In this document: piece by piece, positions 1 through 46,871 of the stretch
Layout of the letters: each line of letters begins with the position of its first letter
Position numbering within the stretch: the first letter of the stretch is position 1
From: a virus
Virus record (IMG/VR): IMGVR_UViG_3300043104_000084
Strand: one strand, 5' to 3'
DNA: 46,871 nucleotides
The notes under the pieces: model-generated
The model's database searches: none
What the model was told of the DNA's origin: nothing
The model's input: the letters and a program-made list of their open reading frames with translations, nothing else
Program-made: the position numbers and the translations under genes

Positions 1-127
1 GGAACGCTTTATATCTTCCTTTGGTGCTTTGCTATTATACATAATATCATAAAAAATCGGGCAATGGCGGGCAATCTTTTATAAATCTCTCGGCACTACC
101 CTAAATATCCTGTTTCTGCCCTTTTTA
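1..127. repeat. Assembly overlap: 1..127 identical to 46745..46871; genome closes into a 46,744-bp circle
   Basis: Direct comparison of the first and last 127 nt. 127 is a typical maximal assembler k-mer. Confidence 0.95.
46..74 (-). promoter_or_regulatory. Late-type promoter copy B (TTGCCC-17 nt-TATGAT) with direct repeat TTGCCCG-N3-TTGCCCG, upstream of portal gene; same as 46790..46818
   Basis: Minus strand reads AAGATTGCCCGCCATTGCCCGATTTTTTATGATAT. The 22-nt block AAGATTGCCCGCCATTGCCCGA is identical to the copy ending at 3775. Confidence 0.5.
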
Positions 128-315
128 TTGGCTATATTCTCCAATTCTGCAACCTTGTTATTCCAATAGTCTATCTCTTTCCGTATAGCCGATAAATCCG
201 CCCTTGTGAATGTTTTACCGCCTATTGTGTATGCTTGGTTGATTGCTACCTCGCTTTCCGCTTCTAACCACATATTCAAATGCTCTTTTGCTGTCTTTAA
301 TGTAATTCCTGCCAT
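79..315 (-). CDS. Head-tail joining protein, lambda gpW-like
   Basis: 78 aa, located between terL and portal as in lambda. ATG overlaps the terL stop (TAATG). Small helical protein with a gpW-like pattern. Confidence 0.6.
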   Translation of the reverse strand: MAGITLKTAKEHLNMWLEAESEVAINQAYTIGGKTFTRADLSAIRKEIDYWNNKVAELENIANKKGRNRIFRVVPRDL

Positions 316-2153
316 TATTCTATACCTCCGCTTCGTGTTCCCCGCCGTTTTCTCCTTACAGGCTTTTTAATTTCTCCTGTAGGTTTCGGCGGTTCTTTTA
401 ATGTTAATCCTGTTATCTCTATTGCTGCCTGTGCGTAATTTCTGCAATCCAACGGCTCATTACGCTTTGTTTCGCCTTTGAGTTCCCACGCAAAGTATGG
501 ACGACCCTTTTTGTATCTCAATACCTGTTTTTCCGCCGTAAGACCCTTAAAATAATCCTCGTCATACCCTCGGATGTACTCTTTTTCGTCTTTCGGGAAG
601 TGACAGTATCCCGGACCCTCTTCCTTTATCTGCAACCTCTGTAGTAAAAGGCTTTTTCCTGTATCTACGCCAAGCGTAAATAAATAAGTCTGCTCCCTGT
701 TGTTCTTTGACGGCTTCGGTATGTATGGTCTGTCCGCCCCGTCTTTTCCTCGGATTGCAAATACCTTTCTTGCCGTCCTCTGTTTGCAAAACTTATATAC
801 TTTGTTTGTGAAGTGACCGCCCGAATCCATACAGGCACATATAATTTTTAATTTTGTGCCGTCCTGTTTCTGAAAGTCCTGTAATAGAAATTCGTCCAAC
901 CTCTGCCATATATCCGCCTGTTTCAAATCGCCGTAAATTCTTTTGTATTGGATTCCGTAGGATTCGTGACCTACTCCCCACCCTACAACTTCAACCTCAA
1001 ATCTATCGTCCTGTGTGTCGATTCCTGCCGTTATCGCTATCACTTCCTCCGGCACTTCGCACTTGTAACGCTCCCTGCGTTTTAACAACTCTTCCTTGTC
1101 TGCGGTTTCTCCCTCTTCCTCCCAAGTCTGCCCTAATTCCGTGTTCGTCCAACTTTTCATCAACTCCACATTTCCCTTTTTAACGGCTTCGTTGGCTTGG
1201 ATAAACCCTTTTATTATTTTATCCCACCCGAAAAATGTTGACGCAAGAGAGTTAAAATGGAATCCTCTTACTTTCCTTTTCGGGTACTTCGCTATGTATT
1301 TTCCCTCTGTAAAGTGGTCTTTCCACTCTATCTCCGAATTGATAACCCCGCATTTTGCACACACATACTCCGCCTTTGTAACCTCTCCGTCTGCGTCCGT
1401 TTCGTATATCAGATTCGCCCACTCCAACGGCTGCAATTCTCCGCAACTCGGACACGGTACATTCCATTCTTCCATTGTCGAATGTTCGTACTCCATTTCG
1501 ATACGGCTTACTCCTTTTATCGTTGGAGTGCTTGTATCTACTTCTTTTCGATTCCAGTATGTTGTTAATCGCTTTCCTGCCAAAATCAGAGGGTCCCCCT
1601 CCGCTCCTGCCGTTGGCGGGTATGCGTCTATCTCGTCCGCTAAGAGGATACGGATAGGTCTACTTCTTAACTCCGTAGGACTGTTTGCCCCTGTCATTGT
1701 GATACGCCCGCCCGGAAAGGACTTCTTAAATATTGTGTTTCCGCTTGTCCTGCTCTTTTCGTTAATCTTATCTTTCAAAACAGGCGTATCACGCACCATA
1801 GGCATAAGCCTATCTTTGCTCATGGTTTCCGCAAGTGATAATGTCGGCTGCATACATAACATGGTGCATGGGTCATAGTGCATATAATAGCCTATTGTAT
1901 TCAACAAAAAAGCGTCTGTTTTTCCCATTTGTGCAGCACTCATTATAACCACTTTTTCTACTGATATGTCCGTGATAGCGTCCATTATTTCCCTCTGCCA
2001 AGGTGCTTTATCCGTTATCCACCTACCGCCCTTGCTCCCCGATTCAGAGGAAAGACGGCGGTACTTGTCCGCCCATTGTGATAATGTCAAGTTTGGCGGT
2101 GGCTCTAAAACGCTGAATATTTTATTGAATAGGTCAATCGTTTCCCTCTTCAT
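315..2153 (-). CDS. terL: Terminase large subunit, lambda GpA family
   Basis: 612 aa. N-terminal LSQWADKYRRLS...GRW..DKAPWQREIMDA is typical of the GpA family. Overlaps the upstream Nu1-like gene. Confidence 0.9.
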   Translation of the reverse strand: MKRETIDLFNKIFSVLEPPPNLTLSQWADKYRRLSSESGSKGGRWITDKAPWQREIMDAITDISVEKVVIMSAAQMGKTDAFLLNTIGYYMHYDPCTMLCMQPTLSLAETMSKDRLMPMVRDTPVLKDKINEKSRTSGNTIFKKSFPGGRITMTGANSPTELRSRPIRILLADEIDAYPPTAGAEGDPLILAGKRLTTYWNRKEVDTSTPTIKGVSRIEMEYEHSTMEEWNVPCPSCGELQPLEWANLIYETDADGEVTKAEYVCAKCGVINSEIEWKDHFTEGKYIAKYPKRKVRGFHFNSLASTFFGWDKIIKGFIQANEAVKKGNVELMKSWTNTELGQTWEEEGETADKEELLKRRERYKCEVPEEVIAITAGIDTQDDRFEVEVVGWGVGHESYGIQYKRIYGDLKQADIWQRLDEFLLQDFQKQDGTKLKIICACMDSGGHFTNKVYKFCKQRTARKVFAIRGKDGADRPYIPKPSKNNREQTYLFTLGVDTGKSLLLQRLQIKEEGPGYCHFPKDEKEYIRGYDEDYFKGLTAEKQVLRYKKGRPYFAWELKGETKRNEPLDCRNYAQAAIEITGLTLKEPPKPTGEIKKPVRRKRRGTRSGGIE

Positions 2154-2628
2154 CCTCTTTAATTTCCTCCTTAAAGGTCACTTCAAAATTTGCCAATTCC
2201 GCCAATGCTTCTTTTATCCTGTCATTCAGATATATAAAAATCTTTGCCTTGTCCGTCATTGTAGCCAGTTTTTCCGCTTCCTCTGCCGGGATAGCACTAA
2301 GCCGTGACTTAAAATTGATAAGTGTAGCGGTCATTATTTTTTCTACATCCTCCGCCCTGTGCAGTTCCCCTTTTTCCACTTGCAACTCCAACTCCGCTTT
2401 AAGTCTTTTTGCCTTTGCAAGTTTGGCTCGTTCTTCGTTAAGGTCTACCGCTTCCTCTGTTTCCGGGTTACGGTCCCTAAGATATTTAATGTAGGCGTGG
2501 TTTACTTCCACAAGCGAATACAGGTTGCCTTGCTTTTTCTGCAATATCCCTTTTTCCGTCAACCTCTCAACATTTTTTGGGGTCATATCAAGGAATTTTG
2601 CAACCGCATTTTTGTCATAGAGTTTCAA
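2134..2628 (-). CDS. terS: Terminase small subunit, Nu1-like (N-terminal HTH)
   Basis: 164 aa. HTH at the N-terminus (VAKFLDMTPKNVERLTEKGIL), coiled-coil centre. Overlaps and directly precedes terL. Confidence 0.6.
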   Translation of the reverse strand: MKLYDKNAVAKFLDMTPKNVERLTEKGILQKKQGNLYSLVEVNHAYIKYLRDRNPETEEAVDLNEERAKLAKAKRLKAELELQVEKGELHRAEDVEKIMTATLINFKSRLSAIPAEEAEKLATMTDKAKIFIYLNDRIKEALAELANFEVTFKEEIKEDEEGND

Positions 2629-2772
2629 AAATCCTACCCCCTTAAAAAAATTTCGGGATTCCGGGAAGTCGAATTTTTCCCCCGGAATCTAGGCGGGTTT
2701 TGGGGTCACGGCACCCGCAAGCGTTCACGCTCGCCTACAGTACCTTTTGACCGCTCGCCTGTTGCCCGTCTG
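2629..2772. other. Candidate cos/packaging-recognition region upstream of Nu1-like terS
   Basis: Locally GC-rich 144-bp non-coding gap with a 9-bp inverted repeat GATTCCGGG...CCCGGAATC. Its position matches lambda cos relative to Nu1. Confidence 0.3.
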
Positions 2773-3585
2773 CTAGTCCTCTTCCAACTCTTCTAGTGCG
2801 TCTATGTCCTCTGCGTCCTTGTATGTATCGTCTATCTCTCCTGTGTCTGCGTCTATGTCATACACACCGCTTAACTTCTGCTTCATCAATGTGTATCTCT
2901 TCTCCTCCAAGTCCATACGCCTTTGCTCCAGTTCGTAGGACTTGATTGTATCCAACAACTTAATGATACGACCATGCACCTTATTTAGTTCTGCTTCTAA
3001 TTTCATTGCCCTTTCAAATGCTGATGATTTAATGGTGGTTTCCATAGCCACACTTAGAGCCTGTGTGCTGCTGTCCTTTGCTTCAATCCCTACCTGTCCG
3101 TATGGGTCTTGGCTCTCGTCCTCTTTGGTAGGTGTACGCATTTCAACAACCTTGTCTGTATACAACTCCCCCTTTGTGTCGGCGTTATATTCCGCTATCT
3201 TTTTCTTTAGGTCGTATTCCTTGGCTACAAGCGTCTGTAATTCTCTAAGCATATTATTTTGCACGTCCAAATTTACGCTCTCAATTACCGCCTGTTCTTC
3301 GGGTGTCAATTCGTCAAAGTACACCTTGCTATATGCTCCGTGTGTTTCTGCGTTTCTGTTTCTCTCCGGGGCCCCGTGTCCTTTAGCGTTTTGATTGCCT
3401 TTTTGCCCTCCCCTTTTTTTCGGCTTTTTTTCAAGTGCTTCATTCCACTTATCCAAGCACTTCCATTTTCGCACCTGTTCATTTTTTACCCCTAGTGCTT
3501 CGGCTATTTCCGTGTTTTTCGCTAATCCGTCACTATCCAAAAACAACTGCATTGCCTTATCTCGGTTTTCGTTTCGCTTCGCCAC
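2773..3585 (-). CDS. YjcR-like HTH protein (annotated in databases as putative phage terminase small subunit family)
   Basis: Motif AKRNENRDKA...NTEIAEALGV..EQVRKWK..DKWN. Start chosen at GTG 3585, 7 nt after AAAGGGGG. The ORF track extends to 3687 but that part contains a terminator-like hairpin. Confidence 0.55.
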   Translation of the reverse strand: MAKRNENRDKAMQLFLDSDGLAKNTEIAEALGVKNEQVRKWKCLDKWNEALEKKPKKRGGQKGNQNAKGHGAPERNRNAETHGAYSKVYFDELTPEEQAVIESVNLDVQNNMLRELQTLVAKEYDLKKKIAEYNADTKGELYTDKVVEMRTPTKEDESQDPYGQVGIEAKDSSTQALSVAMETTIKSSAFERAMKLEAELNKVHGRIIKLLDTIKSYELEQRRMDLEEKRYTLMKQKLSGVYDIDADTGEIDDTYKDAEDIDALEELEED

Positions 3586-3675
3586 TTCATAACCCCCTTT
3601 CGTTTGATTTCCATTTTTCCGCCGTTCCATTCTTGCGGAATCTTTGATATTTTTTATTTTTTCAAATTTCGGTAT

Positions 3676-3714
3676 GCAAAAAGGCAACGGAACAACTCAC
3701 GCTATCCCGCTGCC
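3676..3714 (-). terminator. Leader hairpin plus U-run downstream of late promoter copy A
   Basis: Minus strand GGCAGCGG-16 nt-CCGTTGCC followed by TTTTTGC. About 20 nt downstream of the predicted start site. Confidence 0.4.
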
Positions 3715-3741
3715 TTTTCAGAATTTTCATTTTACTATTAT

Positions 3742-3770
3742 ATCATAGATTTTCGGGCAATGGCGGGCAA
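3742..3770 (-). promoter_or_regulatory. Late-type promoter copy A (TTGCCC-17 nt-TATGAT) with direct repeat TTGCCCG-N3-TTGCCCG
   Basis: The -35 begins 3 nt after the stop of the ArpU-like gene. Same 22-nt block as copy B. Confidence 0.5.
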
Positions 3771-3772
3771 TC

Positions 3773-4255
3773 TTAACGCTTGATTGTTTCGGCTATAATC
3801 TTACTCCGTGATATACTTCTATTCCTTGCTAATTTTCCGCCTAAGACCTCTAGTGCAACGCAACGGATATTTTTACTATGCCTTACGGAATAGTTAATTT
3901 GTTCCGCTATGCGTTCCCATTTTTGACCCTGTAAGTAGAATCCGCAAATTATGGTTTTATGTACCGGATTGAGTGAGGATATTTCCTTTAAAATTTCCGT
4001 CCGTAATTTCTTCAACTCTTTTAACCTCTTTTTCAAGGTTGCGATACGTTCCGCCGTGTCGGTTTCTGCTAATTTCATTGCAAGCAGAGCCGTAGAATCT
4101 GATATATTGCTTCCGTGTGGCATACCGTCATAGGCGATTGCCCCTCTTGTGTCATATACATTCTCGTACTGCTCTAGCCACTCACTTGTAACTTTAATAT
4201 CAAGGTCAATATACTTGTAAAATTTTAAGATTGCTTCCACATCTGCGTTTTTCAT
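3773..4255 (-). CDS. Sigma-70 region-4-like late transcriptional regulator (ArpU/RinA/DUF1492 type)
   Basis: 160 aa. C-terminal HTH segment (ICGFYLQGQKWERIAEQINYSVRHSKNIR). Position directly upstream of the packaging genes is typical for Firmicutes phage late activators. Confidence 0.5.
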   Translation of the reverse strand: MKNADVEAILKFYKYIDLDIKVTSEWLEQYENVYDTRGAIAYDGMPHGSNISDSTALLAMKLAETDTAERIATLKKRLKELKKLRTEILKEISSLNPVHKTIICGFYLQGQKWERIAEQINYSVRHSKNIRCVALEVLGGKLARNRSISRSKIIAETIKR

Positions 4256-4276
4256 TGTGTCACGCCTGCCTTTCTT

Positions 4277-4594
4277 TTATGGCGGTCTGTATTTTTCCCA
4301 CCATTTCAAAAAATATTTGCTATCGCTCGGTTTTTCGATTTCGTGCCGTGTCCTCCCGTATTTTTCTATACAGGATTCGCAAATATCTTTCTGTGTTTCA
4401 TTTAGTAACTCGATAATGTCTTGCATTGCTTCTTTCAGAGTTTCCCAAATGTCACAAAAGGCTTGCATAACTGAATTTAACTTAATGCACGTTGTTTCTA
4501 TGTCCTTGCCATATATGGCGGACAGGTATTCTACTCGTTTTGTAAAATCTGTACCGCCAAATAGTGCCTTGCCCTCTTTGTATTCAAGTAACAT
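4277..4594 (-). CDS. Hypothetical protein
   Basis: 105-aa ORF in the co-directional gene string, tight spacing. Confidence 0.5.
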   Translation of the reverse strand: MLLEYKEGKALFGGTDFTKRVEYLSAIYGKDIETTCIKLNSVMQAFCDIWETLKEAMQDIIELLNETQKDICESCIEKYGRTRHEIEKPSDSKYFLKWWEKYRPP

Positions 4595-4605
4595 AGGCTT
4601 GTACC

Positions 4606-6078
4606 TTAACTTTCAAGGTACTTTTTGTATTCTTTAGTTTTCCCCATAACCCATACGGAAATAGCATTGGTTAATCTCTCTTCCCATTCTGCCGGACACA
4701 ATGGCTTATCCTTGTTTGCTTCCAGTTCAGACGATATAACCGCTCTTACCTCATTGCCTATCAGGGTATATTGTGCTATTCCGTATTTTTCTTTAATCCA
4801 TGTTGTAAAATCCAACCCCTTTTCCTGTACCTCCGGCACATATCCCGGGTAATTGCTCATGTTCTGCTGCCCCGGCAATTCCGTTTCTGTATCCGTTTCA
4901 ACTGCTGCCGTGTCGGTTTCCTCTTCTGTCGGCTCATTCATAAAACCGCTCTCTGTTTCCTCCTGTGTTTCCTCTTCGGGTTCTTCCGGCGTATCGTCAT
5001 ACTGCAAAATTCCATTCTCAATCATAAGTGCTACGATTTCCGCAAGGTCTGAATACTCAATCAAAAAGTTATTCCATTCAGAATCAATAATTGTTAATCC
5101 CTCTGCTGCGAAACGGTAAATATTTTCCTTTCCGTCCTCCGCTTTGAATTTTGCACCTGTAAATGTCGTTGCAAAGTGCTTTCGTAACTGCTTTTCGATT
5201 CCTGCAACATTTTCCTTTGCCTTAAAAATATCCCTGTTTGCCGGCCCCTTAATCGCAATTACTATAGCCTGCTGCACCTGTTCTATCTGTTCGTCCGTAA
5301 TCTCCGGCTTTTGCTCTTCCTTAACATCTTTCAAGTGCAACTCGCCTTTTTCTTGGTACTGCTCATAGGCTTTTGCCTGTTCTTCCTCTGTTTTTCTTGA
5401 TAATTCGTGAGCGGTGGAAATATTGATATTCCCCTTTTCCATTTCCTGCTTAAACTCCGTGGAGAGGTTGTTGTCTATTGCTTCCATTCTTCCAACCTGT
5501 GTAGTGGACGTGTTAAGCATTTGTGCCACTATGTCACGGATACGCCCCATTCGCTCCCTTTCCTCTTTCGGCTTATCCTTGTTTTCCTCCTGCAACGCTT
5601 TCTTGTATTCCGTAAGCATTTCTTTTAATTCTTTCGCCTGCTGCACCTTTTCCCAATCGCTTAACTGCCTTGCGGTTGCGTTCGTTAAAATAAGGCTTAA
5701 CCTGTCTTTTATCTCGTCCGATTCCTTTTTGATACGGCACGGTACTTTCCTGTATTCTTCTTTTCCGTCAGCTACCAACTTCAAGGCTGCCAATCTCCGG
5801 CGGTGTCCTGCGATAACCTCATACTTTCCGTGTGCTTCCGGTTTCACTACCAAATTCTGCTCAATGCACCCGGCTAACTCGATTGATAACGCCAATTCCT
5901 CTATATTCTCCGTGGAGTAGAAATTATCTTTGCTCGGCATTAAGTCCTCTACATCAAGCATTACTACCTCAAATGCGTTTTCCTGTTCTGCCGGTCCCGC
6001 TGCCGTCTGCTCCTGTGCCTGTACTGCTGCCCCTTTGCTCTTTCCATTGAGCAAACTGTTAAGGTCAAATCCTGCCAT
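4606..6078 (-). CDS. parB: ParB N-terminal-domain protein with long acidic linker and C-terminal domain
   Basis: ParB/Srx box NLVVKP...YEVIAGHRRRLAA. 490 aa. ATG coupled to the upstream stop (TAATG). Confidence 0.7.
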   Translation of the reverse strand: MAGFDLNSLLNGKSKGAAVQAQEQTAAGPAEQENAFEVVMLDVEDLMPSKDNFYSTENIEELALSIELAGCIEQNLVVKPEAHGKYEVIAGHRRRLAALKLVADGKEEYRKVPCRIKKESDEIKDRLSLILTNATARQLSDWEKVQQAKELKEMLTEYKKALQEENKDKPKEERERMGRIRDIVAQMLNTSTTQVGRMEAIDNNLSTEFKQEMEKGNINISTAHELSRKTEEEQAKAYEQYQEKGELHLKDVKEEQKPEITDEQIEQVQQAIVIAIKGPANRDIFKAKENVAGIEKQLRKHFATTFTGAKFKAEDGKENIYRFAAEGLTIIDSEWNNFLIEYSDLAEIVALMIENGILQYDDTPEEPEEETQEETESGFMNEPTEEETDTAAVETDTETELPGQQNMSNYPGYVPEVQEKGLDFTTWIKEKYGIAQYTLIGNEVRAVISSELEANKDKPLCPAEWEERLTNAISVWVMGKTKEYKKYLES

Positions 6079-6455
6079 TATTCTATACCTCCGTTTCTCT
6101 TGTTTTTCTCTGCTTTTGTGACCGAATCGGTCACTTTCTGAAATTCTTTGATAATCTTGTTTGCCATTTCATCCGCTACCATGTGCGTAACTATATCCGT
6201 CTGCTCGTCAAGGTCGTTTCTGTTTTCAATCTGATTCTCTAAATTCTCTATCTGACCCTCCAACTCCCAAATCTTGTGTTGCATACTTATATTTGTTTCT
6301 CTCAACTCGTTGTATTCCTGCAATGTGATTTCTACGGTTGGACCCTTGATTGTGCTTTCTATGTACGCCCTGTACTCTTCTAACGGTATCTGTACCATTC
6401 TCGGCGGTACATACTCCTTTATCTCTTCCACCGCCTGTAATGTATCCTGCTTCAT
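6078..6455 (-). CDS. Hypothetical coiled-coil protein
   Basis: 125-aa ORF. Carries the perfect copy of the 17-nt palindrome near its 3' end. Confidence 0.55.
   Translation of the reverse strand: MKQDTLQAVEEIKEYVPPRMVQIPLEEYRAYIESTIKGPTVEITLQEYNELRETNISMQHKIWELEGQIENLENQIENRNDLDEQTDIVTHMVADEMANKIIKEFQKVTDSVTKAEKNKRNGGIE
6118..6134. repeat. 17-nt palindrome copy 1: GTGACCGAATCGGTCAC (perfect)
   Basis: Read directly. 40 nt upstream of the parB start. Encodes V-T-D-S-V-T. Confidence 0.9.
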
Positions 6456-6462
6456 TTCCTTT

Positions 6463-6744
6463 TTACCTCCTGTGCCTGCTATTCACAAATGCGGGTATCT
6501 GTATCTCTTTCTGCTTCTTTGCTTCGGAATCGGCAATACAACCTCTGATTTCTTCCAAAATCTCACTCGTTAAGGTTTCTGCTGTTTTTCTCTCTGCCAA
6601 CTCCTGCCTTGCCTGCTGCAACTCATATTCAAGCCTAACCTTTTCCGCAATCAGATTTCCGTATACCTCTGATGATATTGTTATGTACCCCTGCTCCTGT
6701 ACTGCTGCCTGTGTCCTGTACTCTGCTAACACCCCTGCTGCCAT
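6463..6744 (-). CDS. Hypothetical protein
   Basis: 93-aa ORF, co-directional. Confidence 0.5.
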   Translation of the reverse strand: MAAGVLAEYRTQAAVQEQGYITISSEVYGNLIAEKVRLEYELQQARQELAERKTAETLTSEILEEIRGCIADSEAKKQKEIQIPAFVNSRHRR

Positions 6745-6764
6745 AGTTCAATCCCTCCATTCTT

Positions 6765-6959
6765 TTATTTTCGTGTACTTCTCCTTTTCGGTATGCAACC
6801 CTCGCAATCCTCCGTATCCCTCAATTTGCTTATCTTGCAACCGCCTGTATGAAACATCATTTTTGATAAATGCTTACTGCAATTCGTGTTATCACACCGA
6901 TTATCACAAAACATAGGGTAATTATCGGTATTTACAATAAGAATAGGTCTACGCTCCAT
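6765..6959 (-). CDS. Hypothetical Cys-rich small protein
   Basis: 64 aa, several Cys pairs. ATG overlaps the upstream stop (TAATG). Confidence 0.45.
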   Translation of the reverse strand: MERRPILIVNTDNYPMFCDNRCDNTNCSKHLSKMMFHTGGCKISKLRDTEDCEGCIPKRRSTRK

Positions 6960-7171
6960 TACTTGTACTCCTTTCCTGTTTCCTTGTCCTTTAGGGTAAT
7001 GCGTCCTACCAACTCAAACCCTGCAAGGCTTATAATCTGCTTTAGCATTGTTATAAGGTTCGTTACTGCTGCATTTCTTTCTTTTGCTTCTTTCCGTTCC
7101 TCTTTTGCAAGTGTTCCTATCGCTTCTCCTGCTGTCGGGTCTGGGTATCCCTCCTTATTCCTGTATCCCAT
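6959..7171 (-). CDS. Hypothetical protein
   Basis: 70-aa ORF immediately downstream of parA. Confidence 0.5.
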   Translation of the reverse strand: MGYRNKEGYPDPTAGEAIGTLAKEERKEAKERNAAVTNLITMLKQIISLAGFELVGRITLKDKETGKEYK

Positions 7172-7172
7172 T

Positions 7173-7928
7173 CTATCCCTCCAAATACTCTTTAACGAAC
7201 GCCTTATAATCCCTAGCGGCCCCGGAACGTGGGGAATACTCCATAAGGCTCATATTTGTAAATGTAACCTCGTCCGCTTTCTCCGTCCGTCTAATGTGTG
7301 TCTTGAATACCGGGTAACGCTGCCCCTGTAAGTATTCCTCTCCCTGTCTGCATACATCACGGTTATAGAACATTGTCACAAGGCAACCTCTGAATTTAAG
7401 ACCGTGGTTTAACTGCTTTGCGTTGTTTATCTGCTCTTCCAGTTCGTCCATTCCGTCAAATGCGTATCCGTCAATCTTAATCGGTATGATTACCTCGTCT
7501 GCTGCCACAAGTGCGTTTATAACGGATATGTTTATATCCGGCGGGCAATCCACGATACAGTAATCAAATGCCTGTCCTATGCCCTGTAATTCCTCTGAAA
7601 GTATTGTTGCTTGGTTTATGTCCTCATTCTTAATTACTGTGAGATTGGCGGTAAGCAAGTGCATATTCGCCGGAATGATATACAGGTTTTCGCTCGTTTC
7701 CACTTCCTGCATTACTTCCCTTATCGTCTTTTCCCCTGTGAGAACATCCGCAAGGCTCGGCTTGTCATAACTCCACCGATTGCAAGCCTTTGATAGATTC
7801 CCCTGCTTGTCGTTGTCAATCAGCAAAACCCGCTTTCCGTAATCCCTTGCTAAGATATGAGCCATATTAACCGCCGTTGTGGTCTTGGCACATCCGCCTT
7901 TCATGTTAATAATTGCAATGGTTTTCAT
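7173..7928 (-). CDS. parA: ParA/Soj-family partition ATPase
   Basis: Deviant Walker A: IAIINMKGGCAKTTTAVNMA. 251 aa. Confidence 0.9.
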   Translation of the reverse strand: MKTIAIINMKGGCAKTTTAVNMAHILARDYGKRVLLIDNDKQGNLSKACNRWSYDKPSLADVLTGEKTIREVMQEVETSENLYIIPANMHLLTANLTVIKNEDINQATILSEELQGIGQAFDYCIVDCPPDINISVINALVAADEVIIPIKIDGYAFDGMDELEEQINNAKQLNHGLKFRGCLVTMFYNRDVCRQGEEYLQGQRYPVFKTHIRRTEKADEVTFTNMSLMEYSPRSGAARDYKAFVKEYLEG

Positions 7929-8103
7929 TCGCTTTTACCTCCTGTTTATGTTTTTTCTTGTATTTGCAATATCCCCACACGCAATTTACCTTGTAGGAAT
8001 TTTCTATATACTTCTCATTTGTGCAAGCACCTGTTTTTATATTGTCATATATACATTCTTTGCAGTAATCCGGGTGTGTCGGGTGTAAAATAATCTCTGC
8101 CAT
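7906..8103 (-). CDS. Hypothetical Cys-rich small protein
   Basis: Start moved to ATG 8103, preceded by AGGAGGGGGATA. The track ORF extends to 8181. Confidence 0.45.
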   Translation of the reverse strand: MAEIILHPTHPDYCKECIYDNIKTGACTNEKYIENSYKVNCVWGYCKYKKKHKQEVKANENHCNY

Positions 8104-8135
8104 TATCCCCCTCCTGTTTGTATGTCTTGTATGAT

Positions 8136-8483
8136 TTAATAATCCCTCAACATATCCTGCAAATTTATCAAGTCTGCACACATCGGAAGTTCTTTTGATA
8201 AATAAAAAACTTTACTCTTAATATTTTTCATTGTTTCCCTAAGTTGTAACAATTCCTTATATTCTTTTGCCGTTATTTCCGCTTTGTCCTCTTTCTTGCA
8301 GTTTAAGTATTCCTCTATTTCATTTATCTGCTCTTCACTTCTTTTCATTTTGTTGTAGTATCTGTCGTACCCTGTATCTCTGTAGAAGTCCTCTGCTTCC
8401 TCATAATCGCTTTTTAATTTTTCAAGTGCTTTCCCAAGCGTCTTTTCTTTGTATTCCTCTACCTTTTGTATGTGCTTATTCAC
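8136..8483 (-). CDS. Hypothetical protein
   Basis: 115-aa charged helical ORF. Confidence 0.5.
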   Translation of the reverse strand: MNKHIQKVEEYKEKTLGKALEKLKSDYEEAEDFYRDTGYDRYYNKMKRSEEQINEIEEYLNCKKEDKAEITAKEYKELLQLRETMKNIKSKVFYLSKELPMCADLINLQDMLRDY

Positions 8484-8742
8484 GCTCTTTCCCTCCTGTT
8501 AATACTCTTTGTGCTTCTTTATAGTTTCTTGCTTTCAATGCCCTTAATATCCTTGCAAATACCGCTCCTGCCTGTCTGCCTAACTCTTTATTCATAAAAT
8601 CTATGTCCTCTGCGGTAAATATCCGCTTTGCGTCCGGGTCATTGATGATATTCTTGACCTGTATAACCTCTGTACCGCATAGCGTCCTTACTCCGCTTTT
8701 GAAATACTCTCTATCTTCTTTTGTCATTGCTGCTTTTTCCAT
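8476..8742 (-). CDS. Hypothetical protein
   Basis: 88-aa ORF with GGAGG RBS. First gene after the 320-bp non-coding region. Confidence 0.55.
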   Translation of the reverse strand: MEKAAMTKEDREYFKSGVRTLCGTEVIQVKNIINDPDAKRIFTAEDIDFMNKELGRQAGAVFARILRALKARNYKEAQRVLTGGKERE

Positions 8743-8755
8743 TGGCTACCTCCGT

Positions 8756-8811
8756 GTGTGCCTTGCACACTTTATACAATCTCTAAGGTTTAGGCACTCT
8801 ATAAAGTGTGC
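8756..8811 (-). promoter_or_regulatory. Leader with mutually exclusive hairpins next to the RBS of 8476..8742
   Basis: 12-bp inverted repeat GCACACTTTATA (8765..8776) / TATAAAGTGTGC (8800..8811), plus a third arm GTGTGC (8756..8761) that can pair with 8765..8770. Confidence 0.35.
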
Positions 8812-9064
8812 AACAACCTTTTGACCGGGTGGACTTCTCGGCATGGAATCCACCGCCTTTCTCGGCATTTGTGATAGGCGTTGCAATTTTTCACATTAAA
8901 AAATTACGAAAAACCTGTTGACCGTCCGCACGCTCTCTAGTTGGCGTACCCACTGCTATTTTTTCACTCTATCCCTGCTACGGCTGTTGGCTTGCCCTCG
9001 TCAGAAAACAGGTTGCCGACCTGTCTTGACGGTTCGGGGCGTTTGCCCCTACCGTTTCGGCTAT

Positions 9065-9325
9065 TTACATTATGCCCTCTAAGAAGATACCGTGACCGTT
9101 CCAACTCCACCCCTCTTTTTTCTCTGTATGTATCTGGTCTATATCAAACTTTTCTATTGTGTCTGAATCTTCCCATTTCACACATACTAAATCTTTAAGT
9201 TTCATTCCGGCACGTTCTAAAACCTCGTTGTGTCTATTTCTTTCAAAACCTGTTACCTCTCCTTTTCTCTCTGCGAAAAAGAAATAACTGATTACCTTAT
9301 CTCCTACCTGTAATTCCTTTGCCAT
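9065..9325 (-). CDS. Hypothetical protein
   Basis: 86-aa ORF with GGAGGT RBS. First gene downstream of promoter 9364..9392. Confidence 0.55.
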   Translation of the reverse strand: MAKELQVGDKVISYFFFAERKGEVTGFERNRHNEVLERAGMKLKDLVCVKWEDSDTIEKFDIDQIHTEKKEGWSWNGHGIFLEGIM

Positions 9326-9363
9326 ATCTCATTACCTCCGTGTTGTTTTCTTTTGATGATTCT

Positions 9364-9392
9364 ATTATATACTTATATAAGTATAATTGCAA
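9364..9392 (-). promoter_or_regulatory. Sigma-70-type promoter TTGCAA-17 nt-TATAAT with palindromic operator O1 filling the spacer
   Basis: Minus strand reads TTGCAAttatacttatataagtaTATAAT. Confidence 0.65.
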
Positions 9393-9466
9393 CCCGGTAT
9401 AATTCACAAATATACTTGTATAAGTATATTCATAATTTGTGCAACTTGTATACTTATATAAGTATT
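9368..9466. promoter_or_regulatory. Operators O1-O3 of the 18-bp palindrome TATACTTATATAAGTATA
   Basis: O1 9368..9385 (perfect), O2 9411..9428 (TATACTTGTATAAGTATA), O3 9449..9466 (17/18). Confidence 0.75.
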
Positions 9467-9761
9467 ATTGAGTATTTCCCATTTTTTCTTTCAACTGCTG
9501 CCGTTTTTCTTTCAGATACTTCATGTAATCGCCGTATGTCATTCCTTTAGGCGTGATTTTCTTTTGTATTTCCTGTGCCTGCTGCACTTTTTCCGTTAAT
9601 ACTGCTGCCTTTGTTACCTTTCTCGGCTCTTGCTCCGGCTGTTCTATCGGCTTTATTCCTAACCGCCTTGCCTGTCTGTTTGGCTTTGCCGTGTTGTATG
9701 TAAGTATGTTGTTACCGCCCTTGTGGTACACCTTTCTTTTCCGCTTCTTAGATTTTGCCAT
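9465..9761 (-). CDS. Hypothetical basic protein
   Basis: 98-aa Lys/Arg-rich ORF. Confidence 0.5.
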   Translation of the reverse strand: MAKSKKRKRKVYHKGGNNILTYNTAKPNRQARRLGIKPIEQPEQEPRKVTKAAVLTEKVQQAQEIQKKITPKGMTYGDYMKYLKEKRQQLKEKMGNTQ

Positions 9762-9963
9762 TTTCCAAATCCTCCGCTATTTCCATGATACCTTGCACAC
9801 AATCCTTTATATTTCCGTCTGTATCCGCCGTTATGCTCAAAATATCGCTTATCTGTCTTAACCTTTGTATCTGCTCTTTTCCAACTGCTGCCCGTTGTAA
9901 GCACTCCGGGCAGACTTCCGCAACCTCCAATGCTTTTTTACCGCATACTTGGCATTTCTTCAC
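9748..9963 (-). CDS. Hypothetical zinc-ribbon-like protein
   Basis: 71 aa. GTG start. CxxC...CxxC at the N-terminus. Confidence 0.4.
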   Translation of the reverse strand: MKKCQVCGKKALEVAEVCPECLQRAAVGKEQIQRLRQISDILSITADTDGNIKDCVQGIMEIAEDLENGKI

Positions 9964-10132
9964 TTTGTACCGACCCCCATTTTCCCGCCTGCATAGTTTC
10001 TGTTTCTGTGTTATATCGTAACCTCATAAGATTTCTTCCATTCCTCGCCCTCCTAAATCTTTTTAATGTTCTTTCATTCCACCAATACTTAAATACCGTT
10101 TTATAAAACGCTTTCGTTTTCTCTTTCATCAA
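9938..10132 (-). CDS. Hypothetical basic protein (weak call)
   Basis: 64-aa ORF bridging dcm and the next gene. Overlaps both neighbours, no clear RBS. Confidence 0.25.
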   Translation of the reverse strand: MMKEKTKAFYKTVFKYWWNERTLKRFRRARNGRNLMRLRYNTETETMQAGKWGSVQSEEMPSMR

Positions 10133-10445
10133 TTACCGCCTCTCCCAATGCGTCTAATATCCCCAAATAGACCCTTTCCGCACAATACACGCATATACTG
10201 TTACCTATTGCCCTGTACCGTGCTGTGTCCGCTATTTCCGTGCCGTCTGCTCCGTATCTGGTCCAATCGTCCGGGTATCCCTGCAAGCGTTCGCACTCAA
10301 TCGGAATCAATCGGCGGATAACATAAACAACCGTCTGTACTTTTTTCTTTAATATGTCTTTAATGCTTCTCTTAGGCTTGCTAGGGATATTCTCCCTTGT
10401 CTTGGTACTCTCTGTTATCAGAGTTTCCGACCCTCCGCCGTATGA

Positions 10446-10453
10446 CCCCCCCC
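10446..10453. repeat. Homopolymer C8 (G8 on coding strand) at the dcm frameshift point
   Basis: Counted directly: gaCCCCCCCCgc. Confidence 0.9.
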
Positions 10454-10995
10454 GCTGCTCTTAAAGTGCCGTTAATCTCTGTTTCCCTGTATCCTCCGTG
10501 TTGGTTTTCCTCAAATGCTTTCTTGTCGGTTTTTACTACCAACGGCGTATCTCCCCTTATGGTGTTATTCTGTCCGGCTGTTAATGTTCCGCTTGTACCG
10601 CTTTCCCTGTATCCGTGGTGCTGATACGCTTCGTAGAAAACGCTATGCACATCCTGTACCGTCAATGTAGGACACGGACCCCCGACCTCTCCAACGCCTA
10701 ATCCGTTGCTATTCTTCATCCGTGTAACCTCGTTTCGGAGTGGAGTTACATTCTTTTTCTCAATGAATACCGTTGTTGTTCCGCCCGTCATTATCGTAGG
10801 TGCTTTTTCCTCTTCGTATCCTAACCCTTTTCCGTTACCGCCTTGATTGTATATAAAGCCTGCTGCCTTTTCTTCTTTCAAAATGCACGGTACTTGACCT
10901 CCTGCACTTCCCATGTTCTGCAAGAGAGTAGGCGTTTTATCCTCAAATGTCCTTACCACGCTGTCAGCGTGTGCAAAGTCAAGACCTAAAACCTC

Positions 10996-11002
10996 CCCCC
11001 CT
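10996..11002. repeat. Homopolymer C7 (G7 on coding strand) inside dcm, at the end of the +1 overlapping ORF
   Basis: Counted directly: cctCCCCCCCtcgg. Confidence 0.9.
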
Positions 11003-11723
11003 CGGCTACTTTCTGTTCTAATGCTATCCGTAGGTTGTCCGGCAGTTTCCGCCCTTTCGCCTTTGCTCTTCGGAGTATACCCAAGCAGGCTTTCGGACTT
11101 AAAAAGTATTTCTCCTGCACGTTGTCCTCCAAAATCTCCGACAAGGTAGATTCTCTTTCTACGTTGGGGTACTCCCCAATATTGAGCGTCAAGGATTCTC
11201 CAAGCGGTGTCAACTGCTGCCCCTCTAACCATTCCTGCGTTTCCCCATTTTCCACTTGCAGGCATTGGAATATCGGTTTTTGTGATTGCTTCAAGCACGG
11301 CTCTAAAATCCGCTCCGTCCCGACTTGAAAAAGCACCGGGTACGTTTTCCCAAATAATGAAAGTTGGATATTTTCCATTTGTTGCTAACCTCATTTCGTC
11401 TATAATTCGTATTGCTTCCATGAACAACCCCGAACGGTTGCCTTTTAACCCTTTTCTCTGCCCTGCTATGCTTAAATCTTGGCAAGGACTACCAAAAGTG
11501 ATTATATCCACAGGTTGTATTTCATCCCCTTTTAATTCCGTCACGCTCCCAACGTGCATTACTTCCGGGAAACGGAATCTTGTAATGTCAATACAACTCT
11601 GCTCTATCTCTGCTGCCCATATCGGCTTTATCCTGCCTGTAAGCGTTGCTGCATAGCAGAAACCGCCGATACCGTCAAACAGGCTTCCTAGTGTTAATTC
11701 TGCTGCCATATTCCGACCTCCCG

Positions 11724-12023
11724 CTACACATCAAAGGAATAATCCCATACATTCTCATTCCCTGTCAGTTCAATATCTCCGCTGTGTATATAAGCCTTGC
11801 ATTTAAAAAACGCTTCTGAATGGTCGTTTGATTCCTCTACTTCGCTTTCGTCCAATTCAACCTCAATAACGCTCATATTTTTCATTCCTCGCATTACAAG
11901 AAATTTGCACGAATCAACCGCTTCCTTGCAGAGGTATACAACTCCGTCCCACGATTTCTTGATTCTTCCCTCTCCTACAATCTTTATCATTGTTTCCTTT
12001 GGTGCTGCATGATAATATTTCAT
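11724..12023 (-). CDS. Hypothetical protein
   Basis: 99-aa ORF. Confidence 0.5.
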   Translation of the reverse strand: MKYYHAAPKETMIKIVGEGRIKKSWDGVVYLCKEAVDSCKFLVMRGMKNMSVIEVELDESEVEESNDHSEAFFKCKAYIHSGDIELTGNENVWDYSFDV

Positions 12024-12025
12024 CC

Positions 12026-12313
12026 TTACCAGTCCTCCAATTTCTTAACTCTCGCCTGTAGATTGGCTATTGTCGTTTTCATATCCTCTATCTGATACGG
12101 CAACACGTCCGTGTTTTCAAACATATACAGGACTTCTACCGCCCTGTCTGTACTGATACCCTGTTTTAATCGTGGCTTCTTGCTCTTTGGGTCAATCTCT
12201 GTTAATCTGCCATTCTTAAACTTTTTCTTGGTATCCTTTGCCGGCCCCGGCATTGCCTTTTTTATCATGTTGTAATATGGGATTCCCGCCCCGGCTAATC
12301 CGTCAAGTCGCAC
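12026..12313 (-). CDS. Hypothetical protein
   Basis: Start chosen at GTG 12313, 7 nt after AGGGAGGG. The track ORF begins at TTG 12346. Confidence 0.45.
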   Translation of the reverse strand: MRLDGLAGAGIPYYNMIKKAMPGPAKDTKKKFKNGRLTEIDPKSKKPRLKQGISTDRAVEVLYMFENTDVLPYQIEDMKTTIANLQARVKKLEDW

Positions 12314-12956
12314 TCTGCAACCCTCCCTCTTCCGTGTCGGTGTCAATATCCTGTATTGCTCCCTTTTGTCTTAAATACCTGTCAAGAAAATGTACTGCAC
12401 CGTCAAATTTTACTCTGTATTTGTCTACATCTGCTACCGTTATGTATTGCCTGCCGTATATTTCTTTCATATCTCGCCATACATTCCAAGGAATAAAGAA
12501 AAAATCGTCCTGTATATTCACGCATACGCCACATAACGCTCCTAACCTGTTGTGTTTCTCCAATGCTTCCATTTGCGTATCTGTAAGCACATTCCGGGTT
12601 ATTCTGTCTTTGCTTGTCCGCTTCGCTTCAAACATGATAGAGCGTCCCCCGTATAAGGTCCCTTGAAAGTCCGGTTGTGCCGGAGTGCTGAAACGACCTG
12701 TAAATATTCCGTCACGGCTTTTCTTTTGTACTCTGAACGGTTCGGGCGTTTTGTCTATCACGGCTATATTGTGCTGTGCGTAATATCTGCACCCGGCTAA
12801 AATCTCTCTTTCAAAGTGCTGCCCCTGTGCGTTGTTCCTCCTGTTTTGGTACTGCTGCCGTAATTTGCTTTCGTCTATCGGATTCTCTCTAGCCTGCTGC
12901 CATTTCTGCAACTCTTTCTCCGTGTCCGAATCGGTCACAATTCCTTGTCCTATCAC
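12303..12956 (-). CDS. recU: RecU-like Holliday-junction resolvase
   Basis: Pattern GQHFEREI...AVIDKTPEP...PDFQGTLYGGRSIMFEAKRT resembles the RecU catalytic core. Confidence 0.55.
   Translation of the reverse strand: MIGQGIVTDSDTEKELQKWQQARENPIDESKLRQQYQNRRNNAQGQHFEREILAGCRYYAQHNIAVIDKTPEPFRVQKKSRDGIFTGRFSTPAQPDFQGTLYGGRSIMFEAKRTSKDRITRNVLTDTQMEALEKHNRLGALCGVCVNIQDDFFFIPWNVWRDMKEIYGRQYITVADVDKYRVKFDGAVHFLDRYLRQKGAIQDIDTDTEEGGLQSAT
12922..12938. repeat. 17-nt palindrome copy 2: GTGTCCGAATCGGTCAC
   Basis: Read directly. Encodes VTDSDT at residues 7-12 of the RecU-like protein. Confidence 0.9.
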
Positions 12957-12969
12957 AATTCCCTACCTC

Positions 12970-13263
12970 CTAAACAAAATACTTATCCGTTGCAAGTGCG
13001 TATCCGTATTCTTGATTCGCTCCCCTGCTGTTTTCCCAACCCGGCATCTGATGAAAGTAATTACACATATCAAGCAATACAAAACACAATTTCATATACT
13101 CCCCATGCTCTAACTCCGGCAATGTCGCACACATCTTTTGCGGATTGAGTACCTTGTACCCTGCCTTTGTAAATTCTTCCTCTGTCTTTCTAAACCTTTC
13201 CTCTGCGTCCTGCGTTCCTGTTACCGCCCCGCTTATGTATAATACCTTTTCCTGTTCTACCAT
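12970..13263 (-). CDS. DUF4406-like (nucleoside deoxyribosyltransferase-like fold) protein
   Basis: 97 aa. LYISGAVTG...F...A..L...GY.VLNP pattern. Confidence 0.5.
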   Translation of the reverse strand: MVEQEKVLYISGAVTGTQDAEERFRKTEEEFTKAGYKVLNPQKMCATLPELEHGEYMKLCFVLLDMCNYFHQMPGWENSRGANQEYGYALATDKYFV

Positions 13264-13278
13264 TCGCTCATTTCTCCT

Positions 13279-13530
13279 TTACTTATTTTTCTGATTCCCT
13301 ACCAACTCCTGCCACGGTATCAACTGCATTTTCTTCTTTCCGTCCAGTTCGTAGATAAAAGATACTGTGCCTTTCTTTAGGCTATGCTCTGCTATAATGT
13401 CCGTAATTGTCATTAGTGCCGTTCCCGCTTTTCTTGGGTATCCAGTAACGCCCATTCCCTCAATTATGGATACTTCCACGGTATCCCCCAACTCATAAGG
13501 GCAATATGCTATAAACCCTGCTTTTTGCAT
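13279..13530 (-). CDS. Hypothetical protein
   Basis: Start at ATG 13530 overlapping the upstream stop (TAATG), with AGGAGAGG RBS. Confidence 0.5.
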   Translation of the reverse strand: MQKAGFIAYCPYELGDTVEVSIIEGMGVTGYPRKAGTALMTITDIIAEHSLKKGTVSFIYELDGKKKMQLIPWQELVGNQKNK

Positions 13531-13853
13531 TAGCAACCTCTCCTTTCCTTGATTTCGTGTATTTTGAGTGTGTAATACTCTTTTCCGTGTTCTGCTCCCC
13601 ATTCTTCCTTTCCTGTCTTTATGTCAAGCGTACATACCGCTATAAACTCCGGTCTACTGCTGCCGTACCCATTTCTGAAACATATTTCTCTTTTGTCGGT
13701 CCCTTTTGGTATGTTTGAGTACGGGAACATTTCAAAGATTTTCTTAAATCTGCTTATGTAATATGGCTTTATCTCTCTGTACTCTTCCTGTTTTTCTCCG
13801 GACAGAATCATATAAAACCATTTACCCTTTATTGGTAGTGTCAGCATTTGCAC
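13530..13853 (-). CDS. ASCH-domain protein
   Basis: N-terminus LTLPIKGKWFYMILSGEKQEEYREIKPYY is typical of ASCH. Confidence 0.6.
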   Translation of the reverse strand: MQMLTLPIKGKWFYMILSGEKQEEYREIKPYYISRFKKIFEMFPYSNIPKGTDKREICFRNGYGSSRPEFIAVCTLDIKTGKEEWGAEHGKEYYTLKIHEIKERRGC

Positions 13854-14242
13854 CGCTCCCCCTCTTTTCCGCTTGTCATTCTTTTATAGCAATACAATGT
13901 TGCTTTTACATCCTCCAAGGAATCGTGAGCCTTAAACTCATATCCGTAATATCTTGCACATTTAATAAGGCTCTGCCATTTGTAACCGCCGTGCTTTTCG
14001 CTTCTCTCTCCGTAGATTTTTGCAAATACAGGCATAGGGTCAAACCACTTTTTGTTATCTACCTCTATCCCATATTCCCTTAAAAATCCGTCCTCAAATG
14101 CAGAATTGTAGGCTATCACGGTATCCGCCTTATTCAGAATGTCTTGTACTGCTGCCGTGTATCCATCAATTATTGAAACCTGTAACACTTCATCCGTTCC
14201 CGGCTTCAATCCTGTTGTTTCAAAGTCAATTACTGCTATCAT
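13841..14242 (-). CDS. DEDD-family 3'-5' exonuclease (short)
   Basis: ExoI VIDFETTG, ExoII AYNSAFED, ExoIII HDSLEDV. Confidence 0.65.
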   Translation of the reverse strand: MIAVIDFETTGLKPGTDEVLQVSIIDGYTAAVQDILNKADTVIAYNSAFEDGFLREYGIEVDNKKWFDPMPVFAKIYGERSEKHGGYKWQSLIKCARYYGYEFKAHDSLEDVKATLYCYKRMTSGKEGERCKC

Positions 14243-15170
14243 TCGATACCTCCAATCTCTGTTTTACCCAAGGTCTTTTATCTAAATACTCTTTCCAAGT
14301 TTCTTTCCTGTAGAGATTTCCGTATATGTAACGGTTGGTAAACTCCAACTGTGCTTTGTCCGGTCTTATCCCTAATCCCTCGTTTCTCTCTGCCTGTGCG
14401 TAAAGGTGTATGCCTTTATGCTTTTTCAACTGCTGCACTCTGTAATCCGCTTCGTCAAGGTCTTTCCTCACAAGCACATATATAAATAGCCTGTAAGGTT
14501 TTATCCCTCTCCTGCCTAACATATCCGCCACTTTGTCAATGTGTTTTATCTGTCCTATTGTGTCGCACGAAAAGCGTATGTATTTTATCCAATCAAGCCT
14601 TGCCAATATGTCCGCTATTTCCTCTGTTACTAATCTTGCGTCCATTCCTTGATTTAGGTCTATTTTCCAACCTTTGCCTATCATATCCCGCAACTGCCCT
14701 ATTCCGTACTCGCTCGCCAAAATGTTATTATCCATGAGTATAAGTTTCGGCGTGTCATATCTTACTAACTGCGTCCATGACCTGTACGGCTTTATGTTTC
14801 CCTCTTTTCTCGGCACATAGCACCAAGGGCATTTGTTGGGGCAACCCCTTGTAATGTATCCTATTGCATAATCACATTCCGGGTATATGGTGTAATCCGG
14901 GTACATATCCTCAATTTCTTGTGGCAATTTCTTCTCTATGTCGTATCCTGTACCGCCTTTTATCGTGTCCGGCGGTAGGTTTTTGTTTTCCTCTGTAAAA
15001 TCAAATATCTTAGACGAATATACAAGGTCGTATGTTTTCCCCTGCTCCCACCATTCCACGGTATCTCCTTTTTCCTTGTGGTATGCTGATATTTTCATAA
15101 GTGCATAGTTCGGAAATGTTTTAGCCTTTTTGAAATGTTCCTTTTCGCTATCGTGCAATCCTATCAGCAA
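14226..15170 (-). CDS. Radical SAM protein, function unknown
   Basis: CxxxCxxC cluster motif GCPNKCPWCYVP. 314 aa. Confidence 0.75.
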   Translation of the reverse strand: MLIGLHDSEKEHFKKAKTFPNYALMKISAYHKEKGDTVEWWEQGKTYDLVYSSKIFDFTEENKNLPPDTIKGGTGYDIEKKLPQEIEDMYPDYTIYPECDYAIGYITRGCPNKCPWCYVPRKEGNIKPYRSWTQLVRYDTPKLILMDNNILASEYGIGQLRDMIGKGWKIDLNQGMDARLVTEEIADILARLDWIKYIRFSCDTIGQIKHIDKVADMLGRRGIKPYRLFIYVLVRKDLDEADYRVQQLKKHKGIHLYAQAERNEGLGIRPDKAQLEFTNRYIYGNLYRKETWKEYLDKRPWVKQRLEVSNDSSN

Positions 15171-15171
15171 C

Positions 15172-16026
15172 CTAATCCCTCACTTTCCGCAACCGTAGGT
15201 AGACGCTCCACCCGGTATAATCGTTATACTGAAAATCTATCTTTGTCGGCTCATACCCCATGTACTGCTTACGCCATACCTCTTTATCTTCCGGGGTCTG
15301 TGCTAATTCCCTTAATTTTCTGAAACTATATTTATGGTCGTTTTTCTTTTCCTTTGGTTTCTCTAAATTCTGTGATGTACTCCATTTCTTGCACCCTTTT
15401 TTACGCTTATTGATATAGTTTACCAATCCCTCTATACCGTTTTCGTTTGGCTGCAATCTGTCACAATTTACGAATCCTAAATAGTCAACATTGTTTCTGT
15501 ACTCTGTATCCTCTGCCTTTTTCCAATTTATCCTTGTACTGCTCCACATCAACTCTAAATCCTCCCTCGGAAGTCCTGCGTTGATGATAATATGGTGGTG
15601 GATTCTTACCGCCTTGGTCTGCTTGTCCTCCGTTCCCTCTAAGGTCAACTGCTGCCCCTCTTCATCCTCCGGCGTGTATTCCGTCACAAGCATATATTTA
15701 AGGTCTTTCCCTGTTATCTTTTTCATTCTCCTTTTGACCCTATTTAGATAGTTATGTACGTTCTTTTCCGCTTCCTCCAAGGTCATAGGCAGGTGCTTAT
15801 CATTGTATGTTGCCGATATGTGTAAATCTCCTGCCCCAAAATTGGTATTGGCTATCTGAACGAACCGCCTTTTGCTCCTTTTTTCGTTCAAATTCTTTTG
15901 AGCCTGTGAGGATTTCCCTTTTTTCTCTTTCCCTGCTTCCGGCATATTCGTAACCGGGATTATATCTACCTCTAGCCACTCTTGACCGCAATATACCCTC
16001 TTCTCTCTAATGAAACTCTTACGCAT
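15172..16026 (-). CDS. Putative HUH-type rolling-circle replication initiator
   Basis: Three ordered motifs resemble RCR Rep motifs I-III: DLHISATY, RIHHHIIIN, GLVNYINKRKK. Confidence 0.5.
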   Translation of the reverse strand: MRKSFIREKRVYCGQEWLEVDIIPVTNMPEAGKEKKGKSSQAQKNLNEKRSKRRFVQIANTNFGAGDLHISATYNDKHLPMTLEEAEKNVHNYLNRVKRRMKKITGKDLKYMLVTEYTPEDEEGQQLTLEGTEDKQTKAVRIHHHIIINAGLPREDLELMWSSTRINWKKAEDTEYRNNVDYLGFVNCDRLQPNENGIEGLVNYINKRKKGCKKWSTSQNLEKPKEKKNDHKYSFRKLRELAQTPEDKEVWRKQYMGYEPTKIDFQYNDYTGWSVYLRLRKVRD

Positions 16027-16083
16027 TTATCCAATTCTCCTTATACTATCTTTCCACCTCTTCCCCTATATGCCCTCATAACA

Positions 16084-16119
16084 TATACTTATATAACTAT
16101 ACATACTTATACAAGTATA
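16084..16119. promoter_or_regulatory. Operators O4-O5 (tandem, abutting) upstream of rep-like gene
   Basis: O4 16084..16101 TATACTTATATAACTATA; O5 16102..16119 CATACTTATACAAGTATA. Confidence 0.7.
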
Positions 16120-16162
16120 TTTCTGTGTTATGATTGAGATGTTAATACCCCATACAAGGTCC

Positions 16163-16188
16163 GAAACGTGCCTTTTCGTACACGTTTC
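16163..16188. other. 8-bp stem / 10-nt loop hairpin, candidate origin (nick-site) structure
   Basis: GAAACGTG-ccttttcgta-CACGTTTC in the rep-proximal intergenic region. Confidence 0.25.
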
Positions 16189-16202
16189 TGTAGGCTTTTC
16201 GG

Positions 16203-16231
16203 TTGACATTGAGCAAGCCTTATAGTATAAT
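16203..16231 (+). promoter_or_regulatory. Perfect consensus sigma-70 promoter on the plus strand (TTGACA-17 nt-TATAAT)
   Basis: TTGACA 16203..16208, TATAAT 16226..16231. No plus-strand gene follows. Confidence 0.65.
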
Positions 16232-16237
16232 TTGAAT

Positions 16238-16310
16238 AGATGTATATATGTCTATAAGGCATAGCGATAAGCATTTGTGTAAGCCACTACGCAAGTGCTT
16301 TTTGTTTTTC
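16238..16310 (+). ncRNA. Predicted ~70-nt plus-strand small RNA, antisense to the 3' end of 16287..16889 and to any read-through rep leader
   Basis: Bounded by the consensus promoter and by a 13-bp hairpin plus TTTTTGTTTTT. Confidence 0.45.
16269..16310 (+). terminator. Intrinsic terminator of the plus-strand RNA
   Basis: AAGCATTTGTGTA-agccac-TACGCAAGTGCTT then a T-run. Its two G-U wobbles on the plus strand would be C-A mismatches on the minus strand. Confidence 0.55.
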
Positions 16311-16889
16311 CCTGTAAATCTTCGTTGCAAAATCTGTTTTCAAGTATCCGCCACAATCTTTGTGTTTCGCCATCCACGAACAACTAAGCAATGTTTTACC
16401 GCATTTCTCGCAAGTCATTTTCAAATACGGATATGCCGTTGTCTGTGCGTCCAAACATGGGATATATGGTATTTCCCCGCTTTCTGCGTAATGGCTGATT
16501 CCCTCTGCAAAATCCGGATAGTCTATCAGATTTCCGATTACTTTTATATCCTCCGTCTGCAATCCTCCAAGTTCCAATATTTCTCCGTATGCTATATCTA
16601 TTGCCTGTCCGTCCTGTAACAGGTAATAAGCGAATGTGTCCGCCGTTTCGTAAAGCAGTATATCCTTGTCGAATATCTCCTTTTTAAGCCTGTCCTGCTT
16701 TCCTGTACTGCTGCATAGTGTTTCTTTGCTCACTTCATACACATTTGCACCCGGATAACCGCCCTTGTCTATGTAATCCCCTACAGGTCTTTTTGCTCCG
16801 TCAAGCGGTCTTATTGGTGGGTCTGTGATATATTCGCCCTCTACCCATATCGGGTACGGTGTACTGCTGCTCTTCGCCTTTGCCCTCAT
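16287..16889 (-). CDS. YopX-like protein with C-terminal zinc ribbon
   Basis: Start at ATG 16889 (ATGA overlap with the upstream stop). VIGNLIDYPDF is a YopX-like signature. CEKCGK...CGG. Confidence 0.5.
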   Translation of the reverse strand: MRAKAKSSSTPYPIWVEGEYITDPPIRPLDGAKRPVGDYIDKGGYPGANVYEVSKETLCSSTGKQDRLKKEIFDKDILLYETADTFAYYLLQDGQAIDIAYGEILELGGLQTEDIKVIGNLIDYPDFAEGISHYAESGEIPYIPCLDAQTTAYPYLKMTCEKCGKTLLSCSWMAKHKDCGGYLKTDFATKIYREKQKALA

Positions 16890-17353
16890 GCCCTGCTGCC
16901 CCTTTCTGCTGATGTATGAATATCTCCTACAATCTTCATTTTCTCGGTATCGCAAACGCCCTTATTATCCACGCAAGGCAGTAAATAGTATTCCTGTCCG
17001 TCCGGCGATACCCACCGAAAGGCTATCACTCCATGCAACCGCACCTTTACCGTCTTTTCCCTAAATCCTGCCAATGTGTTATATTCACGGTTTAGATTCG
17101 TTTCCACGACCTCAAACCGCTTTATCTCTCCGTCCACCTTTAACTCTGTAATATCGCCTGTGTAAATCTCTTTTCCTGTCTTATCGCTATATCCTGTTTC
17201 TCTGCCAAGAGTAGCCGGGTTAATGTCAATAAAATCTCCGTCCGGCGTTCCTATCTCGGCAATCTCGTCTGTATTGAATCCATAGGACGGTAAACCGTAT
17301 ACATAATAAAACCGTTCCTCCGCCCTGTTGTATGCCAACGCTCTATACTTCAC
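16886..17353 (-). CDS. YopX-family protein
   Basis: KEIYTGDI... and ...KIVGDIH signatures. 155 aa. Confidence 0.6.
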   Translation of the reverse strand: MKYRALAYNRAEERFYYVYGLPSYGFNTDEIAEIGTPDGDFIDINPATLGRETGYSDKTGKEIYTGDITELKVDGEIKRFEVVETNLNREYNTLAGFREKTVKVRLHGVIAFRWVSPDGQEYYLLPCVDNKGVCDTEKMKIVGDIHTSAERGSRA

Positions 17354-17576
17354 GGCAATACCTCCTTAACTGCTCTCTGTATTTTTTCTCTGCTTCTAAG
17401 GTTATGTTTTCTGTCCTCAAAGGGCATGGTAATTTTGTTTCCTCTTTCGGATTCCCTAAAATCATGCTTGCAAATCCTCCGCCGTATATCGTCAATCCGC
17501 AATACGGAAACCGTGTATCCCTTTCCCCGCAAAATTCACATTCATAACAATTTTTAGGCTTTTCCATAACCGCCAC
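17343..17576 (-). CDS. Hypothetical Cys-rich protein
   Basis: 77-aa ORF, CxxCxxC near the N-terminus. Confidence 0.5.
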   Translation of the reverse strand: MAVMEKPKNCYECEFCGERDTRFPYCGLTIYGGGFASMILGNPKEETKLPCPLRTENITLEAEKKYREQLRRYCREV

Positions 17577-17579
17577 CGC

Positions 17580-17912
17580 CTATATGTCAATATCAAGGAA
17601 AATAGCCTTTTGCCATTGGATTTTACTAATCCTGTCCTCTATTTCCTCTTCGCTCATTTCGCAACAATCCTCTAAATAGCAACGGAAATTTTCTGTATCG
17701 TCCTTGAAAACATACTGCTCTCCGTCTGCGTACATCTGTTCAAAGGTGTACTCTCTTACCCTTGCCTTTCCTATAACTCCGCTCCACCGCTCGCAATCGT
17801 CCCCGGCTACTACCTCACTTTCCACCATTGGAATAGTTGGTAATTCCGGGTTAAGGCTTGCAAGAATCAGATAATCCCTTACATTCCTTTCCTGTATATT
17901 GTGCAATTCCAT
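17580..17912 (-). CDS. Hypothetical acidic protein
   Basis: 110-aa ORF. Confidence 0.5.
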   Translation of the reverse strand: MELHNIQERNVRDYLILASLNPELPTIPMVESEVVAGDDCERWSGVIGKARVREYTFEQMYADGEQYVFKDDTENFRCYLEDCCEMSEEEIEDRISKIQWQKAIFLDIDI

Positions 17913-17915
17913 GTA

Positions 17916-18245
17916 TTACCGCCTTTCCCACGCCTTTAATTCAAGCGGATATTGTTCTTTCAGTTCCCTTGACCTTGCTACATTGGCTTGCAGTAATAGC
18001 CTTGCTTCCTGCGACTTTTCGGCTGTGAATACCTTGCCGTCCGTCATTTTCTCAAACCGTGCCACATTCCGCCTTAATGCTTCATCCGTTACCGATATGA
18101 CATATACGGCCCCGCAACGCCTACAGACAAAATATTTATGTTCAATATCTCCTGTCCGCTTCGTCCTCGGCTTTATCTTGTTGATTATCCTGCCACATTT
18201 ATTACAGGTTATTATTGCCGGTCCCTTTTTCCTGTTTAACTGCAT
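17916..18245 (-). CDS. Hypothetical zinc-ribbon protein
   Basis: CNKCGR...CRRCG. 109 aa. Confidence 0.5.
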   Translation of the reverse strand: MQLNRKKGPAIITCNKCGRIINKIKPRTKRTGDIEHKYFVCRRCGAVYVISVTDEALRRNVARFEKMTDGKVFTAEKSQEARLLLQANVARSRELKEQYPLELKAWERR

Positions 18246-18484
18246 TATTTTCCCTCCTGTTTCTTCTTAGGACACCATGCCGGAGAGGTTTTAATACTCG
18301 GTGTATTCTCAAAAGGCTTTCCGAACCCTATAAAACCCTCCATTTTATGTATTTTGTAGTCTTTGAAATACTCTAAAATATATTTTTTGTCCGGGTGTTC
18401 GCAATGAAAACTCCCCCGTGTATTTCCGTAGCGTCTGCTGTCTTTGCAGTATTTGCACTCCGCACATTTAATTTTTCCTGCCAT
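18245..18484 (-). CDS. Hypothetical Cys-rich protein
   Basis: 79 aa. CAECKYC...C motifs. Confidence 0.5.
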   Translation of the reverse strand: MAGKIKCAECKYCKDSRRYGNTRGSFHCEHPDKKYILEYFKDYKIHKMEGFIGFGKPFENTPSIKTSPAWCPKKKQEGK

Positions 18485-18504
18485 TGTTCCGCTCCTTTCT
18501 TTCC

Positions 18505-18528
18505 GCTAGGGGCGGAATTGCCCCTAGC
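18505..18528. other. GC-rich 9-bp hairpin (GCTAGGGGC-6 nt-GCCCCTAGC) 14 nt downstream of the VR2 gene stop, no U-run
   Basis: Read directly. Confidence 0.6.
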
Positions 18529-18541
18529 CGTTATCTCCTGT

Positions 18542-19219
18542 CTATTCCTCTTCCGTGAGGATAGAAGATTTAAACACACAAGCCGGGCGAACGCCAATGT
18601 AACCATAGTACGCATTGTAGTCGTCGAGCGAACCGTCCGTGTACACAATCCGGGCATAATGGTTAATTGTGCTGTCAGCCGTGATTAACCACCACCAATC
18701 CTCTATCCGGTGGATAAACTGGCGGTACTTCCTGTACTGTTCACAAGTAAGCAGAAAAACCTTGTCCGTACTGCTGCCGTAATCCTTTAATCCGTCATCC
18801 GTTGTCAAATCCTGCTCCTGCTCCAAAATCGCCCCCGTATCCTGTCCTTTTGCTTTCATTTCCTCGCATAATGCGTTAAGGAATTTTCCGTTAAGGCGTT
18901 CTCTAAGGCTCGATTTCTTCCAATCGTTGCTGTTTTCCTCGTCAAATGCCTTGTACTCTACGATTTCGTCCGTAATGCAAAGTACCCTGTCCTCGTCCTT
19001 TGCCAATACATCCCAAACCAAACCGCCGATTTTTACCCTGCTGCCCTCTGCGTAATCTGCTAACTGCTTCATTTCCTTTTCCTCCTTGTTAATTTTGCTA
19101 ACCGTCCTGCACCACGATATAGCATTGTTTTTAGTTGCCTTTATAGTTCCCGTGATACTCATGTTTTGCCCGAAAATTTCACATTGTTTCGGCATATAAA
19201 GCACATCATCATGTTTCAT
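18542..19219 (-). CDS. DGR target protein 2: stand-alone variable C-type-lectin-like domain protein (VR2 at C-terminus)
   Basis: C-terminus WWWLITADSTINHYARIVYTDGSLDDYNAYYGYIGVRPACVF is paralogous to the VR1 region. Alternative start ATG 19072 has a strong GGAGGA RBS. Confidence 0.8.
   Translation of the reverse strand: MKHDDVLYMPKQCEIFGQNMSITGTIKATKNNAISWCRTVSKINKEEKEMKQLADYAEGSRVKIGGLVWDVLAKDEDRVLCITDEIVEYKAFDEENSNDWKKSSLRERLNGKFLNALCEEMKAKGQDTGAILEQEQDLTTDDGLKDYGSSTDKVFLLTCEQYRKYRQFIHRIEDWWWLITADSTINHYARIVYTDGSLDDYNAYYGYIGVRPACVFKSSILTEEE
18575..18658 (-). repeat. DGR variable repeat VR2
   Basis: 84 nt aligned to TR 28941..29024. 11 mismatches, all at TR adenines (coding strand). Confidence 0.85.
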
Positions 19220-19230
19220 TCTTTTTTCTC

Positions 19231-19440
19231 CTATTTCTTTGAGTAAATCGAATGTAACTTAATGCTTCCTCTCCGCTTTATGCTCTCTTCGGTGTGCAAT
19301 CCCGAATCAAAGAACGCACAAAACGTAGTTCCTCCGATTTCCGTAGTTGCTACAATGTGTGAGCCTATATCGTGAAACTCACAATTTTTCGTGTTACGGA
19401 AAATCATAATGTGCTTTTCCGTCCTGCTGCCTTTCCCCAC
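19231..19440 (-). CDS. Hypothetical protein
   Basis: GTG start 8 nt after AGGAGGG. 69 aa. Confidence 0.4.
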   Translation of the reverse strand: MGKGSRTEKHIMIFRNTKNCEFHDIGSHIVATTEIGGTTFCAFFDSGLHTEESIKRRGSIKLHSIYSKK

Positions 19441-19624
19441 TGGTCCGACCCTCCTTTATTGCTTTTTGTTCTTTTGATATATCTGCTATTGCCTGTGTTA
19501 TCTGCTCATAATCCCCTTGCAGATAATCAGCAACTAAGCCTATGACCTGTAACGGCAAACCGTCCTCTACAACCTCATTTCCTACCCTGTCTGCTATCTC
19601 TCTTGCTATTTCCTTTACATCCAT
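19394..19624 (-). CDS. Hypothetical acidic protein
   Basis: 76-aa ORF. Confidence 0.45.
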   Translation of the reverse strand: MDVKEIAREIADRVGNEVVEDGLPLQVIGLVADYLQGDYEQITQAIADISKEQKAIKEGRTSGERQQDGKAHYDFP

Positions 19625-19626
19625 GT

Positions 19627-19809
19627 CTATACTGTCCTCTGTGCCGTATCAGCCTTGTATGGAGTTCCCCCACGCTTTAACTCGTTGTAGATTGTTGCAC
19701 GGTGTACTCCTATACTTTCTGCAATCACTACTACACGCTCGCCGGACTTGCACATTTTTTCTATTTTCTGCCTGTCCTCGTAGTTCAATCGCCTATTTCC
19801 TTTTCTCAT
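19627..19809 (-). CDS. Stand-alone HTH protein resembling the N-terminal HTH of IS30 transposases
   Basis: LNYEDRQKIEKMCKSG...IAESIGVHRATIYNELKRG parallels MSRSDRIKMEALLNAG...HRSTIYREYEKG of the adjacent transposase. Confidence 0.55.
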   Translation of the reverse strand: MRKGNRRLNYEDRQKIEKMCKSGERVVVIAESIGVHRATIYNELKRGGTPYKADTAQRTV

Positions 19810-19825
19810 GCTCTTTTACCTCCTT

Positions 19826-19874
19826 AACAAAAAAAGAAAAATGCGTCTAAAGGTCACAAACCCTTGACGCATTT
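19826..19874 (-). terminator. Hairpin plus U-run directly upstream of the RBS of 19627..19809
   Basis: Minus strand AAATGCGTC-18 nt-GACGCATTT then TTTTCTTTTTTTG. Confidence 0.45.
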
Positions 19875-19885
19875 CGTATTTTTAG

Positions 19886-19932
19886 GTATAAAAAAGAAAT
19901 GCGAAAGAGTTTAATAACTCTTGTCGCATTTC
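19886..19932 (-). terminator. Strong intrinsic terminator downstream of the IS30 transposase gene
   Basis: 16-bp stem with a 1-nt bulge (GAAATGCGACAAGAGTT/AACTCTTTCGCATTTC) followed by TTTTTT. Confidence 0.7.
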
Positions 19933-19994
19933 ATTTTACAATGTAGCATTATATTTTGTCAATAGTTTTGCGACAAGTTTTTCAAAAAATTTTT

Positions 19995-21032
19995 CTATGC
20001 CAATTTCTGCAATTCTTCCTCGAATAACTCCGCTGATGTTCTATAATCAAAAATTCCCCTTGGATAGTGGTTTATCCAGTTCTCTATATATTCTATCTCT
20101 TCATCCGTTGTATCCTCAAAGTCTACTCCCTTTGGTATGTGCCTGCGTATGAGCCTGTTATTGTTCTCGTTCGTTCCCCTTTCCCAACTACTGTAAGGGT
20201 GGCAGTAAAAAACATAAGTCCTCTTTTCCTCTCTTAGTGCTGATTTCTCCATGCCCTCATAATCTGCAAACTCTACGCCATTATCTACCGTTATGCTTCT
20301 GAATATCTTATAGAACATATCGCCCCATTTTCTCTCTAACCGGTCCAATGCTTTCACTACAGACGCTGCCCCTTGGTCTTTCAGTTTGATAACTATTTCA
20401 TCCCTCGTCTTTCTCTCTGTCAGTACAAGCATACAGGACTTTGTAACGCCACGCTGCCCCTTTACCGTATCCATTTCCCAATGTCCGAATATCTCTCGGC
20501 TCTCTATCTCTTCCGGGCGATTTTCTATACTTTCTCCTGCACTTGCCCTCTTCTGTACCTTTACCTTTTTATTGTGTTTCTTCCTTTTCCCCTTTATCGG
20601 TAATTCCTTATTTGTCAGTTTAAGGAAGATTCCATTATCAATATATCTGTATAGCGTCCTCACGCTAATTGTTGTCTTAAATTCAATTCCCGACCTTGTG
20701 ACCTCTGCTAGTGCTGCTTCCGGGCTAAACCTGTCATTTACTATTTTGTCCTCTATGTACTCTGCCAACTCCCTATCGTTCCCGATTTTTAACGCCCTGC
20801 CTTTCCCCTCTTGGGCGTAATCGTGTGCTTTCTGTCCTAAATCGCTGCTATATCTTTCTTCCTCTGTGTAATCTGAATTTCTGTGTATATACTTTCCCTT
20901 TTCGTATTCCCTGTATATCGTACTCCTGTGAAAATGTAATTGTTCTGCTACCTCCGCCTTTGTATGTCCGGCGTTTAGCAATGCTTCCATTTTTATACGG
21001 TCACTCCTGCTCATTTGCTTAAATTTTCTCAT
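19995..21032 (-). CDS. IS30-family DDE transposase
   Basis: N-terminal HTH. HWEMDTV, ITVDNGVEF and SWERGTNENNNRLIRR (DDE triad context). Start at ATG 21032 after GGAGGTG. Confidence 0.85.
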   Translation of the reverse strand: MRKFKQMSRSDRIKMEALLNAGHTKAEVAEQLHFHRSTIYREYEKGKYIHRNSDYTEEERYSSDLGQKAHDYAQEGKGRALKIGNDRELAEYIEDKIVNDRFSPEAALAEVTRSGIEFKTTISVRTLYRYIDNGIFLKLTNKELPIKGKRKKHNKKVKVQKRASAGESIENRPEEIESREIFGHWEMDTVKGQRGVTKSCMLVLTERKTRDEIVIKLKDQGAASVVKALDRLERKWGDMFYKIFRSITVDNGVEFADYEGMEKSALREEKRTYVFYCHPYSSWERGTNENNNRLIRRHIPKGVDFEDTTDEEIEYIENWINHYPRGIFDYRTSAELFEEELQKLA

Positions 21033-21060
21033 TGTATACACCTCCAAACGCCAAAAGGCA

Positions 21061-21094
21061 GCAAGGCTATATACGCCCGCTGCCTAATGATTCT
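21061..21094 (-). terminator. Terminator-like hairpin after 21098..21706
   Basis: Minus strand GGCAGC-16 nt-GCTGCC then TTTTGG. Confidence 0.4.
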
Positions 21095-21097
21095 TTA

Positions 21098-21706
21098 CTA
21101 ATTTTCTTCGTTTACCTTTTCAATATCTCCGTTATCCGTATATACAAAGTATTCTCCTAAAGGCGTACCGCTAAACATTGCCTTTGCGTCCTGCTCTTCT
21201 CCGTCCGTATACTCATATAAGGATACATCCAAAAATCCGGCTGGCTTACTGATACTTGCCGTTGTCTTGGTAGTCAGATTTACCACCGCTAAAATGGTTT
21301 CGTCAGAATCAAAGTAATTTTCATAGCATGATAGGGCATACTCTGTAATGTCTATATTGTTTTCCGCAATAACCAAGCATTTCCATTTTCCTGTAACATC
21401 ATTCCTTACGGTGTTGTATACTACAGGCTTCAAATCGTCAATGCTCTTTTCACTTATCCCTACTATGCTATCCCCTGTCCTGTGTTCTACCTCTTCTTTT
21501 GCCTGTTCTGTGGTTTCCGGCTCTGCCGTTTCGTCCTGCTGCTCTGTTTCTGCTTCGGTTAAATCAGCAGTACCCCCCCCCCGAACATTCGTTTGTGCTT
21601 CTGTGTTCGCCGTTTCCTGCGTGTTGTCCTTGCTATTATTTGCCAATAATCCATAGCATAAAAGCACCGCCACAACCGCAATGATGATAATGTGTTTTTT
21701 CTTCAT
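21098..21706 (-). CDS. Membrane-anchored/exported acidic protein (contains G10 tract)
   Basis: N-terminal hydrophobic segment KKHIIIIAVVAVLLCYGLLA, then a low-complexity acidic linker and a globular C-terminus. Confidence 0.6.
   Translation of the reverse strand: MKKKHIIIIAVVAVLLCYGLLANNSKDNTQETANTEAQTNVRGGGTADLTEAETEQQDETAEPETTEQAKEEVEHRTGDSIVGISEKSIDDLKPVVYNTVRNDVTGKWKCLVIAENNIDITEYALSCYENYFDSDETILAVVNLTTKTTASISKPAGFLDVSLYEYTDGEEQDAKAMFSGTPLGEYFVYTDNGDIEKVNEEN
21573..21582. repeat. Homopolymer C10 (G10 on coding strand), currently in frame (R-G-G-G)
   Basis: Counted directly: taCCCCCCCCCCga. Confidence 0.9.
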
Positions 21707-21729
21707 TGTTACCCTCCTTGTTTTTTGCC

Positions 21730-21746
21730 GTGTCCTAATCGGTCAC
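21730..21746. repeat. 17-nt palindrome copy 3: GTGTCCTAATCGGTCAC (intergenic)
   Basis: Flanked by CC/GG. Ends about 15 nt upstream of the RBS of 21098..21706. Confidence 0.85.
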
Positions 21747-21846
21747 GGAGATATTGATTTTTTCTTTTTTTCCTGCTATATTATTAGAAACACTTGGGGC
21801 GGTTAGCAGGAATGTTAAGAAGTCCGCCCCTTGTGTGAATCCCTAT

Positions 21847-22005
21847 TTAATCTTCAATATCCTTTTGGGTATCCTCGATTAAATCATCAATCAGCCTTTC
21901 GGCTTCCTCTAGGTTCTTTTCTTTGATAGCCTTTTTCAAGTCTTTCAAATCTCTCATTAACCGTCTTAAATAACTTTTGAATACTGCCATTGTTTCATCC
22001 TCCAT
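21847..22005 (-). CDS. Small helical hypothetical protein (52 aa; below ORF-track cutoff)
   Basis: ATG 22005 or 21990, both with GGAG-type RBS. Located downstream of consensus promoter 22046..22074. Confidence 0.3.
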   Translation of the reverse strand: MEDETMAVFKSYLRRLMRDLKDLKKAIKEKNLEEAERLIDDLIEDTQKDIED

Positions 22006-22045
22006 TGTTTCAACTCCTTTCCTGCTATCTCCTTGCTACAATTAT

Positions 22046-22074
22046 ATTATATACTTATATAAGTATAATGTCAA
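22046..22074 (-). promoter_or_regulatory. Perfect consensus promoter TTGACA-17 nt-TATAAT with operator O6 filling the spacer
   Basis: Minus strand reads TTGACAttatacttatataagtaTATAAT. Confidence 0.7.
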
Positions 22075-22099
22075 GCGTTTTTATACTTATATAAGTATT
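22050..22099. promoter_or_regulatory. Operators O6-O7
   Basis: O6 22050..22067 (perfect); O7 22082..22099 (17/18), abutting the RHH gene stop. Confidence 0.75.
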
Positions 22100-22100
22100 T

Positions 22101-22298
22101 TTAACTCCGGCTTTTCTTCTCGTTTATTGCAGCAACCACAAACTCATTACGGCTACTATATCCCTGTTCCTTTGCTGCTCTGTCAATCTCTGCTTTTTCT
22201 CCTGTCGGAACGGTAACTAAAAACTGGTCGTATGCTTTTGCATTGTATTTGTTCTTTGCTCTTGTGGCAGGCGTTCCGCCTGTTCTTTCCTCTGCCAT
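22101..22298 (-). CDS. Arc/MetJ-type ribbon-helix-helix DNA-binding protein
   Basis: 65 aa. NAKAYDQFLVTVPTGEKAEIDRAAKEQGYSSRNEFVVAAINE fits a beta-strand/helix/helix layout. Operators flank the gene on both sides. Confidence 0.7.
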   Translation of the reverse strand: MAEERTGGTPATRAKNKYNAKAYDQFLVTVPTGEKAEIDRAAKEQGYSSRNEFVVAAINEKKSRS

Positions 22299-22346
22299 AT
22301 TCTACCTCCTGTTTATTCTAAATTGCTTCCTAAGTGTCTTGTTGAG

Positions 22347-22380
22347 ATTGTATCATACTTTTTATACTTATACAAGTATA
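22347..22380 (-). promoter_or_regulatory. RHH gene promoter (TTGTAT-17 nt-TACAAT, TG-extended) overlapping operator O8 (22363..22380)
   Basis: The -35 (22370..22375) lies inside TATACTTATACAAGTATA. Confidence 0.55.
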
Positions 22381-22414
22381 TATTTTCACAATTTTTTCAT
22401 AGGGCGAAAAACGG

Positions 22415-22451
22415 CATAAAAATAACCCCCAAGGTTGTTAAACCAAGGGGG
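22415..22451 (-). terminator. Terminator-like hairpin after 22458..22847
   Basis: Interrupted stem CCCCC..GGTT/AACC..GGGGG followed by TTATTTTTAT on the minus strand. Confidence 0.45.
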
Positions 22452-22457
22452 TATCTC

Positions 22458-22847
22458 TTACTCTTCCTTATTTGTATTATCCGCTGTTGCGGTTGCCTGT
22501 GTTGCCTGCTGCTTGTTCTCAATGTATGTAGCAATGTTTTTGTTGGTTTCCCATTTCTTCTTTGCTTCCTCTAATACGGATTCCGCAATGTTTACCAACT
22601 GCTTTTCTGTAAATAGTACCCTTGCCACGCTCGGCAGATACCCGTATAACTTTGCTACAACATCTGAAAGTTTAATAACGCCTGTGCCGGTCCCGCACTC
22701 TCCCTCTGCGTCCGTAACCAATTTAACCGCAATCTGCTTTAAAATCTTTGTCTGTCCTGTCTTGATAAGGTAAATGATAATTGCTACCACCACTCCAACC
22801 AATACCACGGAATCCCAATTTAAGAGTAACCATTTTAAAATCTGCAT
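22458..22847 (-). CDS. Single-pass membrane protein, holin-like
   Basis: N-terminal TM (VVLVGVVVAIIIYLI) with a long soluble tail. Last gene of the lysis cassette. Confidence 0.45.
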   Translation of the reverse strand: MQILKWLLLNWDSVVLVGVVVAIIIYLIKTGQTKILKQIAVKLVTDAEGECGTGTGVIKLSDVVAKLYGYLPSVARVLFTEKQLVNIAESVLEEAKKKWETNKNIATYIENKQQATQATATADNTNKEE

Positions 22848-22867
22848 TTTCTCTTACCTCCTGTTTT

Positions 22868-22884
22868 GTGTCCGAATCGGTCTA
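22868..22884. repeat. 17-nt palindrome copy 4 (degenerate right end): GTGTCCGAATCGGTCTA
   Basis: Intergenic, immediately upstream of the RBS of 22458..22847. Confidence 0.75.
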
Positions 22885-23775
22885 TTTTACATTTGCTTTG
22901 TTGACCCAACCGTAAACGCCTTTGCCGTCTTTTGAAATACAATGATACGGGTGTGAGCCTTTTTCATTGATTGCCGTTACTTTACAGGTGCTTACCACAT
23001 TCTTTGTTGTAGCCACCTTTTCCGCCGTAGAGGACGCATAAACCCCTCCGCCTGTGAATGTTACGGTATCGCCTTTTTTAATCGAATTTGAGCCATTCTG
23101 TGCGGTTGTGGCTGTACTTTGCTGCTTGTCCTCGCTCTTTGCCTGCACATCTGCAAGGTCTGACGCTTTGACCGCTTCGTATACTTTGGCTCTACGGCTT
23201 CCATATTGCCCCATTGTGCTATCTTTTAAGGCATAGGCGTGTATTTCTTCAAGTCCTACATTTGCAACCGCTCCTGTGGCTTTTCCGGCTTCCTCTGCTA
23301 CCCTTTTGCTCGCACCGCTTCCTCCTTGGTTTTCAAGGTCTGCATAATAAGCAAGTGCCTTTAAGGATACCAAGCCGACTTTAACGCCATTCTTGACATA
23401 AGCCGTTATATCTTCGTCTGCTAAATCGTCCTGTGCTTTCTTGCCCTCTTCCGTGCTTAACAGTTCGGAAATTGCCTTTGCTTCCTCTTCCGTTGCTGCT
23501 CGCTCTTTCTTATTCCAAAAATCTGCACTATTCCCGGCAATCTCGTTATACAGGCTTTCCCCTAAAATCTGCTTTGCCTGTCCGTCATTCGCTTTTACAA
23601 TGGATTGTAAGAGAGGTAACGCCCTCCCCCAATATGCGTTCCATTGGCATTTTCCTATACTCATGCCGTGCTTATTGTCGTTTTTGTTTACGCTCCCGTA
23701 GTTGCCCTCCTGTGCATATATGATACTGCTTGCAACCTTGACAACCTTTTTAACCTGTGCCGTTGTAACTGCCAT
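22882..23775 (-). CDS. Putative lysozyme-superfamily cell-wall hydrolase with C-terminal SH3-like binding domain
   Basis: N-terminal AQEGNYGSVNKNDNKHGMSIGKCQWN resembles the GH46/lysozyme-like catalytic region. The C-terminal 65 aa are paralogous to a segment of the gpD-like tail protein. Confidence 0.45.
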   Translation of the reverse strand: MAVTTAQVKKVVKVASSIIYAQEGNYGSVNKNDNKHGMSIGKCQWNAYWGRALPLLQSIVKANDGQAKQILGESLYNEIAGNSADFWNKKERAATEEEAKAISELLSTEEGKKAQDDLADEDITAYVKNGVKVGLVSLKALAYYADLENQGGSGASKRVAEEAGKATGAVANVGLEEIHAYALKDSTMGQYGSRRAKVYEAVKASDLADVQAKSEDKQQSTATTAQNGSNSIKKGDTVTFTGGGVYASSTAEKVATTKNVVSTCKVTAINEKGSHPYHCISKDGKGVYGWVNKANVK

Positions 23776-23786
23776 AATAAAACCTC

Positions 23787-24584
23787 CTAATACTTTTTAA
23801 GTTTTCCCGCTTTTAACAAACTCAACATACTTGTGTTTTGGCTTGCCGTTCCTTTGTACCCTGTAATTCCGTTTGCATTTGCAATTTTCGTCCTGTTTGC
23901 TTTTGATGAATCCACACCGATAGAATTTAATGCGTCCACAATGGATGTATATTTTTTATTGCAGGCTGTGTAATAGCCTTTCCCTGTGTTCGTTCCTGCA
24001 TTTGTCTTTGTTGCACATCCCGGTGTTGTAATTGCTCTTGTTTCGTTCTTTGACTTCGCCCCGCTCTCTATGCACCCTATCGTGTGGTGTCCGGGTGCTA
24101 CTGACATATCCCCCTCCAAGAGATAATCCCCTGTCGTAAGATACTTTTTGTCTGTCAATATGATAAAATCATCATCATTTCCATACGCTGACTTCATGCC
24201 GGATGTTGCTACTGTTGTGTTTATCGCTCCTGCAATCTTCGCACATACATCCTGTAAGTCCGAACAATCCGTTTCGCAATCCTCGGACAGTTTTTCGTAA
24301 TTTTCGTACCCTATTTTTTCAAGTTGCTTGTTAAGTGTTGTCCTTTCGTTCATGTCATACCCCAAATGCTTATTGTTGCATAAGGACTTTAAGGCTTTTG
24401 CGTGTTTTTTTGCCTTTGCTTCACTTTTGTATCTGATTACAAACTCCTGTCCGAATGTGTAATGCTGCCCTACTCTTACCTCGCCTTTTGTGTCGTTGGT
24501 GTTACTCTCCTGTTTCTGGTCCCCTGCTTTTCCGCCACGACCTTTTCCGTTTTCATCAATACTCGCCCAACCAAATAATGCCAT
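23787..24584 (-). CDS. Putative endolysin (amidase-like N-terminus, C-terminal wall-binding repeat)
   Basis: GYDMNERTTL...ETDCSDLQ resembles phage peptidoglycan hydrolases. C-terminal YKGTASQNTSMLSLLKAGKL motif. Lies in the lysis cassette. Confidence 0.45.
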   Translation of the reverse strand: MALFGWASIDENGKGRGGKAGDQKQESNTNDTKGEVRVGQHYTFGQEFVIRYKSEAKAKKHAKALKSLCNNKHLGYDMNERTTLNKQLEKIGYENYEKLSEDCETDCSDLQDVCAKIAGAINTTVATSGMKSAYGNDDDFIILTDKKYLTTGDYLLEGDMSVAPGHHTIGCIESGAKSKNETRAITTPGCATKTNAGTNTGKGYYTACNKKYTSIVDALNSIGVDSSKANRTKIANANGITGYKGTASQNTSMLSLLKAGKLKKY

Positions 24585-24602
24585 ATTCTTATCCTCGCTT
24601 TC

Positions 24603-24986
24603 TTAAACTGAAATATTATTCAAATCCACGGAAATATCCTTTGTTTCCTCCGGGTATCCCTGCTTGATTTTTACAATGTTTTCTGCTTTTGCTTTCCAAC
24701 AATACAGGGCGATAACCGTTGTTGTCGGTGCTGCAATGTATGTAGCCAGTACCCCGAATTGCTCAAAGTCAATAAGCGTTATCTTGATTCCGATTGCAAA
24801 ACCAATAAAATAAGTTATCAGCACCGCAACCAATACCGTTTTTGTAAAGTTCGGCAACTTCTTTTTTTCTTTCTTCATCCACTTTTTAATCCGGCTTTTG
24901 TTCGCCTTTTGGAATAGCAGATAAAAAACAAGGAATCCAAGGATAACTCCAAGGATTCCGCATACTATGTACTTCACTTCCTGCAC
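24603..24986 (-). CDS. Multi-pass membrane protein, holin candidate
   Basis: Three hydrophobic segments. 127 aa. Confidence 0.5.
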   Translation of the reverse strand: MQEVKYIVCGILGVILGFLVFYLLFQKANKSRIKKWMKKEKKKLPNFTKTVLVAVLITYFIGFAIGIKITLIDFEQFGVLATYIAAPTTTVIALYCWKAKAENIVKIKQGYPEETKDISVDLNNISV

Positions 24987-24990
24987 CCCC

Positions 24991-25302
24991 TTAATCTTCC
25001 TGTCCGTGTGCCTTTTGGTTAATGTGTTTTTCCAGTTTTCCTATTGCTTCCGTAACCGGACCGTTGCACCCCTGCTCTTTCAATCCTTTCAGACAGGCAA
25101 GGACGGCATAGGTAAGCAGACACATTTCGTCTTTGATTGCCTGTATATCTTCCTGCTCTTTCTTTTTCAACGCTTCAATGTCCTTTGTCTGCTTCTCCTG
25201 TGTCTGAAACCACTTGACAACTTTGTAGGCAACCGCTCCGATTGCTCCCAACGCCCCTAACAGGCTTGCAAGTGTAATTATTGTTGCTGAATTAACGTAC
25301 AT
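24991..25302 (-). CDS. Single-pass membrane protein with coiled coil
   Basis: Start moved to ATG 25302. The upstream part of the track ORF is a terminator hairpin. Confidence 0.5.
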   Translation of the reverse strand: MYVNSATIITLASLLGALGAIGAVAYKVVKWFQTQEKQTKDIEALKKKEQEDIQAIKDEMCLLTYAVLACLKGLKEQGCNGPVTEAIGKLEKHINQKAHGQED

Positions 25303-25320
25303 ACTTTCCCCTTTCTCTAA

Positions 25321-25344
25321 AATAAAAAGTGCGGTTTCCCGCAC
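25321..25344 (-). terminator. Intrinsic terminator after the tail-fibre accessory genes
   Basis: GTGCGG-GAAA-CCGCAC followed by TTTTTATTTT on the minus strand. Confidence 0.65.
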
Positions 25345-25352
25345 TCCCTATT

Positions 25353-25535
25353 TTAGATTTTATCGGATATTTCCTTTAGTTCGGTTGCTGCCTTTGAAAT
25401 ATCCTTGCTTACATTGTCTGTTATATAACCTCCTGTGGCCCTGCTGTGTTCCATTTCCAACGCCATATTGTAGATTATATCGGATTGAGCCTTAATTACT
25501 TCCTTTAGGCTTTCCATGACTTCCAACACGGTCAT
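25353..25535 (-). CDS. Hypothetical small protein
   Basis: ATG 25535 overlaps the stop of the XkdX-like gene (TAATG). Confidence 0.45.
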   Translation of the reverse strand: MTVLEVMESLKEVIKAQSDIIYNMALEMEHSRATGGYITDNVSKDISKAATELKEISDKI

Positions 25536-25693
25536 TACTTGTATTCCTCGCCTGTGATTTCCTTGTATTCCGTTTCCGTAATCACTCCGAAACCTACAAA
25601 CTTCTGTAACTGTGCCTTGGTACATCCTCCACGCCCGTAACGCTCCTTTAATACCTCAAACCGTGCTGAATGTGTTGTTGTTTTGCTTGCCAT
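25535..25693 (-). CDS. XkdX-family small protein (52 aa; below ORF-track cutoff)
   Basis: My translation: MASKTTTHSARFEVLKERYGRGGCTKAQLQKFVGFGVITETEYKEITGEEYK. The ...IT.EEY..ITGE.Y ending is the XkdX signature. Confidence 0.6.
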   Translation of the reverse strand: MASKTTTHSARFEVLKERYGRGGCTKAQLQKFVGFGVITETEYKEITGEEYK

Positions 25694-25698
25694 AATGT

Positions 25699-25866
25699 TT
25701 ACTCTCCTTTCGATTGCAACTCTAAGATTGCCAACTCTAAATCTGTGATTTCCAAGTCCTTTTCAATATCCCTTAATTCCAAGTCCGTAAGGTACTGCTC
25801 CATTTCCGGGATAACTTTTTCTTTCTGCCTTTTCTCCGTAAGGCTCTGCTTTCTTATCTGCTCCAT
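25699..25866 (-). CDS. Small coiled-coil protein (55 aa; below ORF-track cutoff)
   Basis: ATG 25866, 5 nt after GGAGGTG. Position equivalent to XkdW-type genes after a fibre gene. Confidence 0.4.
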   Translation of the reverse strand: MEQIRKQSLTEKRQKEKVIPEMEQYLTDLELRDIEKDLEITDLELAILELQSKGE

Positions 25867-25877
25867 GCTGCACCTCC

Positions 25878-27596
25878 TTAATCAAAACAGTATCCGATAG
25901 AAAACGCCTGCACTCTTTCCGTGTTATTGTTCTTTGTTATCGTAACCCGGACAGATACGCCGTAACGCTCGCTGTCAAATTCCGTATTCGTGAAATGGTA
26001 CGCTTCCTTGTTCTTAAATGCTTCGGTTGCGTCCTCCCACACTACCTCTGCGTTGTATGTGCAGTTTGTAACCTCAACCTTAATATCCGGCTCTCCGGTC
26101 TTGTCGTAGTCAAGGTTTACCATAATCTTTTCTGCCGGGGCGTCCGTTTCTACCGCTTTGATTTCAAATTTCAACGCTGCATAGAGTTTTGTAAACTCAA
26201 TGTATCGGTATGCTTCCGCACCGTCTGAATTAACCGCCTTAATGGTTAATTTATGGGTCTGCTCATTCTCCAGCATATCAAAACCGGACAGGTCAAAATT
26301 GATATTCTCCTGCTGCGGTGCTACTTCGATTTTTCTTACCTCTTCGTCATCCACATACTCGGTAATGCTGATACTCTTAAATTCCGAATCGTTGACTTGA
26401 TAGGTAATATCGAACGGCTGCCACTTATTCCCGATATTGGAATCTGTACCGCTGATTGCAACGCTTGAATTGATTTTGTTGAAAATTACCGTCTTTGTGC
26501 TTTCGTTTCCGTAGGAATCTTCCGCCCAAATCGTAAAGGTATGCTGCCCCGCTGATAATGTGTTAATCTTTGTGCCGGATATGCTTACCTTGTATCCGTA
26601 TTCCAGTACCACGGTGTCAAGCGTCTGTATAACCTCTCCGTCCAATGATACTTTTGCCGTTACCTCGTCATTGTCTGCGTCCGTGATTGAATAGTTGAGG
26701 TCGAACGGTGCGTTTTTATCCCCCAAGTTCTCCGAATCCGTATTGATTACAGGCGGTGCGTTCCAAACTATTGTATATGCCCCGTCTGTATCGGCTTCGT
26801 CAGATACAAGGATAGAAGATGAAACCACACAAGCCGGGCGAACGCCACTGTGACCATAGTACGCAGGGTTGCCGTTGAGCGAACCGTCCGTGTACACATC
26901 CCGGGCAGAGTAGGAATTGGACGCATACGGTGTTCTAAGCCACCACCACCAAGGACTGCTTGCTGCTAAACTGCTGCTTGTGTATTCCGACTTTGCCACC
27001 GCTTCCGCTGTCGGGTATGCAATCCTGTTACTCGCTGTGTTGAACAATGCGTAAATGCTGCCCTCTGCAATGCTGTTTTCGTTCGCTAATCCAACCTCCG
27101 TATTGGATAACAGGAAAACTTTCTGTGTTACATCTTCGTAACCTCCGCCGTCTGTAACCGTATTCTTTGCAACCCTTTTCGTTACTGTCAATAACTCCGC
27201 CCTTAACTGTTCGGAGAAATTGGTTAAAAATCCGGCTTCTTGGTCGTACTCGTTATAATTCGACCATACATTAGCGTTTGTCGGTGCTGCGTCCGCACTA
27301 TGCTGTGCTGAATACCATGCCCCCGCTGCCTTTTCGCTATTCAACCATTGCCTTATGTTTGAATAGAGCCAACGGTTATTTCCATACTGCTTCCTGTTTG
27401 AATCTGAATTGCCCGATTCGATAGCGTCAAAACATTTCAAGGTAATGATATTTGATGTAATCAACGCCGTGGAATTATCGGGGTCCCCTGCGTGATTGTG
27501 TTCCATAACGGTAAACAATATCGGTTTTCCGTTATAGGTTGTGAGCGTGTCTTTGACTTTTGTACCGCTCGGTAGGCTACTTAATAACTTTGCCAT
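25878..27596 (-). CDS. DGR target protein 1: receptor-binding tail fibre protein (N-terminal variable lectin-like domain, C-terminal Ig-like repeats)
   Basis: VR1 encodes ...WWWWLRTPYASNSYSARDVYTDGSLNGNPAYYGHSGVRPACV. The C-terminal half has repeated beta-rich modules (PPVINTDSENLGDK..., AISGTDSNIGNK...). Confidence 0.85.
   Translation of the reverse strand: MAKLLSSLPSGTKVKDTLTTYNGKPILFTVMEHNHAGDPDNSTALITSNIITLKCFDAIESGNSDSNRKQYGNNRWLYSNIRQWLNSEKAAGAWYSAQHSADAAPTNANVWSNYNEYDQEAGFLTNFSEQLRAELLTVTKRVAKNTVTDGGGYEDVTQKVFLLSNTEVGLANENSIAEGSIYALFNTASNRIAYPTAEAVAKSEYTSSSLAASSPWWWWLRTPYASNSYSARDVYTDGSLNGNPAYYGHSGVRPACVVSSSILVSDEADTDGAYTIVWNAPPVINTDSENLGDKNAPFDLNYSITDADNDEVTAKVSLDGEVIQTLDTVVLEYGYKVSISGTKINTLSAGQHTFTIWAEDSYGNESTKTVIFNKINSSVAISGTDSNIGNKWQPFDITYQVNDSEFKSISITEYVDDEEVRKIEVAPQQENINFDLSGFDMLENEQTHKLTIKAVNSDGAEAYRYIEFTKLYAALKFEIKAVETDAPAEKIMVNLDYDKTGEPDIKVEVTNCTYNAEVVWEDATEAFKNKEAYHFTNTEFDSERYGVSVRVTITKNNNTERVQAFSIGYCFD
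26826..26931 (-). repeat. DGR variable repeat VR1
   Basis: 106 nt aligned to TR 28941..29046. 13 mismatches, all at TR adenines (coding strand). Confidence 0.9.
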
Positions 27597-28749
27597 TCTT
27601 TTTTACCTCCTGCTTTTTCTTTCTTGCTCTTTGCCTTTGCTCATTGTATCTTTTCAGTTTTTCATATCTCGCCTTTTCTGTATCAGAGAGGTAATCAATG
27701 AATAAACCATAAAAATAACAATCCATTTCCTGTAACATATAGTAGGTATCTCCACGGCTTGCGTGTGCTTTCCATGATTGGTAGGAATCTTTCACGGCTT
27801 CGTATGTTATTTCCTTACGGTCTACCTTTGCTTTCATTTTCCGTAGTTTCTGCCTTTCGTGGCTCTTGCTTTTCGCCTTTATCCGGCAAACTACTTTCCC
27901 GCTTTCCGTAAGGTATACATGAAACCCCAAATAATTTATGCCTGTCGTAACAGGCACAATCTTTGTTTTCTTGGCATTAAGTTTTAACCCTAACCCCTCT
28001 GCCATTTTCCCTATTTCCTTTAGGCAGAATTTCAAGTATTCCTTGCTCTCATGGATTAAATAAAAATCATCATTGTACCTTGCAAATCCTCCGATTTTCA
28101 ACCGTTCTTTTATCATGTGGTCTATCGGACTTCCTGCTATCAATGCGTCCAACTGTGATAACTGGTTGCCAAGCGGTACGCCGTACTCTCCGCCTGTGCT
28201 TGCGTGTATCATCCGTATAAGTCTGATTATCCGCTCATCCTTAAACTCACGCTCGTATGCCCTGTTTAACAACTCATGTGATAAACTGTCAAAATATCCC
28301 GAAAAATCACATACAAGGATGTATCCGCTTGTGCCGTGTATCCTGTAATGGTGTCTTAAATCCTCTTTCAGACAATCCAATGTAAAATCTGTGCCTTTTC
28401 CTTTTAGGCTCGCACCATTGCTATAAACAAATGTCGGTGCAATCCTCGGTGTTAAGATATTGTCACATAGATTTTTCTGCACAACTCTATCTTTGTATTT
28501 TGCACTTTTTATATTTCTTAGTTTTCCTCTCTCGTTGACCGTAAAGCAATGATATTTCCCTATGCTATACTTTTCTGACATCAAGAGGTACTGCAAATAC
28601 AATGTGCTTTCCAATGCCCTTAAATCGTATGTTGCTACGCTGTCTTTCCACCTTTTGCCCTGCCTGCAATTCCTGTGCGATTCGTACAGATTTCCAAAAT
28701 CTGTGAGGATTCCGTAATCGTCATATTTATTTTCTTTTCTTGTAATCAT
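27577..28749 (-). CDS. DGR reverse transcriptase
   Basis: YNDDFYL (YxDD box) and VPLGNQLSQ (the DGR-type GxxxSQ motif). Start set at ATG 28749 (MITRKENKYDDYG...). The track ORF runs on through the spacer into the TR. Confidence 0.9.
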   Translation of the reverse strand: MITRKENKYDDYGILTDFGNLYESHRNCRQGKRWKDSVATYDLRALESTLYLQYLLMSEKYSIGKYHCFTVNERGKLRNIKSAKYKDRVVQKNLCDNILTPRIAPTFVYSNGASLKGKGTDFTLDCLKEDLRHHYRIHGTSGYILVCDFSGYFDSLSHELLNRAYEREFKDERIIRLIRMIHASTGGEYGVPLGNQLSQLDALIAGSPIDHMIKERLKIGGFARYNDDFYLIHESKEYLKFCLKEIGKMAEGLGLKLNAKKTKIVPVTTGINYLGFHVYLTESGKVVCRIKAKSKSHERQKLRKMKAKVDRKEITYEAVKDSYQSWKAHASRGDTYYMLQEMDCYFYGLFIDYLSDTEKARYEKLKRYNEQRQRARKKKQEVKKNGKVIK

Positions 28750-28940
28750 GTCGTTTTTCTTTCTGAAAAAATCCACACCGCATACAAATGAGTACATAAC
28801 CCAACTACTCCAAATGTGGGGCATGGGTGTCGGTGTTCCTTTATTTGTCATGCACATATATCCTGCACGACCGGGGTATACCCTCCTTGTGTGGTATTCT
28901 GATTTCTGCGGTAAAAACCGCCTACTCTGTCGCATTTTTC

Positions 28941-29046
28941 CACTCAATCCGGGCGAACGCCATTGTTACCATTGTACGCATTGTTGTTGTTGAGCGAACC
29001 GTCCGTGTTCACATTCCGGGCATTGTAGGAATTGGACGCATACGGT
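28941..29046 (-). repeat. DGR template repeat (TR)
   Basis: Coding-strand TR is rich in AAC/AAT codons and carries an in-frame TGA at its 3' end. Lies between avd and RT. Confidence 0.9.
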
Positions 29047-29072
29047 TAAACAGGGTATACCCCAAAATCTTT

Positions 29073-29507
29073 TTATTTTGTTTTTACTTCATCCGTGAAT
29101 TTTTCTCCAAATCTTTCCTCGTCTTTCTTTAACCATGCTGCGGTTAATGTCCTAACCTCAAATACTGACTTCGCCCAAAATGACGCTTTATCATAACCCA
29201 AATTGAATAATTCCTTGCTAATATCTATCAGCGTCATAAGGCTACGGCAATACGCCATAGCCTGCCTTTGTTTTGTCCGTCTGAATAGGTATTCTTCTCT
29301 CGTCTTTGGGAATATTTCGTTTGCTTCAATCAAGCAAGCCACTATTTCCACGGCTTTATCCTGCATTTTATTTACTACCGATAACCTGTAACGCTTTGGA
29401 AAATTCTTCTCATTATTCGTAATCCTCAAAGTGTATATAACCATTTCTTTCGCCTTTACGATAACGGTTAAATCTCCCTGCGTCCTTTCTCCTGCCCTTA
29501 CGCTCAT
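29073..29507 (-). CDS. avd: DGR accessory variability determinant (Avd-like four-helix-bundle protein)
   Basis: 144 aa, basic, pattern ...KAKEMVIYTLRITNNEKNFPKRYR... Located immediately upstream of the TR. Confidence 0.7.
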   Translation of the reverse strand: MSVRAGERTQGDLTVIVKAKEMVIYTLRITNNEKNFPKRYRLSVVNKMQDKAVEIVACLIEANEIFPKTREEYLFRRTKQRQAMAYCRSLMTLIDISKELFNLGYDKASFWAKSVFEVRTLTAAWLKKDEERFGEKFTDEVKTK

Positions 29508-29511
29508 AGGC

Positions 29512-30243
29512 TTATGCGTACAGGCACTTGTTTGTACTGTCGTACATACCGCTTACCATGATTACATCATCATTACTTGAAAATGTTTCTATAACCACAT
29601 TGTCCGAATCCATAATATCAGCGTCCGTTAATGTTGCCATTGTCATAGCCATTTGCAACATTTCCCTTTTCATGGTATCCATGCTCTTTTCCGTGTTTCC
29701 GACAATGCTTAACGCTTCCTGTATCTGCTCCTGCGTTGTCTGATTGATATTGTCAATGAGAGCCTTTACCTCCAAGCGTAAATTTTCAACATCTTTCTTT
29801 GTTGCCATAACTACGCTTGGGTCTACAATCAGTTCCACGCTCTCTGTATTTGCCAATGCAATTTCCATTGACAAATCCAATTCATGTACTACGCCGTCCG
29901 ATACCCTTACTTTCTGCGTGTCCGGCGTGTTGCAAATTGCAATCAATACGCCGTCCTCGTCAAACAATCCCATTTCACGGATTGTAAAACCGCCTGCGTC
30001 TGACGGTATCACGGATTCCACGATTAAGAGGTTTTCCGATTCCTCACTAATGTAGCAGGCGTTTACCGTTCCCCTCCATACCTCGTTTTTTAACGCCGTT
30101 GCTGCGGTTGTCGGATTGTAAAACCGTCCTCCGCCATCTCCTACCGCAAACTGTGTAATGTTTACTTTCTTTTCCTCGTTCAATGCTTCAAGCATTTTCC
30201 GTGTGCCCGAATCGGTCACAAGTGTAAAATATGTGCTTGCCAT
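29512..30243 (-). CDS. Tail fibre N-terminal/collar protein (P2 gpH N-terminal-domain-like)
   Basis: ITQFAVGDGGG...P....T.L.NEVWRG and FTIREMGLFDEDG motifs are typical of the tail-collar fibre domain. Confidence 0.65.
   Translation of the reverse strand: MASTYFTLVTDSGTRKMLEALNEEKKVNITQFAVGDGGGRFYNPTTAATALKNEVWRGTVNACYISEESENLLIVESVIPSDAGGFTIREMGLFDEDGVLIAICNTPDTQKVRVSDGVVHELDLSMEIALANTESVELIVDPSVVMATKKDVENLRLEVKALIDNINQTTQEQIQEALSIVGNTEKSMDTMKREMLQMAMTMATLTDADIMDSDNVVIETFSSNDDVIMVSGMYDSTNKCLYA
30203..30219. repeat. 17-nt palindrome copy 5: GTGCCCGAATCGGTCAC
   Basis: Encodes VTDSGT at residues 9-14 of the fibre collar protein. Confidence 0.9.
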
Positions 30244-30246
30244 AAT

Positions 30247-31080
30247 TTACTGCTCCTTTCTGATTATGATTGTCTGCTTATTTCTCTGATATGCCTTAAT
30301 GCTTCCTAATGCGTCCATTTCCGCCCTTAAACTGCTTTCGGTATAGGATTTTACCTTTATGCTGTTTAATGCCTGTAAATGGGCGGTAACAACCTTTTCT
30401 CCTACTGCCTTGATTGCTCCGTCAAGGATAGGCTTAACTTTTATCTTTCCGCCTATAAGCGTTGCTGCCCTTATATCGTTTTGTCCTGCTGCCTTGATTG
30501 CCCTTTGCAGATACGGCTTTACCTTTAGCCTTGTTCCTACTTCATGCAGGGCAACCGCCTGTACGGTAGCCTTTTCTATGCTTAACCTGTAGAAAATTCC
30601 GTCACAATGGGAACGCAAGTTTTTATAAAACTGCATTTTCTTTTCGATTTCAAGGCTTGTATCCTCGCTCAATCCCTCGTTTCCAATGTCTACGGTCACT
30701 CGAAAAAAATACGGCTCTCCGCCGTAGTCAAACCATTCCTCTACATCCGCCGTCCTGTATACATCCTGTAATACCGTTCGTACTGCGTATTTAGTACCTA
30801 ATTTCTGATGTACCCGGATACTGTTTTTAAGTATTTTCCTTTTTGTTTCAATCGGATAATCATAATCGTACCAATCAACGTGTAAATCATACGCCAAGGT
30901 ATCAAGCCACCGTTCCCCTAGTTCGTCAATCCTTGCATAGATTATGTTCTTTTCCGCTTCATTTGCGGTTATATGCAGTTCATCCGCAATCAAACGCCCC
31001 AAGGCTGCCATACTTTCATCACGCTTTAGGGCGGGTGGGAATGTTTCGTAAAAGTCTGCTGTTTTTAACTCTTTATTCAT
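30247..31080 (-). CDS. Tail protein I-like (P2 gpI family)
   Basis: FPPALKRDESMAALGRLIADEL... and position after the baseplate J gene. Confidence 0.6.
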   Translation of the reverse strand: MNKELKTADFYETFPPALKRDESMAALGRLIADELHITANEAEKNIIYARIDELGERWLDTLAYDLHVDWYDYDYPIETKRKILKNSIRVHQKLGTKYAVRTVLQDVYRTADVEEWFDYGGEPYFFRVTVDIGNEGLSEDTSLEIEKKMQFYKNLRSHCDGIFYRLSIEKATVQAVALHEVGTRLKVKPYLQRAIKAAGQNDIRAATLIGGKIKVKPILDGAIKAVGEKVVTAHLQALNSIKVKSYTESSLRAEMDALGSIKAYQRNKQTIIIRKEQ

Positions 31081-32218
31081 CCTCTATCCCCCCAAAAGTC
31101 ACATTACAGGTTTCCAGTACCGCAACGCTTCCCTTTGGTATCTCCGTAAATGCAGGCTCTTCAATCACAACCCTTTTTATTCCCGATTCCATGAGCATTG
31201 CATTAAAATAGGACGGGTTAATATCCCGCCCCATTTTTTGGGTCTGCCATAATGTATAATTTTCTGTAGCGTTTTCTACCGCTTCTCTGATTTCATTTGT
31301 ACTTGCCGTGCTGTCCGTTGAAATGTAATAAGTAGCCTTTATGTTAAATGGTACTGTGTCCGGTGCTGCCACTATAACCTTGTCTGTCAGAGGTCTAATA
31401 TCTTCCTCGCTTAAATGCTCCTGCACCTTGCTTAATAATTCCTCTTCGGGCAATTCTCCGTTTTGGCACATAATACGAACATCCACCACTCCCGGCGTTG
31501 GACTTCCTGCGTATACATCACATATCAATGCCGATACTGTTTTCGCTTGATATTCGTAACCGCCTTTCGGTCCCGCCGTTGAGTATGTTTCCTCGGACTC
31601 TCTCATACGGTTATAAAAAGCCGTGTCCGTTTCTTCCTCGCTTCCTCCGCTCGATTCCGTTACATTCTCAACCGACTTGTAATATAAAAATTCGTCCGAT
31701 ACCAATTTGCTAATCTGACCGGGTGCAAATCCGTTTCCGATTTCTCCCTCTGTTTCACATACCGCCTGTACCTCTGCGTAGTTCTCGCCTGCTTTGAATG
31801 TCAAATGCCCTGTAGTCAGAAAGTTTATATTTCCGTCAACCGTTACCTCTAATTCGTCTGTGATAATGTAATCGCTCGTTAATGTCGTTGATATAGTGAA
31901 TCCCAATGTAACAACTGCTGCCTGTGGCTCTAATCTGCTGACATTATGGAAAATCTCGCTTAACGAATCCAAATTATTTCCTGTTGCGTATCTCGGTAAG
32001 TTCTGCTTGGCAGATTCGTTTATCTCTACCCTTTCCTGTATAATCACGCTTGCAAGCCATAATATAAACGCCCTTACCGGGTCTGCCGGGTAAAGCGTCC
32101 TCCCTGTAGTTGCTTCATATCCTGCTATGAGTTTATTTACCAATGTTTCGGTGTCTGTATCTACAAACTCAACCTCTGGTAAGTTACTCGGTATATTCCT
32201 CGTTGTCGTATTCGCCAT
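31073..32218 (-). CDS. Baseplate J-like protein
   Basis: 381 aa. Position between gp25-like and gpI-like genes; gpJ-like N-terminal pattern. Confidence 0.75.
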   Translation of the reverse strand: MANTTTRNIPSNLPEVEFVDTDTETLVNKLIAGYEATTGRTLYPADPVRAFILWLASVIIQERVEINESAKQNLPRYATGNNLDSLSEIFHNVSRLEPQAAVVTLGFTISTTLTSDYIITDELEVTVDGNINFLTTGHLTFKAGENYAEVQAVCETEGEIGNGFAPGQISKLVSDEFLYYKSVENVTESSGGSEEETDTAFYNRMRESEETYSTAGPKGGYEYQAKTVSALICDVYAGSPTPGVVDVRIMCQNGELPEEELLSKVQEHLSEEDIRPLTDKVIVAAPDTVPFNIKATYYISTDSTASTNEIREAVENATENYTLWQTQKMGRDINPSYFNAMLMESGIKRVVIEEPAFTEIPKGSVAVLETCNVTFGGIEDE

Positions 32219-32525
32219 TTATTTCCACCTCCACAATCGGTTTTAATATTCCTGTTTCCGGTTCTATCTTAAACGATATGTCTACGATTTCCGCCCTCGG
32301 TTCGTACTGCTCTACCTTGTCGTATAAATCTGTGGTTGCTAACGCCTTTGCCGTTTCTATCGGCTTGTCTACATAATCCGGCGTAAGTCCTAGCCCTCTG
32401 TCAAGCGGTATCTGATACTCGATTGTACTAAACAGAAACCATAGATTTTGTAATACTTCCTCTTCCACCGTCTGCGGTTCTATGTTGAGTTCCACGCTTT
32501 CCGTTGTGTCTACTGTTCTGCTCAT
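32184..32525 (-). CDS. Baseplate wedge protein, GPW/gp25 family
   Basis: 113 aa. ...VLQNLWFLFSTIEYQIPLDRGLGL... Confidence 0.7.
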   Translation of the reverse strand: MSRTVDTTESVELNIEPQTVEEEVLQNLWFLFSTIEYQIPLDRGLGLTPDYVDKPIETAKALATTDLYDKVEQYEPRAEIVDISFKIEPETGILKPIVEVEINGEYDNEEYTE

Positions 32526-32531
32526 TTCCTC

Positions 32532-32930
32532 CTACCTTTCCGGGTATTCTTCAAGCGATATTTTTATTTCTGCCACAAGCAGATTTCCTTTATTGTCGAA
32601 CCGCTTTAACCCCTTTGAGTGTGAGGTAATAACCCATTTTGTGCCGTATTTCTTACCGCCTATCACGAGTGATAATATCTTGCCTTTCTTTCTGTATTTG
32701 TCTACTTTCTTCATCATGCTTAAAGGGTTTACGCCAAGGTATGCAGACAGGTACATGGAAAAACTCGCCGTGTCTGTATCGTTGTACTGAAATTCCAACA
32801 ACGGCTTTTTGTTATGCCTTGTGTGCTTTGCGTAATTGGTTTTGCTCTCTATCTGCAAATCATCAAAGGTCTTTACCGTGCTGTCCGATACCGTAAAGAC
32901 AATATCGCCAAGCGTTCCAATCTTTGCCAT
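32532..32930 (-). CDS. P2 GpU-like tail protein
   Basis: 132 aa. Layout G.IVF.V......F..L.....NYAKH......P.LEF ... LVIGGK.YG.KWVI.S matches the GpU pattern. Confidence 0.5.
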   Translation of the reverse strand: MAKIGTLGDIVFTVSDSTVKTFDDLQIESKTNYAKHTRHNKKPLLEFQYNDTDTASFSMYLSAYLGVNPLSMMKKVDKYRKKGKILSLVIGGKKYGTKWVITSHSKGLKRFDNKGNLLVAEIKISLEEYPER

Positions 32931-33337
32931 TAAATACCTCCTATGATAAATCCGTCCCCGTCCCCGCCCGGCTTAAAGATACATAGTACCCATTGCCCTA
33001 TGTACGGTATCCACGGATATATTTTTATTGTCTGCTCTTTGCCTGCGTAATCCGTTACTATCGTGTCCGGGTATTCTTTTTTGTACGTTTCTCCCAAGCC
33101 TAAATCCCTGTCGTACCCTGTATACTCCGCCTTGTAGTTCCACTCTGTACCGCTGTCTTTGTTCTGCACGGTTATTAGAGGTGTGTTCTGCACAATGCGT
33201 AAATCCCCGGTCACTATGCCCTGCTCCTGTATCTTTACCCTTGCTGTCATTTGCCCTTTGTTTACGCTGCTCACAACCCCGATTCTTACAAGGTCTTTTA
33301 GTTCCTGCATATCTGTATCATCAAATTTACTGCTCAT
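32930..33337 (-). CDS. Baseplate assembly protein V-like (spike)
   Basis: Start at ATG 33337 (TAATG overlap, GGAGGG RBS). OB-fold-like N-terminus GVVSSVNKGQMTARVKI. Confidence 0.6.
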   Translation of the reverse strand: MSSKFDDTDMQELKDLVRIGVVSSVNKGQMTARVKIQEQGIVTGDLRIVQNTPLITVQNKDSGTEWNYKAEYTGYDRDLGLGETYKKEYPDTIVTDYAGKEQTIKIYPWIPYIGQWVLCIFKPGGDGDGFIIGGI

Positions 33338-34653
33338 TAGTAACCCTCCAAACATGACCTAAGTTTGATATTGACCTTGTACCCTCCTGTAATGTTGTGG
33401 GTAGCCTGTTCAATGATGTACTTGCCGTTAAATTCTCCGTATCCGTACACCCTTACCGTTGCCCCTGCTACATAGTCCACATCTCCTACAAGGGTAAATT
33501 CCGCCGTTGTTTCCCCCTTATTCTTTGCTCTAAGGGATTTCCTCGCTAATTCTTTCGCTTCGTCAACGCTGCTGACTTTCTGCGTGACTTCCAATGTCTG
33601 ACCGTCCGAATTTGCGTTATCCGGCTTGTATGTGTATTCTATGGTCTTTTTTGTGTTCGGGTCTGTATATTTTACATGGCAGGCGGAATATGCGGTATCC
33701 GCCGTTTTCGTTGAGAAACTGTAACTAAGTATGTTTCCCTTTCCTGCCTTTATTTTCTTGATTTCTGTTTTTTTCTCATAATCGGCAGCGTCAAATAGCA
33801 CTATTGTATTGGATGTAACCTTTAATGATATTCCTGCGTTCTTGCACATTTTCTGTAAAAAGGCTATGTCCGTCATGTTTATCTGCTCTTTTCGCTTATA
33901 AACCGGGTTAGAGTTTGACAGGTACATAAACTTCATACTGCTGCGTTTTGCAATCTTCGCACCCATGTTTTTAAGTGTTGTATTCTCCCAAGTCCTGTTA
34001 TACAATGTCTGCCTTAATTTCGACTTATACGGTATGGATGTAGCCTTTATCGTTAATTTCTGCGGTGGCCCCGTATAATTCACGCTGTCTATTTCAAACA
34101 CGCCACAATCAAGCACTTTGTCCTTTCCGTCCGTGTAGGGATTTTTCTGTACTACCATAGCGTGTATTCTTGTACCCTTAAATGCCCTCTTTTCTGTAGC
34201 CTTGGTTGTCGTTGTTGTTGTAACCGTATCGCCCTCAACATCTGAAGCATTGACCCAACCGTAAACCTTTTTGCCGTCCTGTGATATTAAGTGGTATGGG
34301 TGTGCGTTGGAGTTTGCTATTGTACATTTGCACTTGCTCGCTCCCCTTGTTACTGTCGGCTCTGCTGCCGTTGAGGAAATGTATACCGGTCCGCCCTTAA
34401 ACTGTACTATGTTTCCTGCTTTTACCTCGCTTGTCGTTTTAGTCGTTTTAGAGCCTGCCTTATTGGTGTTTAGCCAATCCTTAATCCATTTTCCCTCTCT
34501 ATCATCAAGCGATATGGATATATCGTCTGTTTCGTCCTCTTCCTTGTCCGTGAATGAAAGGGATAACAGATATTTAGAGAGGTCTTTTGATATGTCTGTA
34601 TCTTTGAATGTAAGTTTTACATACGTTCGCCTTGCAAGTGTCTTATTACTCAC
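33337..34653 (-). CDS. gpD/late-control-D-like baseplate hub protein with inserted SH3-like domain
   Basis: 438 aa. Position after the LysM/X gene. C-terminal ...YIIEQATHNITGGYKVNIKL is typical of the gpD family. Confidence 0.7.
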   Translation of the reverse strand: MSNKTLARRTYVKLTFKDTDISKDLSKYLLSLSFTDKEEDETDDISISLDDREGKWIKDWLNTNKAGSKTTKTTSEVKAGNIVQFKGGPVYISSTAAEPTVTRGASKCKCTIANSNAHPYHLISQDGKKVYGWVNASDVEGDTVTTTTTTKATEKRAFKGTRIHAMVVQKNPYTDGKDKVLDCGVFEIDSVNYTGPPQKLTIKATSIPYKSKLRQTLYNRTWENTTLKNMGAKIAKRSSMKFMYLSNSNPVYKRKEQINMTDIAFLQKMCKNAGISLKVTSNTIVLFDAADYEKKTEIKKIKAGKGNILSYSFSTKTADTAYSACHVKYTDPNTKKTIEYTYKPDNANSDGQTLEVTQKVSSVDEAKELARKSLRAKNKGETTAEFTLVGDVDYVAGATVRVYGYGEFNGKYIIEQATHNITGGYKVNIKLRSCLEGY

Positions 34654-34873
34654 TTTCTGTTACCCCCTGTTTCCACGGTGGCAATGATTCCGATACCTCT
34701 AAATCAATTTCCGGCAAGGTAAGTAAAACCCCTGCCGGAAAAATGTAGGTATCCTTATGCTCTATATTCGCCTTAATCAGCGTATCCATATACATTTCAT
34801 TGCCATAGGCTTTATAAGCCACAATATCCCAAGTGTCCCCGGAAATTGTCGTATATGTATTAAGCATAAGCAA
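34646..34873 (-). CDS. Tail protein X-like (LysM-type)
   Basis: 75 aa. YTTISGDTWDIVAYKAYG... Confidence 0.6.
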   Translation of the reverse strand: MLMLNTYTTISGDTWDIVAYKAYGNEMYMDTLIKANIEHKDTYIFPAGVLLTLPEIDLEVSESLPPWKQGVTESE

Positions 34874-37800
34874 CCCTGCCCTCCTGTTCTTTTTGTTCTT
34901 TCAGAATTGTACGGATAATCTCCCGCAACTTTTCCAAAAATTCCTCGTCATACTGTGCCAACTGCTCTTTAATGCTCGTTGTGTCCTGTCCGCTGCTTCC
35001 TCCCTGCAATACTACCGTAGGAGAGTTTGTAACCTGTAGCGTAATCGTTCCTGCACCTGTCAAGTTTGCGTTTACACCGCTTGCCGTAGCGTTTAGGTCT
35101 TGTGTCTGTGACAGGTTATTGAAAATCGTGCCTGTCTGTGCTGCCGTAAATACCTTTCGCCCTGCTGCACCTGTTACCAACTCCGGCCCCTGTTCGCCTG
35201 CGATAAAGGTATCCGGCGTTGAGTTTGTACCTTTTGCAAATGTCGGTATCAGAGGTATGTTAATGCCTTTTCCTCCTAACCCCGGCACCCAATCCGGTAT
35301 CTTTAACTTATTAAGTCCGCCGATTACTGTATTTATCACGGATACAATCGCTCTGAATGGTGCTTTGAATATCTCGCCCAAACCGCTAAATACTCCGCTG
35401 AAAATACTTTTTACTCCCTCCCAAGCCTTAGACCAGTTTCCAGTAAACACGCCTGTAACAAAATCTATTAAGCCTTGGAATATCTGCATAACACTTTGAA
35501 TGATATTACTTACGCTTTGCAACGCTGACCCAAGCACACTAGCGAATATCTCCGCCACCAACTGAATTACAGGTATAAGAGCCTGTAGCAATGCCGATAA
35601 CGGCGGTAAAATTGCCGATATGATAGTTTCAAAAATCGGTAAAAGTGTGTTTAGTAGGCTTATCACTACAGGCAACACACTTTCTACAATCTGTGTCACT
35701 ATCGGTAAAAGTGTCTGTATGAGTTGGATAATAACAGGCAATACTGCCTGTATAATCTGCGTGAGTATCGGTACAACTGTGTTAATTAACTGAATCAGAA
35801 TAGGTAATACGGTCTGTATAATCTGCATAACCAACGGCAAAACCGCCGATATAAGGGAAACTATCACGGGCAGTATTTCCGCTACCAATGTTGCCAGTAT
35901 TGGCAATATTGCCGATATGAGAGAGCCTATTACTGGTAGCAATGATGTTACAAGTTCCCCTATGAGCGGTAGAATCTGCGTAACCAAATCTGCAACCATT
36001 GGCAGTAATGGTAGTAATCCTGTCTGCAAGGTGTTTATGATACTCGGTAAGATTCCCTGTAATGTATCAAGCACCCCTGCACCGCCCGAAAAGAACGCTT
36101 CCTTGATTGCACCGCCTACCTGTTGGATTATCCCCCACAATTTATCAAATACGGCTAATCCCTCGTCACCGAATGTTTTTTGTATAAAACCTCTTACCTC
36201 TTCCAAGTGGGTAGATGCCATGTAAATAGCACCGCCCACCGCTGCGATAATCCCCACAAGTGGCAGAATCTTTGTTGCTATTCCGCCGAATCCGCCGGAT
36301 ATACCGCTTATGTACTTTGTAATCCCTAATCCCTTAATCATTGTAAAGGCTTTTTGGATTGACAAAATACCGCCTTTTACCTGTAGGAATCCAAGTTTTG
36401 CAAGTAAACCTCCTGCTTTTAACCCTACTAATCCCGCTGCTACCTTTCCGATAAGCCGTATTGCTTCCGGGTGTGCGTTTGCAAAATCAGCCATTTTAGA
36501 GATGTAGACCGTAACTGATTCCACCGCACTTTGTATAGTCGGTAAAAACGCTTCTCCTAACGCAACCTGTAGAGCGTCTAATGCAGATTGAGCCTTGGTT
36601 AATGCTCCGTCAAGGTTATCCTGCATAATGTCTACCATTTCGGCAGCCGTTCCGTTGGAATTTGCTAGGGCGTCCGTAAGGTTATCCCAATCACTTGCTG
36701 ATGTATTCACAATCGCAAGTAATCCGTTCATTCCGCTTTGTCCTGCAAGTTGATAAGCGTAATTTTCTTTCTGCTCTGCGGTCAATGTTGAGAATTTAGA
36801 GCGTAAATCATTCAGTACAACCGACAAATCTTTAGCACTTCCGTCAGAGTTGAACATTTCCAGTCCTAACTCTTTCATTGCTTTAGTAGCCGTTTCATTT
36901 GTTCCGCTCATTCGTGTAAGCATTTTTGCCAATGCAGTACCCGATTTCTCGCCTTTTAATCCGCTGTTTGCCATTGCTCCAAGTGCAACCGCCACGTCCT
37001 TTGTGTTGTATCCCAACGCTCCCGCTGCCGTTGCTACCTGTTTGAATGATTCGCCCATTGTTGACACGTCCGTATTACTACTTCTCGCTGCCTGTGCTAA
37101 ATCATCCACAAATGCGTTTGTATCTTTTGCGGTAAGTCCAAACGCCGTTAATGCGTCCGTTACAATGTCAGAGGTCGTAGACAAGTCCTCTCCGGTTGCT
37201 GCTGCCAAGTTCATTATGCCCTCGATACCGTCAAGCATATCCCCTGTTTTCCAGCCTGCCATTGCCATATACTCAAAGGCTTCTCCTGCTTCGGTTGCCG
37301 TAAACTTTGTTGTAGCACCCATTTGTTTAGCCTTATCGCTTAATTCTGCCAACTGCTCCGCACTCGCACCGCTGATACTTTGCACCTTTGACATTTCGGC
37401 TTGAAAGTCCTTTGCCTTTGTTACCGGCCCCTTATAAAACGCAACTCCAAGAGCCGTTACTGTCCCCGCAAGACCTACTAACTCTGTTTTTGTTTGTGAT
37501 ATTGCCTGTTTATTTGCGTCCTGTTTCTCCGTTATTGCTTGAACCTTTTTTTGTGTATCCTCTAACTTCTGATAGGTGTTTTTTAATTCCTCTGTTTCCT
37601 TGTCTAAGTTATTGGTATCAATCCCCGCCTGCTTTAGCGTTTCGTCCAATTCCTGTAACTTTTGCTCTTCGCTTGCGGTCTGGTCCTTTGCTTTCTGCAT
37701 TGCCTTTTCATTGGCTTCAAGTTTCTTTGTGAGTTCCGGTGTAGCCTGTCCTGTCTTTTGGATTTCCTGCGTAAGCCTGTCATGCTCCGCTTCCAGTTCC

Positions 37801-38003
37801 TTAACCCTGTCCTTGCTCTTTGCTACCGCTGTCTGCTGTTTTTGGTATGCTGAAACATCCTGTATCTTCTGATTGGCACTTTTTAAGTCCGTCTGTAGGG
37901 TGTTCATTACCTTAGACGCATTTTTAAAGGATTGGGAAAAGTTCGGTCCTAACTTCGCCGACAACTGAAAAAGCAACTCATACTGTTTTGCCGTTCCTGC
38001 CAT
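34860..38003 (-). CDS. Tail tape measure protein
   Basis: 1047 aa. N-terminal coiled coil, central TMP core (MGATTKFTATEAGEAFEYMAMAGW), hydrophobic repeat region. Confidence 0.9.
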   Translation of the reverse strand: MAGTAKQYELLFQLSAKLGPNFSQSFKNASKVMNTLQTDLKSANQKIQDVSAYQKQQTAVAKSKDRVKELEAEHDRLTQEIQKTGQATPELTKKLEANEKAMQKAKDQTASEEQKLQELDETLKQAGIDTNNLDKETEELKNTYQKLEDTQKKVQAITEKQDANKQAISQTKTELVGLAGTVTALGVAFYKGPVTKAKDFQAEMSKVQSISGASAEQLAELSDKAKQMGATTKFTATEAGEAFEYMAMAGWKTGDMLDGIEGIMNLAAATGEDLSTTSDIVTDALTAFGLTAKDTNAFVDDLAQAARSSNTDVSTMGESFKQVATAAGALGYNTKDVAVALGAMANSGLKGEKSGTALAKMLTRMSGTNETATKAMKELGLEMFNSDGSAKDLSVVLNDLRSKFSTLTAEQKENYAYQLAGQSGMNGLLAIVNTSASDWDNLTDALANSNGTAAEMVDIMQDNLDGALTKAQSALDALQVALGEAFLPTIQSAVESVTVYISKMADFANAHPEAIRLIGKVAAGLVGLKAGGLLAKLGFLQVKGGILSIQKAFTMIKGLGITKYISGISGGFGGIATKILPLVGIIAAVGGAIYMASTHLEEVRGFIQKTFGDEGLAVFDKLWGIIQQVGGAIKEAFFSGGAGVLDTLQGILPSIINTLQTGLLPLLPMVADLVTQILPLIGELVTSLLPVIGSLISAILPILATLVAEILPVIVSLISAVLPLVMQIIQTVLPILIQLINTVVPILTQIIQAVLPVIIQLIQTLLPIVTQIVESVLPVVISLLNTLLPIFETIISAILPPLSALLQALIPVIQLVAEIFASVLGSALQSVSNIIQSVMQIFQGLIDFVTGVFTGNWSKAWEGVKSIFSGVFSGLGEIFKAPFRAIVSVINTVIGGLNKLKIPDWVPGLGGKGINIPLIPTFAKGTNSTPDTFIAGEQGPELVTGAAGRKVFTAAQTGTIFNNLSQTQDLNATASGVNANLTGAGTITLQVTNSPTVVLQGGSSGQDTTSIKEQLAQYDEEFLEKLREIIRTILKEQKEQEGRVAYA
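35545..36055 (-). repeat. About 14-15 tandem 11-residue (33-nt) units x-LP-x-x-x-x-L-x-x-x inside the tape measure gene
   Basis: ILPLIGELVTS LLPVIGSLISA ILPILATLVAE ILPVIVSLISA VLPLVMQIIQT ... read from the translation. Confidence 0.8.
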
Positions 38004-38007
38004 TACC

Positions 38008-38566
38008 TACTCCTTTCCCTTTCCTGCTTTTTCTTCCTCTACCATTTCGTTATACTCTGTAATCCAAGTGTTTAACTCTCTCACGGTAAGGTGTAGCCAA
38101 TAGTCAATACCTGTATTTGTTTCCCTTGCTAATAAAATGCAGTTTCTTCTTATCCATTTAGCCGGGTTTTTTAGTTTGCCAAACCCGCACTTAGTAAAAA
38201 ATTCCTGCTTTCATCCTTTACCTTTGCAAAATCACGGATAGGCAGATTTTCGATTACATCACTTCCTACCCTCGCTGCCCTTGCTGCCAACTTTGACAGG
38301 TAAGATGTAGAGATTTCCGGGGATAATGCAAATTCCCCAACTGCTGCCATTTCCGCTTCAATGGCAAGCATATCTTTACCGATAAGACCGTCAAAATTAA
38401 ACACAAACTCCGTGTATGTCTTATCCTCGTATGTGTACGGTTTAGAGAGTTTTACTCTTTTGCCCTCTGCCTGTGTGTCCGAATCGGTCACTTTTTCCTT
38501 TTCTGCTTCCTCTGCTGCCTGTAATGCTGTCTTTTCGTTCATTTCTGCAATCTTCGTATCTTCCAT
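38008..38566 (-). CDS. Tail assembly chaperone G-T fusion made by -1 programmed frameshift
   Basis: The -1 frame after GGGTTTG stays open to TAG 38010..38008 and encodes ...KNPAKWIRRNCILLARETNTGIDYWLHLTVRELNTWITEYNEMVEEEK.... Confidence 0.55.
38171..38566 (-). CDS. Tail assembly chaperone (gpG-like)
   Basis: Between tube and tape measure genes. Start at ATG 38566 after GGAGGT; the upstream part of the track ORF is a terminator hairpin. Confidence 0.7.
   Translation of the reverse strand: MEDTKIAEMNEKTALQAAEEAEKEKVTDSDTQAEGKRVKLSKPYTYEDKTYTEFVFNFDGLIGKDMLAIEAEMAAVGEFALSPEISTSYLSKLAARAARVGSDVIENLPIRDFAKVKDESRNFLLSAGLAN
38180..38186 (-). promoter_or_regulatory. Slippery heptamer G GGT TTG (X XXY YYZ) for -1 frameshifting
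   Basis: Read directly, in the correct zero-frame phase, 3 codons before the gpG-like stop. Confidence 0.6.
38475..38491. repeat. 17-nt palindrome copy 6: GTGTCCGAATCGGTCAC
   Basis: Encodes VTDSDT at residues 26-31 of the chaperone. Confidence 0.9.
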
Positions 38567-38596
38567 TTTTGTTTTACCTCCACTTGGATTTAGGCA

Positions 38597-38622
38597 TAAG
38601 AAAAGCACGGTTTCCCGTGCCT
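38597..38622 (-). terminator. Intrinsic terminator/attenuator after the tube gene
   Basis: GCACGG-GAAA-CCGTGC followed by TTTTCTTAT on the minus strand. Confidence 0.6.
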
Positions 38623-38649
38623 GCTCCTATGCCGTTTCTTTTTACTTTT

Positions 38650-39171
38650 TTAACTCTTTCCTAATGCTTTCCGTACATCTGCCAAATAATCCGTACCATT
38701 GACATAATAGATATAGTTAAGAGGGTCAATCTCTAACTTTTTCTTTCCGTCAATGTAGGTAGCATAATATGATACGGCATATTCTCCGCTTACCTCTGCT
38801 GCACTTGCCGTAGCAACCTTTCCGGGGTTTAATTTCTTCGGTGTTACTGTAAGAATGTGCTTAACAGGCACTACATTTGTTGTACCCGCCGTTGTATCCT
38901 TTTCCTGCTGTGCTGCTCTGAGGTCAATATTGTGCTGTCTTGGCTCATGCAGTTTGATAGCGTTCGGCTGAACGGTGCGGAAATTAAGCGTGAGTGTCAT
39001 TGCTTCAATAGCACCCAAAATAACGCTTTCAAGTTTTCCGCCGATACCGGCCCCGCTGATTTCCTCCGTAATGTTTGAGATTTCCGGCAATGTAACCTCT
39101 GAAATACCTACAAACTCTGTAGCGTCCTCATATACCGCAAATCCAATAACAGTTTCGTCAATCTTCGGCAT
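38650..39171 (-). CDS. Contractile tail tube protein
   Basis: 173 aa, directly after the sheath gene. Confidence 0.7.
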   Translation of the reverse strand: MPKIDETVIGFAVYEDATEFVGISEVTLPEISNITEEISGAGIGGKLESVILGAIEAMTLTLNFRTVQPNAIKLHEPRQHNIDLRAAQQEKDTTAGTTNVVPVKHILTVTPKKLNPGKVATASAAEVSGEYAVSYYATYIDGKKKLEIDPLNYIYYVNGTDYLADVRKALGKS

Positions 39172-39190
39172 TTTCCCTTACCTCCTGTTT

Positions 39191-40657
39191 TTATTCTGAA
39201 AATAATGTTTCAAGATAACTTACATCATATTCAAGTGTAAAATCTAACTCTTTTGCCGGACTTGGCGGAGTTAAATAAATGTGGAAATGGGCGATACCCG
39301 CCATTAAATCCGTTTCCGTATTCTCTTCCTCGGTAAACTCGATACGCCCGCCTAAAATCTTTTCCTCTGCCATAAGTCCGTTAAGCCAGAGGTTAAGGCT
39401 CTGCACTACCGATTCTATCAAGCGTCTTTTAAGACCTCTATCCACCTTAGACCATACGGAAAGGATTACGCTGTTTGCCACCCATTGAAACATACGGCTT
39501 ACGCAATAGAAATAATCTGTCACGTCCGTATTTGCCGGATAACAAGCCGTTTCATTTCCCCATGACACGAAACCACCGATAAGGTTTAATCCTGTGATGA
39601 TTCCGTTTCTGTTAAGGTAGTTCGCCTGCACAAGGTCTAACAAAACCTCTGTGCCATCCGCTAAAACCATGCCGTCAATCTGCAAGGTCTTGTTACTTGC
39701 CGATTCGCACGGAGAGCCACCGCCTAAATCCTCGGTGCTGTCTGTGAGAGCCATTAACCCGGCAAGGTGTGTAGAGTAGTGGTATTTCTTTCCGCCAAGT
39801 GTAAGCATAGGCCACGCCAACAACTCCGTAGGCTGACTAATGTTGTACTTTGTTTTCCACTCCACCGCTTCCGTGTATGTGGTTGCTTCCGTTGTGTCAA
39901 CATCAAGAATAACCTTTGCCTTGAAAAGTCCGTTGATGTTCTCGGCTTTTGCTGACATAATCGCTGCTACCTCGCTGTCACTTGAAAAGTTCGGTGCAAG
40001 CAGCAATGTAGGCACAACCCGGAATTTCGGAAATACGGAATCTACCAACTCAAAACCTTTGTTTTTCTTGGTGTTTGTATCGTATCCGCCGATAATGTCC
40101 GCCTTTGTAACCTTGTCCGGTGCTACTGCGTTGTACTGGATATTGAGTTTTGCATTGTCCGCCGTAATCTTTCCGTCCTCAATGCGTTCAAGTCTTAATA
40201 CTCCGTCCGTATACAAAAGGTCGTAATCTTCTCCCCTTGTATATTCCTGTGTCAGTACATCCTCTCCGTCGTACCCCTTTACCACAACGGAATCCTCTAC
40301 CGCTTCATACGGCAAATCAAGAGTTCCTGCGGATAACTGCATATCCTCCGTTTTTTCTCCTGCTAAATGCTTCTTTGGGTCTAACACATTTACCATTACT
40401 ACCGGGGAAACGCCGTATAACTTAAACGCCGTATAGATTTCCTCGCAAATGTCGTATTTTTCCCAATCGTCACTATACCCCATTGCTTCTACTGCTTCGG
40501 CGTATGTGCTTGCGTATACAGGCTCGTTGACCTTACCGCCTACGGTATGTACCGGGGCAGTACCAACGATAAAGTGTATAGCACTATCGGCAACTACAGG
40601 TGTGCTTACTGATGTTGCTATCTTACTTGCTCTCGCTCCGTGGTAATATTCTGCCAT
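39191..40657 (-). CDS. Contractile tail sheath protein
   Basis: 488 aa. Position and size; N-terminal AEYYHGARASKIATSVSTPV and overall pattern are typical of sheath proteins. Confidence 0.8.
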   Translation of the reverse strand: MAEYYHGARASKIATSVSTPVVADSAIHFIVGTAPVHTVGGKVNEPVYASTYAEAVEAMGYSDDWEKYDICEEIYTAFKLYGVSPVVMVNVLDPKKHLAGEKTEDMQLSAGTLDLPYEAVEDSVVVKGYDGEDVLTQEYTRGEDYDLLYTDGVLRLERIEDGKITADNAKLNIQYNAVAPDKVTKADIIGGYDTNTKKNKGFELVDSVFPKFRVVPTLLLAPNFSSDSEVAAIMSAKAENINGLFKAKVILDVDTTEATTYTEAVEWKTKYNISQPTELLAWPMLTLGGKKYHYSTHLAGLMALTDSTEDLGGGSPCESASNKTLQIDGMVLADGTEVLLDLVQANYLNRNGIITGLNLIGGFVSWGNETACYPANTDVTDYFYCVSRMFQWVANSVILSVWSKVDRGLKRRLIESVVQSLNLWLNGLMAEEKILGGRIEFTEEENTETDLMAGIAHFHIYLTPPSPAKELDFTLEYDVSYLETLFSE

Positions 40658-40669
40658 TCTTCTATCCTC

Positions 40670-41023
40670 CTATCGCTTATTTGACAGGCTTACAATGTCG
40701 TTGTAATACTTGTTAAGTATCGTTCCTGCCGTTCTTACCTTGTGTTTCGACTTGGTAAGGTTCTCTGTAGTTACCAAGAGTAACCTTGCCTGCGGGTATT
40801 TCTCAATGCTCGCCTTTAAGTATGTTTCCACACTTTCTCTCGTTCCCGTGAATACCGCATTTTCCTTTAATCCAGTATCAAGTGACGGTCCGATATAAAT
40901 AAATCTGTCCTCTGTGGCTGTCATATTTGCCGTTTCCTGCGTCTTTTCCTCTTCGGGTGTAACATTCTCCACCTTTTCATTTTCTACGCTGTTTTCGGCT
41001 TCTGTGGCTTTAATTCGTGCCAT
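40670..41023 (-). CDS. Hypothetical structural-module protein
   Basis: Start at ATG 41023 after AGGAGGGC. Confidence 0.45.
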   Translation of the reverse strand: MARIKATEAENSVENEKVENVTPEEEKTQETANMTATEDRFIYIGPSLDTGLKENAVFTGTRESVETYLKASIEKYPQARLLLVTTENLTKSKHKVRTAGTILNKYYNDIVSLSNKR

Positions 41024-41034
41024 TTCTTGCCCTC

Positions 41035-41508
41035 CTATTCTAAATATTTTGCTACATTTCTTTGTATCTGCGGAAGTTCCCATATCGTCATTGCTTCGGC
41101 AATCTGATATACTTCCAAATCATCATCATAAATAATCGTTTCTATCGGCTTCTGACAGGAATAGCGGTTAGATATAACCACATCTTCCAAAAGGCTTGTT
41201 GTAATCTTTCCAAGCACATTTAGGCATTGTATATAATTCTCCTGCTTGTCCTCCGAAAACGTCACTATGATAATCCGCACCCTTGCTATGTTCTCTTCAT
41301 CATCCGTTTTTGTCGTAAGAAGTTTTAGCAAAATGTATGGTGCTTGTTTGCTCTCTGCTTCCTTGTCGGGCAGATTGCCGATAAAAACTCTTGGCGGTCT
41401 TTCTCCGGGTTCGCTTCCGTTCTCGCTTACCCTCGATACCAAAATCATATCCTTTGTTTTTTCTTCGCAATATGCCTTTAGTGACTGCATGAGGTCTAAC
41501 GGTGTCAT
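41035..41508 (-). CDS. Putative tail terminator/neck protein
   Basis: 157 aa. Assigned by position only. Confidence 0.4.
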   Translation of the reverse strand: MTPLDLMQSLKAYCEEKTKDMILVSRVSENGSEPGERPPRVFIGNLPDKEAESKQAPYILLKLLTTKTDDEENIARVRIIIVTFSEDKQENYIQCLNVLGKITTSLLEDVVISNRYSCQKPIETIIYDDDLEVYQIAEAMTIWELPQIQRNVAKYLE

Positions 41509-41511
41509 GTC

Positions 41512-42126
41512 TTACCCTCCGTTCTTATTTAGCAACCTTTCTATTTCGTGGTCGATTCTCTGATTGATTACCTCGTTTACTCTGTCCTCCACGGTCTGCA
41601 TTACTTTATCGTTGCCTACCATTTGCGGTACTGCCGGAGATAGCAACTCTTTGAGCGTTTCCGTATGTTTGTTTCTTCCACTTCCACGGCTTGCGGAGTA
41701 TTTCCCCTCTTTACGCTGAAAGATACCGATATGCCCCGATTTCATTTGTGCCACAAAAACATCTTTCCTGTTCGCAAATGCTACTAGGCTACTTGCCTTT
41801 AATACTGCTGCACTCGGCGTTTTCTTCCTCTGCGGTGTTTTAGGCGATACCTTAAACTTTATAAGCGGTATCACTCCGCCCGAATACTTAATGCTGCCTA
41901 TAATTCCGTCCCCGGATTCAGACACATTTTTGTACTCCAACCGACCCTTGCTGTTAAAATCCGCTGCGGATATGTGGTAAGTCTGCCGTACTGCCTTTCC
42001 TGCTGCCGTCTTTCCTGCCATAAGTCCTCTTGTGAGAGCGGGTTTTAATACTTTCTTGTCTGCGTCCTGTACCCCTGCAAGTATGGCGTGTATCCTGTCT
42101 AAATTCTGCTCGCTAACCTCAATCAT
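41512..42126 (-). CDS. Tail completion protein, lambda gpZ-like
   Basis: 204 aa. N-terminal ...ILAGVQDADKKVLKPALTRGLMAGKTAAGKAVRQTYHIS... resembles minor tail protein Z. Confidence 0.5.
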   Translation of the reverse strand: MIEVSEQNLDRIHAILAGVQDADKKVLKPALTRGLMAGKTAAGKAVRQTYHISAADFNSKGRLEYKNVSESGDGIIGSIKYSGGVIPLIKFKVSPKTPQRKKTPSAAVLKASSLVAFANRKDVFVAQMKSGHIGIFQRKEGKYSASRGSGRNKHTETLKELLSPAVPQMVGNDKVMQTVEDRVNEVINQRIDHEIERLLNKNGG

Positions 42127-42467
42127 TACTCGTCAAACCTTTCTAAACTTAAAATCAGTTCGTTATACTCCGTTCGCTCGTCCTCAATCTTGTATAGTTC
42201 GCCCTCTATCCATATCCTCGCCCCCTGCCGTGGCTCTTTCTCAAAATCGGAAAGTTTCGCCCTCACAACGGTTATATCTTGGACTATTCCCTCTGCGTTG
42301 TCTGCAACTGTATCTTTTCGGCTTTTCATTTCCTCCAAATCAAATATGACGGGAATGTTTTTTACAACCCCGTCATACTTAATTCTTTTTACCTCTGCAA
42401 ACTCGCCTGTGTTGTAGAATGTTCCCAAGTCGGTATCAAGCATTTCCTTAAAATTTTTCATAGGCAC
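42126..42467 (-). CDS. Head-tail adaptor/joining protein
   Basis: 113 aa, immediately after the major capsid gene. Confidence 0.45.
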   Translation of the reverse strand: MPMKNFKEMLDTDLGTFYNTGEFAEVKRIKYDGVVKNIPVIFDLEEMKSRKDTVADNAEGIVQDITVVRAKLSDFEKEPRQGARIWIEGELYKIEDERTEYNELILSLERFDE

Positions 42468-42473
42468 ACCGCC

Positions 42474-43529
42474 TTAACATACCTCTGCAATGTACCAAGA
42501 ATCCACCTCATGCGGTACGCAAAGAGGGGCAGAATTTAACTGAACAAAACGCCTTGCCGGACTTCTCTTTACCCACTGCTCCGGTACTCTCGCTCCCTCT
42601 TCTACTCCAATGCTCTTTCCCTGCTCGTCCACGATTCCAACCGCACCGTAGTACATTGAGTATCTCGCTTCCGTGGAAAGAAGAGCAACAATGTTAGCAG
42701 GAAGTAACGGCTTATCCTCCGGCTTCGCCTTGTCCGTCCAGTTATCCAAGTACCACTCGTTGTATGTGTAAATATCCATTGCTAACTCATGGATTGTACC
42801 CACATAAGTAGCACCGTTCGGCAACTCTTTAGGTGCGATTACTGCAACTTCAAACCGTCTTACATCAAGCACTTTCTGTACTTCCTCGTCTGACAAGAAC
42901 GCTTCCAATGCGTCCGCACCCATAAGGCAGATATTGCAGTTTACAAAACCTGTTTTCTGCACCTGCTTTCTCCACGCCTTTAACTGTGCGATTTTTCCGC
43001 CCTGTTTCTTGTTCCATTTATCAGCGTCCTTTAACTTTTCGGTGTTGGTAAAGTTAAAATCAATCTCTGCCTGTAACTCCTTTCCGTCCTTATCAAGAAT
43101 CGGAATCTTGCCAGTAAACAACGCTTGGCAGCACATCCACTCTTCACGGCGTGTAATCATTTCGTCCAGTTCTGCAAAGTCACGCTGCAACTTCTCTACT
43201 GCACGCTGATTAGGACTTTTGCCGTTGTAAAGGCTCTCCCCCGGTGTACGCTTCAAAATATCGTCAACCGTTGTAATCTTGTTCGGTGCTACAAGTGGCG
43301 GTTCGTAGGTGCTTGTCTGGAATCCCTCGTTGTCGATTGTCGCACCGCCGATTTTCTTATGTACGAACGGTGCTAACTGTCTGTTTCCTTTCTTAAAATC
43401 CACATCAATTTTTGCGGTATCGAATGTTTCCACGTTTCTGAAAAACGTGTCCTTGATGAATGTATGCACTTTCGGCATACGCTCAACCAATTTACCCATT
43501 GTTCTAGGGTCGTAAATGCTGATTGCCAT
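42474..43529 (-). CDS. Major capsid protein, lambda gpE family
   Basis: 351 aa. N-terminal ...FIKDTFFRNVETFDTAKIDVDFKKGNRQLAPFVHKKIGG is typical of the gpE family. Confidence 0.85.
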   Translation of the reverse strand: MAISIYDPRTMGKLVERMPKVHTFIKDTFFRNVETFDTAKIDVDFKKGNRQLAPFVHKKIGGATIDNEGFQTSTYEPPLVAPNKITTVDDILKRTPGESLYNGKSPNQRAVEKLQRDFAELDEMITRREEWMCCQALFTGKIPILDKDGKELQAEIDFNFTNTEKLKDADKWNKKQGGKIAQLKAWRKQVQKTGFVNCNICLMGADALEAFLSDEEVQKVLDVRRFEVAVIAPKELPNGATYVGTIHELAMDIYTYNEWYLDNWTDKAKPEDKPLLPANIVALLSTEARYSMYYGAVGIVDEQGKSIGVEEGARVPEQWVKRSPARRFVQLNSAPLCVPHEVDSWYIAEVC

Positions 43530-43551
43530 AATGTTTTATTCTCCTTTTCTT

Positions 43552-43908
43552 TTACTTGCTTGCGTTTTCAGTATCCACCAAGAAAATATTTAATTTTCTG
43601 AACGGTGCTTTAAAGTCCGCTGCGGTAGTTCCTGCCGGGACTTCGATAGAATCCCCGAAAAACTGACCTGTCAGATAGATTACTACCTCTTCGCCCTCTT
43701 CGGCGTTTTCCGCTGCCAAACCGTAAACATTTGCTACCGTGTCTGATGTAACGGCTTTTAATTTTCCGTCCTCTCCAAGTACCACGGGCATAAGTTCAAC
43801 GATTGTTTCCCCCTCTGCCACCGTGCCCGAATCGGTCACAACCGGAAAATCCCCGGCGTGTACCATTTTAGGCTCATAACTTCCTAACAATTCTTTTCCT
43901 GCTGCCAT
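43552..43908 (-). CDS. Head decoration protein (lambda gpD-like)
   Basis: 118 aa, between the protease and the major capsid gene. Confidence 0.55.
   Translation of the reverse strand: MAAGKELLGSYEPKMVHAGDFPVVTDSGTVAEGETIVELMPVVLGEDGKLKAVTSDTVANVYGLAAENAEEGEEVVIYLTGQFFGDSIEVPAGTTAADFKAPFRKLNIFLVDTENASK
43823..43839. repeat. 17-nt palindrome copy 7: GTGCCCGAATCGGTCAC
   Basis: Encodes VTDSGT at residues 24-29 of the decoration protein. Confidence 0.9.
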
Positions 43909-43922
43909 TATCCTTTACCTCC

Positions 43923-45068
43923 TTATTTTGTCTGCGGATACATCTTGTCGATAATATCCCCGAACGGGTCCTCTTCTTCTCCTGCTCCGCCCTTGTTTGA
44001 TACAGGTGCTACATCCTTAACCCCGGAATCTTTTACATCTTTCTCACGGTCATTTAAGAATGTTGCCCCCTTTTCTTTCTGTGCTGCCACAATCTGCATG
44101 GCGAACGCTTCCGCACTTACAGGTGTTTCAAACTTTGCCTTGTTTGCCAAGTCCTCAAATCCCGGCAATGTCAGATTGTCGATTGCCTGTATTCTCTTTC
44201 TCTCTGCGTCAACTGCTGCCGTTCCCTCCGTTGCTAACTCCGCCTTAATTTCTGTTTTATAAGCGTTCGCAATTTCCGGGTGCTGTGCTTTAAACTCTTC
44301 CAATGTCATTTTCTTATCCTCCTTTTGGTTATTTTGCATTGGCTTTTTATTATTAAGGCTATTGGAGTAGCCTAATAACCCTTTTGGTACGGTGTGATAA
44401 CCGCTTAAATCAATCTCCACGGAATTAACTATTACCTTTTCCGTGTCCTGTACCTCTGTTTCCACTTCCTCCCCGAACATAACCGCTGTGCAAAATCCCG
44501 CTTCTACCGCTTCCTCTGCGGTGTACCACTTTTCCTCTGTCATAAGAGCCTTTATCTCGTCCTCGGTCTTGTCGGTTCTTGTCTTATAGCAATTCACGAT
44601 TGATTGCTTGATTGTTTCCAGTTCTTCCGCAATCTTCTTTAATTCTGATACATTGTAATACCCTAAAAGTCCTGCTAATGGGTCGTGTATCATAAAAATA
44701 CCGCCCACGCTGATTTCCACCGTATCTCCTGCCATTGCTATAATGGTTGCTGCACTCGCACACCAACCGTCAATTTTTACATTTATCTGTGCCTTGTGTT
44801 CTTTTAGGCGTGTGTAAATCGCCACCGCTGCGAACACATCCCCACCGCCCGAATTGATACGCACGGTTATTTCATCCACGGCCCCAACCTCTTTAAGGTC
44901 TTTGTTAAACTCTTCCGGCGTTATCTCATCCCCATACCATGAATAATCTGAAATTTCGCCATACAAGAGCAATTCCGCCGTGTTGTTTTCCTTGTTCGCT
45001 ACAATGTTCCAAAACCTGTTGACCTCCGCCTTATTCTTCGGCTTCGCCCTCTCCCTCCCCGCTGTCAT
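43923..45068 (-). CDS. ClpP-like head maturation protease fused to scaffold domain
   Basis: INSGGGDVFAAVAIY...DGWCASAATIIAMAGD...MIHDP. Start uncertain: ATG 45068 was chosen, which overlaps the portal 3' end. Confidence 0.75.
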   Translation of the reverse strand: MTAGRERAKPKNKAEVNRFWNIVANKENNTAELLLYGEISDYSWYGDEITPEEFNKDLKEVGAVDEITVRINSGGGDVFAAVAIYTRLKEHKAQINVKIDGWCASAATIIAMAGDTVEISVGGIFMIHDPLAGLLGYYNVSELKKIAEELETIKQSIVNCYKTRTDKTEDEIKALMTEEKWYTAEEAVEAGFCTAVMFGEEVETEVQDTEKVIVNSVEIDLSGYHTVPKGLLGYSNSLNNKKPMQNNQKEDKKMTLEEFKAQHPEIANAYKTEIKAELATEGTAAVDAERKRIQAIDNLTLPGFEDLANKAKFETPVSAEAFAMQIVAAQKEKGATFLNDREKDVKDSGVKDVAPVSNKGGAGEEEDPFGDIIDKMYPQTK

Positions 45069-46674
45069 TTCCGGGGTTGTCCTGTCTGTCTGCGTCCTTG
45101 TCGGGGTCGGTATCTTCGTCTGATTCCTTATCCCGATTATCCGCATTTGCTTTTTTCGCATTTTTGCTTACCTCCTGCATTAGTTCCTCTTCTCGTTTAC
45201 GCTGCTTGATGTTTTTGTAGAAGTCTGTGCCTGTAAGTTCTGTAGTTTCCCTTTCTCTTGTAGAGAAACCGCCCTGTACCCTTAATTCTGCTGCTTCTAC
45301 TTCCTTTTTCGGGTCTAACTGCCCCGCTGCCGGTCCGTTCCATTCTGCCGAACAATAAGCGTCTTTGATTATCGGGTCGTTAAAAAAACCGGGTGCGTAT
45401 ATCCTGCCTTTTGCTACGGCTTCGCTTAACCATTCCTCATAGATTGGTTGGCAAAAATCAGCCACGAACCACGCCCGGTACATCTTTATAACCTTGAAAA
45501 ATTCAAGGATTGCTGCCCTTGACGCTGAATAATTGTTAGAAAATGCCATAATCAGTATTTCGTATGGAATCTCCAACGCTGCCCCTATCTGCTTGATTAC
45601 CGCCATAACAAAGGGGTCAAAGTTCGGGTTCGGTCTGCCGGGGTTTACCATGTTTGCTTTTTCTCCCTCCCCAAGGTCGATTACTGCCCCCGGTGCAAGT
45701 TCTATACTGTTTTCGTCCTCACGGTCAACTTGCATTTCTTCCGGTATGACCTCTCCAAACGCCCCCTCGTCACTTGCACTCTCTTTTTCGATAAACACGG
45801 TAAAAAGTCCGTTAATGACCGCTGCCAAAACCTCCGCTTCCGTGTATCGTCCTAACTGTTTTATCGTTTCGATAACAGGCGATAAAAAAGGAACGCCCCG
45901 GACTTGCCCGATTCGCTCCCTGTTCATAATGTGTAAAACATTTCTCCTGCCTGTCTTTCTTCCAAACGCTTCTACTCTTACCCATTCTCTAGGCTCTCTG
46001 TCTTGGAAAGACAACGGATGAAATTTTGAAATGTGGTACGCTACTACCTCTCCGTCTTTGTTCTTTTCCACGCCCTCGCAAAACAGGGGATTGACCGTCT
46101 GATTGTCCGGTGTACTTACCCTGTCTGCTTCGATAAGGTTGATTCTAAGGTCGTATACGCTTCCTTTCCTGTTCGTGGTAGTCATAAGTGCAAACGAATC
46201 TCCACTAAGCAGGGCATTTAACAACGCCAACTGCTGCAACTGGTAGAAATTATCCAACCTTTCAAGGTCACAATTTACGCTGTTCGCCCAATGTGCAAAC
46301 TCTCTTTCTATCTGCTCTTCTAAATCCGTTGCCTGTTTTTCTGTAAGTCCTAATACGCTGCCGTCAATCGTACTTTTAAGGTGCAACCCTACGCCTACCG
46401 TGTTTGTTCTAAGGCGTTTTATTGCCCCTGTAGCAAGATTTGACCCTCCATAATACAAATCACGGCTACGCTGTCGCAAAGTGTCAACGTGTTCCTCTAT
46501 GTCCTCCCTGTGGCTACCTCCGCCGTGCGTCCACCCGATTACGGCTTTTTTTGTTCCGTTTGCTCCGTAGTTTCCGTATCCGCTATCAATGATTGCCGAC
46601 TTTCTCCGTGCAACCTGTCTTTTTAACCCTGCTTCCGGGGAAATAGCCATTATTGCTTTATCTAACAGATTCAA
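45031..46674 (-). CDS. Portal protein, lambda gpB family
   Basis: Family-typical N-terminus NLLDKAIMAISPEAGLKRQVARRK. Start proposed at TTG 46674 after AAGGAG; the alternatives are ATG 46701 and the track start 46740. Confidence 0.85.
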   Translation of the reverse strand: MNLLDKAIMAISPEAGLKRQVARRKSAIIDSGYGNYGANGTKKAVIGWTHGGGSHREDIEEHVDTLRQRSRDLYYGGSNLATGAIKRLRTNTVGVGLHLKSTIDGSVLGLTEKQATDLEEQIEREFAHWANSVNCDLERLDNFYQLQQLALLNALLSGDSFALMTTTNRKGSVYDLRINLIEADRVSTPDNQTVNPLFCEGVEKNKDGEVVAYHISKFHPLSFQDREPREWVRVEAFGRKTGRRNVLHIMNRERIGQVRGVPFLSPVIETIKQLGRYTEAEVLAAVINGLFTVFIEKESASDEGAFGEVIPEEMQVDREDENSIELAPGAVIDLGEGEKANMVNPGRPNPNFDPFVMAVIKQIGAALEIPYEILIMAFSNNYSASRAAILEFFKVIKMYRAWFVADFCQPIYEEWLSEAVAKGRIYAPGFFNDPIIKDAYCSAEWNGPAAGQLDPKKEVEAAELRVQGGFSTRERETTELTGTDFYKNIKQRKREEELMQEVSKNAKKANADNRDKESDEDTDPDKDADRQDNPGNDSGEGEGEAEE

Positions 46675-46730
46675 CCGCTTATATCTCCTTTCTGCACACA
46701 TTTTATGCGTTGCAAATTCCCGATTGCATG

Positions 46731-46772
46731 AAAAAAGCACCCTCGGAACGCTTTATATCTTCCTTTGGTGCT
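46731..46772 (-). terminator. Leader hairpin plus U-run downstream of late promoter copy B
   Basis: Minus strand AGCACC-25 nt (with inner GGAA/TTCC)-GGTGCT then TTTTTTC. Weak stem. Confidence 0.3.
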
Positions 46773-46871
46773 TTGCTATTATACATAATATCATAAAAAA
46801 TCGGGCAATGGCGGGCAATCTTTTATAAATCTCTCGGCACTACCCTAAATATCCTGTTTCTGCCCTTTTTA
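46745..46871. repeat. Second copy of the 127-bp assembly overlap
   Basis: Identical to 1..127. Confidence 0.95.

Follow-up and report, generated by a model that had tools for sequence, protein, structure and literature searches.

As a prophage in E. coli, N15 is reportedly linear and extrachromosomal, and it carries SopAB, with a type Ia SopB and dispersed sopC-like centromere inverted repeats at four sites unrelated in sequence to the word treated here; Ravin and Lane in 1999 and Grigoriev and Lobocka in 2001 are said to have described it. The OB operators of RK2 are reportedly the subject of work by Balzer and colleagues in 1992. The stoperators of mycobacteriophage L5, which Brown and colleagues are said to have reported in 1997, are many copies of a short word in a temperate phage, often at gene boundaries; they reportedly lack symmetry, point in the direction of transcription and are recognised by the immunity repressor. 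In ICEclc, the ParB-like CTP clamp BisD loads at parS-like sites and spreads ~50 kb over the integrated element (PMC12409273). Prophages also encode ParB-DUF3850 CTPase fusions with a neighbouring parA, and CTP binding has been reported for a phage fusion (PMC12704722, PNAS 2025). Here we describe a 17-bp palindrome whose seven copies probably serve as parS-type sites at which the phage's own ParB (4606-6078) loads. If so, the DNA site used by a widespread prophage ParA/ParB module, unknown until now, has been identified.

The repeated word and its seven sites

The window (the whole stretch of 46,871 nucleotides analysed, IMG/VR record IMGVR_UViG_3300043104_000084) derives from a temperate myovirus of Lachnospiraceae, gut bacteria, with all genes on the minus strand. 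Its ends repeat 127 nt, and the genome thus forms a circle of 46,744 bp. With up to three mismatches to the consensus GTGNCCGAWTCGGNCAC allowed, a scan of the whole window returned seven positions and no weaker copies besides, while dinucleotide-preserving shuffles (n = 100) gave a mean of 0.11 copies and never more than 2. For the 9-mer CCGAATCGG, 0.17 occurrences are expected and 6 are seen. All seven coordinates and sequences of the original prediction were exact on re-checking, as was its 13-nt core CCGAATCGGTCAC, present without change in five copies, and the excess of the palindrome is confirmed as real. The word had been listed in plus-strand letters, which are correct; since the genes lie on the minus strand, its coding-strand form is GTGACCGATTCGG[A/G/T]CAC. 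Positions 4 and 14 are free, being non-complementary in 119 of 158 distinct sites (the random 75%), and the centre is A or T in every site. These two features give GTGNCCGAWTCGGNCAC as the true consensus and fit two independently read half-sites.

Copy 1 (GTGACCGATTCGGTCAC on the coding strand; 6118..6134) is perfectly palindromic and precedes the parB start codon by 39 nt, within the final 18 codons of ORF 6078-6455, which is directly upstream of the ParB_N protein (4606-6078). Copy 2 (GTGACCGATTCGGACAC; 12922..12938) occupies codons 7-12 of the longest RecU ORF (12303-12956), 5' of the RecU domain, which begins at residue 36-44; in several relatives its equivalent may be 5' leader rather than RecU protein. 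Copies 3 and 4 are intergenic. Copy 3 (GTGACCGATTAGGACAC; 21730..21746; one mismatch) precedes the start of ORF 21098-21706 by 23 nt, and copy 4 (TAGACCGATTCGGACAC; 22868..22884) precedes that of ORF 22458-22847 by 20 nt, its first three bases serving as the stop codon of an endolysin-like gene (22882-23775). The place of copy 4 holds TAG... in locus L081 and a full GTG... copy in L059. Copy 5 (GTGACCGATTCGGGCAC; 30203..30219) spans codons 9-14 of the tail-collar fibre protein (29512-30243), and relatives carry the word at the equivalent gene junction. Copy 6 (GTGACCGATTCGGACAC; 38475..38491) spans codons 40-45 of the tail assembly chaperone ORF (38171-38608), where indels adjoin the word and phage Saumur has a deletion. 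Copy 7 (GTGACCGATTCGGGCAC; 43823..43839) spans codons 24-29 of the head decoration protein (43552-43908).

These five gene assignments agree with those made originally, and so does the single frame, in which every coding copy reads GTG ACC GAT TCG GNC ACN, or VTDS(V/D/G)T. The claim that all five lie within ~30 residues of a protein end fails for the tail chaperone (residues 40-45 of the longest ORF). Gaps between consecutive copies on the circle are 6804, 8808, 1138, 7335, 8272, 5348 and 9039 bp, matching those first reported, and the copies are spread more evenly than expected at random (P(max gap <= 9.0 kb) ~0.002, by a test picked after the data were seen).

Selection on the DNA and linkage to parB

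The original prediction held that a DNA word rather than a peptide is under selection. Among 2000 synonymous shuffles the word averaged 0.008 copies and never exceeded one, against five in the real coding sequence, and the codons observed have a probability of 1e-4 to 9e-4 per site given the peptides and phage codon usage. Comparison of orthologues over the 14 specified bases of the word gave 0-0.8% differences, against 23-46% in flanking codons: 1 of 364 bases versus 23% for the decoration protein (26 unique), 3 of 392 versus 32% for RecU (28 unique) and 0 of 112 versus 46% for the tail chaperone. These results and the two intergenic copies bear the prediction out, and selection evidently acts on the DNA, not on the VTDSxT peptide. 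Homologues with the same peptide in other codons had been named as evidence for a protein-level motif, and distant decoration-protein homologues do keep a similar peptide, (L/V)T(E/D)SGT, in different codons such as AGC for Ser. Copy 7 therefore arose where a compatible peptide already existed, rather than being imposed on a neutral site.

A search of relatives, as had been proposed, recovered 80 genome loci by ParB alignment, 77 of them with upstream DNA. At a threshold of <=2 mismatches in the 14 specified bases, the word is present in 57 of the 77, 30-90 bp upstream of parB, compared with a chance expectation of ~0.03 (hand calculation). The ParB homologues are 31-75% identical and come from diverse Firmicutes, and the hosts include Lachnospiraceae, Oscillospiraceae, Paenibacillus, Tepidibacter and Selenomonas. 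Copy 1, whose location 5' of parB is the one kept in these 57 loci, is judged to be the ancestral, parB-proximal site. In all 50 distant loci parA is directly upstream of parB; its stop codon is often formed by word positions 2-4, and the parB ribosome-binding site follows 2-10 nt further on. In locus L083, whose ParB is just 35% identical, the word is repeated three times in tandem in the parA-parB interval. Copy number is only one or two in most distant relatives, which makes dispersal a lineage-specific trait; other clades have independently acquired further copies, in genes that are not orthologous and likewise at the ends of ORFs.

Arm changes are symmetric: GTGTCAGAATCTGACAC accompanies the ParB helix SETKVAxLxxI, GTGTCCAAGTTGGACAC the helix ...YNHL, and TTG...CAA the helix TTPAQVGRYESIAKHL. 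The variants track the ParB recognition helix, both arms together. Such compensatory, symmetric co-variation would also preserve an RNA or extruded-DNA hairpin, which might be a processing site, an attenuator or a means of parA/parB translation coupling, possibly read by the PUA-like DUF3850. Four copies lie just 5' of ribosome-binding sites, copy 1 has a folding energy of -10.7 kcal/mol (z = -4.9), and an RNA link for ParB-DUF3850 has been speculated upon (PMC12704722). A hairpin is nevertheless highly improbable: five of the seven copies fold no or barely better than shuffles (z +0.2 to -1.7), and the middle stem pair 4/14 is unpaired at the random rate given above. The sequence itself, not only its pairing, is kept from Paenibacillus to Lachnospiraceae, in some phages the word's orientation opposes transcription, and Pfam/phrog profile searches found no DUF3850 domain in the window's ParB.

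The word is linked to parAB, and only ParA and ParB co-occur with it in 50/50 distant loci, the next window protein reaching 35/50. Another dimeric DNA-binding protein might read it, with the parB adjacency incidental or serving to regulate parB; candidates are an RHH protein (22101-22298), HTH_38 (19627-19809) or the integrase N-terminus, a sigma-like protein (3773-4255), Rep (15172-16026) and a host factor. Unrelated phages carry the word as tandem iterons inside lambda-O-like replication genes (L051, L089), so other protein folds can read it, but for the window this is very unlikely. Rep is found in 35/50 and the sigma-like regulator in 26/50 loci, and the RHH protein and integrase fall outside the 25 most co-occurring window proteins, so each is in <3/50. 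In the window the word is unclustered and outside the rep gene, its variants follow the helix of ParB, and pCP13 plasmids, which lack the phage genes, nonetheless carry a palindrome related to it where parA meets parB. Nor does a nicking, modification or recombination target, for instance one for the methyltransferase that the phage encodes (10381-11709) or for a site-specific nuclease or recombinase, seem more than barely credible, even though a palindrome with a central spacer is typical of such enzymes: 17 bp far exceeds methyltransferase/restriction target length, the methyltransferase is in just 15/50 loci, recombination between seven direct repeats would cause loss of the genome, and the junction placement and HTH co-variation would be left unexplained.

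Proposed ParB loading and possible gene regulation

The proposed binder is a ParB-family protein of 490 aa (4606..6078, minus strand; Pfam ParB_N 1.8e-8, phrog_4715 1.8e-90) with an N-terminal CTP-binding fold containing GHRRRLAA, an HTH at ~residues 178-205 and an unannotated C-terminal half. PDB profile matches include Noc, Spo0J and ParB, down to 3e-14; the protein aligns with Noc, Spo0J and H. pylori ParB, and its ParB_N domain has the Box II arginines. B. subtilis ParB needs E78 and E111 for CTP hydrolysis (PMC8494293). The aligned residues of the phage protein are H92 and T132, so both catalytic glutamates are replaced and the clamp cycle may be atypical. Its partner would be ParA (7173..7928, minus strand; 251 aa), a short Walker-type ATPase (Pfam AAA_31 2.7e-47, phrog_164).

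We infer ParB binding, CTP-dependent sliding, whole-genome coverage and a biological pay-off along the following lines. A ParB dimer would read two half-sites GTGNCCGA through its helix-turn-helix, bind CTP through the GHRRR box, close into a clamp and slide off the loading site. The ancestral copy would be that at the 5' edge of parB, common to parA-site-parB cassettes of many Firmicute prophages and to the related pCP13 plasmids. Six further copies would then have been gained in this phage lineage at gene boundaries or tolerant protein termini, the coding copies using the one frame that gives a presumably innocuous VTDSxT peptide. A loading site would lie <= ~4.5 kb from any point of the 46.7-kb genome, and the excised or replicating genome could become a ParB-coated complex, positioned and segregated by ParA. 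Effects of the copies on transcription or DNA compaction are possible.

The parS hypothesis of the original prediction is thus upheld as to predicted sites for the encoded ParB, by the parA-parB junction, HTH co-variation and exclusive ParA/ParB co-occurrence; its phage-plasmid centromere part is not established, the relatives being integrated prophages. Saumur resides as a prophage in the chromosome of E. clostridioformis YL32 (PMC10197239), many of the relatives' ParB loci are found far from the ends of contigs 120 kb to 3.3 Mb long, and the window encodes an IS30-like DDE integrase, so a plasmid-type partition role is not obviously needed.

This integrated life would suit a ParB that binds the predicted sites mainly for regulation, its clamps reaching promoters by sliding and there repressing or activating phage operons, with its C-terminal half acting as effector. 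Analogues are RK2 KorB, which regulates with KorA, and ICEclc BisD, which does so with BisC (PMC11790492, PMC12409273). KorB operators are likewise dispersed (PMC11790492, PMC5016525). The C-terminal domains of the phage ParBs are lineage-specific, with DUF3850 in Saumur and L063 and 230 unannotated residues in the window, and find a parallel in the additional activator domain of BisD (PMC12409273). parB is just upstream of sigma-like late regulator and terminase genes in 26 to 33/50 loci, and sliding clamps would be expected to last longer once the catalytic glutamates are gone (PMC8494293). We nonetheless consider regulation as the main role rather unlikely. In a promoter scan of the window none of the copies lay beside a sigma-70-like promoter; copy 3 is ~300 bp from the nearest strong promoter (22074..22046). 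Strong promoters bear another palindrome, TATACTTATATAAGTATA, and putative late promoters a further repeat. No KorA- or BisC-like partner was identified in the phage, and ParA accompanies ParB in 50/50 loci, which points to positioning or segregation. ParB loading sites serving ParA-dependent positioning or segregation are thus our preferred reading.

Comparison with known systems

Unlike the L5 stoperators, the word is palindromic and ParB-linked, and the phage promoters have a separate operator-like palindrome. The Firmicute ParB/Spo0J-parS and Noc-NBS systems resemble this one in giving the best N-terminal and HTH matches, in a 14-16-bp palindrome and in several dispersed sites per replicon. 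Spo0J parS is TGTTNCACGTGAAACA, however, and identity is ~25-30% in the N-terminal domain only, with GERR changed to GHRR, EN to TN, an unrelated C-terminal half and a phage as the element. ICEclc BisD shares an extra domain beyond ParB on a mobile-element clamp protein; it differs in having two bisS sites, in being a proteobacterial activator with BisC and in having no ParA-dependent role described.

pCP13-type plasmids of Clostridium perfringens carry ParB homologues of 38% identity in the same parA-parB order. Between the two genes, ~35 bp upstream of parB, lies GGTGTCCCCGGGGGACACC, a 19-bp palindrome whose outer arms (GTGTCC...GGACAC) are shared with the phage word; its inner core CCCGGGG differs, and it is a single copy within the first 8 kb of the plasmid. 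The published putative parS is elsewhere, in the 117-bp spacer after parB (PMC4459074). The ParB-DUF3850 proteins of Saumur and L063 belong to the family of the window's ParB (31-32% identity at full length, ~40% over the N-terminal 270 residues) and have the same word at parB. The survey of these fusions reported no DNA site and speculated on an RNA-related role (PMC12704722), and the C-terminal half of the window's ParB is a different one.

Like N15, this is a temperate phage with ParA and ParB homologues, and its candidate ParB sites are, as in N15, short palindromes present as scattered single copies, not an array. Here, unlike N15, the relatives integrate via a DDE integrase, the host is a Gram-positive anaerobe, the seven sites are evenly spaced with five in coding sequence in one frame, and ParB is without both catalytic glutamates. 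N15 had been offered as the precedent and is a fair one for dispersed ParB sites, but RK2 KorB is at least as close. Some classes of KorB operator lie at or near promoters and act with KorA or TrbA, whereas the phage has no promoter-adjacent copy and no KorA-like partner, and sequence and host phylum are unrelated. Both the phage and RK2/IncP-1 KorB-IncC nonetheless combine a ParB-family CTP clamp and a ParA partner with a scattered palindrome on a mobile element of ~50-60 kb (PMC11790492), loading and sliding being presumed for the phage.

The 17-nt word in the phage genome

The window is a complete, circularly permuted phage genome, in which a 127-nt end repeat closes a circle of 46,744 bp. 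GC content is ~43%, with strong, uniform GC and AT skew, and all credible genes are on the minus strand. These include a lambda-gpA-type large terminase (315-2153), a small terminase (2773-3687), a sigma-like late regulator (3773-4255), a ParB-family protein (4606-6078), a Walker-type ParA (7173-7928), a methyltransferase (10381-11709), RecU (12303-12956), a Rep protein (15172-16026), an IS30-like DDE integrase (19995-21047; HTH_38 plus rve core, phrog_4646 "transposase") and a diversity-generating retroelement (27577-29507). The nearest isolate is Clostridium phage Saumur, a prophage in the chromosome of Enterocloster clostridioformis YL32, an OMM12 strain (PMC10197239). Because the IS30-like enzyme is the sole recombinase in the window, and the same enzyme lies at the end of the Saumur prophage, this phage group appears to integrate via a DDE transposase-type integrase and not a tyrosine or serine recombinase. 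The retroelement encodes a reverse transcriptase and Avd and carries a template repeat at 28940-29046; a variable repeat (26825-26931, 88%) lies inside a Hoc-like protein (25878-27596) and a further, more diverged repeat (18574-18680, 76%) within ORF 18542-19219, which suggests that the retroelement has two targets.

Searching with up to three mismatches returned exactly the seven copies of the near-palindromic 17-mer listed in the original prediction (6118-6134, 12922-12938, 21730-21746, 22868-22884, 30203-30219, 38475-38491 and 43823-43839) and no further ones, while shuffled sequences average 0.11. The copies at 21730-21746 and 22868-22884 are intergenic and sit immediately upstream of ribosome-binding sites. 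The other five are coding, and all share the single frame that had been described, GTG ACC GAT TCG GNC ACN. On the coding strand the word reads GTGACCGATTCGG[A/G/T]CAC. Among 158 distinct instances from relatives, the central base is always A or T and positions 4 and 14 are complementary in just 25%, as expected at random, giving the consensus GTGNCCGAWTCGGNCAC. Our literature search found no description of the 17-mer; text matches were unrelated primers only.

All seven window copies have GTGACC... on the coding strand. A functional orientation was rejected, as reverse orientations occur in other phages. Two features can account for the common orientation: the coding strand is purine-rich, with A favored at the unconstrained positions 4 and 14, and the word supplies upstream stop codons, TGA or TAG. 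Enrichment of half-sites was also rejected, with a single orphan half-site in the window, at 1455. Five of the seven copies fold as RNA no better, or barely better, than shuffles; this weak folding, together with unpaired positions 4 and 14, argues against a hairpin function, which was rejected.

Other repeats are present in the window. A second palindrome, TATACTTATATAAGTATA, occurs six times, grouped into three clusters (9359-9473, 16075-16108 and 22041-22106). It overlaps the best sigma-70-like promoters, on the minus strand at 9392..9364 and 22074..22046 (12/12 consensus), and a plus-strand promoter (16203..16231, 12/12) is near one cluster; its copies are probably immunity-repressor operators. 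Of a 38-nt repeat at 41-78 and 3737-3774 (87% identical; TTGCCC-17-TATGAT, minus strand), one copy precedes the small terminase gene and the other follows ORF 79-315, where the head-gene block begins. Both are probably late promoters for the sigma-like regulator (3773-4255). The translation-start regions of parB (6067-6097) and the small ORF 79-315 (304-334) share 94% identity across a 31-nt stretch (CGGAGGTATAGAATAATGGCAGGA), far above chance.

Selection on the DNA word

The word had been proposed to be maintained as DNA and not as a peptide, and codon statistics, the intergenic copies and orthologue alignments all uphold this and rule out a protein-level motif. Its codons are minor ones in this genome (TCG, 10% of Ser; ACC, 15% of Thr; GTC, 5% of Val), and their probability given the encoded peptides is 1e-4 to 9e-4 per site. 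In 2000 shuffles that kept all proteins and each gene's own codon usage, the mean was 0.008 copies and the maximum one, compared to five observed.

Scanning IMG/VR with the word yielded >115 loci, ~85 of which are relatives of the window phage by our count; the non-relatives are chance or iteron matches, so the raw match count is unfit as a family size. The ~85 relatives carry the word at orthologous positions. In codon-level alignments with the window sequence as reference, differences within the 14 specified bases of the word number 1 of 364 in the decoration protein (flanks, 23%), none of 112 in the tail chaperone (flanks, 46%) and 3 of 392 in RecU (flanks, 32%). Indels adjoin the tail-chaperone copy, and Saumur is deleted at the same position. 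The decoration protein qualifies the DNA-level claim: distant homologues encode a comparable peptide, (L/V)T(E/D)SGT, through different codons (such as AGC for Ser), and by this comparison the decoration-protein copy is one that made use of an older, compatible peptide. Other clades have acquired additional copies in non-orthologous genes, a few dozen codons or less from an ORF end; gain of the word at the ends of proteins is recurrent. The locus is a clean natural case of a putative protein-binding DNA word kept in coding sequence against codon preference.

Two known types of dispersed or repeated phage sites do not fit. Stoperators of phage L5 are asymmetric, have one orientation relative to transcription and are bound by the immunity repressor; the present word is palindromic, occurs in the reverse orientation in other phages and is tied to ParB, not to a repressor. 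Origin iterons of the lambda O type form a tandem cluster in or beside the replication initiator gene, whereas the window copies are single and dispersed, with none in or near the Rep gene. Iterons of the same word do exist elsewhere: unrelated lambdoid-type phages (GC 48-63%) have 3-5 tandem GT(G/T)ACCGATT(C/T)GGT(C/A)AC copies in lambda-O-like replication genes (search loci L051, 4847-5974; L064; L002; L089, 6341-7192; L016; and L018). These share the word and its frame with the window, as VT(D/E)SVT repeats, but in a different protein family.

ParB as the predicted reader of the word

The original prediction favored the encoded ParB as the protein bound at these sites, and comparison of par loci strengthens that assignment. 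Using an alignment of ParB homologues to scan bacterial and archaeal genomes, one for each species, we obtained 80 loci with ParB identities of 31-75%, in Lachnospiraceae, Oscillospiraceae, Paenibacillus, Tepidibacter, Selenomonas and other hosts. The word, called at ≤2 mismatches in the 14 specified bases, lies 30-90 bp upstream of parB in 57 of the 77 loci for which upstream sequence was available (chance expectation by hand calculation, ~0.03 loci). Saumur, which has three sites, carries the word between parA and parB, and at locus L083, where ParB identity is only 35%, the whole parA-parB spacer is taken up by three copies in tandem. The parA stop codon (TGA) is often word positions 2-4, with the parB ribosome-binding site 2-10 nt further on. 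The window clade has four small ORFs between parA and parB (6959-7171, 6765-6959, 6463-6744 and 6078-6455); the two genes abut in most other loci, and the word stays with parB, not parA.

ParA and ParB are the only window proteins with homologues in all 50 distant loci, and ParA is immediately upstream of parB in every one; a Rep homologue is found in 35 of them, against 26 for the late regulator. Variant words change in both arms jointly, at positions 6/12 and 1/17, and do so in step with the predicted recognition helix. Variant GTGTCAGAATCTGACAC is confined to the helix SETKVAxLxxI, which replaces S..Q.GR...I, while GTGTCCAAGTTGGACAC goes with ...YNHL and TTGACCGATTCGGACAA with TTPAQVGRYESIAKHL. 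By sequence comparison, then, a cognate palindromic site lies beside the par genes and co-evolves with ParB. A plasmid link is also found. Among PLSDB plasmids, the ParB family of the window is present in the pCP13 group of clostridia only, and pCP13 (NC_003042.1) has a perfect 19-bp palindrome, GGTGTCCCCGGGGGACACC, at 1700-1718, between parA and parB and ~35 bp upstream of parB, with outer arms identical to those of the phage word. The putative parS reported for pCP13-type plasmids is a different, 117-bp region that follows parB (PMC4459074), and we found no published description of a parS for the ParB family of the window. Based on word position, exclusive ParA/ParB co-occurrence, helix co-variation and the pCP13 link, ParB is with high probability the reader of the word.

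The protein itself has the expected domains. Pfam gives a ParB_N match at 1.8e-8, over the cut-off, and the arginine patch (Box II, GxxRxxA) is AGHRRRLAA at residues 90-98; among 12 diverse homologues, G91 and R94 never vary and R93 and R95 hardly do. In the PDB, the family profile hits structures of Noc, Spo0J and ParB, down to 3e-14, and Helicobacter pylori ParB (4umk) aligns over profile positions 26-236, i.e., both domains. This alignment and a conserved stretch, GR(I/T)R..A..L..S..Q.GR...I.NNL, identify a predicted helix-turn-helix domain after the N-terminal domain. The C-terminal half (~230 aa) has no Pfam match. In Saumur (32694-34109) and in locus L063 (6262-7698) the ParB C-terminus is a PUA-like DUF3850 domain, which the window clade replaces with the unannotated ~230 aa; in further clades the C-terminus is Cys-rich or of some other type. 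As judged from these architectures, the family keeps its N-terminal and helix-turn-helix module and exchanges the C-terminal effector. In a 2025 survey, ParB-DUF3850 was the sole phage ParB fusion consistently paired with parA, and one such protein was shown to bind CTP, with no DNA site reported (PMC12704722).

Bacillus subtilis ParB requires E78 and E111 for CTP hydrolysis (PMC8494293). Both glutamates are replaced in the window ParB, E78 by H92 (nearly invariant in the family) and E111 by T132 (LILTN), and the changes from GERR to GHRR and from ENLQR to TNATAR are kept across the family. The prediction from this replacement is that CTP binding may be kept while hydrolysis is probably slow or absent. 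Since hydrolysis-defective B. subtilis ParB mutants spread more broadly from parS (PMC8494293), we infer by analogy long-lived clamps in this family.

With the word, a large family of parA-parB prophage cassettes in gut Firmicutes, including ParB-DUF3850 fusions, would gain its missing cis element, and the role of ParABS in integrating prophages becomes tractable. ParB and the word are also a candidate for an orthogonal ParB/parS pair with which to label DNA in anaerobic Firmicutes.

Proposed role of the dispersed sites and comparison with known systems

The seven sites are separated by gaps of 1.1-9.0 kb. Their spacing is more regular than that of points placed randomly on a circle, both by the largest gap (9.0 kb, P ~0.002) and by gap variance with the 1.1-kb pair merged into one locus (P ~5e-4), each test having been picked post hoc. 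Every base of the genome lies within ~4.5 kb of a site, which is inside the range over which ParB-type clamps are reported to spread. The best reading of this arrangement is that the sites would load ParB across the entire excised or replicating phage genome, which ParA, encoded beside parB, would then position or segregate.

The original prediction listed among its hypotheses dispersed centromere-like sites, with phage-plasmid N15 as precedent. The window is a circular assembly with a Rep gene, and it also encodes the DDE integrase, next to a probable attachment region. The centromere picture may be too narrow because relatives are integrated: Saumur is chromosomal, and ParB homologues 72-75% identical to that of the window lie deep inside 124-362 kb contigs, cultured isolates included. 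Isolates from the genome scan such as Roseburia sp. 1XD42-69 carry the seven-site clade.

The main alternative to loading for positioning or segregation is that ParB sites serve regulation or coating, for which RK2 KorB (PMC11790492) and ICEclc BisD (PMC12409273) are precedents. The first molecular step would be the same as in the preferred reading. KorB operators are placed at the promoters under their control or close to them, and KorB acts with a clamp-locking co-repressor (KorA/TrbA); in the window, no sigma-70-like promoter lies within ~300 bp of any word copy, promoters carry other repeats, and no KorA/TrbA-like partner was identified. The word as a promoter operator in the KorB style is thus unsupported and was rejected, although clamps might still act at long range by sliding from distal sites.

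A further reading, which we consider unlikely, gives the ParB family another task. Having lost both catalytic glutamates and gained lineage-specific C-termini, ParB would not be a partition protein in integrating phages; long-lived ParB-CTP clamps, loaded at the evenly spaced sites, would coat the whole phage chromosome as a "self" mark, with ParA as spatial organiser. The coat could have one or several uses: it could aid packaging by compacting or positioning the replicating DNA, protect that DNA from host defences or nucleases, or time the early-to-late transcription switch. If true, such a coat would be a new viral use of the ParABS machinery.

Under the preferred reading of genome-wide ParB loading, the closest parallels are N15 and RK2 (PMC5016525 and references therein), which have in common with the window phage the principle of a mobile element over which several single sites, putative in the window phage, for ParB are scattered. 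The window phage differs from both in host phylum, in the word itself and in its probably integrative lifestyle, as well as in the loss of the catalytic residues and in the number and evenness of sites; five of its sites are also set in coding sequence, in a single frame.

Follow-up and report, generated by a model that had tools for sequence, protein, structure and literature searches.

The DNA analyzed here, a stretch of 46,871 nucleotides from a gut-bacterial phage (IMG/VR record IMGVR_UViG_3300043104_000084; hereafter, the window), carries repeated copies of an 18-bp palindrome, TATACTTATATAAGTATA, raising the question of which protein reads this word and which operons are placed under its control. 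Allowing for up to two mismatches, the window contains nine copies vs. 0.05 expected, a number reached in 0 of 100 shuffled windows. Eight of the nine are intergenic, falling in four regions (the intergenic share of the window is 5.6%; binomial P ~8e-10). An earlier note on this DNA had counted eight copies, and all eight were recovered with the mismatch pattern that it described, namely two perfect (9368 and 22050) and the rest with one change (9411, 9449, 16084, 22082 and 22363) or two (16102). The total, nevertheless, is nine, as a further copy with two mismatches (21208-21225) had been overlooked inside the gene for a 202-aa exported protein. The homologous gene could be retrieved from one relative, where the best match has six mismatches, indicating a lack of conservation there, and this ninth copy is probably non-functional.

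The candidate reader of the palindrome is a 65-aa ribbon-helix-helix (RHH) protein (22101..22298, minus strand; phrog_13890, E=1.8e-22, annotated as function unknown) composed of an N-terminal helix with the motif TRAKNKYN, which is invariant in the family alignment, a beta-strand (DQFLVTVP), helix A, a G-x-S-x-N turn and helix B. An AF2 monomer model (pLDDT 80) places helices at residues 10-22, 34-44 and 50-64, with an extended segment at 23-33, and its Foldseek matches are RHH proteins, although not significant ones. A sequence search of the PDB set identified AmrZ (3qoq) as the best solved relative (E=0.008), and detected no similarity to omega, Arc, Mnt or CopG in the same set. From sequence, we infer with a probability of roughly 0.8 that this protein is an Arc/AmrZ-like repressor and that the palindromes are the operators to which it binds. 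P22 Arc and Mnt (immI) and Pseudomonas AmrZ are likewise autoregulating RHH repressors with palindromic operators of ~17-21 bp overlapping promoters; the strand sequence QFLVTVP resembles QFNLRWP of Arc and DKFVVRLP of AmrZ, and AmrZ shares an N-terminal extension with the window protein. In contrast to the genome-wide regulon proposed here, Arc and Mnt control a single locus (the antirepressor), and the window's own RHH family is marked by the invariant TRAKNKYN helix as well as by an operator in two parts, its arms conserved and its centre variable. The gene is positioned after the lysis genes, 14 kb from parA and 6 kb from rep.

A search for the palindrome beside RHH genes of related elements, a check suggested in the earlier note, was run over 65 distinct RHH proteins from viral contigs and 72 reference-genome loci (>130 loci in all). 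The arms of the palindrome, TATAC-N8-GTATA, are present within 260 bp upstream in 52 of the 65 viral cases and upstream in 39 of the 72 genomic ones, the latter at ~15 times the background density and with Paenibacillus included. Across ~60 viral loci with 10-kb flanks, this motif is almost confined to the ~150 bp preceding the RHH homolog, and close relatives have further copies 400-500 bp from the RHH start, just downstream of the gene and at rep. A canonical site within ~300 bp is missing for about one-fifth of viral and nearly half of genomic homologs, which may have different operator arms (e.g., L022).

Copies flanking the RHH gene coincide with promoter elements. Upstream, O8 (22363..22380, one mismatch) contains the -35 of the gene's own promoter (22375..22347): TTGTAT at 22375..22370 lies inside the palindrome, as had been claimed, and is followed by a 17-nt spacer and an extended -10 (TGaTACAAT) ending at 22347. 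Close relatives retain, in their RHH-proximal operator, the G that makes TTG in O8. On the other side, O7 (22082..22099, one mismatch) begins 1 nt past the RHH stop codon, 32 bp (start to start) from the perfect O6 (22050-22067), and the pair is kept in relatives at a 33-bp spacing. O6 occupies the spacer of a minus-strand promoter, TTGACA-17-TATAAT (22046..22074), that agrees with the consensus at 12 of 12 positions. The equivalent arrangement at par involves TTGCAA-17-TATAAT (9364..9392, minus strand; 10 of 12 positions) and the perfect O1 (9368-9385). In both promoters, the palindrome begins 1 nt after the -35 and fills the 17-bp spacer; thus, the reported operator-in-spacer geometry stands, except that the palindrome does not stay exactly between the two hexamers but extends 2 nt into the -10. 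The geometry of the 22074..22046 promoter recurs with the same operator in L072, and in L241 a perfect TTGACA-17-TATAAT carries a variant operator, TTCCGTAA, in its spacer, so the geometry is kept there even though the operator differs.

The 22074..22046 promoter is predicted to drive a 52-aa acidic helical ORF (21847..22005, minus strand), the first gene behind it, and the gene for the 202-aa exported or membrane-anchored protein (21098..21706, minus strand), which holds the ninth palindrome and a G10 run. Family searches gave no assignment for the 52-aa ORF, whose position is occupied by small acidic ORFs in L072 and L241. Transcription possibly continues into an IS30-like DDE transposase (19995..21047, minus strand; phrog_4646, E=6e-139; Pfam HTH_38 and rve), possibly the last gene of this RHH-controlled operon, which is conserved at the same position in relatives (syntenic in L072). 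The phage of the window resembles the IS30-mobilised "IScream" class described in PMC12247996. A strong promoter heading the early region (19962..19933) has no palindrome, and the RHH protein is therefore not the controller of every early transcript.

At par, the promoter with O1 in its spacer heads a putative operon running from an 86-aa ORF through ParA and ParB to a putative late regulator. Two more operators complete a three-site cassette: O2 in the middle (9411..9428, one mismatch), spaced by 38 and 43 bp from its neighbours, and the distal O3 (9449..9466, one mismatch), overlapping the stop codon of a 98-aa gene by 2 nt. Among relatives with ParA, 20 have kept this cassette and another four have it with variant centres; in L136, L148, L157, L159 and L163 the -35/operator/-10 scaffold and its flanks are kept, and all three operator centres change together. 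ParA (7173..7928, minus strand; Pfam AAA_31, E=3e-47; phrog_164) is a Walker-type ATPase of 251 aa, and the start of a 70-aa ORF overlaps its stop codon. ParB is represented by a 490-aa protein with the ParB N-terminal domain (4606..6078, minus strand; Pfam ParB_N, E=2e-8; phrog_4715, E=2e-90), and the late transcriptional regulator (3773..4255, minus strand; phrog_36, E=1e-23; weak sigma-70/ECF match) adjoins the small terminase on its upstream side.

These features also suit the alternative that survives best, which we nevertheless consider unlikely: that the RHH protein is mainly the centromere-binding partner of ParA (omega/ParG-like), with the par cassette as centromere, transcription control as a secondary function and the TRAKNKYN segment stimulating the ParA ATPase instead of reading DNA. 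Type Ib ParAs have small RHH proteins as partners and repeats upstream of the operon as centromeres, and the window's ParA is similarly short, with Walker A at its N-terminus and no N-terminal extension. Moreover, the three-site cassette is widely conserved, no other repeat family fit for parS was found in 2600-9400, and the N-terminal motif of the RHH protein stays invariant while DNA specificity shifts. However, the RHH gene lies far outside the par operon (and, in integrated prophages, at the prophage end), other possible ParA partners are at hand (the ParB_N-domain protein and the 70-aa ORF), and many RHH homologs have just one or two sites, at their own gene, with none else in 10-20 kb. 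The placement of sites precisely on promoter elements, needless for a centromere, likewise argues against this role.

The fourth region precedes the gene for an HUH-type replication initiator, Rep (15172..16026, minus strand; motif IHHHIIIN; phrog_3584, E=8e-74; Pfam REP_ORF2-G2P at 30 bits against a cutoff of 27.8). Two operators abut here exactly, in agreement with the earlier claim (16084..16119; O4, 16084-16101, one mismatch; O5, 16102-16119, two mismatches), between the rep start codon and a conserved origin-like element, ccttgtatggggtattaacat (16139..16159, minus strand). All nine lineages compared have this element ahead of rep; by analogy with the phiX174 and pC194 origins, it may be the nick site, or double-strand origin, of the HUH Rep. 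A search of the rep upstream region for a sigma-70 promoter found no credible one. L072 has an equivalent operator pair, and variant half-sites occupy the same place in L334, L340, L326 and L347, co-varying with the RHH class in the first three; the rep upstream regions of L238, L209 and L204 have no operator site. Also conserved upstream of rep is an opposite-strand promoter and terminator unit, for which a small RNA is predicted only. The layout recalls plasmid pMV158, where CopG (an RHH protein) and antisense RNAII act upstream of the rolling-circle repB gene; unlike the window's RHH gene, copG is co-transcribed with repB, and CopG uses a 13-bp pseudo-palindrome. Overall, the genes behind the palindromes are those previously named: RHH, the 52-aa ORF with the exported protein, the HUH-type Rep, and the ParA/ParB/phrog_36 putative operon.

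The assignment of these sites to the RHH protein gains further support from co-variation between its beta-strand and the operator centre, counted among related sequences and so not independent of phylogeny. Strand class Q-L-T, that of the window, pairs with TTATATAA; R-E-A with TTACGGAA; R-Y-Y with TCACGTGA, a pairing recurring in gut Clostridia phages and Paenibacillus genomes; Q-K-W with TGGTACCA; R-F-A with GTGCGCAA; R-N-V with TTACACAA; and S/N-R-V with TTGACYAA. Variants agree within contigs as well: in ..._022175, ..._036789 and ..._041949 the TTACGGAA variant flanks the RHH gene and reappears ~450-830 bp upstream of parA, and four TTATATAA contigs are likewise concordant between the two places. 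L347 is a mosaic, with TTACGGAA at par and TTGCGCAA-type half-sites at rep. Linkage and co-variation together uphold the proposal of the 65-aa Arc-type protein as cognate repressor, and the same-contig variants at RHH and parA (in some lineages also at rep) support a regulon uniting the protein's own gene with rep and par.

The same observations make it very improbable that another protein binds the palindromes, with the RHH gene a mere neighbour. Candidates do exist, including the ParB_N-domain protein (in the manner of KorB of plasmid RK2) and the IS30-like transposase, both encoded in the window, as well as a 60-aa IS30-type HTH protein or a host factor; KorB-type ParB homologs use dispersed palindromic operators, and IS30 transposases favour palindromic hot-spot targets. 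However, the palindrome follows the RHH gene across loci, including Paenibacillus and integrated relatives where no IS30 transposase is nearby, its centre tracks the RHH strand residues, and L159 differs from the window in operator class despite a ParA ~80% and a ParB 70% identical.

Still less probable is an antitoxin role (DUF1778/TacA-like), in which the palindrome would be autoregulatory only and the rep and par copies incidental. RHH homologs are named DUF1778 in one source and 'antitoxin' in another, and Pfam TacA1 matches weakly, below the cutoff (E=0.0047); against this, no toxin gene follows RHH (a separate strong promoter precedes the next ORF), the protein ends with helix B, lacking a C-terminal toxin-binding extension, and sites away from the RHH gene are not only conserved but vary in step within a contig. 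A structural role for the palindromes (hairpins, terminators or recombination sites), suggested by their perfection and by the copies right after (22082) or overlapping (9449) a stop codon, can practically be dismissed, as these AT-rich 18-mers have no following T-run, none was called as a terminator, they sit on -35, spacer and -10 elements, and in L159 and L241 the centre TTACGGAA is non-palindromic and occurs in either orientation, which weakens a hairpin model but suits a two-fold symmetric protein.

Under the repressor reading, each palindrome would be bound by RHH dimers, which probably assemble there into a dimer of dimers. At 22074..22046 and 9392..9364, where the operator spans the spacer and runs into the -10, the bound protein would thereby exclude RNA polymerase, with auxiliary operators 32-43 bp upstream probably adding cooperativity. 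At its own promoter, an operator over the -35 would give negative autoregulation, and at rep the tandem operator might either repress or roadblock expression or occupy the origin. The protein would thus hold down four targets in a co-ordinated way, the first being its own gene. A second would be the operon that comprises the small ORF and the exported protein, to which the transposase perhaps also belongs; replication would be the third, and the fourth partition, through the operon that leads on to the late regulator.

Several known systems follow a comparable logic. Omega of the Inc18 plasmid pSM19035 is likewise a small RHH protein; its N-terminus is flexible or extended, and it represses its own, copy-number and partition promoters via repeated sites upstream of or overlapping them. 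The resemblance drawn to omega in the earlier note applies to this functional logic of a self, replication and partition regulon; it does not extend to sequence, although omega structures were in the PDB set searched, or to the sites, which are arrays of 7-bp heptads in omega and 18-bp palindromes here. In addition, the omega gene belongs to a par/toxin-antitoxin operon, and the window, unlike pSM19035, is a tailed phage also encoding a ParB_N-domain protein. Phage-plasmid P1 relies on a single repressor, C1, with many operators scattered over its genome and controlling several operons, and F55 of SSV1 is an RHH protein maintaining lysogeny via repeated sites in early promoters and its own promoter. 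Neither is homologous to the window's protein: C1 lacks the RHH fold and has asymmetric operators, and F55, from an archaeal fusellovirus, uses tandem-repeat sites.

As previously stated, no CI-like repressor is apparent: searches of the early region found no CI/Cro-type regulator. The accompanying statement that a divergent switch is absent is true of the window; in close integrated relatives, however, RHH adjoins a cassette of three operators with a small gene in divergent orientation on its other side, the divergent promoters being reminiscent of immI. By rough estimate, the protein might act as the prophage (immunity) master repressor, a tentative reading given somewhat less than even odds; a homeostat of copy number and partition in the manner of omega is possible at slightly lower odds, and both or another role take the remaining share. 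If the prophage is maintained as a plasmid, repression of par is hard to square with a protein acting solely as a lysogeny repressor.

Overall, comparative sequence evidence strongly supports an RHH repressor that regulates its own gene along with a dispersed set of operons, hypothetically serving as a lysogeny/maintenance switch. Very probably, the protein is a genuine regulator; its kind is familiar, its family unstudied so far, and within that family the operator's central 8 bp, together with the DNA-facing strand residues (Q25, L27 and T29 in the window), would define specificity classes that differ among related phages.

Searching the window with TATACTTATATAAGTATA at up to three mismatches yields nine sites against 0.05 expected, a count that shuffled sequences came nowhere near. 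All eight copies listed in the earlier note (starting at 9368, 9411, 9449, 16084, 16102, 22050, 22082 and 22363) are present with the mismatch numbers it gave, while its total of eight must be raised by one, as a ninth copy with two mismatches at 21208 had been missed. On a hand-curated gene map, eight of the nine sites are intergenic, though intergenic sequence makes up 5.6% of the window (P about 8e-10), and these eight occupy four of the 15 gaps of at least 60 bp. A relaxed scan for TATAC-N8-GTATA (at most one arm mismatch) returned 11 sites vs. about 2.3 expected in the window, with palindromic centres (the middle 8 bp) restricted to the nine known sites. The operators are discrete 18-bp palindromes with a spacing of 18–43 bp. 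The ninth copy (21208–21225) falls within the gene of a 202-aa exported protein, where it codes for SLYEYT; it was discounted as a functional operator, not being kept in the homologous gene of the one relative retrieved, and is probably fortuitous or peculiar to the window phage. The same gene contains a G10 homopolymer (21573–21582, coding for GGG), which may allow phase variation by strand slippage or be prone to sequencing error.

Reading of the minus strand (to which all convincing genes of the window belong) by eye, combined with a consensus scan, placed these operators on promoters largely as the earlier note had described. The promoter TTGACA-17-TATAAT at 22074..22046 (minus strand) matches all 12 of 12 consensus positions, and the perfect palindrome at 22050–22067 fills its spacer, beginning 1 nt past the -35 and also covering 2 nt of the -10; another operator (22082–22099), 32 bp upstream, begins 1 nt past the stop codon of the ribbon-helix-helix (RHH) gene. 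The same geometry is seen at TTGCAA-17-TATAAT (9392..9364, minus strand), with two further operators 43 and 38 bp further upstream, the last of which overlaps the stop codon of a 98-aa gene. At the promoter of the RHH gene itself (22375..22347, minus strand) the -35 TTGTAT indeed lies within the operator, and a 17-nt spacer separates it from an extended -10 (TGaTACAAT). The sole "mismatch" of this operator is the G that creates TTG and, since all close relatives share it in their RHH-proximal operator, it appears to be functional rather than a product of drift. The two copies upstream of rep abut each other, as reported (16084–16119); no sigma-70 promoter at these operators is conserved between the window and the related phage locus L072, by eye or by scan.

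The 65-aa RHH product (22101–22298, minus strand) belongs to phrog_13890 (E = 1.8e-22), a family without an assigned function. It passes none of the curated Pfam and NCBIfam models, with sub-cutoff matches to Pfam TacA1 (E = 0.0047) and NCBIfam YlcI_YnfO (E = 8e-4); its homologs carry the NCBI label "ribbon-helix-helix domain-containing protein". Alignments revealed an invariant N-terminal T-R-A-K-N-K-Y-N...Y motif, followed by a variable strand (DQFLVTVP in the window) and by a G-x-S-x-N turn typical of RHH proteins, in which G46, S49 and N51 show little or no variation. Polar and hydrophobic residues alternate along the strand D-Q-F-L-V-T-V-P, as is usual in the RHH superfamily. An AlphaFold2 monomer model (pLDDT 80) has a helix at 10–22, an extended segment at 23–33 and helices at 34–44 and 50–64; by this model, in which a dimer ribbon would not be visible, the product is predicted to adopt the RHH fold (beta-alpha-alpha) with an extra N-terminal helix. 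A Foldseek comparison of the 65-aa monomer model with the PDB gave RHH proteins as top matches, but at a non-significant E of about 5. The best solved relative by profile is AmrZ, an Arc-like RHH protein (E = 0.008), with NikR at E = 0.27; omega, Arc, Mnt and CopG were undetected among the PDB profile matches. From the alignment to AmrZ and Arc we infer that Q25, L27 and T29 face the DNA on the ribbon.

The main support for a link between this protein and the palindrome comes from comparative analysis. RHH homologs are encoded at at least 101 IMG/VR loci. Those at least 77% identical to the window protein are accompanied by the same palindrome, usually as three copies in the 150 bp preceding the gene, another two directly after it and a further pair in front of rep, and those 41–66% identical have palindromes at the same upstream position, with the arms TATAC/GTATA kept and the centres different. 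Outside the RHH vicinity, sites are almost absent from those loci (10-kb flanks). The proposed search of related elements for the palindrome beside RHH genes thus proved positive: a site is found within 260 bp upstream in 52 of 65 distinct RHH proteins, as well as at 39 of 72 loci in GTDB genomes, the latter at about 15 times the background density. Among motif scans of viral contigs, the one with ACTTACGGAAGTAT was productive, and those with TATACTTNNNNAAGTATA and TACTTACACAAGTAT gave, among the matches listed, mostly chance occurrences.

Across the 65 distinct proteins, the operator centre goes hand in hand with the identity of strand residues 25, 27 and 29. The class Q-L-T, represented by the window (and including one 61%-identical protein), goes with TTATATAA, R-E-A with TTACGGAA, R-Y-Y with T(C/A)(A/G)CGTGA, Q-K-W with TGGTACCA, R-F-A with GTGCGCAA, R-N-V with TTACACAA and, in GTDB genomes, S/N-R-V with TTGACYAA. 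A dozen Paenibacillus species (GTDB genomes) again show R-Y-Y paired with TCACGTGA. Sites linked to the gene, together with a strand that co-varies with the centre, indirectly suggest that the RHH protein binds palindromic DNA via its beta-ribbon.

Co-variation extends to distant parts of the genome. The par cassette (three operators at 9364–9466, heading the operon with ParA) is kept in 20 ParA-bearing relatives and in four more with variant centres. Its scaffold (flanks, -35, -10 and ribosome-binding site) is constant, and all three centres change together, to TTGYRCAA in L136, TTGCATAA/TTATGCAA in L148 and L163, TTACACAA in L157 and three copies of TTACGGAA in L159 (all related phage loci). 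The last of these is 81% identical to the window in ParA, 70% in ParB and 80% in the methyltransferase, and its operator class is nonetheless different. In the TTACGGAA lineage, where RHH and ParA are each about 53% identical to those of the window, three long contigs carry the variant both around RHH and about 450–830 bp upstream of parA; four TTATATAA contigs are likewise concordant between RHH and par. One phage of the TTACGGAA lineage (L331) has a tRNA-like sequence (gcacgggtggcgcaatggatagcgc...ggttcaagtcccgtcccgtgca) between the par cassette and parA, at about 1830–1905. In a further relative (L241), a perfect TTGACA-17-TATAAT with the variant operator in its spacer precedes the homologous small acidic ORF. 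Sites upstream of rep co-vary in three loci (L334, L340 and L326) and are absent in L238, L209 and L204; the contig L347 is mosaic. Judged by these comparisons, the pattern appears to be that expected of a cognate repressor with dispersed operators. KorB/ParB-operator, IS30-target, RNA-hairpin and toxin-antitoxin readings of the palindrome were considered and rejected, and a ParB protein, a transposase or a host factor as its binder is hard to reconcile with the co-variation.

At about 47 kb, the window looks like a complete genome of a tailed phage. Along the minus strand, the portal, head, tail, tape measure, baseplate and lysis genes and a terminator are followed by RHH, a 52-aa ORF, the exported protein and an IS30-like transposase, then by a 60-aa IS30-type HTH ORF and small early genes, by the HUH Rep, a radical-SAM protein, an exonuclease, a resolvase and a C5 methyltransferase, and finally by the three-operator cassette, ParA, the ParB_N-domain protein, a phrog_36 regulator and the small and large terminase. 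Neither a tyrosine or serine integrase nor a CI/Cro-type repressor was found in the early region, the latter in accordance with the earlier note. Gut-Clostridia "IScream" phages integrate via IS30 transposases, and the preprint describing them names no repressor (PMC12247996). This class is defined as tailed phages without a tyrosine or serine integrase whose prophage is bounded by an IS30-family transposase on one side and by a remnant of IS30 on the opposite side, both of which adjoin in the circular form. The window has an IS30-like DDE transposase (350 aa, 19995–21047) followed on the same strand by the 60-aa HTH ORF (19627–19809); the transposase is syntenic in L072, where the pair with the HTH remnant is also kept. 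Transposase and adjacent remnant, as judged from gene content and order, fit the IScream class. Unlike a purely integrative phage, the window phage also has Rep, ParA and a ParB-like protein.

The arrangement around RHH differs between relatives. In L072, the three-operator cassette upstream of RHH (9320–9450) is the par cassette inverted. In three integrated loci (L504–L506; about 9540–10000 and 4420–6311), the operator-in-spacer promoter of the cassette faces a divergent 67–78-aa gene, and RHH is read from the opposite side of the cassette, an arrangement that may constitute a lambda- or immI-like switch. Here the RHH module lies at a prophage end in three different host contexts. The window itself is without the divergent gene and has a single operator upstream of RHH, in agreement with the earlier view that it contains no divergent switch. 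The same three loci carry a diversity-generating retroelement (bAvd and reverse transcriptase) near the tail genes.

Several other elements lie near the transposase, rep and par genes. The region separating the transposase from the 60-aa HTH ORF (19810–19994) contains a strong promoter, TTGACA-18-TAAAAT (19962..19933, minus strand), which overlaps TTGTCG-17-TATAAT and lacks the palindrome. Immediately behind it, and still ahead of the ribosome-binding site, come two tandem terminator-like hairpins, each with a U-run (fold z = -6.5); there is thus at least one additional level of control. The arrangement could represent a leader dependent on antitermination, a small RNA or, in the circular form, the IS-end junction; the repeats cttgtcgca / tgcgacaag / tgcgtcaag are found in the same region. 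Near rep, a perfect-consensus TTGACA-17-TATAAT (16203..16231) is located on the plus strand, opposite to all genes, with a 13-pair terminator hairpin (16269–16300) and a T-run behind it (fold z-score -4.9), and is kept in L072 as TTGACT-17-TATAAT. The predicted plus-strand RNA of about 70 nt (16203–16310), without an Rfam match, would be antisense to the 3' end of a 222-aa gene upstream of an origin-like element and, by analogy with CopG and RNAII of pMV158, is a candidate countertranscript governing read-through into rep. The element in question, (g/a)ccttgtatggggtattaaca (16139–16159, minus strand), is found upstream of rep in L072 and in seven further relatives (L204, L209, L238, L326, L334, L340 and L347); its presence in all lineages compared, even with a Rep only about 45% identical, makes it a candidate nick site or double-strand origin of the HUH Rep. 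In the par-proximal operon, a 322-bp stretch without a credible ORF (8743–9064) is shared by L163 and has at its end a near-perfect hairpin of 51 bp (8763–8813), one arm of which is exact in L136, L137, L162 and L250. This stretch, which has no Rfam match and a non-significant z of -0.8 for its 5' part (8890–9064, the only part folded), could be a centromere or a processing site; no convincing repeat family was found in the par region as an alternative centromere. Rfam over the whole window returned nothing at gathering thresholds.

As to known regulators, a TacA/DUF1778 antitoxin was rejected: the next ORF encodes a 52-aa acidic protein behind its own promoter, RHH ends at helix B and so has no toxin-binding region at its C-terminus, and the neighbouring proteins scanned contain no GNAT (TacT) toxin domain. 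The resemblance to omega proposed in the earlier note would be one of function. Operators are present at RHH's own gene, rep and par, and those at the RHH gene and par co-vary across lineages. Homology, gene position and site type do not agree: neither omega nor ParG is among the PDB profile matches of RHH at E ≤ 10, genes of the omega/ParG type lie directly downstream of parA, whereas RHH (22.1–22.3 kb) is remote from ParA (7.2–7.9 kb) and the ORF after ParA encodes an unrelated 70-aa protein, and omega/ParG sites are arrays of about 7-bp repeats rather than discrete 18-bp palindromes. Close DNA relatives in isolates are limited to a 300-bp, 79% match to Clostridium phage Saumur, with none among plasmids, and a tblastn search with RHH retrieved only metagenomic "Dulem viruses", no isolated phage or plasmid in the collections carrying the protein. 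The motif, the PHROG family and the protein are absent from the searchable literature, and searches for RHH phage-plasmid repressors gave nothing relevant. By these searches, RHH appears to have no characterised relatives; the mechanism type would be an ordinary one by analogy, an RHH repressor whose palindromic operators sit on promoters, in a regulon organised much as that of omega.

The most likely mechanism would be steric occlusion of RNA polymerase at the two strong promoters, with negative autoregulation at RHH's own promoter and, upstream of rep, either a roadblock or occupancy of the origin. With respect to its role, RHH may be an omega-like homeostat, given its targets (rep and par), the short ParA resembling type Ib ParAs and the cassette upstream of par. 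It may instead be the prophage master repressor, in favour of which are the absence of a CI-like gene, the position of RHH with its own promoter after the lysis terminator and at a prophage end, the apparent control over rep and the transposase as well as over the path towards the late regulator, and a specificity that diversifies on a conserved backbone, as in immunity regions. The diversification does not separate these two roles, because incompatibility avoidance would also drive specificity apart.

A broader reading, to which we assign a probability of roughly one in four, combines both: the RHH family would be the long-missing immunity repressor of IS30-mobilised and related Bacillota phages and phage-plasmids, with a two-part recognition of DNA, natural variants amounting to an RHH code for heteroimmunity/incompatibility, and a possible role as centromere adaptor. 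The TRAKNKYN helix would read the TATAC arms and the three strand residues the central 8 bp, and RHH could also serve the short ParA as an omega-like centromere adaptor. The two-part reading is a speculation prompted by the occurrence of the non-palindromic TTACGGAA centre in both orientations and by the pairing of invariant arms with an invariant N-terminal helix.

Overall, this analysis would offer a function for phrog_13890 and identify the likely central regulator of abundant, barely studied human-gut Clostridia phages, apparently IScream-related, within an RHH family of 3,297 clusters at 50% identity (E ≤ 1e-3) across Bacillota. Homologs occur in culturable hosts (Paenibacillus species, Roseburia sp. 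AM59-24XD and Pseudoflavonifractor phocaeensis), which makes the system testable. With its scaffold conserved, the family presents a natural series of at least ten RHH/operator pairs from which the reading of DNA by RHH beta-ribbons could be studied, and practical applications may include orthogonal repressor-promoter pairs for Gram-positive and gut-anaerobe synthetic biology and the prediction of immunity/incompatibility groups from sequence. The added value lies in this natural series of specificity variants and in a candidate master regulator for a newly recognised phage class, in which, if the broader reading is true, transposition, replication and partition would all be coupled, together with the passage to late gene expression, by a single protein of 65 aa.

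Follow-up and report, generated by a model that had tools for sequence, protein, structure and literature searches.

The single DGR of the phage genome analyzed here very probably diversifies two genes: the tentaclin gene that closes its cassette and, 10.4 kb from the TR, a gene for a small DUF6273-only protein. We estimate at about 85% the probability that the only DGR of the phage actively uses the variable repeat of this small gene (VR2) as a remote second target. In this analysis we observed that VR2 departs from the TR at adenines only, that it shares a 3′ element with the variable repeat of the tentaclin gene (VR1), that it has recently diversified within its lineage and that it belongs to a protein with a lectin-like fold.

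Results

The DGR cassette and its genomic setting

The window, by which we mean the whole stretch of DNA under study (46,871 nucleotides; IMG/VR record IMGVR_UViG_3300043104_000084), carries all of its genes on the minus strand, and every feature located below lies on that strand. Upstream of the cassette are the tail-fiber, baseplate, tape-measure, sheath, capsid and portal genes; downstream come lysis genes, an IS30-family transposase, an HTH gene and the early/replication genes, with the terminase last. Because the gene content runs in this way from virion genes through the cassette and lysis genes to early genes and terminase, the window looks like the complete genome (~46.9 kb) of a temperate myovirus. 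Judging from its closest relatives, the host is apparently a member of the Lachnospiraceae; the small protein of the window is 70% identical to its counterpart in a Petralouisia muris locus (L008).

In the direction of transcription, the cassette consists of an Avd-like gene, the TR, the reverse transcriptase and the tentaclin, target 1. The Avd-like accessory protein (29073..29507) has the position and size canonical for Avd and is 37% identical to the Avd region of the gut phage nd4 (OR777945.1). Its family scores are 17.9 bits for bAvd (E = 0.004), for which the cut-off is 40, and 24 bits for NF033474, for which the cut-off is 80. The TR (28934..29046) lies between the Avd-like and reverse transcriptase genes and holds 10 AAY codons in the part that it shares with VR2. 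The maximal reading frame of the reverse transcriptase spans 27577..28947 (RVT_1, E = 6.6e-17), with a probable start near 28749. It contains the motifs YNDD and LGNQLSQ, the latter fitting [I/L]GxxxSQ, which we take to be the signature of DGR reverse transcriptases; a DGR-type reverse transcriptase and a TR are thereby found within one element. The tentaclin (25878..27596; 572 aa) combines an N-terminal DUF6273 domain (E = 1.2e-38) with Ig-like domains, matches phrog_10993 (E = 8e-147) and is 36% identical to the tentaclin of nd4. VR1 (26821..26931) is internal to it and differs from the TR at 13 positions over 107 nt and at another 4 within the adjoining 6 nt, every one a TR adenine.

A remote copy of the template with adenine-specific differences

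VR2 (18575..18658) matches TR 28941..29024 without gaps over 84 nt. In the minus-strand alignment of VR2 18658..18575 with TR 29024..28941 there are 11 mismatches, 11/11 at TR adenines; given the 25 adenines in these 84 nt of TR, the hypergeometric P value is 2.4e-7. None of the 59 non-adenine sites differs, and the flanks have diverged. With N placed at each TR adenine, the TR pattern occurs exactly three times in the window, as the TR, VR1 and VR2, and in none of 100 shuffles of the sequence. A search of the window with this masked pattern thus revealed no third DGR target, the TR, VR1 and VR2 being the only copies returned.

These results reproduce the alignment proposed in an earlier, sequence-only reading of the window, including its 5′ limit: homology starts at TR 29024 for VR2 and at TR 29046 for VR1, which makes VR2 shorter by 22 nt. 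The companion claim that the two repeats diversified independently from one TR is supported as well. For example, the TR codons AAC AAC AAC AAT read GAC GAC TAC AAT in VR2 and AAC GGC AAC CCT in VR1.

The 3′ end of a VR carries the initiation of mutagenic homing sequence (IMH), of which the TR holds a variant, IMH*. At the 3′ end of VR2 lies the GC-rich box GGCGTTCGCCCGG (18583..18595), which is the same in the TR (28949..28961) and in VR1 (26834..26846) and presumably represents the start of the IMH. Beyond it, the IMH-like segment CTTGTGTGTTTAAATCTTCTATCCT (18558..18582) is common to VR1, where 26809..26833 reads CTTGTGTGGTTTCATCTTCTATCCT (22/25 positions identical), while the TR diverges and has the IMH* ATTGAGTGGAAAAATGCGAC instead. 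In sequence, VR2 has both a GC-rich stretch and an adjoining segment unlike the IMH* of the TR, which is what an IMH should look like. The IMH-like segment also encodes the family-conserved peptide ACxFxSSIL, so that its similarity between VR1 and VR2 is not independent evidence, and at this level a protein constraint on the segment appears inseparable from a role as IMH.

The 11 mismatches do not all seem to have the same origin. Those at TR 28948 (A>C) and TR 28944 (A>T) lie 3′ of the GC-rich box, are common to VR1 and are unchanged in relatives; they most likely reflect fixed differences between IMH and IMH* rather than mutagenesis. A further mismatch, at 18658, falls on the edge of homology and is also unchanged in relatives. 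Setting aside the two IMH-type mismatches and the edge mismatch leaves about 8 or 9 of the 11 as true diversification products. The mutagenized part of VR2 is about 18597..18657. The first base 3′ of the aligned stretch (G at TR 28940, T in VR2) is a non-adenine difference and so lies outside the mutagenized part.

VR2 has diversified recently among relatives

The small target is widespread, with 133 confirmed matches in a scan of the genomes of 185,579 species. The comparison with related phages that had been suggested on the basis of the sequence found the gene in relatives, and within VR2 two near-identical metagenomic relatives differ from the window at TR-adenine sites only. In L001 (Logan SRR10148554), whose protein is 94% identical to that of the window, 11 VR2 positions differ, all at TR-adenine sites and 0/59 at non-adenine sites, against 5 of the 447 gene positions outside VR2. 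The corresponding figures for L002 (JGI 3300035510) are 11 differences, all at TR adenines, 0/59 and 23/447. By Fisher's test, the contrast between adenine and non-adenine sites in VR2 has P = 2.4e-7, and that between the VR and the rest of the gene has P = 2e-6 for L001. The TRs of L001-L010 lie beyond the 10-kb flanks or off short contigs, and the VR mismatches of these relatives were therefore scored against the TR of the window.

More distant members of the family behave in the same manner. The P0016 cluster, defined at 90% identity (14 members aligned), is almost invariant save for its VR codons, which differ widely; and in P0030, a cluster in which the small protein is fused to an HD domain, hypervariable VR codons contrast with an HD part that hardly varies. 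As read from these alignments, the pattern in relatives is the signature of repeated mutagenic homing into the VR2-type repeats of this lineage. It supports VR2 as a real and recently diversified second target and not a relic, its activity being judged from the relatives. Scans of IMG/VR with peptides of the 225-aa reading frame and with the adenine-masked TR pattern returned no relatives. A metagenome scan with the masked pattern returned nothing either; the collection evidently did not hold the sample of the JGI contig L002, which matches the pattern.

The second target is a single-domain DUF6273 protein

The reading frame that contains VR2 (18542..19219) would give a protein of 225 aa, or one of 176 aa from M50 at 19072. 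The sequence-only reading had offered both starts. Both do exist, but homologue coverage makes the shorter product the conserved one: of the 146 homologues found, almost all of the 120 listed span only the C-terminal ~78% of the 225-aa frame, and those listed are mostly 170-210 aa long. Together with a strong ribosome-binding site at M50 (AAGGAGG within 19070..19087), this identifies the conserved product as the 176-aa form (18542..19072), a DUF6273-only protein (E = 2.7e-15) that matches phrog_9958 (E = 5e-61). The in-frame extension of 49 N-terminal codons (19073..19219) appears optional; it has a weaker ribosome-binding site of its own and is covered by nearly no listed homologue. A weak alignment links it to the C-terminal part of DUF7768 in P0058, and in other phages DUF7768 precedes the small target gene or is fused to it. 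From these similarities, the extension is probably what decay has left of a DUF7768 (deoxyribosyltransferase-like) gene that lay upstream.

The lectin-like fold expected from the sequence is borne out by the DUF6273 and phrog_9958 matches and by structural modeling. AlphaFold (AF2) gave a confident single domain (pLDDT 96). Among solved structures, Foldseek matched this domain best to 9qa6 (E = 3.6e-8), which is DUF6273 from the IgA peptidase of Thomasclavelia ramosa, and only weakly to classical C-type lectins; the structure matches in BFVD are DUF6273 phage proteins. In the model, the ten Asn-templated codons are predicted to fall on strands 139-143 and 149-153, which form a beta-hairpin, and on the loop after them. 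This position agrees with the hairpin described by Baykov et al. (PMC10743442). The small protein and the lectin domain of the tentaclin can be aligned by BLASTP only in the last 50 residues.

Neither PADLOC nor NCBIfam gave a match for the small protein, its neighbors or the HD fusion, and an assignment to defense or counter-defense was dropped on that account. A sequence search of the PDB returned nothing for DUF7768 and, for the HD part, only a marginal match to YhaM (E = 0.044). In the papers on the IgA peptidase we found no assignment of a ligand to the DUF6273 domain.

The small target is encoded with early genes and may act in the virion or in the cytoplasm

In the window, the gene that contains VR2 has the HTH gene and the IS30 transposase upstream and YopX, REP, RecU, a methylase and ParAB downstream, and the genes that immediately follow it are small, Cys-rich and zinc-ribbon-like. 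Its gene context thus bears out the earlier placement outside the virion module, among Cys-rich early genes. The small gene is the fourth of an early operon headed by a promoter-like site, a sigma-70-like TTGACA-18-TAAAAT at 19933..19962 (11/12, by consensus match only).

The early/replication module houses the small gene in every context examined, with about 60 relatives compared. In L003-L006 it is preceded by a serine integrase, a CI-like repressor and the first few of the small early genes, and YopX, REP and RecU follow it. In more distant phages it adjoins a RecD-like helicase and an RNA ligase, or PcfJ and DUF3102, and in a further distant context it lies between DnaB/Dam and REP/terminase. 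About 25 Oscillospiraceae-type loci have a cassette that consists entirely of two small DUF6273 genes in tandem and, after them, Avd-TR-RT; it lies within the replication module, and here too the TR/VR mismatches are adenine-specific; in some phages, small DUF6273 proteins are the sole DGR targets. Members of the family also occur as fusions, with an HD phosphohydrolase (P0030, P0031, P0035, P0063) or MazG (P0089) at the C-terminus, or with the deoxyribosyltransferase-like DUF7768 (P0052, P0058) or a YopX-like domain (P0009) at the N-terminus.

It is possible, although we would not bet on it, that the small protein is a virion-associated, Mtd-like receptor-binding protein or adhesin that happens to be encoded away from the tail genes, in which case diversification of VR2 would serve host-range or surface adaptation beside that of the tentaclin. 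The C-type-lectin-like fold with its VR on a predicted surface hairpin, the TR held in common with the tentaclin and the occurrence in BFVD of DUF6273 in phage proteins annotated as tail or receptor-binding are all consistent with such a role, which has been hypothesized for the second target of nd4, nd4_tgt2 (PMC10743442), and proposed likewise for the second target of Toutatisvirus (bioRxiv 10.1101/2024.10.15.618418). The architecture of the protein argues against it, since the model shows one globular domain in 176 aa, with no beta-prism, trimerization module or tail-mounting N-terminal domain, and no anchor domain was obvious on inspection. Encoding in the early/replication module throughout, even in phages whose DGR has no target besides the small proteins, speaks against it as well, and a tail-tip protein would hardly be expected to occur fused to HD, MazG or deoxyribosyltransferase-like domains.

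The early-operon position and the fusion partners in other clades lead us to consider, tentatively, that the small target may instead be a cytoplasmic, adaptable binder that acts in early infection or lysogeny. Its early/replication synteny in the window and in the other contexts, the promoter-like site at 19962..19933 and the fact that a signal peptide was not evident by inspection would fit such a role, as would the fusions to HD, MazG, DUF7768 and YopX-like domains in which the VR is still hypervariable. Against it stand the characterized phage DGR targets, which are receptor-binding proteins, and the use of the same TR for a tentaclin that is presumably exposed on the virion. The only solved DUF6273 structure is, moreover, the N-terminal domain of a secreted IgA peptidase (PMC12402451), PADLOC offers no match, and gene position and fusions are circumstantial. 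A more specific version of the cytoplasmic binder, in which small DUF6273 proteins would be DGR-diversified 'intracellular antibodies' made from the early operon that bind variable host or competitor factors, seems to us rather doubtful. Candidate ligands for such an 'intracellular antibody' would be defense proteins, modified nucleic acids or nucleotides; in some clades the fused HD, MazG or deoxyribosyltransferase-like enzyme could be delivered to the target.

Hairpins downstream of VR2

A GC-rich hairpin, with the arms GCTAGGGGC and GCCCCTAGC around the loop AATTCC, lies at 18505..18528, in the intergenic space before the next gene and 47 nt from 18575. The sequence-only reading had described its 9-bp stem, position, distance and want of a U-run correctly, and had likened it to the hairpins by which some DGR targets are recognized; only the description stood. 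With no T-run it is not a terminator, and it is present in L001 and absent in L002. By analogy with Bordetella phage BPP-1, the GC-rich, non-terminator stem of 9 bp might be taken for a hairpin or cruciform by which VR2 is recognized, but such a role is improbable. Recognition hairpins as published (PMC3240598) are found at 4-34 bp from the VR, with a GC-rich stem of 7-10 bp capped by a 4-nt GRNA loop, whereas that of the window has a 6-nt loop and is 47 nt away, and no comparable hairpin exists at VR1.

We also scanned 114 targets of the family for perfect GC-rich stems of at least 7 bp within 140 nt. The scan was positive for 9/114, against 3% of random windows, and a family-wide recognition hairpin was rejected on the 105/114 targets that have none. 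Since targets that are clearly diversified, namely L002, L005, L010 and almost all tandem-cassette targets, are without one, such a hairpin is not a general requirement, and that at 18505..18528 is probably not a general DGR recognition element. In the closest clade (L003, L004, L008, L009), a hairpin with a different stem, GGGGTGC paired with GCACCCC, and a loop of GGTA or GGAA occurs at the same place; it fits the GRNA rule, and a lineage-specific helper role is therefore possible. The hairpin of the window might just as well serve, between its two flanking genes, in RNA stability or attenuation. Separately, an imperfect AT-rich hairpin (TCTATCCTC and GAGGAATAGA around ACGGAA; 18541..18565) overlaps the stop codon. 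It appears in both the MFE and the centroid folds and is identical in L001 and L002.

A model for remote diversification

Following the established DGR pathway, the TR (29046..28934) would be transcribed with the Avd and reverse transcriptase genes and copied into adenine-mutagenized cDNA. This cDNA would then replace any VR that bears the shared 3′ element, in which the GC box GGCGTTCGCCCGG is followed by CTTGTGTG..ATCTTCTATCCT and which would thus be offered twice, in the tentaclin gene (VR1) by the cassette and again 10.4 kb off in the small gene (VR2). Resolution at the 5′ side needs homology, so that only the 84 nt common to VR2 and the TR would be rewritable. Homing would randomize the ten Asn-templated codons, with 15^10 or ~6e11 possible variants, and the changes would fall on the beta-hairpin and the following loop of the 176-aa DUF6273 (C-type-lectin-like) protein, the gene for which follows the IS30-type transposase and HTH module in the early operon.

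Alternatively, VR2 could have ceased to be a target and decayed, or it could be an old paralog; its likeness to the TR would then be historical, with nothing homing into it now. This is very improbable: the 5′ homology is indeed 22 nt shorter than that of VR1 and a non-adenine difference (TR 28940 G, VR2 T) stands just 3′ of the aligned stretch, but the latter falls in the IMH region, which is not copied by homing, and 0/59 non-adenine sites differ despite diverged flanks, near-identical relatives differ at 11 TR-adenine sites and no others, and the GC box and IMH-like segment are intact.

Discussion

Remote and multiple DGR targets are well known, and in this respect the window is ordinary. 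It adds a divergent member, in what is apparently a Lachnospiraceae phage, and clean comparative evidence of a remote target that is still being rewritten. Were the 'intracellular antibody' reading true, one template would diversify an external adhesin, the tentaclin, and an internal counter-defense binder together. If the small target acts inside the cell, phage DGRs would reach beyond tropism switching and supply adaptable intracellular binders, which would be relevant to the arms races between gut phages and their hosts and to the engineering of DGR-based binders.

The closest known systems are the gut phages nd4 and nd12, each of which uses a single TR for two targets, a tentaclin (target1) and a small DUF6273-only protein (target2) (PMC10743442). 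Phage nd4 and the window are alike in that the TR is shared by a tentaclin with DUF6273 and Ig domains and an internal VR and by a small DUF6273-only protein with its VR near the C-terminus. The order of genes is also the same (baseplate, Avd, TR, RT, tentaclin, lysis, IS30-type transposase, HTH, small target, RecU), and an nd4-like order is found in L048 too. The spacing between TR and VR2 is ~11.7 kb in nd4 and 10.4 kb in the window, nd4_tgt2 is 46% identical to the small protein over 100% of its 176 aa, and 9/10 mismatches between the TR of nd4 and its VR2 are at adenines. The two genomes are syntenic gene for gene but show only 36-48% amino-acid identity and no nucleotide-level match, and nd4_tgt2 has 234 aa with a C-terminal helix against the 176-aa core of the window. 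By megablast against GenBank phages, 17500..20500 gave only a 296-bp match to Clostridium phage Saumur and 25000..46871 gave nothing. As the pair of tentaclin and small DUF6273 protein is already published, the window represents a new divergent member of a known architecture. What is new here is the early/replication location throughout, the want of an obvious signal peptide or virion anchor and the enzyme-domain fusions in which the VR stays hypervariable; the available part of the nd4 study treats tgt2 as an Mtd-like receptor binder and does not discuss the early-module location (PMC10743442).

Similar pairs occur in other phage lineages. In Toutatisvirus, the VR of a Hoc-like/tentaclin gene is targeted together with a second one that lies 17,480 nt away from the TR, in a core-genome DUF6273 gene without a known function (bioRxiv 10.1101/2024.10.15.618418). 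Large and small DUF6273 targets also occur in the Faecalibacterium phages Lelie and CP11; in CP11, both VRs vary between cognate genomes in an adenine-specific manner (PMC11792537). The FP_Toutatis and Lelie proteins match that of the window at 30-31% identity. The hosts of these phages are Oscillospiraceae, whereas the relatives of the window point to Lachnospiraceae, and the distance and orientation of their targets to the TR are unlike those of the window.

Compared with Mtd of BPP-1, the small protein has in common a C-terminal VR on a C-type-lectin-type fold, a GC-rich IMH and TR codons rich in AAY. Mtd, however, is a protein of 381 aa, encoded within the cassette and attached to the tail fibers by beta-prism and beta-sandwich domains; the protein of the window is a single domain of 176 aa, encoded 10 kb from the cassette in an early operon and without the canonical hairpin with a 4-nt GRNA loop.

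Intracellular DGR targets were reportedly described by Vallota-Eastman and colleagues in 2020 in cyanobacteria, as multidomain proteins in which a lectin-type domain is fused to cytoplasmic enzymatic or signaling domains. Those targets are cellular and not phage-encoded, and their fusion partners are unlike the HD, MazG, deoxyribosyltransferase-like and YopX-like domains found here, but they provide a precedent for DGR targets that are not at the surface.

Fusions of the diversified DUF6273 domain and compact tandem cassettes

In one clade of homologues of the small target protein (P0030, P0031, P0035 and P0063, ∼380 aa), the DGR-diversified DUF6273 domain is fused to a C-terminal HD phosphohydrolase, as at locus L007 (10001..11152). 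Among 13 near-identical members, variation is almost confined to VR codons, with hardly any change in the HD part. Other homologues carry the DUF6273 domain fused to MazG (P0089), to a DUF7768/deoxyribosyltransferase-like domain (P0052, P0058) or to a YopX-like domain (P0009). We found no description of HD, MazG, DUF7768 or YopX-like fusions as DGR targets in the literature searched.

A different arrangement is found in around 25 Clostridia prophage loci (L055 and L060-L087), where a compact cassette consists of a tandem pair of small DUF6273 genes together with Avd, TR and RT, with TR/VR mismatches restricted to adenines in both DUF6273 genes. The cassette of L078 (10001..12690), an example of this group, is flanked by DnaB/Dam genes and REP/terminase and lies in the replication module, not the tail module.

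Genomic surroundings of the small target gene

Upstream of its conserved start, the small target gene of the window has an in-frame extension of 49 codons (19073..19219, minus strand), whose alignment to the C-terminal part of DUF7768 is weak. The extension looks like a decayed remnant of a gene situated upstream of the small target in other phages (L007 9635..9988). The Logan contig with the closest homologue (L001, SRR10148554) begins with Illumina adapter sequence at positions 1..25 (ACACGACGCTCTTCCGATCT), which marks its 5′ end as an assembly artefact that is uninformative on the upstream region.

The window also contains two adjacent YopX-domain genes (16287..17353, minus strand; 155 and 222 aa) that overlap by ∼70 nt. 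The product of the second has a Cys-rich C-terminal tail, and the pair is kept in L003-L010.

Between the early operon and the lysis genes lies an IS30-family DDE transposase (19995..21047, minus strand; NF033563, 239 bits; HTH_38 plus rve), accompanied by an HTH gene (19627..19809, minus strand). Temperate phages normally carry their integrase at this position. Transposase homologues with 46-51% identity have the same relative placement, upstream of the small gene, in the gut phage nd4 (OR777945.1), L012, L035, L040 and L048; in L019 and L032 the homologue is downstream of the small gene, not upstream. In this phage group, the transposase may act as integrase.

The large terminase (315..2153) and portal (45031..46740) genes, both on the minus strand, stand at opposite ends of the window. 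The window probably represents a complete phage genome that is circularly permuted and was opened between these two genes.

Architecture of the DGR cassette and homing at VR1

The RT ORF overlaps the start of the tentaclin gene by 20 nt (27577..27596), and its maximal form overlaps the 3′ end of the TR (28934..28947). The RT likely starts at a Met at about 28749, giving a spacer of ∼185 nt after the TR.

VR1 (26821..26931) is located centrally within the tentaclin gene. No GC-rich hairpin was found downstream of it in 26735..26850 on the minus strand (fold z-score −0.4), yet VR1 has accumulated 17 A-site substitutions. Homing at VR1 apparently does not need a hairpin of the type found downstream of the VR in the prototype DGR of Bordetella phage BPP-1.

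Follow-up and report, generated by a model that had tools for sequence, protein, structure and literature searches.

A complete tentaclin-type diversity-generating retroelement with one template repeat and two variable repeats in a gut-type phage genome

On the minus strand of the window, the whole 46,871-nt stretch of viral DNA that was analysed (IMG/VR record IMGVR_UViG_3300043104_000084), an avd gene is followed by a template repeat (TR), a spacer, a reverse transcriptase (RT) gene and a gene with a variable repeat (VR1), here called target 1 (Table 1). A first-pass annotation made from the letters alone had read the cassette in this order, and all open reading frames were found where it had placed them, including that of target 1 and that of the tail-collar protein which precedes avd. 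The RT and target 1 genes overlap by 20 nt, which include the RT stop. A second variable repeat, VR2, lies in a remote gene (target 2), at a distance of 10.4 kb and within the non-structural genome half; the first-pass annotation had spoken of two VRs, giving no location for the second. A third VR was not found in the whole window. The locus is a real, complete diversity-generating retroelement (DGR) in a gut-type phage genome, and the core of the earlier reading, a complete avd-TR-RT element with its target directly downstream and following a tail-collar gene, is supported.

Table 1 Features of the DGR, its targets and its spacer RNA (positions in the window)
Feature	Position	Strand	Details
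Tail-collar fibre protein	29512..30243	minus	Pfam Phage_tail_fib 8.2e-50; context, outside the DGR
avd (accessory variability determinant)	29073..29507	minus	144 aa; phrog_3206 "Avd protein of DGR" 6.9e-21; then TR, spacer, RT, target 1
TR-bracketing long-range duplex, 5′ strand (GGGGTATACCC)	29053..29063	minus	11 bp with 28883-28873
TR	28940..29046	minus	107 nt, 30 adenines, in-frame stop
IMH*-like 3′ end of TR (GGCGTTCGCCCGGATTGAGTGG)	28940..28961	minus	Fixed differences from VRs at 28948 and 28944
Spacer between TR and RT		minus	190 nt; structured
Stem-loop just 3′ of TR (GCGG/CCGC)	28908..28921	minus	4 pairs, 3 with compensatory changes in relatives
Spacer strand CCACACAA	28887..28894	minus	Predicted pairing with TR 3′ end TTGAGTGG (28947-28940)
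TR-bracketing duplex, 3′ strand (GGGTATACCCC)	28873..28883	minus	Covariation
Stem-loop (28871-28847), then A-rich run (28846-28836)	28836..28871	minus	Stem base 4 pairs
Further conserved spacer helices	28775..28836	minus	28836-28831 with 28780-28775; 28794-28792 with 28785-28783
DGR reverse transcriptase	27577..28749	minus	390 aa; Pfam RVT_1 4.7e-17; phrog_1423 1.2e-93
Target 1	25878..27596	minus	572 aa, tentaclin-type: DUF6273 lectin-like (aa ~1-265) and three Ig-like domains
VR1	26825..26931	minus	aa 223-257 of target 1; IMH-like end 26846-26825
Target 2	18542..19075	minus	~177 aa, single-domain DUF6273; mechanical ORF reaches 19219
VR2	18575..18657	minus	83 nt, C-terminal in target 2; IMH-like end as in VR1

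Judged by its motifs and nearest relatives, the RT belongs to the DGR clade. DGR RTs are recognised by an (I/L)GxxxSQ motif together with a YxDD catalytic site, and the LGNQLSQ and YNDDF motifs, both present as first recorded, correspond in the alignment to IGSLTSQ and YMDD in bRT of the Bordetella phage. The best relative in the PDB is bRT itself (8ub7, the Bordetella DGR RT), which is matched over the full length at 4.6e-26, whereas group II intron RTs reach 5e-10 at best; the earlier grouping with DGR RTs thus held. The nearest phage relatives in GenBank are the DGR RTs of nd12, Roseburia phage Shimadzu and Faecalibacterium phages. ATG 28749 is the preferred start of the gene, since structured RNA that is conserved lies upstream of it and the relatives begin at this point. 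A retron, group II intron or defence RT that happens to lie beside an ordinary duplicated segment has a probability close to nil. The best NCBIfam match is indeed a group II intron RT/maturase model, TIGR04416 (2e-26), but its 93 bits, against a cut-off of 300, reflect general RT kinship only, and the retron St85 model scores 34 against 235. Rfam gave no match at E≤1 between 27400 and 29700, hence neither intron nor retron RNA, and the adenine-only pattern described below (chance 7e-9) recurs in two VRs and in every relative with a readable TR/VR pair. RT profile scores, the bRT match, the Rfam result and the adenine-only mismatches have already refuted this reading.

The avd product is recognised by its PHROG profile at 6.9e-21, as expected from the earlier assignment, whereas the matches to NCBIfam DivGenRetAVD (2.9e-5, 24 bits) and Pfam bAvd (0.004, 18 bits) lie under the curated cut-offs of 80 and 40. 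Sequence and profile searches of the PDB returned no match to a solved Avd. Like its counterparts in other DGRs, the gene immediately precedes the TR, and its size and position fit; an Avd role is presumed for it here.

The first-pass annotation had paired TR with VR1 over 106 nt. The pair stands and its length was recomputed as 107 nt; an independent repeat finder returned the same two segments (28940-29046 and 26825-26931) with 88% identity over 107 nt. A recount by TR base confirmed 13 mismatches, each at an adenine of the coding-strand TR, for which the hypergeometric chance, with 30 A in 107 nt, is 6.6e-9. VR2 behaves in the same way: over 83 nt of homology all mismatches (10/10) are at TR adenines, and the chance is 2.4e-7 when calculated for an 84-nt block that includes the boundary base 29024/18658 (11 mismatches, 25 A). 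Translated in the VR frame, the TR gives PYASNSYNARNVNTDGSLNNNNAYNGNNGVRPD and terminates in a stop codon, which bears out its description as AAY-rich with a stop. About 11-13 codons, mostly AAY-templated, are randomised, and they lie in a surface beta-hairpin. In a set of eight full-length proteins that share at least 90% identity with P0002, the VR columns of highest entropy are indeed the codons with TR adenines.

At the 3′ boundary VR1 and VR2 both read GGCGTTCGCCCGGCTTGTGTG where the TR reads GGCGTTCGCCCGGATTGAGTG. The difference at TR positions 28948 and 28944 is common to VR1, VR2 and the VR1 of a 99% identical relative, and at 28948 an A in the TR faces a C that is constant in every VR of 10 related elements. 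These two positions are fixed TR/VR markers and not the outcome of stochastic mutagenesis; therefore, 11 of the 13 mismatches are genuine adenine-mutagenesis differences between TR and VR1. The GC-rich block followed by TR/VR-specific bases, which had been likened to the IMH/IMH* arrangement, behaves as such. In addition to the two fixed differences, a genome from another sample (L012, Logan SRR10148552; 99.0% identity over 5.4 kb) has a TR variant at 28951, inside the GC-rich block, that is absent from its VR. This natural marker puts the 3′ limit of information transfer within the block. A significant hairpin was not found after VR1 or VR2, unlike in the prototype DGR of Bordetella phage BPP-1.

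Six helices in the TR flanks and the spacer are 90-96% paired across 10 elements, and 19 pairs carry double-sided changes; none of 500 shuffles reached the observed value, and slid controls gave 19-58% pairing. The long-range duplex that brackets the TR is paired in 97% of the cells, with three pairs changed on both sides. Its 5′ strand is equivalent to the strand that avd contributes to the BPP-1 "cPRT Stop", but lies in the avd-TR intergenic region and not inside avd. In 207 DGRs, Handa et al. described stem-loops that follow closely on the TR, and the stem-loop at this place is a candidate Avd-binding stem-loop. The predicted duplex of spacer and TR 3′ end has eight pairs (87.5% of cells paired, four pairs changed on both sides) and is a candidate template:primer duplex, in which A28887 may be the priming nucleotide; its geometry, with 3 nt before the next duplex, resembles that of BPP-1 Sp47-56/TR117-129. 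The following stem-loop with its A-rich run is comparable to the cPRT Stop stem-loop and adenosines of BPP-1, and three of the four pairs of its base show compensatory changes, including a strand swap in relative L040. Such changes are also seen in three of six pairs of the helix at 28836-28831 and in all three pairs of that at 28794-28792. As far as can be judged from covariation, the spacer carries equivalents of the BPP-1 priming duplex, the cPRT Stop and the TR-3′ stem-loop, and the map agrees with the proposal of Handa et al. that the priming architecture of the Bordetella phage is conserved in distant DGRs.

By homology to the BPP-1 system, the following mechanism may be envisaged. An RNA comprising the avd end, the TR and the 190-nt spacer would fold such that the spacer pairs with two segments, the TR 3′ end and the sequence immediately preceding the TR. 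The RT-Avd complex would then prime cDNA synthesis from a spacer nucleotide, copy the TR and misincorporate opposite adenines, and the cDNA would replace the homologous VR. The direction would be set by the GC-rich IMH-like end, which is present in the VRs and missing in the TR.

The comparison with L012 bears on the activity of the element. One AAC codon is missing from its TR, and the AAC-templated stretch concerned is 3 nt shorter in its VR1 as well. Moreover, its VR1 differs from the present one at 12-14 sites, all of them TR adenines. The 107 nt of VR1 hold about one third of all differences between the two genomes. Codon loss in both repeats together with adenine-templated differences is indirect but specific evidence of recent retrohoming, with TR-to-VR information transfer within the last 1% of divergence. 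Within the clone itself, VR1 and VR2 show no consensus variation in at least eight near-identical contigs from several sample series, in which assembly masks minor alleles. This could be taken to mean that the DGR is a fossil, intact in its anatomy but with TR information no longer mobilised in the clone and VRs frozen by selection; in a related lineage (L037) avd, TR and RT have indeed been lost, and the VR that is left is frozen. We consider this very improbable. The ORFs of RT and avd are intact and the catalytic motifs present, the spacer RNA elements are kept with compensatory changes, and L012, only 1% diverged, has another VR1 and the codon deletion in TR and VR1. The near-identical contigs are at least 99.9% identical throughout and therefore represent one clone that carries little information.

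Target 1 is, on the basis of its model and matches, a tentaclin with an N-terminal lectin-like domain that presents the VR as a surface beta-hairpin, followed by three Ig-like domains. Residues 41-259 match Pfam DUF6273 (1.2e-38), and a single alignment with the tentaclin of nd12 spans residues 1-572 including the C-terminal domain (42% identity). In the AF2 model (pLDDT 92.9) strands 230-234 and 240-244 make up a beta-hairpin in VR1, and three beta-sandwich domains follow after residue ~270; Foldseek matches of this region are Ig/Fn3 arrays, and the Pfam Big_13 match is weak. Direct Foldseek matches to classical C-type lectins were weak as well (probability ≤0.2).

That the cassette separates the collar gene from a variable receptor-binding protein had been claimed before; the position is right, and the receptor-binding role was deduced from position only. 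Any ligand or virion location given for either target is putative. A different role is conceivable, in which the DGR is real and target 1 is a Hoc-like decoration protein or adhesin on head or tail whose ligand is not a bacterial receptor but mucosal glycans or host proteins, host recognition being left to target 2 or another protein. This hypothesis was already raised in the tentaclin paper (PMC10743442), the PHROGs family is labelled "Hoc-like head decoration", and the only solved homologue of the lectin-like domain sits in a gut-bacterial IgA peptidase. In addition, fibres usually have the opposite polarity: here the variable lectin domain is N-terminal, and anchoring has been proposed for a conserved Ig-like domain at the C-terminus. 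Yet the gene has the tail-collar gene on one side and small XkdX-like genes on the other, where tail modules of this type usually encode the distal fibre or receptor-binding protein, and tentaclin is the target in related genomes with one DGR target. We regard the decoration role as unlikely, if worth keeping in mind.

Target 2 matches Pfam DUF6273 at 2.7e-15, and its homologues are 175-178 aa long. Its AF2 model (pLDDT 93.6) aligns with the C-type-lectin-like N-terminal domain of the IgA peptidase 9qa6 at a TM score of 0.72. The gene is found among early, non-structural genes, a placement conserved in phages nd4 and nd12. It is tempting to speculate that recognition of the bacterial receptor is not the task of target 2 and tentaclin alike: target 2 may act outside the virion, with its binding specificity diversified to some other end, and tentaclin may be an outward-facing adhesin for non-bacterial gut ligands. 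A single template would then drive two different binding functions, but we hold this to be improbable.

The first-pass annotation had the cassette inserted in the tail module. Its position after the collar gene is correct, but an insertion event is not borne out. Eight relatives (RT identity 58-83%) carry a cassette of identical avd-TR-RT-target order at the same site, as do nd4 and nd12, and L037 has a deletion scar where avd, TR and RT are gone; the cassette is therefore ancestral at this site rather than a recent insertion. A TR/VR pair is readable in seven of the eight, with mismatches that are adenine-only or nearly so.

All in all, we are confident that the element is best explained as a functional tentaclin-type DGR of a contractile-tailed phage of ~46.7 kb, in which one TR serves two targets; the genome is probably complete. 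The same layout is known from phages nd4 and nd12 (Baykov et al. 2023, Int J Mol Sci 24:17324; GenBank OR777945, OR777946), and the present element adds another case. Both are likewise small myoviruses with the order avd-TR-RT-target 1, a target 1 of 569-579 aa (N-terminal DUF6273 C-lectin-like domain, three Ig-like domains, VR near the 5′ third) and a small single-domain DUF6273 target 2, with a shorter C-terminal VR, in the non-structural region 11.7-14 kb downstream of the TR. The lambda-like head module is shared with nd4; as in nd12, the lysis genes and target 2 have an IS30-family transposase gene between them. Identities, however, are only 36-42% for tentaclin and 37-41% for the RT, the Phage_tail_fib collar gene upstream of avd distinguishes the present phage, and a nucleotide-level match to GenBank phages was not found.

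With BPP-1 (mtd-avd-TR-brt) the element shares adenine-specific TR-to-VR transfer, the pair of Avd and RT, a GC-rich IMH-type VR end and a variable domain of the C-type-lectin type. In BPP-1, by contrast, the target precedes avd and the VR is at the C-terminus, whereas here target 1 follows the RT and VR1 occupies the N-terminal third of its protein; the present element also has two targets, of which one is remote. The DGR is ordinary but well formed and leaves current understanding unchanged. Its value is that of a well-resolved, annotated addition to the tentaclin-type DGR phages, which shows natural traces of recent retrohoming, provides a spacer-RNA map backed by covariation and offers material on binding by tentaclin and the second target. 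Other phages of gut Clostridia, the Faecalibacterium prophages FP_Brigit and FP_Mushu (with "Hoc-like" targets) and Roseburia phage Shimadzu, have DGR RTs 34-40% identical to the present one and targets composed of a lectin domain and Ig-like domains, but with four Ig-like domains, low sequence identity and other phage backbones.

The order and coordinates that the first-pass annotation had given for a 144-aa ORF, a reverse transcriptase (RT) and a 572-aa target on the minus strand of the window were borne out by the ORF list and the sequence (see the table). An independent repeat finder detected a single long direct repeat of 107 nt (88% identity), in which 28940-29046 matches 26825-26931; these are the template repeat (TR) and the variable repeat of target 1 (VR1). 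In a base-by-base comparison the two differ at 13 positions, all of which are adenines on the coding strand of the TR, as had been claimed. Since adenines make up 30 of the 107 nt of the TR, the chance that all 13 mismatches fall on A is 6.6e-9. In the frame of the VR, the TR reads PYASNSYNARNVNTDGSLNNNNAYNGNNGVRPD followed by a stop, and VR1 is translated to PYASNSYSARDVYTDGSLNGNPAYYGHSGVRPACV.

The RT was assigned to Pfam RVT_1 (4.7e-17) and phrog_1423 (1.2e-93). Its best solved relative is the RT of the diversity-generating retroelement (DGR) of Bordetella phage BPP-1 (bRT; 8ub7, 4.6e-26), with residues 15-343 aligned to 12-320 of the 328-residue bRT chain, LGNQLSQ opposite IGSLTSQ and YNDD opposite YMDD. 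Group II intron RTs scored about 1e-9 in the solved-structure comparison, the NCBIfam group II intron model reached 93 bits where its cut-off is 300, and Rfam found no intron or retron RNA, either in the window at gathering thresholds or at the locus at E≤1. The DGR interpretation withstood attempts at refutation: mismatches are confined to adenines and the RT is, among solved structures, closest to bRT rather than to group II intron RTs. The finding itself is genuine and was described well. Among PHROG families the 144-aa ORF hits 'Avd protein of DGR' (6.9e-21); because it scores under the curated NCBIfam and Pfam cut-offs and has no match among solved structures, by sequence or by a 6-sequence profile, its assignment as Avd from sequence is good but not airtight. 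A promoter and terminator scan gave counts equal to the shuffle expectation.

Features of the element in the window, with the repeats of the related phages nd4 and nd12
Feature	Coordinates	Strand	Basis or remark
Avd ORF, 144 aa	29507-29073	-	ORF list and sequence
Intergenic stretch	between the 144-aa ORF and the RT ORF	-	ORF list and sequence
RT ORF	end at 27577	-	ORF list and sequence
Target 1 ORF, 572 aa	27596-25878	-	ORF list; 20-nt overlap with the RT stop
VR2, 83 nt homologous to the 3' part of the TR	18657-18575	-	10 mismatches, 10/10 at adenines
IS30-family DDE transposase-like gene (HTH_38 and rve)	19995-21047	-	between lysis genes and target 2
Helix a, 11-bp duplex	GGGGTATACCC 29063-29053 (just upstream of TR) with GGGTATACCCC 28883-28873 (spacer)	-	covariation
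Helix b, stem-loop just 3' of TR	28921-28908	-	covariation
Helix c, stem-loop directly after duplex a, then A-rich run	28871-28847	-	covariation
Helix d, 8-bp pairing	TR 3' end TTGAGTGG 28947-28940 with spacer CCACACAA 28894-28887	-	covariation
Helices e, two further helices	spacer	-	covariation
nd12 repeats	TR 17824-17925; VR1 19811-19912; VR2 31950-32025		GenBank record
nd4 repeats	TR 19640-19734; VR1 21713-21807; VR2 31387-31463		GenBank record

A full-text search for DUF6273 and DGR led to nd4 and nd12, small myoviruses of the gut whose DGRs have two targets each (Baykov et al. 2023, PMC10743442). Their target 1, 'tentaclin', has 569-579 aa with an N-terminal DUF6273/C-lectin domain, three Ig-like domains and a VR near the 5' end, and their target 2, a small protein consisting of one DUF6273 domain, carries a shorter VR at its C-terminal end (PMC10743442). 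The window has the identical element order, including a remote second target, and shares with nd12 the IS30-family transposase gene between lysis genes and target 2. Over its full length, target 1 is 42% identical to the tentaclin of nd12 and 36% to that of nd4; for the RT the values are 41% and 37%. Because the layout is shared but no nucleotide-level match to GenBank phages was found, the element is regarded as a new, distant member of the described tentaclin-type DGRs. DGRs are common in gut phages; to a specialist a DGR is unsurprising here, and its exact architecture is already published. The added value is modest and lies in natural marker-transfer evidence from a 99% relative (L012), a scar of DGR loss in a relative (L037), a covariation map of the spacer, and the conserved place of the second target among non-structural genes, a puzzle already noted.

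This second target came with the GC-rich end GGCGTTCGCCCGG, which occurs three times in the window (0.04 expected): in the TR, in VR1 and at 18583. The last site belongs to VR2, which lies at the C-terminus of ORF 18542-19219 (minus strand) and is outside the coordinates of the original finding; a third VR was not found in the window. The mechanical ORF has 225 aa and its homologues, aligned from residue 49, have only 175-178 aa, so the start is likely ATG 19075. No signal peptide was found in target 2. As in nd4 and nd12, it is surrounded by genes that are early or non-structural (HTH, YopX-like, Rep-like). Adenine-masked TR patterns had no match in IMG/VR or in JGI metagenome contigs and a single one in GTDB genomes, a target-2 homologue in a Jutongia sp. 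MAG (L006, CAZFFA010000003.1). The region 6968-7228 of L006 is 78% identical in nucleotides to target 2 over 256 nt and its VR-like end fits the adenine-masked TR pattern; neither TR nor RT is visible in the 8 kb examined.

Both targets contain Pfam DUF6273 (1.2e-38 for target 1, 2.7e-15 for target 2). The AF2 model of target 1 (pLDDT 92.9) has a globular N-terminal domain (about 1-265) and, after it, three beta-sandwich domains, and VR1 (aa 223-257) takes in a beta-hairpin with strands 230-234 and 240-244. With the whole model, Foldseek returned Ig/Fn3 arrays and the IgA peptidase of Thomasclavelia ramosa, 9qa6. Since Ig-domain matches swamp this search, the lectin fold was assessed through the model of target 2 (pLDDT 93.6), for which 9qa6 is the sole convincing match (E 1e-7, TM 0.72) and classical C-type lectins match weakly. 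The part of 9qa6 matched is its N-terminal domain, a C-type-lectin-like core according to its authors (PMC12237041). For the DUF6273 domain of the two models, no other solved structure is a convincing relative. That domain is dispensable for catalysis by the peptidase.

At two of the 13 mismatches between TR and VR1 (28948 and 28944), VR1, VR2 and the VR1 of L012 all have the same base. The base that comes after the GC block is, in every one of ten related elements, A in the TR and C in the VR. These positions are fixed TR-versus-VR markers (IMH* versus IMH) and not products of random mutagenesis, as had been suspected in the first-pass annotation. For a hairpin of the BPP-1 type downstream of the VRs, the folding energy was no better than that of shuffles (z 0.28 and -0.25).

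Evidence of activity was sought in contigs from other samples, some picked by an identical Avd and others by an identical neighbour gene. For the most part they share at least 99.9% identity with the window and have its VR1 and VR2 unchanged; they are one clone and therefore uninformative on activity, which leaves L012 (Logan SRR10148552; 99.0% identity over 5.4 kb). One AAC codon is missing from its TR, and in the same AAC-templated stretch its VR1 is shorter by 3 nt. The VR1 of L012 and that of the window differ at 12-14 positions, depending on gap placement, all at TR adenines, and about one in three of all differences between L012 and the window falls inside the 107-nt VR1. The TR of L012 also has T in place of C at 28951, within the GC-rich block, a substitution that is absent from its VR, whereas adenines up to 28963 were re-templated. 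Information transfer thus has its 3' limit within the GC block, where an IMH would be expected to set it. Proteins were compared as well, in an alignment of eight full-length members of a sister cluster at 90% identity; the most variable VR residues (224, 227, 229, 230, 233, 235, 236, 241-244, 247, 249 and 250) are those whose codons have adenines in the TR. In relatives that share at least 90% identity with one another, aa 207-209 of target 1 (window 26970-26978) are highly variable too (SSS, NDG, NTN, SDA, HAD and others). This patch is outside TR homology, about 40 nt upstream of VR1, and its variability may be due to ordinary selection acting on an adjacent loop of the binding face.

The cassette had been described as inserted in the tail-fibre module, and this did not hold. 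In eight relatives, whose RTs show 58-83% identity, avd-TR-RT-target occupies the same site, following tail-collar or baseplate genes. L037, a contig named uncultured Catonella by its source, has the tail module of the window and the cassette is missing: homology runs to 29364 and resumes at 27649, a deletion of about 1.7 kb (L037 3290-3500). What is left is a 5' part of avd that contains a stop codon, and the final 70 nt of the RT, next to an intact tentaclin with a frozen VR; most of avd, TR and RT were lost. L037 therefore carries a deletion scar and the cassette is ancestral in the clade. A recent insertion was rejected as a reading because the site is common to the relatives and L037 has a deletion instead of an empty site.

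The regions from avd stop to RT start of ten related elements were aligned, and helices were scored on this alignment in two sets. In set 1 (helices a, b and c) 95.8% of cells are paired, with 9 pairs changed on both sides, against 33-58% paired in slid controls; in set 2 (d and e) 90.2% are paired, with 10 pairs changed on both sides and 19-57% in slid controls. Pairing d has one internal position that is non-canonical in most sequences. In neither set did any of 500 shuffles reach the observed covariation; with ten related sequences this control does not amount to a probability, and the slid controls and compensatory changes carry more weight. Because the stretch upstream is a conserved structured RNA, ATG 28749 is favoured as the RT start, and a longer version (mechanical ORF from TTG 28947; gene calls of 406-424 aa) was dropped. 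A spacer-motif scan of IMG/VR returned only four already known relatives and chance matches. In the cryo-EM structure of the Bordetella phage RNP, a stem-loop lies just downstream of the TR, a TR:spacer template:primer duplex is followed after two nucleotides by an avd:spacer duplex, and the latter by a short stem-loop and adenosines, the 'cPRT Stop' (Handa et al., bioRxiv 10.1101/2023.10.23.563531). The order of TR/spacer helices in the window mirrors this arrangement. By analogy, A28887 is the candidate for the priming nucleotide, and the cDNA would begin near 28948.

The window has an exact 127-nt terminal direct repeat (1-127 and 46745-46871), typical of assembler overlap, and the breakpoints of this sequence differ in other assemblies; the window probably represents a whole phage genome, circular or circularly permuted, of about 46.7 kb. 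A lambda-like head module (terminase, portal, protease, capsid) is combined with a P2-like contractile tail, and the upstream neighbours of the cassette are Baseplate_J, Tail_P2_I and a Phage_tail_fib collar protein (Pfam). Host leads are weak associations, with Lachnospiraceae only. A gene of this IS30-like kind has the same relative position in nd12 (25320-26357) and in the contigs L001 (nucleotide identity 67%) and L039. It appears to be a resident gene of the phage, possibly the integration enzyme, and not a fresh IS insertion.
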